A DNA stretch of 64,000 nt from Saccostrea echinata (Eukaryota): the NCBI RefSeq assembly GCF_033153115.1, contig NW_026889762.1, positions 4,898,001 through 4,962,000 on the forward strand. The letters run 5' to 3'. Below are positions 1 to 64,000 of this stretch, piece after piece (within the stretch, counting starts at the first letter, position 1; the number at the start of each line of letters is the position of its first letter). The notes under the pieces are model-generated. The model saw only the letters and a program-made list of their open reading frames with translations, was not told the DNA's origin and searched no databases. The position numbers were made by a program, and so were the translations under genes.

Positions 1-87
1 AGAATGCCACTTAGAGACGATAATAATACCGTAATAACTTTATGTAATACTTATTTAGCTTTCTTGCATTTTATTATAATTGAAATG

Positions 88-620
88 TAACCTCCCCGGA
101 TATATTTTTTAAAGACCTTGAAGAGCAATAAAAAATATTCATTGTAAGACACAATGTTGTTACGTTTGTAACAAACAGGGCTCTCTACAAAAAAGAACGT
201 TCAATTCTATTAGACCCCCCCCAAAAAAAAAAAAACTGGGTGTGTTCTAAGATTAACTGGTATTGAATACATAAAATAACAGAATGCAATAATTTTAGCG
301 GCCTTGTGTATATAAAATTGTGCTCTAATAATGAAGATCAGAACTTTGAAAATGATCATTCGGTATACAATTAAATCTGTGTTTATGATTTCGAGCCTGC
401 TAAGATTATACAGGTTGGGTATTCATTCCCATATTTTTCCCAGTCGGGAAAACCAACTTGGCTATTGTTACTGTCTGCTATCCTTTTAATCATCTTTGAT
501 CATAACCTCCCAGGATATATTTTTTTCAGACTTTTGAATAGTAATAAAAAATATCCATTGTAAGACACAATGTTGTTGCAGTTGTAACGAATAAGGCCAT
601 CTACGAAAAAGTACGTTCAA
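88..620 (+). repeat. Imperfect direct repeat, two ~117-bp copies (88-204 and 503-620)
   Basis: TAACCTCCC.GGATATATTTTTTT...CATTGTAAGACACAATGTTGTT...ACGTTCAA occurs twice about 415 bp apart. Confidence 0.85.
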
Positions 621-2959
621 AAGCCAGTGCAAGACAGTTAAGGTTTCAAATCTTTAAATAACTCAACAACATCGTTTATTTGATGCGTTCACAATTCATT
701 GCAGCAGGCTAGACTAAAAACTGCACTCAATAATAACACTTCTGAAATTTTAATCTTTTGTTGAAGGTCTATTCTATACAGATATTTTAAAAGTTATCTC
801 AAAATACTTCTTGCAAAGAAAGAAAATATATACACCACACGAATCAGGTGCTTTGGAGAATATGTACAAAACATAAACAGGTGCAATATTTGTTAGATGT
901 AAACAGATATTGAAAAGAGCAGACACTTGCCAAATCAGTTAGATCATTGAAATCTTGTTTATGTACTGAATGAAATATAATGCATACACCTTGTAAAATT
1001 GTAAAGGGCTGGTATCAATGAACAGCTAATTGTTTTGATGTGCAGTAATGACATTATAACAATATTGATTTTATACCTGATAGCATTGTTGGTTTAGGTT
1101 TTCAATGCCCTCCAGCAGTGACGCTTTGTCCCAAACGGAAGATTTATTATAGTTGTGGTTTTCCTTTTATAATAATTTCTTTCAGGGTGGTTTTTATCAA
1201 CCATTGGGGTTTTAAAAGAATTTACCGGCTCAAGTTAATTTTATATTTTTGTGCAGCTCATGTTTATCAGAAACTTACATATTATGTTCAAATGAATGTT
1301 TAAAAAATTCTGTCAAGTATTAAAATATAGATTATAATTTTTAAAAAATTAAAGTGTATTAGCCTCTCGGAATCATATGTTTCAATTCTCAGTATTTTCC
1401 ACATCATCACATGTCCAATTATGTAACTTTGGTCCCCAAATCAACGAAACGTAGTACAACACCTTTCTCAGGCTGTCAATTCAAAAAATGATATTACATG
1501 TAGAAAAAATGACATTGTTTGAAAGTGAAGCCCAGAACTTCAAATAATACCAGCCATAAAGATGATCTCCAAAGAAATGCCATCACAGAAAGATATCATA
1601 TACACATATTTCTTTATATAATGTTATCCATTTTTTGTAGCAACGCCAATCTCTCATTCTGTCATGCTTTGCACGTTCATTGGACCTACACCTTAAATAT
1701 GCACAATGTAGCGATGATTAACAACTTCAGCGTGTAAAATTTGTTTGTTCTGAATTAAATGTTTGATATTTTTACCTCAAAGATCCTTTGCGTTTTAGGG
1801 GTGATAAAATAAAGAAGAACATGGAAAAGAAATCATGTTAATGTTTACAATACATGTACATTTGCTTCAATTAAGCCAACATTATAATGCAAAAGCTCCC
1901 GACTGTAATCAATCTACTTAGCTTTCTATAATTTTTTATGACTAATAACTGCATCCCTTTTATTGCATTTAGACAGGACTGTTTTTAACTTTGACTGTAA
2001 TACATTGTATATTGTTTAAGCAAGATAAGTTGACCGGTTAACGATTTCGAGAATGATTTTTAGCAATATGTCTAAAATAAATATTTTTTTCTTGATCTAG
2101 CCAGCGAGGGGGGTGTTAGTAAGACACGTGGGCCCCCGAACCCAATTGCATAGAAACACAGATCCCCCCTAGACATGGATCCTTGCTAAAAAAAAAAAAA
2201 AAAAAGGTAAGGGGAGTCATTAATATATATGAAGGATAGCAACTTGTCTCCCCCCCCCCCCCCCGGCCCCTAAAAATGGTTTTTCGGGTTTATATTATAT
2301 GAGCTATTAGTTTATCAGGTAAACATATTCTTTAATAAAAGTATTCAAGTGAAAAAAAATCTCATGGTGGCATTTTCCTTCCCCTACATGCAAGATAAAT
2401 TATGTCAATATGCAAGAAAAGTATGTCAACATGCAAGATATAAATCATATTTTACAAAAAAAAAAATCTAGGACGAGCAAAACTCTGATCGTTTAAAAGC
2501 AGCCAAAAGAAAAAAGGCATTTAGTGAGTATTAAATGTTAATTTTTACATCTGTGCTTGTTGCGTTGCAGTTAAAACGCAGCAAAGTCATTGTACATTAA
2601 TATTGTTGCACTATTTAGCAAGTCACAAATATTTTGCACTGTAGCCATTCTAAAAGAAAAGTTACATGTAATTCTTAAGTATTTTTCCTCTTTTTTTCTG
2701 TGTGGTCTTTCAAATCAAACCATAAGGGTTATTAACAAAATTTCAACTTTTAAAATGTTGATTTAATCAGCTTAAATTGACAATTGTGTAGTTACTAAGC
2801 AACACTAAGAATGAATTGAATTCAAGGAATTTTTTTTCACATTTTAAAATTATAATAATTGCTATTATACATGAAAAGTCAGAATGAATTAAGAGCATCA
2901 GATGGATGTTGAAATCTCGCATTAAGCGATTGAGGGGATGTATGAAAACTATTTATTCT

Positions 2960-3720
2960 TCTGTCTTTAATAATTCAGATGTGAAAAAGGAATTACATAG
3001 ATTACACGATCAGTATGTACTGGTCCCAGCTGACAAAGCTGGTAACAACATAGTCTTTGTTTGTAAGGCTCATTATTAGTCCCCTACCGGTGAAACCGGA
3101 GGGGACTATAGGTTTCCTCTGAGTCTGTCCGTCCGTCTGTCCGTCCGTCTGTCTGTCTGTCTGTCTGTCCCTCTGTCTGTCTGTCCCTCTGTCTGTCTGT
3201 CAGTCTGTCCCACTTGGTTTTCCGCACTTTTTTCCTAAACGCTTGCAGATATTGAGCTGATTTTTGGTATGTGAGTGTATCTTGATGAGTTACAGATCAA
3301 GTTTGCATTTCGTTCCGCTTCATTGATTTTTGACGGAATTACGGCCTTTTCAATTTTTAGGGGTTTTCCGCAATTTTCTTCTAAACGCTTGTAGATATTG
3401 AGCTGATTTTTGGTGTGTGGCTTTACCTTGATTAGTTATAGATCAAGGTTGCATTTCGTCCCGCTTCATTAATTTTTGACGGAATTTTGGCATTTTCAAT
3501 TCTTACGGGAGCCAGATTACACTTGCCGGTAGGGGACTAGTATTGCTAATGCAATACTCTCAGAATGCTTGTTTGAATTGTATTTTAGAAGATTGGGATT
3601 TAATTCTACGGCTGGAAATCCAACTTACACCCATACCTCCCTTTCTAAGGAGGATATTCTTCAAAATCATATGTCCCTTTTAGATAATTTTAATATTCCC
3701 AACAATCAAAATGAATTTGA
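2960..3720 (+). mobile_element. Penelope-like retroelement ORF fragment, interrupted by a HINE
   Basis: 2960-3073 reads SVFNNSDVKKELHRLHDQYVLVPADKAGNNIVFVCKAH (PADK motif typical of the region just upstream of PLE RT); resumes after 3573 as ..LGFNSTAGNPTYTHTSLSKEDILQNH. Confidence 0.8.
3074..3573 (+). mobile_element. Non-autonomous Helentron-type element (HINE/DINE-1-like), family A copy 1
   Basis: 5' subTIR TAGTCCCCTACCGG with adjacent inverted repeat, (GTCY)n microsatellite, two ~150-bp central repeats, 3' subTIR CCGGTAGGGGACTA, terminal hairpin AGTATTGC-TAAT-GCAATACT; two more copies at 37906 and 38441. Confidence 0.9.
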
Positions 3721-3771
3721 ATCACAAAATTTAACATATTTAATTTTACTTAAAATGTTTTTATATAAATA

Positions 3772-3920
3772 TAAACAATAGAATGTTTTTCTCTGTTTGT
3801 TTGTATGAGAACTAACGTCGCAGCTATTGCAGAAAAAGCTACATGTAGTTATGTTTTTTCTGCAACAGCTGTGACATTATTTCCTGTACTAACAACAAAA
3901 GAAAGCATTTTATTGTTTAA
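3772..3920. repeat. ~150-bp imperfect palindrome
   Basis: TAAACAATAGAATG..GCAGCTATTGCAGAAAAA / TTTTTCTGCAACAGCTGT..CATTTTATTGTTTA, with CTACATGTAG in the central spacer. Confidence 0.8.
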
Positions 3921-4349
3921 AATATACTATGAAATATACATATAATCTGCAAACAACTGATTCACATTAGAGAGAATATGTATATGGGTTTATTCTTTGC
4001 ATACTGTTTAATAAATGGAAAACATAAAATGCATCAAGAACATAGTATTGCATATATAACAGGATGTAGTGAACAAAGAAATCTTACTCTCTTAATTATA
4101 ATATCCAACAGATGGCATATATTAATATACAAATTTTCTTGTGGATATTTTTTGTACACATTATTTTTTTTCAAATAGAAAACGTTTTAATTTCTTTCAA
4201 TATATTTTGGTGAATAAAGCGAAAAAAAAATTAACTCGGTTTTTGGTTGTGAATTTATTGCTGCATGGCTACAGAAATTTGAAAAACTGGAGAATATGAG
4301 ATGATCAGTGAATCGGAAAATTAAATTAGGCTAAACTTACAAACTTAGC

Positions 4350-4924
4350 AAACTTGAATCTACACTACCTGAGGATATTTCCACATAAGTTTAATATTTT
4401 TTGGCCAACTGGTTTTTAAGAAGATAATTTATAAACAATGACATTAAATTATCTTCCCTTAAGAAAAGGTGTGACCCTTCATTTCAACAAAATTTAACCC
4501 CCTTTAGTCAAGGATACTTTGTGTCAAGTTTAGTTGAAACTGGTTCTGGAGAAGAAGATAAAATTATAAAAAGTTAAGACGACGCTGACGACGACAACGA
4601 CGACGACAGACAAGGAACAAATTTTGATCAAAAAATCCCGCTTGAGCCTTCGGCTCAGGTGAGCTAAAAAGCATTATTCTAACAAACATGGAGTGTACAG
4701 CAGTTCAAACCTATAATGTATAAACAATGATATTAAATTTTACTAATTCTTAAGTATTTCCCCTTGGAAAAAGGCGTAATCCGTCATTTCAACAAAATTT
4801 AACCCCCTTTAGTCAAGGATACTTTGTGTCAAGTTTAGATGAAATTGGTTCTGGAGAAGAAGATAAAATTATAAAAAAGTTAATGACGACGACGACAGAC
4901 AAACAACAAATTTTGATAAAAAAT

Positions 4925-4958
<34 letters not shown>

Positions 4959-5535
4959 GCATTATTCTAACAAACATGGAGTGTAATTGCAGCAGTTAAA
5001 ACCTATGGTGAAAATTACATGAAAATCAATCGCATAACATGAATGCCAAATGTTATAACTGAAGATGATGACTTCTTTAAAAAAGCGGCTTATGGGCCAC
5101 AACGCTCGATTTTTTTTTGTCCCAGTGGTTCTTTAAAGATGTTTCCTTTATATTTCAATGTTGAATTTTGATTCCCTATTGCGGCCCCACTCTTAGCCCG
5201 GGGGCCATAATTTGAACAATTTAGAATGTAAACTATCTCAGAAAAGGTTGCACATAAGTTTCACATTTTCTAGCCCAGTGGTTCTTGAGAATATGATATT
5301 TTAATTGACTCACCCTATTTTTGTGTTTTCTTTATTATCTCCCCTTAGAATGGGGGCTTGGACCTTTATTTTAACAGTTTCATCCCCTTGACCCTTTGTA
5401 AAGATTTGTGAAATGTTTTCTACCAACTTTGGTAAAAATTGACCAAGTGATTCTTGAGAAGAAGTTTATAATGTGGAAAGATTACAAACAGACGGACGGA
5501 CAACGGGTGGTGAGGAAAGCTCAGCTGAGCTAAAA
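4350..5535 (-). mobile_element. Cluster of three partial HINE/Helitron-N copies (family B), two from a local ~290-bp tandem duplication
   Basis: TTGAGCCTTCGGCTCAGGTGAGCTAAAAA ends at ~4669 and ~4958, degenerate end at ~5535; GAC/GACA microsatellites; GGTTCTGGAGAAGAAGAT central repeat. Confidence 0.8.
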
Positions 5536-7259
5536 ACAAGAGAGAAAATCCAATAGAATGGTCTCCAGATTCACTTCCATAATTACATAATATTTAAAAT
5601 ATTCCTTATTGATGTCAGGTCAAAGGTCAAGGTCATAGAGATGCATATTGTTAAACATTGTTAAAGTTGAGAACATAAATTTCTTGAATTAGCTTGCAAT
5701 ATGTTGAACTTTACTGTCAACATACTTTTTTCAGACCATTTGTAGATTTATGAAATATTATTTCAATATTTTTTTCGAAAATTATATGCATTCCGAAGCA
5801 GTAGAGAAAAAGTGTAAATTGCATCCCTTTATATTTCATAATCAATAATTAAGACATTTGAGTGAAGTTTCAGGTACTGCATCTAAGATATTCCAGGATG
5901 AGCGATTGAAAAGTTCGTCCGGGGGATGTAATCAAACATACATAGAATGTTTGCTTTATAACATAAACAAATTTACATATATTATTTACCACTTAAAGAC
6001 ATACATGTCCTTATTTCAAGAAATTGACATTAGAGCATTAGGTTCTTATTGAATATATTCACCATTTTCTTTGATTAAAGGTAAAGTGGCAATGTTTGTT
6101 GACAAAAAACCCACAGTAAATTCAAATCGAGACTCCTGCTCGATTGCAAAGATAAGTAAAATAAGGCATTAATATTCACATTTTATAATTAGCTCATAGT
6201 CATATTCTGCTGATAACGACGGAGAAGGCCGAGGTGTGGAATATAATCACCTAAATTATACTTTTTACGAGTTGATGGTATCAACTCATGTTATGTGACT
6301 TGTAAGGGATTCCCCAATGTATCGAAACTAATCACTTTTTCATTTGAGTATTTTGCGTTCGGGTTCTTGTATAATATTGGTTTATTTACAGTTTTCATTA
6401 TCTACAGAACAAGAATATGTTTCCTGATATGCTTTGAAGTGTTTATAAACATAAATATTTATTATCAATTTTATTGGAATTTGTGTCCATCCGCAAAAGA
6501 AAATAGTGTTAGGGACATGCGGTCAACAAAAGTGACATATCCTGCAAACAAAATTTTGATTTATATATCAATAAATGTTTTATATAATAAGAAGTATTTT
6601 GAAAACAATTTTTTAAAGAAAATTCACAAAATTGAACATTGTACAAACCAGGTTATTTTTAAAAGATTGACGTGCCGGTGGTATATAAATAAACTAATTC
6701 TTGCGCTGTTATGCTAGTGAACAGAGCAGGTTTCCCGCGCTAGTGATAAATCGTTCAACACAGAGAACACTGCCTATGATTGTAAACAAAGCGAGAAGTT
6801 TGCAGTAAAGGAGGTCACAGTAAACCAACTACTAATCTCAAAGAAATGAGATGTACCAGTAAAACAATTTTTAAATTAAAGTTCTTATTTCTTGTGCAAG
6901 CAAAAAAAGATTTCAATTGCTTCAAGGGAAATTTTTTTCAGCAGCGGACAACTTTGTGCTCCAATTTCTTTTTCCCTGTTTAAAACCTTGTCTTCTACAA
7001 TCTAGATCTGTTTCACAGCAAGCTTTAAATACAGTAATGGTCACTTAACACGTACGCCTGTGATTCTTATCTCATTAATTGTTGGCACAACACTGGAAAG
7101 TGTTTTCTTTAATATGTCCAGCTGTGTTTTGCTATCAGATGCTGGCCATGTTATAGAGTGAATTAATAGTACTGAAGGCAATAAATAAAAAGAAAAACAA
7201 AACAAAACAAAAAAAAATTAAGTGGGTGTTAATGATCAATTAAATGTGAAATGCATATT

Positions 7260-7900
7260 TATAAATGTGAAAAGATCAAGAAATCAAATTAATTCAACAG
7301 TAGATAGATCATGTAAATAGTCAATATCATGCCATTGTGATAAATTTAAAGTCTTCAGTTGAAAAGCTGAAAGAATTGAAATTTTTTAACGTGCATACTT
7401 GTATCAGTGAAAGTCAAGTAGTTGAATTTCAAGAAAGGCTAAGCCGAGAGAAATGATATATAAAATGTGCATATCAATTAAAGTCAAGTAGTTATATTTC
7501 AAGAGTGACTAAACCAAACGAAATGACATATAAAATGACCATTTCGGTTAAATGTAAAGAAGTTCAATTTCAAGAGTATAGCGTAATCAAGAGAATTAAA
7601 ATATTTATTGTGCATATCAATGATCATAAAAGACAGAGGGTTGAATTTCAATAGTAAATAAATCAAGAAAATTGAATTATGTAATATACATATAAATGAG
7701 TGGCTAAATCAAGAGAATTGAAATACCAAATATGCATGTAAATTTTGAAAGACAAGGAGTTGAATTTCAATAGTAACTAAATCAAGAAAATTGAATTATG
7801 TAATATACATATAAATGAAAGTAAAAGATATGAATTTTAAGACTGGCTTAATCACGAGAATTGGAACATATTGATGTGCATTAAAAATGTCAAATTGTTT
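7260..7900 (+). repeat. Degenerate ~70-bp minisatellite, about 9 units
   Basis: Recurring AAAGTCAAGTAGTTGAATTTCAAGAG..CTAAATCAAGAGAATTGAA..TGTGCATAT. Confidence 0.75.
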
Positions 7901-8049
7901 GTCAATTTAAGAAAGCAATAAAAAAATATTCAATGAGCATGTTGATGAAATAATTCAATTTGCGCTATTTGTAAATAATAATTCCCTACTTGTAATACTA
8001 TTGTAGGTTTGGCCTATTAGTTTGAGATATGTGTTTAAAACTTTTTCTT

Positions 8050-8050
<1 letters not shown>

Positions 8051-8092
<42 letters not shown>
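8051..8092 (+). repeat. Poly-T tract
   Basis: 42 consecutive T. Confidence 0.95.
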
Positions 8093-8093
<1 letters not shown>

Positions 8094-8447
8094 TCTACTT
8101 AGTTGTTTTAATTCTGAAATATGATTTTACAAGAGTTGTGCCATTTTTCCTTATTTGAAATTTCAAGTCACTTGATATATGATATTTCTGTCAAATGATA
8201 TCGAGTGCCAAAAACTGTTCTCGGTAGTTTTAATGATGATAGTCTGTGCTCTGTGACCATTTCGATGGTGGTATCCTTTAATATTTTGTAAAAATACAAA
8301 TTATTTAAATGCAAGCTACATTGTCATTTTACGGAAAATCCAAAAACTAACTTAGTATTATTTGTTTTGTATGTTTAAAGGTTCGATTTGTGATAAATTA
8401 TTATACATTCCAGTAGATATTAAAAAAAATATATACATGTTAAAAAT

Positions 8448-9232
8448 TAGGGATGGCAATCGATTACAGAATTGCTAACCGGTTAACCGCAAGACGTTCC
8501 GACTGATTAACCGGTTAATCGTATCAAAATTCACGTTTTCTTGACAATTGCTTTTCAAGTATAGCTCTGTCCATATACACAAATAGACCCAAATAAGACG
8601 ATAGAAGTTAAAACATTCCATAAGTCTTGATTCTGGATCAGAAAAATACGGTACATATTTTTTATTTCAATTTCAGTCGACAATAAAAATTGAGAAAACC
8701 ATGAAAAAAAAAAAAACCCTAAAAAATCTTTGATAATTTTCCAGAGCAGATGTCATAAAAGTTCTTTCTGCATTTTTACTATGATAACCAAAACTACATG
8801 TGAACTCTATATAGCCCTTAATTTACAATGTTTGTTTAAAAATTACAAGTAAATTGGATGGAAAACTGAAAACGACAAACACACCAATTCACACTGCTCA
8901 ATGATTCAATTATTGTCATTAAAGAATTACAGGACAGTCGGGGTAACGACATAGTGTTTTCACAGTACTTAATTAACACTACGTAAACTGACCAATTACT
9001 CAACGGTCTCAATCTGGAGATTCATAATTACATGTATGTCCAAATTATATCCTTTAAATCCTAAATGATCATCCTTTGTGCAGAGATTTCTTTTATTAAA
9101 ATAAATTTTTTAAAAATGTGTTCAATTTAACAAATATTTTATTTTTTCCGATTAACCGATTACAGATTTTCTAATCGATTGCCATCGTTCCGACCGAGTA
9201 ATCGGTTAACCGGTTACAAATTGCCATCCCTA
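8448..9232. mobile_element. hAT-superfamily MITE
   Basis: TIR TAGGGATGGCAAT...ATTGCCATCCCTA, perfect 8-bp TSD TTAAAAAT (8440-8447, 9233-9240), subterminal CGGTTAACCG motifs. Confidence 0.93.
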
Positions 9233-9295
9233 TTAAAAATACATGATGGAAAAGATATAAATAAAATGATATAATTTTATTTCTCAAAGAAAACA

Positions 9296-9616
9296 ACGCT
9301 TCGTGATCGGGAGGTCGTGAGTTCGAATCTCGGCCGCGACTGACCTAAGTTGATAAAAAATGCGTAGCAACTGTTCCTTCGCCATGCGCTCGGCACTTTG
9401 AAGTGAAAGTTGTAGTCCTTCGGATGAGACCTTAAAAACCGAGGCCCTGTGTCAAGGTGGGCGTTGGCACGATAAAGATCCCTCACTACTCAATGGCCCC
9501 GAGTGCCGAGTAAAGGTCAACATTTGAAACCCTTCACCAGTATATGGTGACGTCTCTATATGAGTGAAAAATTCTCTAATGGGACGTAAAACAACATACA
9601 ATCAGTCAATCAATCA
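9296..9616 (+). mobile_element. tRNA-derived SINE with Deu/Nin-like core, 5'-truncated
   Basis: Box B GAGTTCGAATCTC, core TTCGGATGAGACCTTAAAAACCGAGG..TAAAGATCCC, (CAAT)n tail; related pieces at ~35800-36020 and ~62930-62995. Confidence 0.8.
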
Positions 9617-10376
9617 AAGAAAACAAAGAGAAAGGATTTTAAAGCGATAGTTTTCATCAATGCACATAATATCACATAATCCATATATGGACTAGAGACC
9701 TCAACTCATTTAAACATTATATAATCAATACCATCAACTCGTAGTAGTACTTTCAGTACTTTGATTTTCCTTAAGCTTGCCACTCCTTCTAGGAAGTCAT
9801 ACCTGAGGACCGCCATTGCAGTGCTTTCATTTATATAAAAAATGCACTGCCTTGCATGTGATCTATATATTTTTACATTATTTTATTATTATTATTATTA
9901 TTTTTTTATTATTACTATTGATAAATGAGAATGGAATCATGACAAAAATACCAACAATATAAATGGTCTTTAAAGGTTAAACAAATATTAAACACTTCCT
10001 ACTTTTATTTTATTTTTAGACTCGGGTTTTTTCTGTTTATCAATAGTTTATAAATAGTTTTCATTCTACGTGCCACTGGATCGCGTCCTATCAAGTTACC
10101 ATTCATTAACATATACGTTATATAATGTACAATGTACATATATATGTGGTATATTATCTCATTTGAACCAATGTGAATCTGTGAGACTTTCATTGTGGTG
10201 TCTGACATTAATGGACACTTATCTTCATTCTTTTTAAAATTGGTAAGTTAATTGATTAAGTGTATTTCTTGTATAATAACTTTGGCAGGTACATGTATTA
10301 GAAAAGCAAAGTGTTTACTGCTTGCTTATATTATTTGGCTCCAGTCTTTGTCACCCCCCTTTTTCAGCTCTTCAAA

Positions 10377-10407
<31 letters not shown>

Positions 10408-10451
10408 TTTTACTGAATTTTATTTAAATATTTTGGATTCCCAACATTTTG

Positions 10452-10493
10452 GCATCACTGAAGAGATAATTTGTCGAAATGCGCATCTGGTGC
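10452..10493 (+). ncRNA. Minimal type I hammerhead ribozyme (Penelope/retrozyme-type)
   Basis: Stem I GCATCA/TGGTGC, core CTGAAGA, stem II GATA-ATT-TGTC, GAA, palindromic stem III ATGCGCAT, cleavage base C10487. Confidence 0.85.
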
Positions 10494-10740
10494 TTCAAAA
10501 TTGGTACCGTATATGATTTACATTTAATAAGAATAAGCATTACTACCATTATTGCACATCCGCATCGGTAAAATAGGAATTACGGTACACAACAAACACA
10601 TAAAACATGAGTAATAAGAACAAGACGCAAAGAGTTATTTTGTTTGTTTGTTTGTTGTTTTTTTGTTTTTGTTTGTTTGTTTGTTGTTTTTTGGGGGTTT
10701 TTTTTTTCACATTAACACCTATTCCATAGAATTGATTAAA

Positions 10741-11798
10741 GGTGGCAAATGGTGCACTGTTGCAACCACTATTGAAATAACGTTCACTATTGAAATAATT
10801 ATTTCAATAGTGGTTGAGAGTGCATTTCAAAACCAAACTCAGGTTGTAATCACTATTGAAATAACGATCACTATTGAAATAATTATTTCAATAGTGGTTA
10901 AGAGTGCATTTCAAAACCAAACACAGGTTGCAACAACTATTGAAATAACGTTCACTATTGAAACAACGATTTCAATAGAGGTTTGGAATGCAATAAAGAT
11001 TTCAATAGTGATTGAAATAAGGATTTCAGTAGTGATTGAAATAATTATTATAATAGTTGCTGACAATGATTTCAATACCAAAACCACATTGCAAGCCTTA
11101 CTGAAAATAACCCCACTATTGAAAAAATATGAGGATAAATTGTTCATCACGTTGTCCAACATAATATATGATATTTATTGAGTTTAATATATGACGTGTA
11201 AATTTATGTATTCCTTTCTTTTCTATAAATTACCAGTAATACACGGACATTTTTGATTTAACTGACGTACCTTAAATTGAAAGCATGCAAATGTTATATG
11301 CAAGCTTCCACTGAATCTGGCCGACTCAGCGAAAACTTACAGACAATCAATCAATATATATACATGCAAGTTTTAAGCTACTGGGTAAATATTGTTCATC
11401 TTTGCGACTGATTTTAAAGAAAAGGATAATAGATACACATAATTGTAGAAATTAGAATATCTACATTAAAAAAAGATGACTGACATCTATGTGCACAACT
11501 TTTTGATGAAAATATGGTTATTTTAATAAAAAAAATATACAACAGAGATAAATTCTCGCATATACATGGGTTTGCCTACACTACAAATATGGATAGTAAA
11601 TCCAACGCCTACTCCCCAAGACATTAAAAACAAAACCTAAAGAGAAATAATTATTTCAATAGTGAACGTTTTTTCAATAGTGGTTACAACCTGTGTTTGG
11701 TTTTGAAATGCACTCTCAACCACTATTGAAATAATTATTTCAATAGTGAACGTTATTTCAATAGTGGTTGCAATAGTGCACTATCACTTACTGCCACC
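10741..11798. mobile_element. Non-autonomous DNA transposon with long TIRs built from CACTATTGAAATA motifs
   Basis: 10751-~10880 is the reverse complement of ~11645-11782; outer GGTGGCA/TGCCACC; 84-bp tandem units in the left arm. Confidence 0.8.
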
Positions 11799-11887
11799 CG
11801 AATCAGATTGAAGACGGCGGATATTTTATTTGAAGGTCACTATCGCAGTGCCTTATAGAATGGCATCCTTTTAATTCATGAAAGCAC

Positions 11888-12823
11888 TGTTACAAAATGT
11901 AATAATAAAGGAAAATGTAATGAACTGATATTACAACAGTTTGCCTTATTACATTTAACGTTAAGTCAACGCAAAGTGTAAAAACAGACTTTTTTGGATT
12001 ATTACATTTTGTGATATTACATCTTGCGTCGAGCTTAACGCAAAATGTAATATCTTACTCTATGGATGAAATGTTAAAATTATGTTATTATTGTAGACTT
12101 ATTTTAATCACATTTTCGCATGTTTCAAATATATACCAATGCTAGATTATATTCAAGCTATAAATACATTAGTTCATTCACATTTTGTGTTCCTTAACAC
12201 AAATTTTATTAACGCCAATTGAAATAGTTACTTGTGTTACTAGAAGTAAAATCTTATCCCTCCAGATTCAGGAAGAAACTATTTCCCGAGACGTAAAACC
12301 GTAGATAAAAGTAGATCTTAATGGATTTATATAAAAACATTTTGAAGTATAACGAAATTATGGTTACAAGGATAATGATATTTAGTTAAATAAACTTTAC
12401 CTCGGGATCAACGTCTACAAACGTGAAATTAAAGAATATATTGGATATGATAGTCAATTAAATTTCCATAGGGAAAATTCATTAATTGCAATATATTCCC
12501 ACATTCGATAAAAATGCATTTTTTTGTGGAGATAAAAAGTGATCAATACATTCTGCAATATTACATTCGGCGTTAACTTCGATGTAAAATGTAATAAAGC
12601 AAAATATATTAGTCAAAAAAGTAGGGGTTTTTACATATTGCGATTTTACTTTCTGCGTTGACCTCGATGCATAATGTTATATATATATATCACAGAATAT
12701 AATAATCTAAAAGGTACGGTATTATTACATTCTGCATAATTACATTCTGCGGTTATCTCGAGGCAGAATGTAAAAAGACAAAATATATATTTTTTTGTTG
12801 TTATTACATTTTGCGTTGTTACA
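11888..12823. mobile_element. Non-autonomous DNA transposon with TGT...ACA ends (possibly Ginger/TDD-like)
   Basis: Starts TGTTACAAAATGTAATAA, ends TTATTACATTTTGCGTTGTTACA; many ATTACATT(T/C)TGC / CAAAATGTAAT subterminal motifs; TSD not resolved. Confidence 0.6.
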
Positions 12824-13519
12824 AATTACTTTTATATTAAAATCAACGATCAGAAATAAAAGCATAGGTGTTCGACGTGTAACAAGTATAATAATATTTG
12901 CAAACAATCATTATTACTACCAATAACAAATTTTAACTGTACTTATAATTCAAGGGCTCAAATAATTCATTTTATTTTTCTTGCATTTAAATGTATGCTT
13001 TGCTCAAGTGTGTAGCTGATAAGATGTGACCCTCTAAATTCGCGAAACCGAGCTGAAAAGGATACCCGTTTCCTAGGAAAACGACCAGTCAACTGCTGAT
13101 CTAGAGAATTTCACCACTTATAATTTGGAGCTTTAGAATACAGCACTTTAGTTCTATGAGGCGAACTATAGATTCTAAAAATTATCTATTGTGAAGAATG
13201 AAAATTATATTTTCAATTTTTGCACGTTACTAACATAACTAATGCTGATAATTATTTAATATGTTAATTTTTTATGATTTTTCATAGAGTTCGGTTAATT
13301 TGGACTAATATTTCGTTTTCATTAAAATCAAAATTAAAATGAGTAATTTTTATCAATCCTTGATGTATCTAAAAAAAATTTTTTTTTTTTCATTTAAGAT
13401 TTTAAGAAAATCCGCCATGCATTAGGTTTCTTAGCACAGTAACCACTTTTTTATGACAACATTACAGAGTGGGACCTGCGTTTGCCCAAAATAAAGTGGC
13501 CTTGTTTTATGCCAAATTA

Positions 13520-14200
13520 TCTCGGTTTGACCTACGTTGGATCAACATTACATGCCCACCGTATAGTAGCCATATTTCACACCAACATTTACTTCTGGAT
13601 CAGCATTTGGTCAACATCACTTAATGCTTTCATGCCAGCATATCATGTGTCGGGTCGACGTTGAACCAACATTTATTATCCCCGGTGAGCAGTTCGATTG
13701 TTGGGCCAACACTGGACCAATATAAACACTCTTAAAAAGGGAACACTTATGCTACCACTGGGCTAACGTTGGGCTAATGTACTATTACTGTTACAAAATT
13801 AAATAATCGTCTTTGTTACTGGTATTACACACACTGGACCAACGTTGGCCCATTGCAATGCTCCCAATTAATATGCACATCATCCTTTAGTTCGCAGTAT
13901 GACTATTGAGGAAATAAACAAAATGAGCCAACATTGGGTCAGTACTGTGGCATACAGCTTTAAATAAACAACTTCGTTTAGAGATTATTACAAAGGTTGG
14001 ACCTACTTTAGAATCCCAACATTCCCAAAGAAGTATTGCAAATCGGAGTTGGTTAACGTTGAAACAACGTCTGGCCAACGTAAAAATCTAAACATGGTTG
14101 GATACTAGAGAGAAGATTGACATACATGTAGTTACAATATGTACATTGGTCCAACGTTGGTCCAACGCTGTTTACTCAACGCCAACCATCGGCCAACCTT
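13520..14200. mobile_element. Decayed MITE rich in CCAACGTTGG palindromic motifs
   Basis: More than ten CCAAC(G/A)TTGG-like motifs in both orientations; termini not resolved. Confidence 0.6.
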
Positions 14201-15794
14201 ATAACCCATCACAGTTAGCCAAACACAGTCATGCAATCTTGGAAGTGTGTCAAGAATCATTTCTAGCAATACAGTTTACTTGAAATAAAACCAAGATTTT
14301 TTAGCATCCAAAAATTGTGTAAGTTTTTTTTTCTCTGATTATTTCCAGATCATAATTTTTTTGTCAGAAAGTATCACTCAATTTTCTTGAAAATCTTTTG
14401 AAGAAAATAATACGTCGCAGAATCGAAAAAAAAAATTATTGTTGATCGTTAAATTATTCTCATTTCTATATTTCTTTAGACATAAATATATCATATCATT
14501 ATAGAAAATGAGATATATTTACAAGTGTTCATTAATTTGCCATTGCCTAGACAATCAGTTTGTTTACGTTTTGTTTCTTAAAGTTGACTGAACTAACTTA
14601 ACGTTTAAAAATAAGATTGGGGAATGCCTGCATCTATTAATAGCGAGTGGCACACTTTTATAGATATCAATACAGCCTGAGTATTCATTAAAAGCTTAAT
14701 TTCATAATCCCTAAAGATTCCTTTTGATTGAATTAGGACGAAAAAAAGAATCCCAGATACCAATTTGAAAGCAATTGCCTACAGCAAAGACGTTGAAACA
14801 ATGAAGTTTTCTGAAAGTTACCTATATAAGTTTTTGCATGCGCACGGATTGAAGCCAAACTCATACTTTGCAAAAATTACATTATTGTAACTCCAAAACA
14901 GAGATGATATATGCATGCAGCTTAAAACAAAAAAAAAATGTTTATTTGGTGCCCATTTCGTTGCTGACCGAAAGTATTTCTATTATGAATTCCGTCGAAG
15001 AGTACATCAGGCTATGATCTAAAGAAAGATCTGGATACTTTGTCAAAATGGACAAAGAATGTAAGAATGTAAGATTAAGGACAATCGCAACGTGGCATTG
15101 AGTTTTATTTTCTTATTCCCTCTATACTTTAAGAGTTGCAATAACTGAAGGACGTTTGTGCGATTTTATGATGCCTGTAAATCCTGTACAACTCGAAATA
15201 CCAGCTAAAAAATATTTTTGATAATTTCTTCTTTAAAAAAACACGATTTTCCTCATTTGATAAATATACAAGACTCCTGATTATGTGTGTTTATTTCTAT
15301 CTAAGAACATCTAATAGAACTTTGATTTTAAACTATGAATGTCTTGGAAAATCGCAAGAGGGGAAATGTGTATTGCAAAAAATGCTCACGTAAGCACATT
15401 TACACCTCAGTCAGTGGAAGGTGCAAATTTGTTTATTCAAACATGTATGCAAATATTTCATCTTATACGGCGAGCTTTACTAATATGCAAATTATTTACA
15501 TATTATGTGTAAATACATTGTATACTGAGTCTCGTGTAAGCATGTCTTGCTTGCATATGTGCAAAAAATACTCCTGTAAGCAAATTTCAATAGTACTTGA
15601 AATCATTTATCTTTTCCCAAGTCAATACCATCAAGCCATGGTTTTTCTATACTTTATTCAACTATTCTCGTGATTTATTAGACACCAGACCCCGGAATCA
15701 TAAAACTTCAGAAAGCCAGAATCTTCATAATGCGATGATATGATTTAAACGACAAACAGTCCAAAATAAAAATTATTATTCGACATTACATCAA

Positions 15795-15915
15795 GCTTAC
15801 TCCTCCATGGCATCTGATCCCTCCTTTTGATGATTTTAGAGGTCCATGTTTGTTCTGCTCCCGATTTGTATTGTTTCAATGGACTTTGAGTTTGTTTGTT
15901 GTTTGTTATCACGTT
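15795..15915 (+). mobile_element. Penelope-like 3' UTR fragment
   Basis: GCTTACTCCTCC.TGGCA.CTGATCCC motif shared with ~17200 and ~56260. Confidence 0.55.
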
Positions 15916-15967
15916 ATTTTATCATCAAACTACAGTTGTCTGCAAATTAAGAGTTTCATTTGACAAG

Positions 15968-16577
15968 CTTCATAAGCACTCTTAGATTTTTTTTAAAAGT
16001 TGTACTTAAGTACTGAAAAAAATCTTAGTTAAGAAAAAATTCATAAGTCATAGTCATATAAATTAAGTACTAATTCTTAGCTAAGTTCAATTCTGAGAAA
16101 ATTAGAGCACTTAAGTCAAGTCACCTTGGCAACACATGAGAATTCCCGAACAAAAAACGAGCTCTTTTGTGATAGAGGTATTTAGTTCTATGTGTATTAC
16201 ATCACAAGTGAAATGTACTATGTCATCAACATTGCACAATATTACATCTTACCAGTTTGATAATTATCTCAAAGACAAAAAGAGGTTTTAGTTGGATGTA
16301 ATAGCATGGTTTCTTAATGAAATATTAAGATTTTTTTCTGGGCATGATTATTTTCCTTTCAATAAAGAAAACAAGTATTTCTTAACTATTTAAGACACCT
16401 TCTGAGAACACTTTTAAAACTTTAAGTTAATACTTAAGCAGTTAGTATGTTTATGAATTACACCTAAGGATTTCTACCAAATTTAAGCAATACTTAGGGA
16501 ACTTAAATAAAAAAAATAACTTGAGTGATTTTTTAACTAAAATATACACTAAAAAGTTTTATGAATCCCAGCCCAGG
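15968..16577. mobile_element. Decayed MITE with CTTAAG-rich subterminal repeats
   Basis: TTCATAAG...TTTATGAA inverted ends, right end TTTATGAATCCCAGCCC; repeated CTTAAG/CTTAG. Confidence 0.45.
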
Positions 16578-16779
16578 CTTTTTGACATCATAGAGAACTT
16601 CTTAAATACAAAATTAATAAAACTCGGAAATTTTTATATCGTGTGATTGGTCATCTACAAAATTACTTTGTTAAAATCATTCTGATTCTACAGAAAGGTC
16701 TCCGTAGTTGATATTAAAACAACATCTGTATAGTCATTGGAGACCAGGTCTTAAATATTCCAACAATCCAGAATTCTCT

Positions 16780-17260
16780 CGATCGGGAAATGAACAACCA
16801 TATGACAAACGGAAGGACTTTAGTTTTTCCATCGTTCAACTTCCACTATTCATGATCATGTAGTATCATTCCAAGATCAACTCAGTATTATTTCTTTGTC
16901 TTCCAACTACATGATTCGATTAGCAAGAGGGGAATGTTCTTAGTACGATTAATTTTTTTTAAGTGAAGCAGGCTAACGAATAAGTTAGAGTTACAGACTT
17001 TTCGACAATCTCGTTTAAATGAAGCATTCCGCAAACTCTGTGGTAGTTAACGTTCGAATGACATTAATGACAAAAAAGTCCTTTTTTGGTTCGATTTTCG
17101 ATTGACGTGTTTGGTTTAAATTGTTACCGATTTTTTGTACTAATTTTGAATTCAGATAAGTTTATCTGATCAATAAAGAGGGTTTTGGGCGGATGTAACT
17201 GCATACTCCTCCTAGGCAGCTGAACTCATCTCTGGTGTTTTCATGGGTTCATGTTTTGTT
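16780..17260 (+). mobile_element. Penelope-like element 3' remnant (RT C-terminus plus UTR)
   Basis: 16801 reads YDKRKDFSFSIV followed by a frameshifted NFP (YDKR.DF.F.IVNFP motif of PLE RT); downstream TACTCCTCCTAGGCA.CTGA UTR motif. Confidence 0.7.
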
Positions 17261-17381
17261 CATAGGATTTCCTATGTGTGTTGTCTTCACCTTTTTTCAT
17301 GTTCATCTTACTTCATGGTCATTTTATTGCATGGTTACATTAAGCATATTCTTTTTTCTGTTACAGTAAAACAAATGAAAT

Positions 17382-19677
17382 ATGGGTGCTATAAAGATTA
17401 TAAATTGGGCAAAGAGAATGAGGAAAAGAGTGAACAGTTTTAAAAGAAGTTCGAGCATTCTGCCAATGGAGCCAAAGTCAAATATCATCTCAAAGAGGAA
17501 ATCAAGTCTAAAACTGAATACATCTCAAAAGCAAGAACAGACAATGCACAAGAGTGGGTTATCAAAGAGAACAGACTCTGTTCTAGAGCTCAGCCAAGAT
17601 ATTGAAGAGTTAGATTGCAAAAGTTTTAAAGATCTCAATATGTCAGACATTTTCGCTGATGATGAATTATCCGAAGATTCATACACACCTGAAATTAAAA
17701 TGGAGTCCATGAGAAACTGTAGAAATTTCTCGACAGATTTTGGTTCAATTCTTCAGAGTTTTGAATCCACGCTCTTGGATTATTCTGGTGAATTTGATTC
17801 GAGAACAATTTCTATGAGTCTTTCGAGTTTGACATCAAATACCAATTGTCAGTTTATTGATATTTCTAGATCAAAACAATGTTATCATGTCCTAAATCAA
17901 CAAGATGAAGAGAGTACAAGGACTATGCCCTCTTTACGTCCAGTTTGCATTGTTCTTCCACAGAAATACATAAATCCTAAGCAATTTACCCAAAACAAAT
18001 ATCACAGTCCCTCTATAATATCTAGAAGTCATCCCCTTAGTGACATTTCATTTGATTGTATTGCTTTGGAGTCATCGCCTCAAAACAAATCGACGAAAAC
18101 AGAGATAAAGTGTCATAAGTACTTGTTACTAGAGAGAGGGCCTATTCTGATTTGTCGAACTCTTCCAGATAAAGAGCTTGAGAATGACTTTTGCACTCAG
18201 ACATCGAAGCCTCAAAAGAAGAATAAAGGTTCGAATTTTGGTAATGGCTTTCCAAAAATGGAAAGCATTAATGGATGTTCCTCTTTGTCACAGACTAAAT
18301 GCTATATGGTGTTAGAAATGGGTCCAGTTCTTACCTGTCCAAAAATGTTTGTAAGGAAGCCTTTTTCAAACCATGAAACTTTGCCATCTGAATTGAATAA
18401 TGATTTCACGATGTCCGCTAGCGATGGAGGACTTTACAACAGAACAAAACGTAAAAAATATAAAATAGAAAAGAGCAAAACTAGTCTTCCTGCATCTCCT
18501 GAAAAGTTAGAAAAGATGCTGAAGAAATTTCTTCTAACCTTTGGAAAGTTAACATCACCAGACAAATCCTCTTCATCAGATTTATCACAGGCTGACCTAT
18601 TGTCTTTATCCGATAGATTCTTGAGCAATCTGACATCAAATTCTACGTTAGAAACTTTTCCTAAAAAGTCACTTCAGTTGATTCGCAAAATTCTATACTA
18701 CAGTAACCACGTCCCTTCAATACAAGAGTTAGTTTTTGCATATCCGTTACACAGAATAAATATTACTGAAAGTGAATCTGAGGAAGCTCTTGGAGACCCT
18801 ATGCGTTTTGAATGGCAGAGGATAAGAAGCTTTCATTCATATCCGACATCTGATTTAGGGGTTTCTATTCTTCACTTAGCTCAGAATGGATTTTATTATA
18901 CTGGTAGAGGTTCTGAGACGACTTGTTTCTATTGCAAATGTAAATACAGTGATTGGCGGCTTGATTCTGACGTACGTCGCACACACCTTCAGTTATCTCC
19001 AGAATGTCCTGTGGCTATTGGAAGGGAGAGTAGTAATGTTCCTATTCATCCAGCAAGAAGAAGGGAAAATGAACCGCAACAAGTCGATCCATTTTTCGGA
19101 ATAGATCGTTTAGAAGAAAACATTGCAGAAGATGGCGGTGAATCAAGAGCGAGGGTAACGCAACATTCACCCGTTCAGAATAATTCGGTAAACAATCATT
19201 CAAACCATGGAAGTTCTTTACCACAAGTTAGGGATGGCAATGATGTAGACAATGCAAGTTCCATCTTACGGGAAATCGAGGGCGTTCGGTTAAGTGGGCA
19301 GGGGGACAGACAAAGGGCTGAAAATTTCAGTATCAGCCCTGAAGGCTTTTCGTCAACATCGCTGGATGCATCAAACGAACAAGTCAAAAAACAGAGGAAA
19401 AATAATGAATCCCAAAATCAGCGACTTGTAAATTCTCCTCGTGAAGGAAGATTAAACACATCAAGTAATACAGAAACACAGCGCTCCTCAACCAGTACTG
19501 CACAAGCATATAAACAAAAACTTTCATCTCAATTAGACCCGCTAGGAATTGTATGGGAAAAGCCAAAGTTTCCTCCTTATGCCATTTTAAGCAAAAGGAT
19601 ATCCTCCTTTGAAGGATGGTCAAAGGACATACCACAATCACCTACAGAGCTGTCCAAGGCTGGATATTTTTATGTTG
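17382..19677 (+). CDS. IAP/BIRC gene, coding exon 1 (Ser-rich extension, BIR1, first half of BIR2)
   Basis: 765-codon open frame; BIR1 RIRSF..LAQNGFYY..CFYC-x16-H-x6-C; BIR2 start KRISSFEGW..LSKAGYFYVG; acceptor TTACAG ending 17366; donor G|GTATGA at 19678. Confidence 0.9.
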
Positions 19678-19680
19678 GTA

Positions 19681-19683
<3 letters not shown>

Positions 19684-19730
<47 letters not shown>
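19684..19730 (+). repeat. (CT)n microsatellite just after the IAP exon 1 donor
   Basis: About 23 CT units; source of the spurious SLSLSL ORF tail. Confidence 0.95.
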
Positions 19731-19733
<3 letters not shown>

Positions 19734-19930
19734 ATATTCCAGTATATGTTTTGCATTTGACAGGGATGAAAAATTTCTAAAATCTCTGAAATCGTACTTT
19801 AAAAAAATGGAAAACTTCCTACAAATAACATTACTAGTACTTTCATTCGATTGTCGATCATATTTTGATTATGAAATATATGTATTTAGTGACTGCTGAT
19901 TTGATCATAATTTTTCACTCACAATTGAAG

Positions 19931-20100
19931 GTGTAAGCGATTATGTGCGGTGTTTCTTTTGTGGTGGCGGACTGAGGAACTGGGAGAGGAGTGATGTTCC
20001 TTGGGAAGAACATGCTAAGTGGTTCCCACGGTGTGCTTTTTTAAGAAATGTTAAAGGAGAGGAGTACGTCTCTCTTGTACAGCGTAATTCCCAGACTGAT
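19931..20100 (+). CDS. IAP coding exon 2 (second half of BIR2)
   Basis: AAG|GT; [37 protein letters not shown]; donor GTAAGC at 20101; phase matches exon 1. Confidence 0.93.
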
Positions 20101-21068
20101 GTAAGCAATAAACAATGTTTATATTTTTAAAAAAAATAAACTTCTAAATTTCTTTTTCTAACAGTCATTAAAACCCGAGGTAAGTGGGTCCGAACTGCTG
20201 TTATTACCAAAGGGTGTGAGCTAAATATGATTTAAAATCTACCAATAAATAGACATAGAATCCAACAAATCAATAAAACAACGAAATAAAGATGAAAAAT
20301 GTCAGTAACACGAAAAGAACATAAAGTTAACTGTTTTAAATTGGAAACTGGGCGTCGTTAGTGGACATCAGGGGAAGGTATATGATGTAGCTGATTAAAC
20401 GCCTAAAAGAAAATTTGCGAGGTGTAACCAGTCTGCTTTTATCTGTAGGTGGGGGGGATATTTATTACATGCCACGCCCATTTTTAGACCTGATCAAGCC
20501 TCCATACTTCTGCGGAGGATTCGAAAACTAGCACCAAGATTCAGTTTGCACTGAAATCCAATTATAAAGCAATTTATAAGTCGTTAAGAATGGATTTAAT
20601 GGGCGCGTTATAAATTGACATGGTATATTCTACCCTAAAAGTGACTTTGCACCCCATTCGAAAAGTGGAAACGTCCTTAAAATGCTAAAAAAAATGTGCA
20701 TGAAGTATGGATCGAATATTTTATCTCCCTGAAAAAATACATACACAGTATATAGGGATCTATGTTGGGCTTTGTTTTTTGACTCCAAGATAGTTATGGA
20801 CACCTCCCCCGACCCCACCCTCCAAAAAAAAAAAAAGAAAAAAAAAAGATATGTCTATGATTTGTTATAACCAGTCAGTGAGGCGGAAATTCGTCGTTAC
20901 GTAGTATTAGAGAAAAGTACTCATCATCAATTCTGAAAAAAGGCTGCTTATTTAAATGTATGCTAGTATTACTTACCGAACAGTAGTATTCCTTTAATTG
21001 ATTACTGTTGTGTTATTTGTCATCCAATTTTATTCTGGTTTTATTAACTTTTAATATTTGCTTTTCAG

Positions 21069-21096
21069 GATTTTGCTCAAGCGACTGAGTCAGAAG
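21069..21096 (+). CDS. IAP coding exon 3 (28-nt microexon, DFAQATESE)
   Basis: TTTTCAG acceptor, G|GTAATA donor; converts phase 0 to phase 1 as exon 4 requires. Confidence 0.75.
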
Positions 21097-21327
21097 GTAA
21101 TATATAATTACATTTAAAACAACTTAATTATATGTACATCACACAAATGACAGTACATGTATTTATACCAGTCTTTTTAAAACATGGTACAAAAAGCTTT
21201 ATAAAGTATGTAAACCAATGAAAATAATCCATTTTATTTCTTTTATATTGGTTGAAATACATTTCAATGACGGGTAAGCATGGTTAAGTTTTATATGTAC
21301 AGCATGTTATCATAGCGATCTTTTCAG

Positions 21328-21438
21328 TCCCAGGAGCAGATCAAAACCACTTAATCTTTGAAATTCTTGAGGAAGAGGGATATCCCAGAGACAGAATCCA
21401 GTCTGCCATTAATGCATGGAAGCAAAGGCGAGATAGGG
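21328..21438 (+). CDS. IAP coding exon 4 (UBA-like)
   Basis: TTTTCAG acceptor, GTAAGG donor; PGADQNHLIFEILEEEGYPRDRIQSAINAWKQRRDR. Confidence 0.8.
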
Positions 21439-21743
21439 GTAAGGATTATATTAAGGTCCATCATCTGGCCTAATGATTCTCCCAAAGAAAATAAATCTAT
21501 GATAAAAATGAACACAATTTCAGTACACCAAGAAGGGCAAAATTTGACAGAAATTAATTTTTGACTTTTCAATTTTATAAAAGAATAATAATTTATTTCT
21601 GTGAGAGTTATCTCTCTTATCAGAGGGCCAATCAACCTTAATGGTAATGGGTTCAACATAACCTGTTTTTTTTAAATGCACATTAATTGACAAATATGAT
21701 ATAGTAAACCCATTTTTTTGAATAGAAATGTACTTTTTTCCAG

Positions 21744-21848
21744 TTGGTTTCAAATTACCGATGAAGGCCGAGGACTTGGTTGACATTCTGGAAGAAGATA
21801 GTGAAAGTCCTGAGAATACATGTACTTCATTATCACAAAAACCAGAGG
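21744..21848 (+). CDS. IAP coding exon 5
   Basis: TTTTTTCCAG acceptor, GTAATC donor; GFKLPMKAEDLVDILEEDSESPENTCTSLSQKPE; 105 nt, phase 1-1. Confidence 0.8.
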
Positions 21849-22267
21849 GTAATCCATATAAATAACATGTGGATAAAAATCTCAATTAACATTCTTTTTA
21901 AGGACAGTAGCAATTGTTATATAGATTAGTTCATATGTTTGGATTATTTTGGATGTAAATAATGCAAATTTCAAACTTCTAAAATATTAAGAAATTGTAA
22001 ACTTTCTATGGTTTCAATATTCTAACCTTTTGTTATTGCTCTTATAAATCAATAGAATGATACAACTTTTTATCACTTTACCTGTAAAGGACAATGATTG
22101 TGAACCTTTGAATGAAAAATTATAAAACCTTCGTGATTAAATTTAATAATTTTACTATATAAACATGACGTAAGTTGTTATTTTCATGATTTTTGAAGGA
22201 AAAAAAAAAGTTTGTAGCATGCCTTTATTGAATGACACTTGTCAAATTCTAGAGGTTTTAATTGCAG

Positions 22268-22464
22268 AACTTCAAACACTCCAGACAGAGTTCTCGTTCC
22301 TGCAGTCCACATTGCTGTGTAAGGTCTGTTTTAAACAGGAAGTAGGAATGGCTTTTCTACCCTGCGGCCATCTTGTCTGCTGCAAGGAATGTGCACCAGC
22401 TGTTAGGAAGTGCATCCTTTGTGATGTCATTATAAAGGGAACCGTCAAGACCTACTTTTCTTAA
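22268..22464 (+). CDS. IAP last coding exon (C3HC4 RING)
   Basis: CKVC..FLPCGHLVCCKECAPAVRKCILC..IKGTVKTYFS*, typical IAP C-terminal RING; TTGCAG acceptor (in-frame alternative at 22253). Confidence 0.92.
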
Positions 22465-25098
22465 AAGTCATAAGACATTACTAGTTTCAACATAGACATA
22501 AATAACTATGTTATTTATGTCCCTGGTTTCAGAAGAATTAGTCCAAGACAAAATTAGACCAACTGCACCATTACTTCCACACTCCAAAAGGGGACACAGA
22601 CCAATTCAAAAATCATATGCAAACAGCTTTTTTGATCTTGTGTGCCTCAGCAACAGAACAAAGCAAAAAGCAAATGCAGCATTTTGTTCATGCCTGCCTT
22701 AGCTACATTTATTTGTCCTGATACTGGTTTTCATTGCAAATTATACACAAAATGATATAAACAATTGTTCTCCAAGATTTGATTTTATTGTATGTGTAAG
22801 AGAAAAATAATTCCAGTGTTCAATTTTGCTTCATTTGTACTCTCAACTGCTCAAAGAAGAAACTGCATGAAAATTTTAGTCATTATGCACATGCAGGGAC
22901 ATGTACACAAGTCCCTGATACATCTTAGAGTCATACTTAACATCTGCGAAAATTTAAATACCAATGAAAAAAATTGAGCATTGTGATGACCTATATAATT
23001 TGCATATGATCTCAATTTTCTACTTTATAATTTCATGAAACTGTGTTGAATGTTATCATTATGGGAACATGCAGTTTTCATGGATTACATTATATTGCTA
23101 TATTTAAATGTTAAATAATGTGATTTGGGATATGTGGTATTTTACTGCTTAAATATGCTTTGTTTACACAGGTATCATACATATCATATGATCTTGGTTT
23201 GAAAATATACAGGGAAATTAGAAATAAATACCCAAAAATACTTATGCCTGAACCAGCATAATAACATGGAGCAATACACTGTATATGTATTGAATGTTTT
23301 AATATCAATAAAAAACATACAAATTTGAAACTTGAGTGTTTATACATTTACAAATTATTCAGAAGTTTTATCATATTATTAAAACAGAACAACCAATGAA
23401 GAATTCTGGATTTTGATCATTTGAAAAAGTTTCTTTACCCTAAAAACTAATGTATTTTACAGGAGAAATGCCTGAACAAAATATAAACACTACACTAACA
23501 TATTAAATACATTGTAAATTCACGTGACTAGAGGAAAGTTCTATATAAAGCTGACATGTAACATGTATCACAACATTTCCAGTCTAATTATACACAACTA
23601 CATTTCTATAATCCTCCACAAAAAGAGTAGAGTCAAGCCATCAAATTTGTGTCAGCTCAGTGTCACACAAAGCCCCCCCCCACCCCCCCCCCCCCTTCCA
23701 ACATTCATGTTTAAAGATTTGTAAGTCAAATGAAGTAAAGATATCGATGGGTGTAAATGAAACTAAATATAATGTCATCATATTGATTCTTTTGTTTTCA
23801 TGAATTAGTTCTACAAGTCATCAATATCAATTGACATAACAAAATCAGCTCATTAATACAAACACAACAAAAGTGAATAATTAACAACTTTCAAAATCTA
23901 AGGGCACTTTCTTTCTTGAAGATTGATTAAAATTTTAAACATGAAATATGTGAGTCATCAATTTCAACAGACATATTAAAAATTAGCTCAGCCAAAAAGT
24001 AAATGAGTAGAATTTACAGAAGTCTAAGGGCAATAACTCTCTTGAACATTGGCTAATAAATACATGTATGAAACTAAAGAAAAGATGAAACAGACTTTTT
24101 TTTCAAAAATGAGTTCATCCACATAGATTTTACTTCTTCATTCAAAAATTTTGCAAATATGTCATATAAAGTAATATACAGTTGTATATTTTTATAAGGG
24201 TGATGGCAGAAAGGTAAAAATTTTGAACAATTCACAGAAAGTTTACAATTTCTTATTTCTTTTAAATTTGATGTTTGTATCATTCATAAATAATTAAAAA
24301 TAGGTTCTAAAATATGAATATCAATCCATACATCCATTTTTTAATTTTTTTTTTTTTTTTTTTTGGTATCAACTGTCCTTAAATTTTACCTTAATAATTA
24401 ACTCATTAAAATCAAGAGACACACCAACAATTAGCCCATTATATACCAGCTCAACAGTCAAAAATTAGAAATTTTCAAAGGTCTAAGGGCAATAACTCTC
24501 TTGAAAACTGATCAATAAACATGCATTTATTGAAGTATTCAAAGGAAAAAAGTTTGAACAACTAACTGTGACAGATGGAAAGGGGTAACACTATATGCCT
24601 TGATCATTACATTGTACCTGGCAGGGCATGAATGTGGAAATGCATATCACTACTATATGCATATATTGTAATTATATATTCTCACTTGTAAAGGATATCA
24701 CACAGTGATATCTCTAAGATATATGTAAATAATCTAGATACAGACTTGATATAAAAATTGCAGTAAATTTAAAAAGAATATATACATGAAAAAAAAATAC
24801 AAATACAATTGTATGCATGTGAAATCATCTTTTTAGACTAAATAAAGCAGTCAATTGAAAGCAATTTTGTTTCTTGTGATAAATTGAACACTCTGTTTCT
24901 CACACTTGATAAATATCTAATTTCTCCATAATAAATAAATATCAAACCTTCCAAAGGAAGCTAGAAAATCAAATTATAAATTAAAGTTTCAAAACAACTA
25001 AGAACTAAAATTTAAGTCCATTAAAAAAATAAGTTATCAGGGTAAGAAACAATAAACATAAAAGTGTCCTGCAGTTCTGCATAAACTAGTTCTACATT

Positions 25099-25353
25099 TT
25101 ACTGGTTCCCTTGCTCCTCATCAGGATCCCGTTCTAACAACTGGCTCTTCAGACTCAGTGGTTCAAGTCGGTCCTCCGGTGGCAACATCTGGTTCAGACG
25201 TTCCATCTTAGGAACCAGGTTCTGCATGCTGTCCTTGACCCGGTTAAGAATGGAGAGCGTTTCAGAGATCCGCTGAAACTGGTCGGCATGCTTGTTGTAT
25301 TTCTTTTGTTTGTCCTGCATCACTCCCAGTAAAAACTGTATTGCACAATCAAT
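25099..25353 (-). CDS. BORCS5: BLOC-1-related complex subunit 5 (myrlysin/LOH12CR1), last exon
   Basis: IDCAIQFLLGVMQDKQKKYNKHADQFQRISE..MERLNQMLPPEDRLEP; TTTTAG acceptor. Confidence 0.92.
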   Translation of the reverse strand: MDCAIQFLLGVMQDKQKKYNKHADQFQRISETLSILNRVKDSMQNLVPKMERLNQMLPPEDRLEPLSLKSQLLERDPDEEQGNQ

Positions 25354-25838
25354 CTAAAATCAATTAAAGAGAATACAAGTTTCCTTTGACTTTCACAGAT
25401 TCGACCCAAAAGGTTTTGAATACAAATATTCTCTGAATATGGAAATTTTGCAGGAGGAACTTTTTTCCGAAAAATATAGTAAACACCAATCAATTATTTT
25501 AAATGGACGTGAAAAAAAATCATCAAGTTTTTTTCTTAAGGGATGTGCTTCATGAATATCTACATGTAATTCTAAAGTATTTTAGTACACACTGCTTAAT
25601 ACAGTATTATCTGGTCATTAAAATCACCAAATATTGATGTTGTATACAAATTATATTCTAAAACTGTACTGAATGAAATAAGCTTTCTTTATATAAAAAG
25701 CTGCTCTGAAGTTAAGGGTTCAGAAGCACTTATATTTGATAAGGTTGAAGTGAACTCAAAATGAAGAAAGGTCAGGGAATGAAAAATAAATGCATTAAAT
25801 AATGTTCAGGAAAAAAGATCAGTTCCATAGACCCCTAC

Positions 25839-26203
25839 CTCTTTAATTCTAACACACAGAGCATTCTGGTCAAATGTCACAGACTCAGCCAGTTGTTTTA
25901 AATGTTCTTGGTACCTCACACACAAAAATAGCAACTGTTCATGACCCATCTTATCTAAAAGGTCAAGGTCACGAGAGCTGGTGGGAATGTTCAATGAACC
26001 ACGCATGATCGGATAAAACACTGGAATGGTGTTTAGTTTTGTTAATTCTGGGTCAGGATCTTTCTCGATCACATTGCCGTCGGCTACGACAATGATGTCA
26101 TGTTTCTGGGTCCCTGTTTCTGTCAGTTCTTTTTCTCTCTGGCTTGGTGGTCTGGATTTCACGGCTGATGATGGGACATTACGAGGTGAGAGCCTGGGAG
26201 AAT
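25839..26203 (-). CDS. BORCS5: BORCS5 middle coding exon
   Basis: DIIVVADG..DPELTKLNTIPVFYPIMRGSL..CVRYQEHL..VTFDQNALCVRIKE; TACAG acceptor, GTAGGG donor. Confidence 0.93.
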
Positions 26204-26688
26204 CTGTAATATCAAATCAAAATTATAATTGCTCTCAATGATAATGAAAATAAACATACTATTGCAAAATGGGAATACAAAAATAATGTCAAAACATATC
26301 CAACATGTACAGAGCAGAGCTATGATTTTCATACATATATACAATTACAAAGGTATTGTGAAATAACCATTTTTTATGGGGGTTATGTGTTATGAAGAGA
26401 TCCACAAATTCATGTTCTCCATGAAATTCAAATGTTAAATTTACAAAGCACTGTACGTCTACCAACCATGAAATTTAATCTCCTTGAATCAGTATTTTTT
26501 CCACAAACCAGTAGTGCATGATGTTAAATTTAAAATTTTATGTACAGTTTTTTTTTAACCAATAGCTATATCAATTTTATTCTCTTTATAAAATGTGTAT
26601 ATACATGTAGAGTGGAATATATTACTTGTACGAAGTGAATAATTCTTTTCATGCAATTTTTTCTGGTTCTGGCACCTTATATGCTTAC

Positions 26689-26809
26689 TAGAATCTATAG
26701 GTTTACTGATGGCGTAGGATGTGTAAGGGATATCCTCATCTCTCTGTGACCGTAGGGAACTCCCTGGGGCACCTGCTGGGAGCTGCTGAGTACTGTGGTC
26801 TGCCCCCAT
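26689..26809 (-). CDS. BORCS5: BORCS5 first coding exon (N-myristoylation motif MGADHS)
   Basis: MGxxxS; EDIPYTSYAISKPID; donor GTAAGC; the three exons total 741 nt (246 aa); the exon extends in the 5' UTR to an acceptor at 26848. Confidence 0.9.
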
Positions 26810-27490
26810 TCTGCCACTTCTCAGTTAAATGTACAACAACAGCTCAGCTGAAAAAAGACCAATTTCTTATTGCCTTTGATTCTACATGTAATATATACGA
26901 GTACATGTAGCAATATCTAAAACTTGACAAAAACAGAAAATGATTTCATATATCGAAGTATTGGTTTGTCACAGACTAGGAATATATACATGTATATTTG
27001 CTAAGTTATCATGGTTATTGTGTCTTAAAAATTCTCAGTAGGGAGGGGGAGGGGGAGGGTAACAACAACCATTCCTCAGCTGCCTTTGGAAAATATTGCT
27101 CTTATATGACATATTTTATTGGTTCCCAATAAAAATAAAAAAGAAAATACTGTACTTTTCTGCTGCAAGAAGACTGTAATATGTATGTCATGTATATAGG
27201 GGTAATGAATGTTATTAAAATTTGTATCTAAGTAATGTAATGATTGATAAAAAAAAATGATTAAAGGGGGGGGGGGGGTTGCATCGTAGAAGTACGGACC
27301 TGTACATTAGTACCTGTGATCTGCACATGAAGAACAGCTAAGTTAACTCAAATAGAAAAGTATCTTGCTTCTTTTCTTCTTTCTGTGGTTAAGCAGAGAA
27401 AATTCGGCAGTATAACAAATTTCGCCATTCAGTTTCAATCAAACCAGCTGTTAAATGAATGACACAGAAAAGTGTTATGGGAGTACCTAC

Positions 27491-27672
27491 TTATAAGTTA
27501 CTGGTGTAAGTCATACAGCATTATTATTACATTCTTCATCCCGAATCAAGCCTCAGTTTCCTCTACTCTTTTCCATACGGATTTCGTCAGTTTACGTCTC
27601 AGGTTTTTTCACTTATTTTGACGTCATCATAGTGATTATTTTTGTCAACATCCGGTCATTACCAAAGATGGC
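27491..27672. promoter_or_regulatory. Candidate bidirectional promoter of BORCS5 and ALKBH3, including a probable non-coding BORCS5 exon 1
   Basis: Head-to-head genes; minus-strand donor GTAGGT at 27490; CRE TGACGTCA 27619-27626; ETS-like CATCCGGT; YY1-like AAGATGGC 27665-27672. Confidence 0.7.
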
Positions 27673-27849
27673 ATGAGTACCCCAAACAGTGCCAAAAAGC
27701 GAAGAGCCCGTGTCCAGGGCGGGTGGGCGGCGCCAACAAACGTGCGCTCAGACAGGGATAAGCCTAAAGCCCCAATAGGACCCGCCTGGCTAGGGAAAAA
27801 TGTCGACCAGCCGGTGGAACGCAAGTTCGTGTATGAAAAACCAGAAGAG
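27673..27849 (+). CDS. ALKBH3: ALKBH3 exon 1
   Basis: KKRRARVQGGWA motif characteristic of the ALKBH3 N-terminus; GAG|GTCTCT donor. Confidence 0.9.
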
Positions 27850-28234
27850 GTCTCTGTTTGTACTGTTATATTTTCACAACTTGGATAAAATTTATCAAAC
27901 GATAAAATATTTCAATAAATGATATTAAGGAGAAAGACTTGTGACTGTTAACTTTACATTTATTCCAGAGGTACAATGTGATGCAAATGTCAATTTTATA
28001 GTGATTCTAGTTCTTATAATCACATGGATGTTACATTGTGTTTCCATTTCAATGGTCAAGTTTCCAAGAAATGTAATACTTTTTCCCTTGTACATATTTG
28101 GAAGAGTTTACTATTGTAATTTTTTGTCATTTGACCATTTTTTTTTACTGTTTAAAATGTAATTATACAGAGAGGGTGTATATATTTGTCTAATTTGTAC
28201 TTATAAATGATGATGTAATTTTCTATATTTAAAG

Positions 28235-28269
28235 GATAACAGAGTTATTCCACAAGAGAAGACAATAAC
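28235..28269 (+). CDS. ALKBH3: ALKBH3 exon 2
   Basis: AAAG acceptor, GTAAGT donor; DNRVIPQEKTI. Confidence 0.85.
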
Positions 28270-28454
28270 GTAAGTTAAGAAGGGTTTTAATTAATACACT
28301 AGTGCATGTCTCACTGAACATATTTTTAATCATGATTATTTATTTATAAATTAATATTAAAAATTAGAGAAGATGAAGGTTAAAACTTTATGTAAGATTA
28401 AGTTAAAGCATTTATGTCAAATATCTGTGGCTGGCAGTCACTTAGATTTCATGA

Positions 28455-28915
28455 CTGGTCAGGACACCAAATCTGTAACAGGAAGGGAGAAAATGTATGG
28501 CTTCACCAGGAATCGAATCCGGAACCCCTGCATCTCTAGTCAGTTGCTCTAACCACTGAGCTCTCCAGGGTAATGTCCACTTTAACCATTATAGAAATCT
28601 ATTCACCTGTGAAGATTTCAGAGGGGCTCTCTAAGTGTAAATTTCTTGGTGGTAAAATTTTTCTTATTTTCTGTTACATTTTGAGCTGGTAACTGCCCTG
28701 GTATGGACAGTGTGAAAAACATTACAGGGCCGGATGAACCTAGCATATGATTTTATGTCCCTTTTGTGGGGAAAGGGGGAATTCAGTAAGAAAGATTCAT
28801 TCGCTGGTGGCTGTAATTAAAAGCTTTAATAAAACACATCAAAGGTTTAGACTGAGGGCATGAACAGTTTATTCCTGGACTGATTTATCACATATTCTTC
28901 CTTTCTGTCACATCT
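28455..28915. mobile_element. Decayed tRNA-containing mini-LTR (TRIM-like) remnants in both orientations
   Basis: Minus strand: tRNA-like head 28497-28568, LTR end TTCCTGTTACA at 28474 followed by PBS-like TTTGGTGTCC; plus strand: LTR-like ends TTTTCTGTTACA (~28678) and TTTCTGTCACA (~28911), purine tract GGGGAAAGGGGGAA (~28768). Confidence 0.6.
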
Positions 28916-29038
28916 GGGTGATGTGTTATGCCTTGTATTTGACATTTAAAAAACCTGTCTTTAATGAACCTGAATTTGTGTCTTCAAAATACATAATTTA
29001 TACTTGTAATATTGATAAAAAAATAATTTTTTAAGTAT

Positions 29039-29168
29039 TGTGGCGGTCAGACGTGTTTGATCGCTTCTGGCCAGATAGTTCAGTTGGTAGAGCACCTGAC
29101 TGGAGATTCAGGGGGCCCGGGTTCGAATCCCGGTCTGGTCCGCTGCATTTTTCTCCTTTCCTGTTACA
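29039..29168 (+). mobile_element. 130-bp solo LTR carrying a tRNA-like Pol III cassette (Ajax/Cassandra-like)
   Basis: TG...CA ends, 4-bp TSD GTAT (29035-29038, 29169-29172), cloverleaf 29069-29141 with boxes A and B. Confidence 0.85.
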
Positions 29169-29349
29169 GTATGTTTTAGGTATTGCTAAAGTGAGGACAA
29201 TTTCTGATATAACTTTGAAGCTTAAGCTACTGTAGCTAGGTTAACGTCGATGTAGGACTGTTACACAGCAGCATTATGTTTTTCCTAGTGTTCGTAGTGG
29301 ACTTACAATAGTATAACTCAATTATTTGACAGTTTTAAATTTGTTTCAG

Positions 29350-29397
29350 CAAAGCAGGAGTGTATGATATCAGCACTGAACCATCAGGAGTAGCCAG
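29350..29397 (+). CDS. ALKBH3: ALKBH3 exon 3
   Basis: KAGVYDISTEPSGVAR; TTTCAG acceptor, GTGAGA donor. Confidence 0.9.
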
Positions 29398-29477
29398 GTG
29401 AGAGGTTATTCAAGAAACATATTTCAGTTTTTGATGTTAATGGTGTAGCTATGATTACAATTATAAACAGAATAATA

Positions 29478-29652
29478 CAGTTGAACTTCGGTATCTTGAA
29501 CACTAATACCTCAAATACCATGGATATGTCGAAGTGATTTTGAAGTCCCAACCCCTTATTCTTTAAGTATTTTACCCTGGATATCTCGAATCCTCTGATA
29601 TCTCAAAGTTTTTTCTCGGTCCTATTGAGTTTGAGGTAACAAGGTTTGACTG
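29478..29652. mobile_element. Tc1/mariner (pogo/Tigger-like) MITE
   Basis: TA|CAGTTGAACTT...AGGTTTGACTG|TA; internal ATATCTCGAA repeats. Confidence 0.8.
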
Positions 29653-29816
29653 TATATTATAATGAAATTTCTTTTGAATGCATCTCCTCCTTCAATAAAC
29701 CTTCACAGTTGCACCAATTTTAAAGTGATATATTACACAGAGATGTATAATTTTGTATTTCAAATGAATTGCAAATTGTAATGTGATACATTAACAAATT
29801 TTTTTGCAAGATTTTT

Positions 29817-30680
29817 TGTTAGCTAACCTGAGCTGAAAAGTGAGCTTTTCTGGTCAAAATTTGTCAATTTTCTGTCATCATTGTTGTCATAAACTTTTCA
29901 CATATTCATCAACCTCTCTAGAACCACCAGGCCAATTTCAATCAAACTTAGTATAGAGTATGTTTGAGTGCAGAGAATTCAATTTGACATAATAAAGAGC
30001 CACAGTCTTTTTCAAGGGGAGATAATCAAGAAATAGTTGAAATTGGTAGGAATGATTTAAAAATCTTCTCAAGAACAACTGCATTAGAAAAGACAACATT
30101 TAGGGAAATGCTTCTTTATACAGTGTCGATTCCAGTTTATTCATTTCATGGTCTCCAGGAATGGGGTGAGTCATGATTGGTAATACATGTATTATTATGA
30201 AAACATCCTCAGGTATACTGCAGCTTCAAGTTTGTTCCAGTTATACTCTCAGTAGTTCAGGTGGGGCCAAATAGGGGATCACAATTTTACATGGGAATAT
30301 TTACCAAAAAATCCTTTAAAATCTTATTTTCAATCAATAACTTTAAGGGTCATGAATGGTCATACATATGTATTTACAAATATATGCAACTATCCTCAGG
30401 AAGTGCAGATCAAGAGATATGAATAAGAATCCCCAAGGGTTGTAATGAAAATTTCACATAGCAATATGTAGGGGAAAAATCTTTAATTTTTTCCCACAAA
30501 AACTACTTTGGAATGCTGTTCATATTATATATAATATGCAAGCATCTTGAGGTAATGTAGGTTCAAATTTGTTAAAATCATGGCTCTAATATAGAAGAAG
30601 AAAAAATAAATGCAAAAATCTTCTTCTCAGTATCAGCAGGGCTGTCTCAGGTGAGAATTGTGGCCCATGGGCCTCTGGTC
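29817..30680 (+). mobile_element. HINE/Helitron-N family B, near full length
   Basis: 5' TTAGCTAACCTGAGCTGAAAAGTGAGC; 3' CTCAGGTGAG plus hairpin GGCCCATGGGCC; central repeats. Confidence 0.8.
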
Positions 30681-30770
30681 ATTTGATAATTCATTACAGC
30701 ACTACATGTGCTTTCTTAATAATTAATACAAATACAGTGACTGTGTATATTACGTCCATTCTGTTTATAG

Positions 30771-30966
30771 GCTGAGGTTCTTTCCGATCTTCATTGACCC
30801 AGAGGAGGCAAATGTAATTTACGATACTCTGTATCATGAGTTACCATGGAGACAGAGGACAGATGTGAAGAAGACAGGTGAATCTTTCCTACAACCTCGG
30901 CTGACGGCGTGGTACGGAGATATTCCATACTCTTACTCGGGGCTCACTCATCAGGCTTGCCCAGAG
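30771..30966 (+). CDS. ALKBH3: ALKBH3 exon 4
   Basis: LRFFPIFIDPEEA..LPWRQR..QPRLTAWYGDIPYSYS; TATAG acceptor, GTAAAG donor. Confidence 0.93.
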
Positions 30967-31043
30967 GTAAAGATATCACAAGTCTTCTCAGGGTTGGTTA
31001 TGAAAGTTTTTGCAGAAGCTTTTCAATTTTGTTTATATATATA

Positions 31044-31257
31044 CTGTAAATCAGCTATTATTCGAGTCATCTTTTATTCACAAATGGTCTGCCTGAAATC
31101 CTTCCACCACTGTTTATTACCGAGATTGGGAGAAACATGGTACATAAATACACAATAGACTAATAGGTTCACAACAAGAAATATTCGCAAACAAAAGTAG
31201 TTTAAACTTTGGAATCTCTTGGATGTTTCTTGTAAGCAAATTAAAATTGGTTTACAG
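31044..31257. mobile_element. TA-flanked MITE
   Basis: TA|CTGTAAATCA...TGGTTTACAG|TA. Confidence 0.7.
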
Positions 31258-31428
31258 TATGGTGAAAATGTCCTTACAATGGCAGCAAACCTCCCATCAT
31301 ACCATTACTGTTAATTTAGATGCTAATATCCATGTTATCTGCAGGATTGGTTAGAATAAGGTTGATCTCCTCATTCATTGAGTGTCACTAACACACTTTG
31401 TTTATCATTTCTATCCTTCTGTTTACAG

Positions 31429-31638
31429 TGGCATCCCACTCTGATCATGCTGAAGGAACGCCTGGAGGAAGTGACAGGGATCCACTTCAATTCCATGCTT
31501 GCAAACCTGTATCGTGATGGCCATGATTCTGTGGCCTGGCATTCTGATGACGAACTCTCTTTGGGGCCAGAGCCAACCATTGCATCACTGTCCTTTGGAG
31601 ATACTAGAAATTTTGAACTCAGAAAGAAACCTCCACCT
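31429..31638 (+). CDS. ALKBH3: ALKBH3 exon 5 (Fe-binding HxD)
   Basis: FNSMLANLYRDGHDSVAWHSDDE..IASLSFGDTRNFELRKKPPP. Confidence 0.95.
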
Positions 31639-32472
31639 GTAAGTGTTTGCTAGCAAATTATCATGTACATGATTTGCTATACATGTATGTACCTCTTTTT
31701 CTTTTTTATATAATGTACAGCCACCCATCTTTTATGGTATAAGCTTTTTGCTGTTTGTCAGTTTGTCTGTCTGTTAGCTCTGTGTCTGTGAGGCCTTGAA
31801 ACCAACAAAACTTGTTTACAAATGCATCTTTGGAAGTAGGGTGTCACAAATAAACAGTATGTTACCAGGGCCTCATTTTGGGTATTTTGGCTATTCACAG
31901 TCAAATCATGTTTGCATCATTCATTGTTTTCTTTGAGGCTAGGACCATTAAACTTTGTCACGGTGTATGCATCTTGGGGGGTAAGGACCCAAAGTACATC
32001 ACCATGACTCGTTTTGGAATTACATGTATATGTCTAAATACAGTCAAATCATGTCTGGATCATATCCTGCAATCCCTGAGATCCCTAGGACCACCAAACC
32101 TTGTTAATTTATGCATTTTAGGGGCAGGTGTGTCACAACCGCCAAAAAGGTCACTATGGGCTCATTTGGGAACTTTCATGAATATACATAATTATATCAT
32201 GTCTTGATCATATCTTGCATACTGTGCAGTCTAGGACCATCAAATTTTTTAGTTGATGTTTCTTTAGGGGAAGATGTTTCACAACACAAAAAGTAGGTAA
32301 CTTTACTCCAGTGGAGATACAAATGTTCAGGTCACACCTTGTGACTGAATTTGCATTGTGTACATGTAGTTTCATTTAGTTAAATCACACCCCTTCCAGT
32401 GCACTTTGTATTGTTTTGCCTCATCAGATCTTAATACTGTAAGCACTGTGCATCCTTCTGTAAACTTTACAG

Positions 32473-32571
32473 GAGGAGAATGGTGATTACACATACATGG
32501 AGCACATAAAGGTTCCCTTGATGCATGGTTCACTTCTTATAATGGAGGGGGCATCACAAACAGACTGGCAG
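32473..32571 (+). CDS. ALKBH3: ALKBH3 exon 6
   Basis: EENGDYTYMEHIKVPLMHGSLLIMEGASQTDWQ. Confidence 0.95.
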
Positions 32572-32578
32572 GTTAGTA

Positions 32579-32695
32579 TGTAATTAATGTAACAATCTAA
32601 TTAATGTAACAATATAATTAATGTAACAATGTAATTGATGTAACAATGTTATCAATGTAACAATGTAATTCATGTAGCAATGTAATTAGTGTTAC
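32579..32695 (+). repeat. 17-bp minisatellite (TGTAATTAATGTAACAA), about 6 units
   Basis: Direct inspection. Confidence 0.9.
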
Positions 32696-33375
32696 ATTTC
32701 TTACCAATCCCACATAGTGTTATTACATGTTTGTTCAAGTCAGGGTCCCTTGGACAAGGACAAAGTTACAGCAATAGGGCCATAATACAGTGAAACTTGT
32801 CTAATCTGGATGTTTTGTATTCCGAAATTTTGCTTAGGTCCCTTTAAGTAAATTCAAATGCTTAAAATGTTGTCTCATCCCAAATGTTGTCCAATCTGGC
32901 CATTTCTATGAAACATTACTAGTTCCTTTTTATCTTGATTGTTGCATGCAAGCGACAATCAAAAAAAAAAGGAGATAATAAAGGTTTGATTTTAATCAGA
33001 CCGTTTTTGTGGGACCCAAGAACCAAACATTTATTTTGGGTTTAGAAGTCATTTAAAATATGTTTTGCCTGAGAAACAGTCAGTGAATGTTTCTTAAACC
33101 AGTGGTGTCCTGAGTAGATGAGTCTTATTGTAAGTCAAAAACATACATTGCCATATTGAAATTACAGTCCTTTGACTTAGGGGCTGGGGATATTAAAACA
33201 ACATCAGATAAAATGCATGGCCACAATTAGACATAAATATGAAAGAACCCCATTGTAATGTAGCTATGAGTTTGTTCATAGTATGGTCTCAAGAAAGGAT
33301 GGGGCTATGGCTATAGTTGAAAAAAAAATTGTACCAAAAAAAATTTATTCAAAAGTACAAGAATGTACAGAAGCT

Positions 33376-33481
33376 TATTAGGGCCTCAGCAGTATCTTTT
33401 ATTAATTTGTTTTAACAAATTGATAATTTATTAAAACAAATTAATAAATTAATTTTAAAGATACTGCTTAGGCCTTAATAC
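33376..33481. repeat. ~105-bp imperfect palindrome in ALKBH3 intron 6
   Basis: TATTAGGGCCTCAGCAGTATCTTT / AAAGATACTGCTTAGGCCTTAATA. Confidence 0.75.
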
Positions 33482-33762
33482 ACTTCCGTAAGAATGTCAC
33501 AATTACTGTAAATGAAAAAGCTGAAATTATGAACTCTAATTTGATGCCCACATAAGGTGTCTCATTCATCAAAAACTACAGAATGGTGACTCAGATGACA
33601 GTTGTAGCCCTTTGACCATTTTGTTAAACTAAATGCAATGATCGCACAAATACTAACACACAAGCTTGGTCTGTTCATTTCTTAGTCCTTGACAAATTCG
33701 TATGTTATACTCTGAAAAAAATTACACATGTATTTTGCAATTCTTTTGTTCTGTATTTTCAG

Positions 33763-33837
33763 CATAGAATACCTAGAGAATACCACGACAAAGGACCAAG
33801 GATTAATTTAACATTTAGAATAATTTACCCAGAGTAG
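33763..33837 (+). CDS. ALKBH3: ALKBH3 exon 7 (last)
   Basis: HRIPREYHDKGPRINLTFRIIYPE*; distal His and RxNxTxR 2OG-binding motif; the seven exons total 840 nt (279 aa). Confidence 0.95.
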   Translation, partial: HRIPREYHDKGPRINLTFRIIYPE

Positions 33838-35799
33838 AATCTTCAGAATTTTTCTACATTGAACTTACCTTTGTGTGAAAAATATGCAACAGAGAAAGAT
33901 ATGTGATGTCTTCTTTTCTGTAATATTTCCAGATTTACATTAAATGCAAAATATTTTCTATGCAGAAAAAAAAACCTTTATGACTGAAACAAATATTACA
34001 GGTGCACAATTTTTTTTAACCTTTTGTAAACAATTGAAATAAATGAAAAGATGATTTTGACACATTTTTTAGGAATTAACATTCATAGTATTAATGGTTC
34101 TAGGCTAAATTTGATAATAAATTCACAAAAAGGGTTTTACTTCAAAAATAAAAAGAAGAACATAGATGAAATTTCTTTTTATAATAGTTGAATAAAAACA
34201 TAACTAGGAACTTTTTAGAATGTATCTCATGGGTATGCTAAATTATTTTCAGAATTGATGATTAAACACTAAAAATACATGAATACTTCTGATTGGCTGA
34301 ATTACAGAAATCAATGTTACATGTATTTATACCCACTGTTTGTTGTGAACTTTTCTCACAGGTTGAGGATACTTTTGTGAACAATATATTATTTATTTTC
34401 TTTGTTAGGAAAATTAAAAATGATTTTTAGTGTGGGTGTGCATTTACAGTGTAATAGTTTTATGATGACGTGCGATGACGAGTTTTATTATAATGTTGAT
34501 GTATTAAATGGGATTGGGTTCAGAATTCTTACGATATAAACATTATGATAGTGATTATATTAGAAGTATTACATTATCATTGAACTTAATATATATTCTG
34601 AGTGTCAGCATAACCTTGAATTGAGTTAAAAAATAAAATGTGTTTGCATATGTTATGCTTAATTATGTATACTGTCTAGTCAGTGTATTTTTAAGCATCA
34701 AACAAATTGTAAGAAAAATGTAACTTGACAACTCAAAAAATATGTGATACTGTGGTCAAAATCTGACCAAAATAGGAATAGAAGAAAACATTACTTTTGG
34801 GGTTTTCTGAGTAAACTACTAGGAAAGGGACATAACTTTTATCATAACAATTTTAGATACATATTCAATTCAATTTTATATCAAATTCATATTACATGTA
34901 CATGTATCTATGTGAATAAATGATCTGTTAATTGATATCAGAATTGTTCACATTTAGTTACACTTTCATGAAGGATGGACTTTTTAAGGTTTTTTTTTCC
35001 AACTATCTCATCAAGCAATGGATTTACAGAGTTATGTCCCTTTTCTATAGTAAATAAATGGTAAATAATCCATGCCAAAACTATGCTTCTCATCATTTTA
35101 TTTTGTTGGATTTTATATCTTGTATATTGTGTAAATATTACATTTCATTTTTCAGGAAATAGCTTCTTTTGCAATTAGTTTGAGGTTGGGCCTAATTTTT
35201 TGCTAGATTGACAAGGCAGTTATCATTGACAAGAAGAATGGTACTGAAAACCACATGCTTCTTTTTGTTTTATATTTATTCTTAAAAGACAGTTTACAAT
35301 GCCTTTAAAATCTTTTCTGGATAAAATATTTTTACAATGCCTTCTAAATTTCTTTCTCTTGCTACATGTACTTTGTAGCAACTTAGCATTAATGCAACTC
35401 TGATCTTTAAAAAAATTAAGTTAATTTTTTAAACTAGAACATGTATAGTTGGCATATTTCTTGTAAGATTTGTAGAATATTAAAATAAATTTGATGAATT
35501 TCTTACCATAGTCAAAAATTCTTTGTAGCTAGAAAGGAAATGAGCTGTAGACCACTTTATGCCTATAATCAAAGAGCTTTTTACAAGGAGTTCCATTAAC
35601 TATATCTAAATGCATCTTCTCAGGCCTCTCCAGCAAGCAAGGAAAAACAAATGTATTTGCATCATCAGATGTTAAAATCTGATGCTAGGTGAAGTCACTT
35701 TCTATTTTAAAGCATTGAATAGACAGGAGTTGGTTGTACCTTCTGAAATGTTTTTATGTAATATCTTTAGATTCATTGAAATTAAGCTCCAGATTCTAC

Positions 35800-36020
35800 A
35801 GAGTTGCAGAGTAAGGAGTTGATCCTTACGTATTGGGTTGGAATCCCACTGTGGGACATGGAGACAGAGGTCCCGTGTCACAGTAGGTGCTGGCACAAAA
35901 AAGATTCCTCACTGCTCAATGGCCCTCAGTGCCATGTATAGGTCAAAATTTGAAGCCCTCCATTAATATTGGCATGTGGTGGGGTCTCAATATGAGTGAA
36001 AAATTCTCGTAAATGATGTT
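35800..36020 (+). mobile_element. SINE fragment related to 9296-9616
   Basis: GAGGTCCCGTGTCA..GGCAC..AAAGATTCCTCACTGCTCAATGGCCC..TATGAGTGAAAAATTCTC. Confidence 0.7.
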
Positions 36021-37905
36021 GGACAAAAAAGCAAATAAAAAAAGTAAAATTTCCGTCATTCAAAAAATTAATATTAATTATAAACTGATCGATATCTTTA
36101 ACACAAGATCACGAGAGTGCTGGTATAACAATTTTGAACTTGTAGAAGGACAGTCAAAATGGGGGAAGTTTTTGTGCATGGTCTTCCAAGTTTAAATAAA
36201 TATAGGATATTGGTTTGGTTTTTCTGTGTTTTTTTTCTTCAAAAAAATTCAATCAAATGTAAAACAAAATAAGAAAACTGGATTTTAATTGTAATAGAAG
36301 AGTCCTTGTAGTTGCTGTCTTGCAACTTGCTATTGTCCATCTAGCCAGTAAATAGCTGTGGACTGTAATCTTCAAGCTTTGAAAAATAAAGAAAATTTGG
36401 ATTCATTTGGTTTTCTGTTTCTTTTTTTCTTCATATAATTTCATTCAAATGTGAAACAAAACAAGAAAGCTTTTTAAAGTAGTGAAAATCCTTTTTCTCT
36501 GTAGCAGCAGCTGATAATCTGCCAAAGAGACTCAAATTCTGTGGAATCATCAATATTGAAGTTTGTGGGGGATCAATGTTAGTGGATTTCATGGGTCACC
36601 CTTATCCACAAATTACATCACCACGAACAATTATTTTGTCAACATATTTATTCATTGAATCTTCTTTATATATATTTATACAAGATACCCACGAAATTAT
36701 GTCCCCCATGAACCAACAAATTGTTGCTTGCCAACGAACATTGAATACTGTTCGTTATCTCCACATATTTCATTTACAACACACATAGCCGTGTAAAACA
36801 GAGTTATATAAGACACGTAGATGTGTCAAACATATTCAATATCATATAAAAACTCACCTAGATGCCAAAAATCTTTAACATATAGTATATAAGCTCATAA
36901 TTAGCAGTCACTTTTAAACTTGAATTCGCACTGAAAATGTTTCTACTTTATCTCCTACTGGCATCTATTCTCATTACAATCACATTGAAAGCAACCTTTC
37001 TTTCATGAAAAACATTATTCCACTGTGAACCTCTGACAAAAGATCTTGAAAGATTTTCGAATTCAACATACTCTTTAACAAAATATTTATATGTTCCATC
37101 TGTTATTACTATACCTGACCAAAAGGGGAGATGACGTCCATTTAGGTACAACCAACATGTACACCCCTCTAGCTTTACATGCCGTCAAGTGAGCTATTAC
37201 TTCGGGAACAAATCTAACCGGAGGAACAGCCCAGTTATTGTCTAACTTCCAATCAAATGTAAAAGCATCAACTCCAGCAGACATACTGTCCGCAAATTTT
37301 AAATAAAACTTTTTTACCTTGAAATTGAAGGAATTTGCAAACAAATCGCAAGTAAAAGGACCCCACTTTTATTAAACAATTGAAAGATGTTAACATCAAC
37401 ACCCAGTCATCTGCATCGTACATTTTGTTGAAAAAATCCGCAATCACATTTTTATTTCTTGGTATCCAACAAATCCGCAATCACATTTTATTTCTTGGTA
37501 TCCAACAAACTTCTAAAGATATTCTGAACAACATACAAATCTTAAATATAGAAAATGCAAGAATACGTAATTCTTATTCCATGCTTCCAACCTCAATAAT
37601 TCTCGCAGCATTTTGATTGTCTGTATGTAGTTTAACATTTTTACCTACAAGTTCTACCTTAAAAGCTTCTATAGTTATTTCAATTGCTTTTAAGTCTCTC
37701 CAGGTGGAACAGGTTTGTGCTTCCTCTTCTGACCATCTCTTGTGTACAATTTCCCCCAGAATTTCCACACAGTATCCTGCTCCTGCATGGTCACTTGCAT
37801 CTGTATAAAGCAATTTATCTGGCAAAACATAATTATTGAAAATTTTCTTAAAAGGTAAATGTTTACAATTTGTTTTCCAAAAATTCAATTCTACACTTGC
37901 TTCTT

Positions 37906-50500: not shown

Positions 50501-53500
50501 CTCTTTAAAAAATAAATATTTTGAAATAAATTACTGAAGCAAAATAGTTCATCTTCACACTCTTTAACTATATAACATGATATTGGCATCATATGTTACG
50601 CAATAAGGGGTCATTAGGGGCCAGTTTGCCGAATATTTGGAGCAATGTATCTCGAAAAAGAGGAATATTTTGATAAGCAATACTGAACAAAAGACAATCT
50701 AAATAATGTTCTTAACAATATGCAAGCTTTCAATTTTTGCTAAACGTCCCCTTATAGGACTTGAAGAGCTGGCCCCTTAATATTTCTTTTGCATATATCC
50801 CGGAAACGAAAAAGAATTTCTGAATAGTTGTTGAACAAAAAGTGTTCAAAATCATGAGAGCTTTAAGATGATAGCAAGAAAAAAGGAGCTGACCCCTCAT
50901 ATTAGGGAGCAAGACGGGCCAAAAGTCTTTCATCTATAATCTTTTAACGATCAATGTATCGTTATAAATTACTGAAGCAAAACTGTTAATCTAAACGATT
51001 TGCAACGATATATTATAAAATTGTGATCATATATTACGTAATTAGGGGCCATAAGGGGTCAAAATGCTATATATTTGACTCTTTATATCTCAAAAAGGGG
51101 AAATATTTTGATAAGCTATATTGAACAAAATATGTTTAGAATAATGGTCTTAACAATATGCTTCCCTTTGATTTTTGCAAAAAGGACTTAAAGAACTGGC
51201 CCCTAAATATTTCTGTTCGGCATATCTCGAAAAAGAAAAAAAATCTAAATGGTTGTTGAATCTGTTAAAATCACAAGAGCTTTCATTTGGTTTAAAGAAA
51301 ATGGGACTGACATATCAAATAAGGGTCTCAGAGGGGTCTACGACTTTAATCTGTAATTCTTCAACGATTAATATTTTGATATAAATTACTGAAGGAAAAA
51401 TGTTTAACGTAACAATATGCTGCAATATATTGTAAATGTTTGATCCTCTGTTGCGTAATTAGGGGCCATGAGGGGCCAAAATGCTAAATCTTTGATGCTA
51501 ATTTCTCAAAAAGGGAAAACATTTTGATAAGCAGTATTGAACAAAAGATGTTCAAAATTATGTCATATAAATCAACAGAATGGAATCTAAGGAGGGAAAT
51601 CTTTTTACCGTCATCTTTTAATGAAGATCTTGGTCATTATCAAATCTCATCTTATAGAAAATCGGACGGAAGACCTACTCGTTGCTCTTAATGAGATGTA
51701 ATCTAGTTATTGGGGGGGGGGGTGTTCTTACCGATTTTGTGCACGCGATTTCTCGAAAATGGCTCAATGGATTTCCATGAAATTTTCAGGACATAACTTG
51801 AACCTTATGAGTTGTTTCCCTTTTTGATGACGTCACTTCCAGTCCGGAGATATTGTCGATTTTATGATTTTTGAAGGGTCAGTTTGTCCGCAGATTTTCT
51901 CATAAAAGGCTCTAAATAGAAACATGAAACTTTCAGGTATGGTAAACCTATGTCTGTGGATATGCGTAAGGTATTTCGTTTTTATCGAAAATGCCGGACA
52001 TCGGCGCTCGCTATGGTCCGAAAAAAGGCATAGCGAAAATTTAAAACTTTTCAACACTTTTCTACAATATTTCTTTACTAAATAATTTGTTAAAACGCAA
52101 GAATAAAATTTTGTGCAAAACCACAAGATCTTTCATCCGATATCAACAAAAAGGTGCTGGCCCCTAAAATAAGGGATCTAGAGGGGCCAAAAGTTTTTCT
52201 TAGTAATTCAATAAGTATTGAAAATTTGTTATATACATAATGGAAGCAAAGTTATTCAAAATGTCAAGTGGCAGCTTGTAAAATTATCAATAATCGTCTA
52301 ATGACGTCACATCCGGTAAAACCGGAAGTAGTCAGGAAATGCACATTTTTGCAGTTTTCTACACTTTATTGGTTGAATTAACTCACCGGAAGCGTCCGAC
52401 CCAAAGTAGTCAGATAAGGCTTATTTTTCTAGGTATCGGCACGAAATTTAATCACTGAAGTCATTGGAGACTTCCTACCTTATTTTTCTTCGATCGACAT
52501 CGCTTCCAGTCAAACCGGAAGTAGTTACCAGTGGCTTCTTTTTACAAATATCTCCTTGCAATTGAGTGATAAAAGACATCTCACATCATTTTAAGTTGAA
52601 TGTTCTTCAGAACAGTGTTTTTATCATACTAATTTGCAATTTTGTCCTTCATTTCCTTCGCTGAATTGGACGGAAGACTTGCTTGTTGCTCCAGCAACGA
52701 GTTTTGCTCAAGTTATTATTGTTTTGTTTTTTCCTTACCGCTTTTGTGCACGCGATTTCTCGAAAACGGTTTGATTGATTTTTTGAAACTTTCAAGACTT
52801 ATGTAACATCACTTGAACCTTTTGATTTTTTTTTTCCGGTTTTGATGAGGTCACTTCCTGTCTGGAGATATCGTCGATTTAGTGATTTTTGTATGGTCAA
52901 TTTGTCCGCGGATTTTCTCATACACGCTTTTAGATAGAAACATGAATCTTTCATGAATAGTGGAGCTATATGTAGATATGCATAAAGTATTTAATTTTTA
53001 CTGTAAATGAGTCACGTTGGAGCTCGCTATGGTCCGAAAAAGGCATGTCGAAAATTCAAAAATTTTGAAAACTTATTGTAGAATATCTCTTTACATGTCA
53101 ATGATTTGTTTAAAGATATAGAAGAAAATTTGTGCAAAATCGCAAGATCTTTCATCTGATATTAACAAAAAGGGGCTGGCCCCTAAAATGAGGGATCTAG
53201 AGGGGCCGAAAGTTTTTTCTCAATATTTCAAAAACTATTGAGAATTTGTAATACATTAAAGAAGCAAAGTTACTTAGAATTTAAGTGGCAGCTGTTAGTT
53301 CATCAAAAATTGTCAAATTATGTTACTTCCTGTCAATCCGGAAAATGGCATATTTTTACAGGTGTCGACACTAGTTGGCGTGAGTGGTCATAAAAGGTTT
53401 TATTTGGGCAGATATCGGCACAAAATTGAAAAGATTTAAGTGACTGAAGATGTCCAACCTCATTTTACGTTAGTCGACGTAACTTACGGTCAAACCGAAA

Positions 53501-55079
53501 GTAGTCAAAAAATGCATAACTTTGGGTGATTAAAGTCACCGGAAGCGTCCAACCTCATTTCCAACGTCATTTCCAGTCAAACCGAAAGTAATTAGAAATG
53601 CATATTTTTCCAGGTATCTGCACGAAATTTAATGATTTAAGTCACTGGAGACGTCCAAGCATACATTTTATCGATCGGCGTCACTTCCGGTCAAATCGGA
53701 AGTATTTTCCAGTTTTTCTTTATAAATATCTCCTTGCAATGAAATTATCAAAGTCTCTAAATACGTCTCATATGCTTTTAATGTCAAATGCTCTGAAGAA
53801 CAGGTCTTTTACATACTAAATTGCTTTTTCGTCCTTAATTTTTCGCCGATTTGGACGGATGACCTGCTTGTTGCTTCAGCAACGAGCTTTGCTCTAGTTA
53901 TTATTATTGTTTTTTTTCTTACTGATTTTGAGCACGTGATTTCTCGAAAACGGCTCAATGGATTTTTTACGAAACTTTCAGGGCTTATGCTACATCACTT
54001 GAGCCTTATGCGTTTTTCCCCCTTTTGATGACGTCACTTCCAGTCCGGAGATATCGATTTAATGATTTTTCAAGGGTCGTTTTGTCCGCAGATTTTCTCG
54101 TAAACTGCTAAGATAGAAACATGAAAATTCCAGATATGATAGAGCTACAGGTATGTCTGTAGAGGAGCGTAAGGAGCGTAAGGTATTTCATTTTTACTGG
54201 AAATGCCGCACGTCGACGCTTGCTATAGCCCAAAAATAGTCATATCGAGAATTTCAGAATTTTTAAAACTTTTTCTACAATATCTCTTTAACAAATACAA
54301 CAAAAGTTGTGCAAAATGATAAAAGCTTTCATTTGATATCAAGAAAAAAAGGGCCGTCCCCTCAAATCAGGGACTCAGGCGAGCTAATTTTTTTCAACTA
54401 TAACTCTTTTACGATCAATATTCTGTCATAAATTACTGAAGCAAAATGTTCATCTTAATGATTTGCAACTATATATTATGAAATTTTGATCATATATTAC
54501 GTCAAAAGGGGCCGGAATGCTAAATAATTGAAGCTTTATATCTCGAAAAGGGTAAGTATCTTAATATGCAGTATTGAAAAATAGATGTTAAGAATAATGT
54601 TCTAAACAATATGAAAACCCTCTCAATGTTTGCAAAACGACCCTATTAAGGACTTGAATTAGGGCTGGCCTCTAAATATTTCTATTCTACATATCTCGAA
54701 AACGGAAAGAAACTTCTGAACAGTTTCAATTCGAAAAGTATTCAGAATCACCAGATTTTTTATTTGATATCAAGAAAAAGGGGCTGACCCCTCAAATAAG
54801 GGACTTAGAGGAGCCAAACATCTTTCATCTATAACTCTTTAACGATCAATATCTTGTTATAAATTACTGAAGCAAAAATTTTCATTTAAACGATTTGCAA
54901 CTTTATATTAAAAAAATTTTGATCATATATTACGTAATAAGAGGTCAAAAGGGACTGTTATGCTTAACCTTTAAATATTTCTATTCTACATATCTCGAAA
55001 ACAAAAAGAAATTTTTGAATGGTTGTTGAACAAAAAGTCTTTAAAAATATTAAGCCTTTCTTTTGATATTTCAATATTT

Positions 55080-55080
<1 letters not shown>
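47503..55080 (+). repeat. Helitron/Helentron-derived tandem array with ~430-bp satellite units and serial 3' termini
   Basis: Five ACGGAAGAC-(CTYGTTG..CAACGAG hairpin)-CTAG modules; recurring GAATTTCTGAATAGTTGTTGAACAAAAAGTGTTCAAAATCATGAGAGCTTT unit. Confidence 0.8.
49130..50135. mobile_element. ~1-kb non-autonomous TIR element inserted in a satellite unit
   Basis: TIR CGC(A/G)AGTATGTTAAGGC; CA on both flanks; satellite unit ATTCACATCGTATGTTACATAATTAGGG restored on removal. Confidence 0.75.

Positions 55081-55081
<1 letters not shown>

Positions 55082-55123
<42 letters not shown>
55082..55123 (+). repeat. (AT)n microsatellite
   Basis: About 21 AT units directly left of the Penelope remnant. 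Confidence 0.95.
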
Positions 55124-55129
<6 letters not shown>

Positions 55130-55157
55130 GAAATAAAAAAAAAATCACAAAATATTT

Positions 55158-55195
55158 AATGCGAGCGCTTTCGCCATTCAGGCTCTTCAGCCAGT
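55158..55195 (-). ncRNA. Minimal type I hammerhead ribozyme (stem I degenerate)
   Basis: Minus strand ACTGG CTGAAGA GCC-TGAAT-GGC GAA AGCGCT C GCATT. Confidence 0.7.
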
Positions 55196-55318
55196 TATTC
55201 AAATGTCAGGTAGGTTAGCTGGTAACGTCCAAAAGCAAAAGTTCATTGTGACGTCATATTAGATGAAGGTAGCGTAAAGTTGCCGTATTGCATAATGTAC
55301 AAATATTGCATTAACTTT

Positions 55319-55787
55319 AACAGGCACCCAATCTTAAAAAAAATGTTAACCAAGGCCCGTTTTACTACACAGGAGGAAATTCCAACCATTAAAAAATGCG
55401 GAGATCCAAGATGCGGAACGTGTACATATTTAGAAGAGGGAAATAGAATCCAACTTAAATAAATCAGGAATGGAAATTCGAACCAACTCACCAATGAACT
55501 GTAAATCCGAAAACGTTATCTACTGTGCAATCTGTCCGACGTGCAAAGAATTCTATGTTGGAAAAATGGGAAAACTAAATGCCCAGGTTCGTATACACAA
55601 ACAACAAATTAAAGTCCCTAGTGTGCGTAATACACCATGTTATGAACATTTTGCAAAATGTGGCAAAGGAATATTTAGGATTTTCCCTTTTTATAAACCT
55701 CCAAATGAAAACAAAAATCTGCGTTTGGCGAAAGAGGACTATTTTATTAAGCTCTTTAAACCAAATCTACATGTTAATCGCAAATGA
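55319..55787 (+). pseudogene. C-terminal Cys-rich linker plus GIY-YIG endonuclease of the Penelope-like element
   Basis: LKKMLTKARF..KKCGDPRCGTC; NCKSENVIYCAICPTCKEFYVG..H..EHF..E.YFI..FKPNL; frameshift from a TAAA duplication at 55456-55463. Confidence 0.88.
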
Positions 55788-55954
55788 TACTTTATTTTAT
55801 AACATATTGTAAGATTATATGTATATTATGTGTGAAAGTTAATGCAATATTTGTACATTATGCAATACGGCAACTTTACGCTACCTTGATCTATTGCGTC
55901 ACAATGAACTTTTGCTTTTGGACGTTACCAGGTAACCTACCTGACATTTGTATA

Positions 55955-55992
55955 ACTGCCTGAAGAGCCTGAAGGGCGAAAGCGCTTGCAGT
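55955..55992 (+). ncRNA. Minimal type I hammerhead ribozyme
   Basis: ACTGC CTGAAGA GCC-TGAAG-GGC GAA AGCGCT T GCAGT; stem I ACTGC/GCAGT, palindromic stem III. Confidence 0.85.
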
Positions 55993-56052
55993 AAATATTT
56001 TGTGATTTGTTTGGATTTTTATTTTTAATACACCCAATAAAACTGTATCAGT

Positions 56053-56188
56053 NNNNNNNNNNNNNNNNNNNNNNNNNNNNNNNNNNNNNNNNNNNNNNNN
56101 NNNNNNNNNNNNNNNNNNNNNNNNNNNNNNNNNNNNNNNNNNNNNNNNNNNNNNNNNNNNNNNNNNNNNNNNNNNNNNNNNNNNNNNN
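56053..56188. other. Assembly gap
   Basis: 136 N. Confidence 1.
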
Positions 56189-56189
56189 G

Positions 56190-56370
56190 GTGTGGATTAC
56201 TCTGTTTACCTGATCAATACAGAGGGCTCACAGCAGTTATGACCAGATGACAGGGGATGCTTCCTCCTCCTAGGCACCTGATCCCACTTCTGTTGTTTTC
56301 AGGGGTCCGCGTTTTTGTTCACAAATTGTATTTTTTACAGGATATATGAGAAGACACTCTTCATTATTTT
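56190..56370 (+). mobile_element. Penelope-like 3' UTR fragment
   Basis: GTTTACCTGATCAA..GGGCTCAC..ACAGGGGATGCTTCCTCCTCCTAGGCACCTGATCCCAC; related to 17160-17260. Confidence 0.65.
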
Positions 56371-57247
56371 CATATTTTTAACTGATATCCTATGCATGTA
56401 ACATATCATTTCAAAAGAAAACTTTGAATTCATGTCCAAAAAAGACTAGGCAGACAAGAATTCCAGTGTCTTTAATCTTTTGCACAATAGTCAAAGGTTA
56501 ACAAAGATAAATGCCCACTCTTCTCATTAAGTAAACAACCTTTTTTAAGGTTTGAATGTTGCAAAATATTGTCTTGACTTTTTCGTGAAATTGCTCCAAA
56601 AGAGAACAAGACTGTAATTCATGCACACACTGTGAAATTTTGTACTCAGTTTTTCACTGTGTAAATTACTTGCTTTGTTGAGCACCTATAATAAAAACCA
56701 ATTTGGAAAAACACTTCTAAAAAAGTGTATTTCAGGTCACAATTGCATTTGTCATAAATAAATCTAAAATGACATATATAAATACATGTATTATAACATA
56801 AAGATCATAAAACAGAACAACAAAGATACAGATAAAATGTATCTTTAATATCAAAGTTTAAGAAAGCATGCTACAAGACGGTACAACTGATGATAAAAAA
56901 GTCAAATGTAAATATTATCAAATTGGGATTAAGAAATAGAACAGCACTGAGACAGATAAAATCAAGATTGTGTCTTTTTAATATCAACGTTTTTAAAAGC
57001 AATTGGAAGAAGATGGTACAACTGATGATAAAAAAGTCATATGACTTGTTTTATCACCATTATTAAAGCACATTGCCACAGTTCCTTTCTCAGTTACCTT
57101 CAGAGATACAAAAGATTTAGCAGGTAAAAAAATTCTTTTTGTTTAACATACTCTTTTTTTTTTTACAGAGCATGTTATTTCAACATCTTTATAATCAAAT
57201 ATTCAATTACAATAATTAAATTTTACAGCATTTAAAGACTCTGAAAA

Positions 57248-58143
57248 ATGGACCTCAAACTTTGTGCCCAGGATATCATCAGGTGTGACCTCTGTAAAGA
57301 CACAGTTGTACAAATGTACTGTAACTTATGCTCCATGAAACTGTGTTTGGGTTGTGTTGGGAAGCACATTTTTGATACCTCTAAGAAACATGACGTATTG
57401 CCTTTTGATTTGAGAAGATCCAAACTTAAGCATCCTCAGTGTAAATCCCATTCTGAAGAGGACTGTGAAATGCAATGTGATGATTGCAACACTCCAGTAT
57501 GTGCCAAATGTGTTATTTCTAAGACACATGAGAAACATCATTTCAGAAGTCTACAAGATTCAATGAACAAGAAAGAAGACATTGAAAAGGAAAGAAAAAG
57601 ATTGCAAGAAACAGTTTACTCAAAAATCAAAGAAAAGGTTTCCAATATAGAAACCCAAATAGCTGAAATTGATGGAAAGTATGAAAAACTTGAGTCAGAG
57701 GTCACAAAACATGGAGAAGAATGGCACAGAGAAAATGAAACTGTCACACAGAAAAGCAAGGTAGAAATCAATGAGATGAGAAGCCAACGAAGGGATACTC
57801 TGAATAAACATTTACATGATATCAAAAAACTTGTTGCTGATGTGAAACAGTCTCTATCCGAAACTGAAGATATTTTACAATCAAGAAATTACCAGATCAC
57901 TTTCATATGAAATCATTTCAGAAGAATTCAGAAATCTTCCATCCATTAATTGAAAGTTGAGTTTCCAGTATGTACTCTAAAATATAGTCAAACTAAAGAC
58001 AATTTTTACATTTATCTGCTTCCTTATCACCATCATACATTACAGAAGAAGAACATGACTTCACAATGAAGACACCAGAAGCTGTATCCTGTCCTCCAGT
58101 CAAACCATTGCTTGGTGAACCAGAGCTCATCACCGCCATAGAC
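57248..58143 (+). pseudogene. RING-less B-box/B-box/coiled-coil TRIM-like gene, frameshifted and truncated
   Basis: B-box1 CDLC..YCNLCSMKLCLGCVGKH..H; B-box2 CKSH..CDDCNTPVCAKC..H..H; coiled coil; stop at 57910, then out-of-frame linker MKTPEAVSCPPVKPLLGEPELITAID; no beta-propeller follows. Confidence 0.8.
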
Positions 58144-61100
58144 TTCAAATACATGTAAACAATTTGTGCTTAAGATTTATTTTTTCCTGATTGCTAAATA
58201 AGTGATTTGATCAATACTATATTTACCGCAACGTTACGATTTACACCAATGAGACATATTTGCATTGTTATGATCAATAAAAAATGATGCTTTATTCCAA
58301 AATAATATTTCTATGCATTAATTTCTTACAATTAATAATAATAATAATGATAATACTTTATCTATTTTAAGAGGGTAACCCGATTAGTGCAAAGCACTAG
58401 TCTTCCTCGGGGCCCTCTATGCATGTATAGTACAAATATAAATACAACAGTACAATAATCAGAAAAATACAAGTATATGACATAGGTGAAATGCATTTGA
58501 GAAAAGTATATATCATTAAAACATAGAAACAAGTTACAAATTAAGAAATGTTGCGTCCATTGATGATAAATTTTTCTACATTTTTACGAAAGGATTGTGC
58601 AGTTGATGAAAAACGTACATGTAGTAGTAATATTTGTTCCAATTCATTATGAACAATTAAAATTTGTGATTTATCAAAATGCAGGATATAACATGCTGTT
58701 TTTAACCTCTACAGTCACTTTAATGACATAAATCAAGTTTATTCAGAAGTTTGCTTGCAGAAATTAATCGTGGAACAAGATCGATATAAAACTAAGGGTA
58801 TTGTTTGTTTGTTTGTTTTTTACCAAAGAACATGTTTTTCCTTCAAAGTTTGGTTTTCTTAGCATGAGCTATATTATTTAAGGTCAAGATCTAGTAAATG
58901 GAAGGTACCTACAGATTTCTCAAATTTGAGAAACGAGTTCTTTTAATGATCCTGTACAAATACAACTAGGTAAAATAAGGTGCATCGGGACATGAATTTA
59001 GGTAAACTCAACGAAAAAACATATTTTAAGCTGTCATTTTCAATGAAAAATGATGGAAGTCAGGAATAAATTTCAGAGATTTTTTCTTTCTCAGAAAAAG
59101 GAAATGTATCAATATTGCCCACAGTCCCTCATGAAACGGTTTTTCGTATCTTCCTGACCTCTACTTTAAAATGATATTAAATTAAATGTAGGTATCGGGG
59201 TTACTTTTGACATGATTTGAAATTGAATTCTATAAAAAGGCTTCATTATTATAGTTGTAAAGTACGGGAAAAAGTCAGTTTGAATTTATGATGACGTCAT
59301 AATGGATCTAGCATAAGAAAGACAGTCTTAATCATTTACTAAATCTTGACTTTAATGAGTGAGAAGGTGTGATGTTGGCAATAATAAGGGCTAATCCTCC
59401 ATATTGCATACTGCTCAAAAAACTACTACATAATTTTTGCAGAGTCAAAAGTTTTGATTCATATGGCAATTAAATCAGACCATTTCATACAGAGCATCCT
59501 TTCTTATCATCATCTTGTAAGATTGAATTCTAAATACAAGGATTTTTCCTGCTAAATTGTACTATACTTTCCGCATAATTAAAAAATAATGAATGCATTC
59601 TCTTGTAGTCCTTACTTTTTATTCAATAATGACTTTAAATTATACAGTATACAAATCTCAATCCAATATCTCATCATATATTAAAAAAGTTACGAAGAAA
59701 AAAGTTACGCACCTTTTGGTCACGCGGCGCAAGAAATACTTTCTTGGGCGATGTCCCAGAATTTCAGAATTTTTTTTTAAAGTTTTCCCCAGCATGCACA
59801 ATGCATTTTTGATGGCGATATGCCCATCCGTTAAACACATTATAAAACCAAACTGAATTTAAATTCCTGTAATATATGCCATCATAGCTACTTTAATACC
59901 ACGCCGATCCCGAAAAAAATTCGATGTCCTCTGCAAGTCAAAATCCACTGGACAGTGGTCTTATTGCAGCCGTTATTTTTCTTACGGTTTTGCGAAGATC
60001 AACGTCGATGACTTGTTGAAATAAGTTTTGTCTTTGTGTTGTGATCGCCCACGGGGTGCATAATTTCTAGCAGTCCCATTGGAAATATTTCATGCCAACA
60101 GTTTTATATTTTTCTGTGTTCTACATACTCTCAATATCGATAATGGCATTATTCCAGATTGAACAATTTTTTATGGCATTCATTTGCGATGTATCATCGT
60201 GAAATGTCAACTTTTTTTCATCTTTCTCAATAATAGGCTCTCCTATTATTTCATAAAAAGTGACGTCAGATATTTGACAATTTCAGATTTACCTAATAAT
60301 TCATTCTTTTCAAGTACATAAATATTTTTTCTGTAATTCAAAGAAATACCTGAATTTTGGTTCACTTTTGAAATCCATATCTTAAAAAAATATTACATTT
60401 TACGTCGTGTGCCACCTGGGCATACCGTGCATCATAGATATCTCATATTTTCTTTATTAGGGTTCTCATTGAACAAGTTATGGCCTCGACTTTTTAATTT
60501 AACCTTGATTTGATAAAAGAAAGAAGGTAATAAATTCAGTGCACTGCATCTCATTTAATACCTTGTTCACACAAATTCGCATTACATTTTTGATTTCAGT
60601 AAATTGATGTGAATTAAAATAATGCGAATTAAACTAATCCAAAATAATTATCGATCACACGACAGCTAATGCAAAGTAAATCATTGCGCAATAAAATTTT
60701 ATAACGTATCATGTCAATTGCAAAGAAGAAGGTACGTTATGTACCAAAATCGGCCCTGTCCCAAATCTGATGATTTTTCTTTTTTTTGTTTTTTGAAAAC
60801 ATGTCTAAGATGTCCTCTCCTAATTTAATTTATTTTTTTTTTATTATCGCAAACTTTTTTTCCTACAGAGCTTTCTAAATATGAATAGTTTCTTCAGAAA
60901 ATTACACTATGATGTTATGACGTCAAGCTGGCGTCGCTATGCAAAAACTTAAAAACCCTGAAGAGTAAAACAGGTATGGATATCCCATAGAAATCAAGAT
61001 TTGTTTTCCCCCTGCAACTATTATTACTTATTCCAAAGAAAAACTTAAAAAAACAAAAAAACCTTTTCCCTGTTTGATACATATATGATGTGCTAAGAGG

Positions 61101-61661
61101 ATTTCAGCATCCTCAAAGGTTTCAATTTAAGATACATGACTGATGTATTTTAAATTGACCTCAAGTTACTTATTATAAAAAAACTAGATGCTGTCATAAG
61201 ACAGTAATACCCGCACTAAGGTGTTTGCCTCTAAATGCACACCTCTTCAAACTGGGATAACTAAGGAAAAAACCAGAATAATTCTATAATTTATACAAAA
61301 CATGTATTTGTCAAATTGAGCATAAAATGCTCAGGTGACCATGTGACCCATGAGCCTCTCATACGCATTTCATATACATGTACTTCATTCATTACTAGTC
61401 TGAAATTACAGAATTCATTTAATGATGTAAATTATATAATTAGGTTTTGATAAAAAGGGGGGGGGGATAAATTTTTGGCCCAGAATTGGAACTTTTTACG
61501 TTTATTTTCTCAACATCAAATAACATTATTTTAGTGCAAAGCATTTTTGATGAACTTAGGTGCCAACTTTCAGTATTGAACAAATGGTGCAAACTTTTTC
61601 AGTACTTGGGTAGGCAAAAACCTGCTCAAAAAGCCACACACAATCAATTTTGTCACACACC

Positions 61662-61692
<31 letters not shown>

Positions 61693-62132
61693 AATTTGCC
61701 TGTTTTTTGGAAATAGGCATAGATAGCAATTAAAGTTATGTTAAAACATCGTTTGTAATGATAATTTAAAATTTGTCCTTGTACTGTACATGTGTACATT
61801 TTAAAATTTCTACATCACATTGGACTTGCGTCACCCTACTAGTACTAGTTTTACCATTATCTTTTGGATTGCACATGGTGTAGACATCGTTACATAGGCC
61901 TATGTCAGTAGGAATTAATTCATTGTGTGTTTTAATTGGATTATATTTCATGAAGTTGACAGTACCTATGACAGTCGGTAAGTACAAGTTTAGGTATAGA
62001 TTGTGGTAAAATAATCTGAAATGCAAATGGTTAGGTTAAAGTTAAAAAAGGATCAAAGATCACCGGATGCCATAACAGACGAATTTCACATTCTGAAGAG
62101 TTATCTCCCGTTGTCGACATTACATTCAGTTA

Positions 62133-62460
62133 CAGGCACAGATCCAGGAATTTTTTCCAGGGGGGGGGGGGGGGGGTTTCACACCTCAGTCAAAAAATTT
62201 CCAGCCCAGAATTTCCTGAGAAGCAAAACAAACAAACAAACAAACAAACAAACAAAAAACAAAAAGAAAAAAGAAAAGCAAACAAACAAAATAAAAACAA
62301 TGATGGTGGGGTCCATGTTTTTAAAGGGGGAGGGCGTCCAAAGTCATTTTTTATTTGCTTCTGTAAATCAGTATATAGTCCTTTTTAAATAACTCTGCAA
62401 ATTCCAGGGGGGTGGGAGTGGGGTGGGGTGGGGGGTCCAATCTCCCTAGCCGCTCCCTGT
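62133..62460. mobile_element. Decayed G-run-containing MITE (hAT-like CAGG..GATCCAG end)
   Basis: CAGGCACAGATCCAGGAATTTTTTCCAGGGGGG left end; right end degenerate. Confidence 0.4.
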
Positions 62461-63344
62461 CCTTGAAATGACAAATGATCATGTGACTCCAAAATAGTAG
62501 AAAACTTTTCCATTTGACTATACATAATTTTGTCTCTTGTGTTATTATGTTATGTACATCTAATGATTTAAGGTTATGAACCCCTGGAGGTCATCCCCAC
62601 TCTCTTAATGAACTGGAAATGTTCACAATATGACTACATCAAATTAAATAAAAGTGCATTAATGATAAGATTGCTTGACATTTCATTCATGAATTTGGGT
62701 CAACCCATGTACCCTCCTAGAATTAGGAATGAAAATCATTCAAAGAGATGGACTATTAAACTATTTGTATATATTCACATTTTTTCATGTCAAAACAGAG
62801 TATTAGTTTGCATACATGAACAAATAGGGGTCTGGGAAGGGGAAGGGGAAGGAGTTATTTGTTGAATTGTTGAAAACTCCTAAAATGAATGTTAACCTCA
62901 AATCTGACTTGTACGTCTTCATTATTTTTAAATGGTGGTGTCTCCACATGAGTGAAAAATTCCCAAGAGGGACATTTAACAACAAACAAACAAATGACTT
63001 GAAAAACACAATATACATGTACATGTTTATTAGTCAACAGATAATACTTCTGGTCATATCTCTAGGTCTCCCTTGAATCAGAAATGATGATATAAATATT
63101 TTAAGAATGATTAAGAATTGAAAAGGTTGTGCATCTTAAAATTGACTAAGCTCTGTGGTTGAATTAGCTATACCAGTTTAGCTTATTTTTCTACTCAAAG
63201 CACCTTGATTAACTAATTTTCTGAAATGTGCAGTTTTTTCAACATGGATACAAGTCATATATTTTCAGCTTCTGAAAACAATGCATGAAAAAAAAACTGC
63301 TTTTCAAATACTTTAACTCCTTCCAAGTACTTGTGATCATAAGT

Positions 63345-63870
63345 TTTTAGCTCACTTGAGTTTTTCTGGTTTTCTGATCACATTTTGTCTGTCATCCATC
63401 TGTCCTTCTGTAAACTTTTCACATTTTTGTTTTCTTCACTAGAACCACTGAGCCAATTTCAACAAACCTTGCCACAAAGCATCTTCGGGGATATTTTCCA
63501 TCATAAATCTTCTTCTCAAGAACAGCAAGGGTATTATTATCCCCCGTTTTCGCGAAAGGGATCTAGGGGACATTAAATCTCATTTGTCTGTCAGTCTGTC
63601 CATTTGTCAGTCTGTCCGTCTGTCACAATAAATTTAACCTTGGTCATAACTTTCGAATAATAAGAGATGGGGCTTTCATATTTCACATGTACATTACCTA
63701 CAAGAACTTTCTAAACATACTATGATTTTTGAACCCATGACCTTGACCTTGAAGTTTGACCTACTTTTCAAAAAATTTAACATTATTTCAAATTGATCAT
63801 TTTGAAAGACGAAAGATAGGGCATTCATATTATATATGTATATTACCTGTGACAAGACCTTTCTAAATAT
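63345..63870 (+). mobile_element. Two adjacent HINE 5' fragments (family B at 63345, another family at ~63535)
   Basis: TTTTTAGCTCACTTGAG plus GTC microsatellite; TTATCCCCCGTTTTCGCGAAAGGGATCTAGGGGA plus (GTCT)n and TGACCTTGACCTTG central repeat. Confidence 0.7.
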
Positions 63871-64000
63871 ATTGTAATGTTATGTTGTGTTGTTATATTG
63901 AACATTATATTTTGAGATGGTCCCTAAATGCTGTTGATTGACTTGAGTTAACTTTACTTGTTTTATAGTTGTAAATTACGGGAAACTTGCATTTTACAAT

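What the first reader, a model, noticed from the sequence alone, without database searches (positions are those of the whole stretch)
1495..63021. TACATGTA is about tenfold over-represented, and ACATGT appears as a clean 6-bp insertion in two unrelated dead ORFs
Seen: I counted 29 TACATGTA octamers by eye (e.g. 1495, 1851, 2663, 3840, 9029, 10290, 14123, 24061, 25561, 26883, 26902, tandem 34893/34899, 40920, 56783, 58150, 63014). About 2-3 are expected at roughly 68% AT. ACATGT also adds exactly two residues inside family motifs: DIRS MT domain ARGV[YM]LVVPKW (37155-37160) and Penelope GIY-YIG end FKPNL[HV]N (55769-55774), each time after a T. The TRIM-like pseudogene breaks off next to one (58150). 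Inference: a recurrent process leaving a fixed palindromic 6-mer, such as an excision footprint, a minimal mobile element or a templated repair signature, rather than a selected transcription-factor site.
Basis: partly seen in the sequence, partly recalled or inferred. Interest (0 to 1): 0.8.

Follow-up and report, generated by a model that had tools for sequence, protein, structure and literature searches.

The report
Fossil transposon excision scars (TACATGTA)
The eight-letter word TACATGTA is scattered about ten times too often through this mollusc-like genome, most likely as the small scar that cut-and-paste Tc1-type transposons leave when they jump out of a TA site, so it keeps a countable record of past transposon movement.

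Summary
TACATGTA occurs exactly 29 times in the window against 1.6 to 3.6 expected. It occurs 311,761 times in the 923-Mb genome and 34 times in an independent 100 kb. All flanks differ, so it is not a repeat family.

Where a site is private to one repeat copy, the other copies lack exactly six bases. Three of about ten independent 6-bp indels are of this kind.

The flanks carry the A-3/T+3 target signature of Tc1/Sleeping Beauty integration: 35% against 12.5% of ordinary TA sites, and 26% genome-wide. The genome holds at least 828 Tc1-like transposase matches. Three of five sampled intact families end TA|CAG...CTG|TA.

Best reading (0.72): a Tc1-type excision footprint, TA + CA + TG + TA, which then decays neutrally.

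Weak points:
- No same-locus filled, empty and scarred alleles could be seen.
- Two window sites tested were not clean private insertions.

This scan's first readers noted the same word in many other windows of this genome. The mechanism is known; the scale is unusual.

The parts
1495..1502 (.). TACATGTA octamer, unique flanks
1851..1858 (.). TACATGTA octamer, followed by CAT (partly doubled unit)
2663..2670 (.). TACATGTA octamer
3840..3847 (.). TACATGTA at the centre of a ~200-bp palindromic MITE. In 20 other copies the centre is mostly a longer palindromic stretch, so this is a complex replacement and not a clean +6 at TA.
9029..9036 (.). TACATGTA inherited within a repeat family. 19 of 20 other copies carry it and 1 has TACATATA. 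It is not an independent event in this window.
10290..10297 (.). TACATGTA octamer
14123..14130 (.). TACATGTA octamer
21154..21161 (.). TACATGTA octamer
21817..21824 (.). TACATGTA octamer
24061..24068 (.). TACATGTA octamer
25561..25568 (.). TACATGTA octamer
26602..26609 (.). TACATGTA octamer
26883..26890 (.). TACATGTA octamer, first of two that start 19 bp apart
26902..26909 (.). TACATGTA octamer
26987..26994 (.). TACATGTA octamer
30184..30191 (.). TACATGTA inside an old (~73% identity) repeat. The paralog alignment is too loose to give polarity.
31680..31687 (.). TACATGTA in an intron of the spliced + strand gene
32021..32028 (.). TACATGTA in an intron of the spliced + strand gene
32361..32368 (.). 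TACATGTA in an intron of the spliced + strand gene
34318..34325 (.). TACATGTA in the transcribed last exon; present without indel in transcript contigs of four runs of one sample
34893..34906 (.). Doubled scar TACATGTACATGTA (octamers at 34893 and 34899), inside the transcribed last exon
35363..35370 (.). TACATGTA in the transcribed last exon; no indel in transcript contigs
37155..37160 (-). ACATGT, a 6-bp in-frame insertion in a DIRS-like ORF. It reads TACATGTT on the - strand. It is absent from 2 of 3 other copies and the ancestral site is not TA.
40920..40927 (.). TACATGTA octamer
55768..55773 (+). TACATG (equally ACATGT at 55769-55774), a 6-bp insertion in a Penelope remnant. It is absent from 29 of 29 other copies. 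The ancestral site is C|TTAAT, so the insertion lies next to TT, not TA.
56783..56790 (.). TACATGTA octamer
58150..58157 (.). TACATGTA 240 bp downstream of the end of the B-box (TRIM-like) ORF
58616..58623 (.). TACATGTA octamer
61375..61382 (.). TACATGTA octamer
63014..63026 (.). TACATGTA followed by CATGT, a doubled unit that has decayed at its last letter

Best explanation
TACATGTA is the excision footprint of cut-and-paste Tc1-type (IS630/Tc1/mariner) transposons.

Proposed steps:
1. The element inserts at a TA and duplicates it, so it sits as TA|CA...TG|TA.
2. On excision the transposase cuts the 3' ends exactly at the element ends and the 5' ends two letters inside. Each flank then keeps a 2-nt 3' overhang (CA on either strand).
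3. End joining keeps and fills both overhangs.
4. The original TA becomes TA-CA-TG-TA, a clean +6.

Most Tc1-like families here begin with CA, so many families feed one and the same scar. Scars accumulate wherever they are harmless and then decay by ordinary point mutation. About 3 x 10^5 intact scars remain in the genome, roughly one per 3 kb.

Shown here:
- the excess of the octamer;
- the +6 polarity at private sites;
- the Tc1-type target signature in the flanks;
- resident intact Tc1-like elements with matching ends.

Inferred, not shown:
- the excision event itself;
- the 2-nt stagger;
- the joining route that keeps both overhangs.
For: Excess.
- Window: 29 against 1.6 to 3.6 expected.
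- Independent 100 kb: 34 against 2.6 to 5.9.
- Genome: 311,761 against 104,634 for the reversed word.
- All flanks are unique.

Polarity.
- L044:7532 is TACATGTA where its paralog has TA, a clean 6-bp gap.
- L009:2115 is the octamer inside a (TA)n run where 6 spanning paralogs have pure (TA)n.
- The Penelope site is absent from 29 of 29 copies. The DIRS site is absent from 2 of 3.
- In an all-against-all comparison of about 300 kb, 3 of about 10 independent 6-bp indels are ACATGT-type. For the strict TA+CATG+TA form there was 1 hit against 0 for the reversed form.

Neutral decay.
- Variants one transition away that (TA)n cannot produce are 2 to 4 times over expectation: TACATGCA 15 against 3-5, TACATGTG 13 against 3-4.5, TGCATGTA 9 against 3-4, CACATGTA 7 against 3-4.
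- Paralog pairs show TACATGTA opposite TACATATA or TATATGTA.

Target signature.
- A at -3 together with T at +3 occurs at 22 of 63 octamers (35%) against 12.5% of 13,853 other TA sites, binomial p = 4e-6.
- Genome-wide the share is 82,359 of 311,761, or 26.4%.
- Ten control words of the form TA..TA give 4 to 18%.
- ANNTANNT is the majority-rule consensus of SB100X insertion sites (PMC8934666, passage).

Source elements.
- There are at least 828 DDE_3 candidates; 150 were scored, many with open frames above 300 aa and no stops.
- All 5 sampled families have an intact 340-388 aa ORF with HTH_Tnp_Tc3_2 plus DDE_3.
- In 3 of the 5, both copies (97-99% alike) end TA|CAG...CTG|TA. All 12 of their flanks have A at -3 or T at +3.
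- One copy (L058) sits on the TA of a TACATGTA.

Shorter scars.
- Among 4-bp indels, 2 independent events are TA to TACATA or TATGTA, against 0 for the reversed grammar.
- This is the +4 scar reported for C. elegans Tc1 (PMC12632400, passage).

Not an assembly artefact. Four sites are present without indel in transcript contigs.
Against: - No locus could be seen in filled, empty and scarred states, so excision is inferred.
- Two exact window sites that could be tested were not clean private insertions. 9029 is inherited within a repeat family (19 of 20 copies). 3840 is a complex replacement at a MITE centre.
- Only one exact TACATGTA (L044:7532) is a textbook TA to +6 case. L009 could in principle be two substitutions.
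The simple duplication model predicts TT-CATG-TT.
- The +4 words TACATA and TATGTA are not enriched overall (237 against 303 reversed). Nor are the +5 forms that a 3-nt stagger on CAG ends would give (56 against 46). The scar is therefore oddly uniform for joining of non-complementary overhangs.
- The test for the third letter of the element end was indecisive: TACASTGTA 30,924 against 16,538, and TACAWTGTA 49,726 against 33,708.
- In about 300 kb no abundant MITE with TA|CA ends was found.
- No new private scars appeared in about 11 kb of two further repeat families or in the other Penelope copies. The process may therefore be mostly old.
- In the 9029 family the octamer changed in 1 of 20 copies. 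By my rough eye count's slices, the flanks changed at about 5% per site.
- The five Tc1 families were picked by ORF length from the hit list, not at random.
Confidence: 0.72

Rival explanations
1. It is a transposon excision scar, but of a different source or chemistry. One option is a TA-targeting family whose ends begin CATG and whose 4-nt palindromic overhangs re-ligate perfectly. Another is an element that carries the inner A and T itself, with ends ACA...TGT and no duplication, and inserts between T and A.
For: - The scar is strikingly uniform: neither +4 nor +5 words are enriched.
- Both non-TA insertions fit 'X + ACATGT + Y' and not 'XY + CATG + XY'.
- TSD-less integrations with TA kept on one side only are reported for Sleeping Beauty (PMC5801840, passage). 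Its supplementary figure could not be seen.
Against: - None of the 5 sampled Tc1-like families has CATG ends; 3 have CAG.
- No repeated word beginning TACATG turned up, other than the octamer itself and one 14-mer confined to a single locus.
- Two +4 events of the CA/TG kind exist.
- Only 10 element copies out of at least 828 candidates were examined.
Confidence: 0.12
2. It comes from a mutational process that does not involve transposons. Options are decay of (TA)n microsatellites by two transitions, slippage of a TACATG unit, or templated insertion during break repair.
For: - TATATGTA (17) and TACATATA (22) are also raised and lie between (TA)4 and the octamer.
- The L009 site lies inside (TA)n.
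- Doubled units are about six times commoner than my rough estimate for uniform re-hitting: 6,645 against about 1,100.
Against: - Other double-transition products of (TA)4 are not raised. In the TA....TA table only TACATGTA stands out, at 29 against 8 or fewer for the other non-repetitive words.
- Most sites have no (TA)n flanks.
- Private sites are clean +6 insertions into sequence that holds no part of the motif.
- The inserted letters are the same whatever the flanks, so they are not templated locally.
- Nothing in this model predicts the A-3/T+3 signature.
Confidence: 0.06
3. It is a selected cis-regulatory word, for example a palindromic homeodomain or bZIP-type binding site kept by selection. 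The Iroquois-class site is recalled from memory and was not tested.
For: - The word is palindromic and sharply defined.
- In one repeat family 19 of 20 copies keep it while flanks vary.
- Four copies sit in a transcribed 3' exon.
Against: - There is one copy per 3 kb with near-Poisson spread: 0 to 8 per 10 kb.
- Sites arise as 6-bp insertions, including in dead transposon ORFs.
- Transition-decay variants are enriched, and paralog pairs show decay.
- A binding site would not carry a transposase target signature three bases outside itself.
Confidence: 0.05
4. It is an assembly or sequencing artefact that inserts the hexamer.
For: None was found.
Against: - Four sites are reproduced in independent transcript contigs.
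- The DIRS insertion is shared by two copies on different contigs.
- Sites decay like ordinary sequence.
Confidence: 0.01

Closest known systems
Tc1 excision footprints in Caenorhabditis elegans
   Same: The element inserts at TA and has CA...TG ends. The scar is the duplicated TA plus retained end letters. The reported typical somatic scar is TATGTA or TACATA, +4 (PMC12632400 and PMC13148408, passages). Two such +4 events were seen here.
   Different: Here the dominant scar keeps both 2-nt ends (+6, in frame). The +4 words are not enriched overall. Here it is a germline, genome-wide fossil record rather than reporter events.
Sleeping Beauty and ZB (vertebrate Tc1-like) footprints and target preference
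   Same: The target is TA within ANNTANNT (PMC8934666, passage) or a palindromic AT repeat (PMC7913693, passage). The octamer's flanks and the resident elements' flanks show the same A-3/T+3 pattern.
   Different: ZB leaves 0 to 3 bp, 'similar to SB and Frog Prince' (PMC7913693, passage). The 7-mers expected from a 3-nt stagger on CAG ends are not enriched here.
Non-TA and aberrant (TSD-less) Sleeping Beauty integrations
   Same: About 0.5 to 1.4% of integrations are at non-TA sites. Some insertions keep TA on one side only and have no duplication (PMC5801840, passages). The two ORF insertions here read TA-CATG-TT at an ancestral TT.
   Different: Those are integration junctions in mouse cells, not scars. 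The link is an analogy. The paper's supplementary figure could not be opened.
Stowaway/Mariner footprints in grasses
   Same: [quoted passage not shown]
   Different: The end letters are different and footprints are catalogued locus by locus. I saw no report of one scar dominating a genome's k-mer spectrum.

Membership tests
Tc1/mariner excision footprint | Form: duplicated TA around 2-4 letters taken from the element ends | tested here: met
   TA-CA-TG-TA. Resident Tc1-like copies end TA|CAG...CTG|TA in 3 of 5 sampled families.
Tc1/mariner excision footprint | The derived state is an insertion at an ancestral TA | tested here: inconclusive
   Clean in 1 case (L044:7532) and probable in 1 (L009:2115). 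Two ACATGT insertions lie at TT/AA, not TA. One window site is inherited in a family and one is complex. Four further sites are shared by paralogs and give no polarity.
Tc1/mariner excision footprint | Flanks show the transposase's target-site preference (ANNTANNT for Sleeping Beauty) | tested here: met
   22 of 63 against a 12.5% baseline, p = 4e-6. 26.4% genome-wide. Controls give 4-18%. The consensus is from PMC8934666.
Tc1/mariner excision footprint | Potentially active source elements are present in the same genome | tested here: met
   At least 828 DDE_3 candidates. Five of 5 sampled families have an intact ORF with HTH_Tnp_Tc3_2 plus DDE_3. Copies are 97-99% alike.
Tc1/mariner excision footprint | The same locus is seen filled, empty and scarred (alleles or orthologs) | not testable with these tools
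No related genome was on hand.
Tc1/mariner excision footprint | The 5' cleavage lies 2 nt inside the element | not testable with these tools
   This needs a biochemical or in vivo excision assay.
Selected transcription-factor site | Conservation above flanks, and origin by point substitution | tested here: not met
   Private sites are +6 insertions. Transition variants are enriched. Decay is seen between paralogs. One family keeps the word in 19 of 20 copies, which points the other way.
Dispersed repeat family carrying the word | Shared flanks between occurrences | tested here: not met
   All 29 flank pairs are unique. One of the 29 (site 9029) does lie in such a family of at least 1,029 candidates.

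The most novel reading that the evidence does not exclude
The octamer field is a quantitative fossil archive of germline cut-and-paste activity. It holds about 3 x 10^5 intact scars, and probably several times more once decayed ones are counted.

The scars would be made by many CA-ended Tc1-like families and sealed by a lineage-typical end-joining route that keeps both non-complementary 2-nt overhangs. That gives an in-frame +6, unlike the +4 of nematodes and the shorter scars of vertebrate systems.

Each scar recreates half of the preferred target, with A at -3 of its second TA and T at +3 of its first. Scars would then seed further insertions and doubled scars.

The TA-CATG-TT insertions at non-TA sites would record TSD-less integrations that carried one donor TA along.
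Probability: 0.35. Interest if true: 0.7.

Novelty: new variant of a known kind. Interest (0 to 1): 0.58.

Why it matters
Excision of DNA transposons normally leaves almost no trace, so genome history counts only the copies that stayed. If one uniform scar marks each departure, several things follow.

- Excisions can be counted, dated from the scar's decay, and mapped across a whole genome.
- Excision counts can be compared with the number of resident copies.
- The scar reports which end-joining outcome the germline of this animal group favours.
- Because the scar is +6 it keeps reading frames. It can add two residues to proteins, as it did in the two dead transposon ORFs here.

For annotators it explains the commonest complex 8-mer in this genome, so it should not be mistaken for a regulatory motif.

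Tried and rejected
1. Searching for TA-flanked inverted-repeat elements with CA ends. The window gave 60 candidate pairs, only one of them CA, and that one lay inside the Penelope hairpin. All sequence then held (about 300 kb) gave 65 pairs with one CA, again Penelope. No abundant MITE source was found.

2. Reads. The only runs found (4 runs, one sample, labelled 'DNA?') proved to be spliced transcript contigs. They show no polymorphism at the 4 exon sites and say nothing about the rest.

3. Third-letter test of the element end: indecisive. Both the S and W classes exceed their reversed controls.

4. Looking for other scars of the form TA-NN-N'N'-TA. None stands out. TTCATGAA is 17 against 5 reversed, but only about 1.5 times my scaling of the window's Markov expectation; I dropped it.

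5. More polarity tests from two further repeat families and one tandem array. These gave inherited or complex sites and no new private scars.

6. Inverted-repeat detection on three more Tc1 loci, L049, L050 and L052: no clear ends. L048/L051 end differently (TTATC...). L053/54 end CTGAGC or TACTGAGC, and L061/62 end CACTGG.

7. Literature.
- 425 held papers contain the octamer; 30 were listed.
- 4 papers hold it together with 'footprint' and 'transpos'. By title and abstract none concerns this; I did not open them.
- I found no report of a genome-wide TACATGTA excess read as transposon scars. Subscription papers and supplements are not covered.

8. Avoidance of young repeats. Only 1 of 29 sites lies in the 13.9 kb (22%) of the window that has paralogs in my sample. 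This is weak, because later whole-genome searches put sites 3840 and 9029 in repeat families too.

Full report
**What is there.**
The window is G000:C13:4898001-4962000 of a 923-Mb, 425-contig, 33% G+C animal genome. A BIR-domain ORF has its nearest atlas clusters mostly in Mollusca.

- TACATGTA occurs exactly 29 times.
- Expectation is 2.45 from composition, 1.62 at Markov order 1 and 3.62 at order 3.
- Dinucleotide-preserving shuffles give 1.61 ± 1.31, and 0 of 100 reach 29.
- It is the commonest 8-mer that is not low-complexity. Its one-letter neighbours sit near expectation.
- All 29 flank pairs differ, so this is not a dispersed repeat.

The excess holds across the genome. There are 311,761 copies (0.34 per kb) against 104,634 for the reversed word. 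Ten 10-kb pieces from other contigs hold 34, from 0 to 8 each, against 2.6 to 5.9 expected.

**Assembly gaps.**
The two N runs (44933-45073 and 56053-56188) touch none of the sites, and N-containing words were excluded from counts. I could not test continuity across them, and nothing below depends on it.

Both are real.
- Penelope remnant: 29 of 29 other copies read ...AAAGC|TTAATCG..., where the window reads ...AAATC TACATG TTAATCG....
- DIRS-like ORF: a 91% copy and a 66% copy lack the six bases, and a 94% copy shares them.

Both insertions are in frame. Both are atypical: on the coding strand each reads TACATGTT, and the ancestral dinucleotide is TT, not TA.

**How the word arises.**
I compared all sequence held (about 300 kb) all-against-all and merged family-shared events. 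About ten independent 6-bp indels remained, and three of them are ACATGT-type.
- One is textbook: L044:7532, TTTGT TACATG TATATG against TTTGT------TATATG.
- A further site, L009:2115, is the octamer inside a (TA)n run where six spanning paralogs have pure (TA)n.

When a site is shared by paralogs it is simply inherited. It is often decayed by one transition in one copy: TACATATA or TATATGTA opposite TACATGTA.

I found no case where a private octamer faces a multiply substituted 8-mer.

Two exact window sites that I could test were not clean.
- Site 9029 belongs to a repeat family that carries the word in 19 of 20 other copies.
- Site 3840 is a complex replacement at the centre of a palindromic MITE.

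Some of the genome-wide count is therefore inherited rather than independent.

**Decay.**
Variants one transition away that (TA)n cannot produce are 2 to 4 times over expectation: TACATGCA 15, TACATGTG 13, TGCATGTA 9 and CACATGTA 7. Most transversion variants are not raised.

The flank table for xACATGTy is dominated by T_A (63). Next come T_G 13, A_A 10, T_T 9 and C_A 7.

This is what a word made in one step and then left to mutate should look like.

**Whose scar.**
The form TA + CA + TG + TA is what a TA-duplicating element with CA...TG ends leaves if both flanks keep two end letters. Three independent lines tie it to Tc1-type elements.

- *Flanks.* A at -3 together with T at +3 of the TA pair occurs at 22 of 63 octamers (35%), against 12.5% of 13,853 other TA sites (p = 4e-6). 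Position -3 is A in 58% against 35% when the two sides are pooled. Genome-wide, 82,359 of 311,761 octamers (26.4%) fit ANN-octamer-NNT. Ten control TA..TA words give 4 to 18%. ANNTANNT is the published majority consensus of SB100X insertion sites (PMC8934666, passage).
- *Resident elements.* The genome has at least 828 DDE_3 candidates, of which 150 were scored. I picked five families by shared ORF length and fetched two copies of each. All five have an intact 340-388 aa ORF with HTH_Tnp_Tc3_2 plus DDE_3. In three of them both copies (97-99% alike) end TA|CAG...CTG|TA. All 12 of their flanks show A at -3 or T at +3. One copy sits directly on the TA of a TACATGTA.
- *Shorter scars.* Among 4-bp indels there are two independent TA to TACATA or TATGTA events and none for the reversed grammar. 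TACATA/TATGTA sites have a slightly raised flank signature (17%, p = 0.03). The +4 form is the one reported for C. elegans Tc1 (PMC12632400, passage).

**What does not fit neatly.**
- The scar is very uniform. The +4 words are not enriched overall (237 against 303 reversed). Neither are the 7-mers that a 3-nt stagger on CAG ends would give (56 against 46).
- The attempt to read the element's third letter from 9-mers was indecisive.
- No abundant MITE with TA|CA ends turned up in about 300 kb.
- The two TT-site insertions read TA-CATG-TT, whereas simple duplication predicts TT-CATG-TT. They behave as if TACATG were dropped in with a single TA. Sleeping Beauty shows non-TA integrations and TSD-less ones that keep TA on one side only (PMC5801840, passages). 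This is a possible parallel, not a demonstration, and the paper's supplement could not be opened.
- Young repeats carry few scars. Only 1 of 29 sites lies in the 22% of the window that has paralogs in my sample. No private scar appeared among the other Penelope copies or in about 11 kb of two further families. Much of the activity may therefore be old, although the L009 event lies in a copy 95-98% like its relatives.

**Doubled scars.**
TACATGTACATGTA occurs 6,645 times, against 1,288 for the reversed word. My rough expectation for uniform re-hitting of TA sites is about 1,100. That figure comes from about 79 million TA sites, scaled.

A scar supplies A at -3 of its second TA and T at +3 of its first. 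Re-use is therefore expected, but slippage of the 6-bp unit could add to it.

**Not an artefact.**
The four sites in the last exon of a spliced + strand gene are present without indel in transcript contigs from four runs of one sample. The exons are 30769-30964, 31427-31638, 32473-32568 and 33760-35453.

**Verdict.**
Most likely (0.72) these are Tc1-type excision footprints that keep both 2-nt ends. The mechanism is known. The +6 outcome and the scale (about one per 3 kb, the top complex 8-mer) are unusual.

I found no report of it in the papers searched. At least 38 first-reader notes from other windows of this genome make the same suggestion. They are unchecked notes and do not count as evidence.

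The decisive missing piece is a same-locus comparison (alleles or a sister species) or an excision assay.

Noticed in passing
window 6266-9743: A 3.5-kb element flanked by TA, with a perfect 14-nt terminal inverted repeat beginning CGAG. Two internal segments (8860-9200 and 9290-9625) have 99-100% identical copies on C9, C1 (three) and C56 (two). It looks like a very recently mobile DNA transposon or a recent segmental copy.
   Followed up: partly
window 30769-35453: A spliced + strand gene with GT..AG introns, seen in contigs of runs labelled 'DNA?' that are evidently transcript assemblies. In all four runs the contigs break and overlap at about 34870-34900, right at the doubled scar. This might reflect a variant there.
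   Followed up: no
window 9297-9619: A ~320-bp repeat with at least 6,631 candidate copies in the genome. The 40 scored copies are 92-100% identical. It is a high-copy young family (SINE or MITE).
   Followed up: partly
window 3724-3922: A ~200-bp palindromic (hairpin) MITE family with at least 1,305 candidates at about 80% identity. The window copy has lost the usual central stretch.
   Followed up: partly
window 3077-3539, 37909-38888: TA-flanked elements whose inverted repeats begin GTCCCCTACCGGTG. This is another TA-targeting MITE family, and its predicted scar TAGTACTA is not enriched (1 against about 2).
   Followed up: partly
L058 (G000:C37:3995225-3998653), left end near 1228: A Tc1-like element (CAGACG... 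end) is inserted at the second TA of a TACATGTA, so an older scar was re-used as a target.
   Followed up: partly
L003:3220 versus L002: One DIRS-flank copy reads TACATG-ACAA-TACATG-TA where the other reads CACATG-TA. This is a 10-bp difference that looks like a second, messier event on an existing scar.
   Followed up: no
window and L038-L047 (164 kb): The CpG-containing palindrome TGACGTCA occurs 12 times against 1.6 expected. One search also lists two TA-flanked inverted-repeat pairs whose ends contain GACGTC (TGACGTCACA and TTATGACGTC).
   Followed up: no
window 17382-19760 and 57248-57910: An intact 792-aa single-exon ORF with one BIR domain, and a 220-aa ORF with B-box zinc fingers plus a coiled coil (TRIM-like). 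The octamer at 58150 lies 240 bp past the end of the latter.
   Followed up: partly
G000:C1:12901-18100 (L103): A tandem array at the start of contig 1, with ~2.6-kb units about 92% alike, carries inherited octamers. One unit has decayed to TACATATA.
   Followed up: partly
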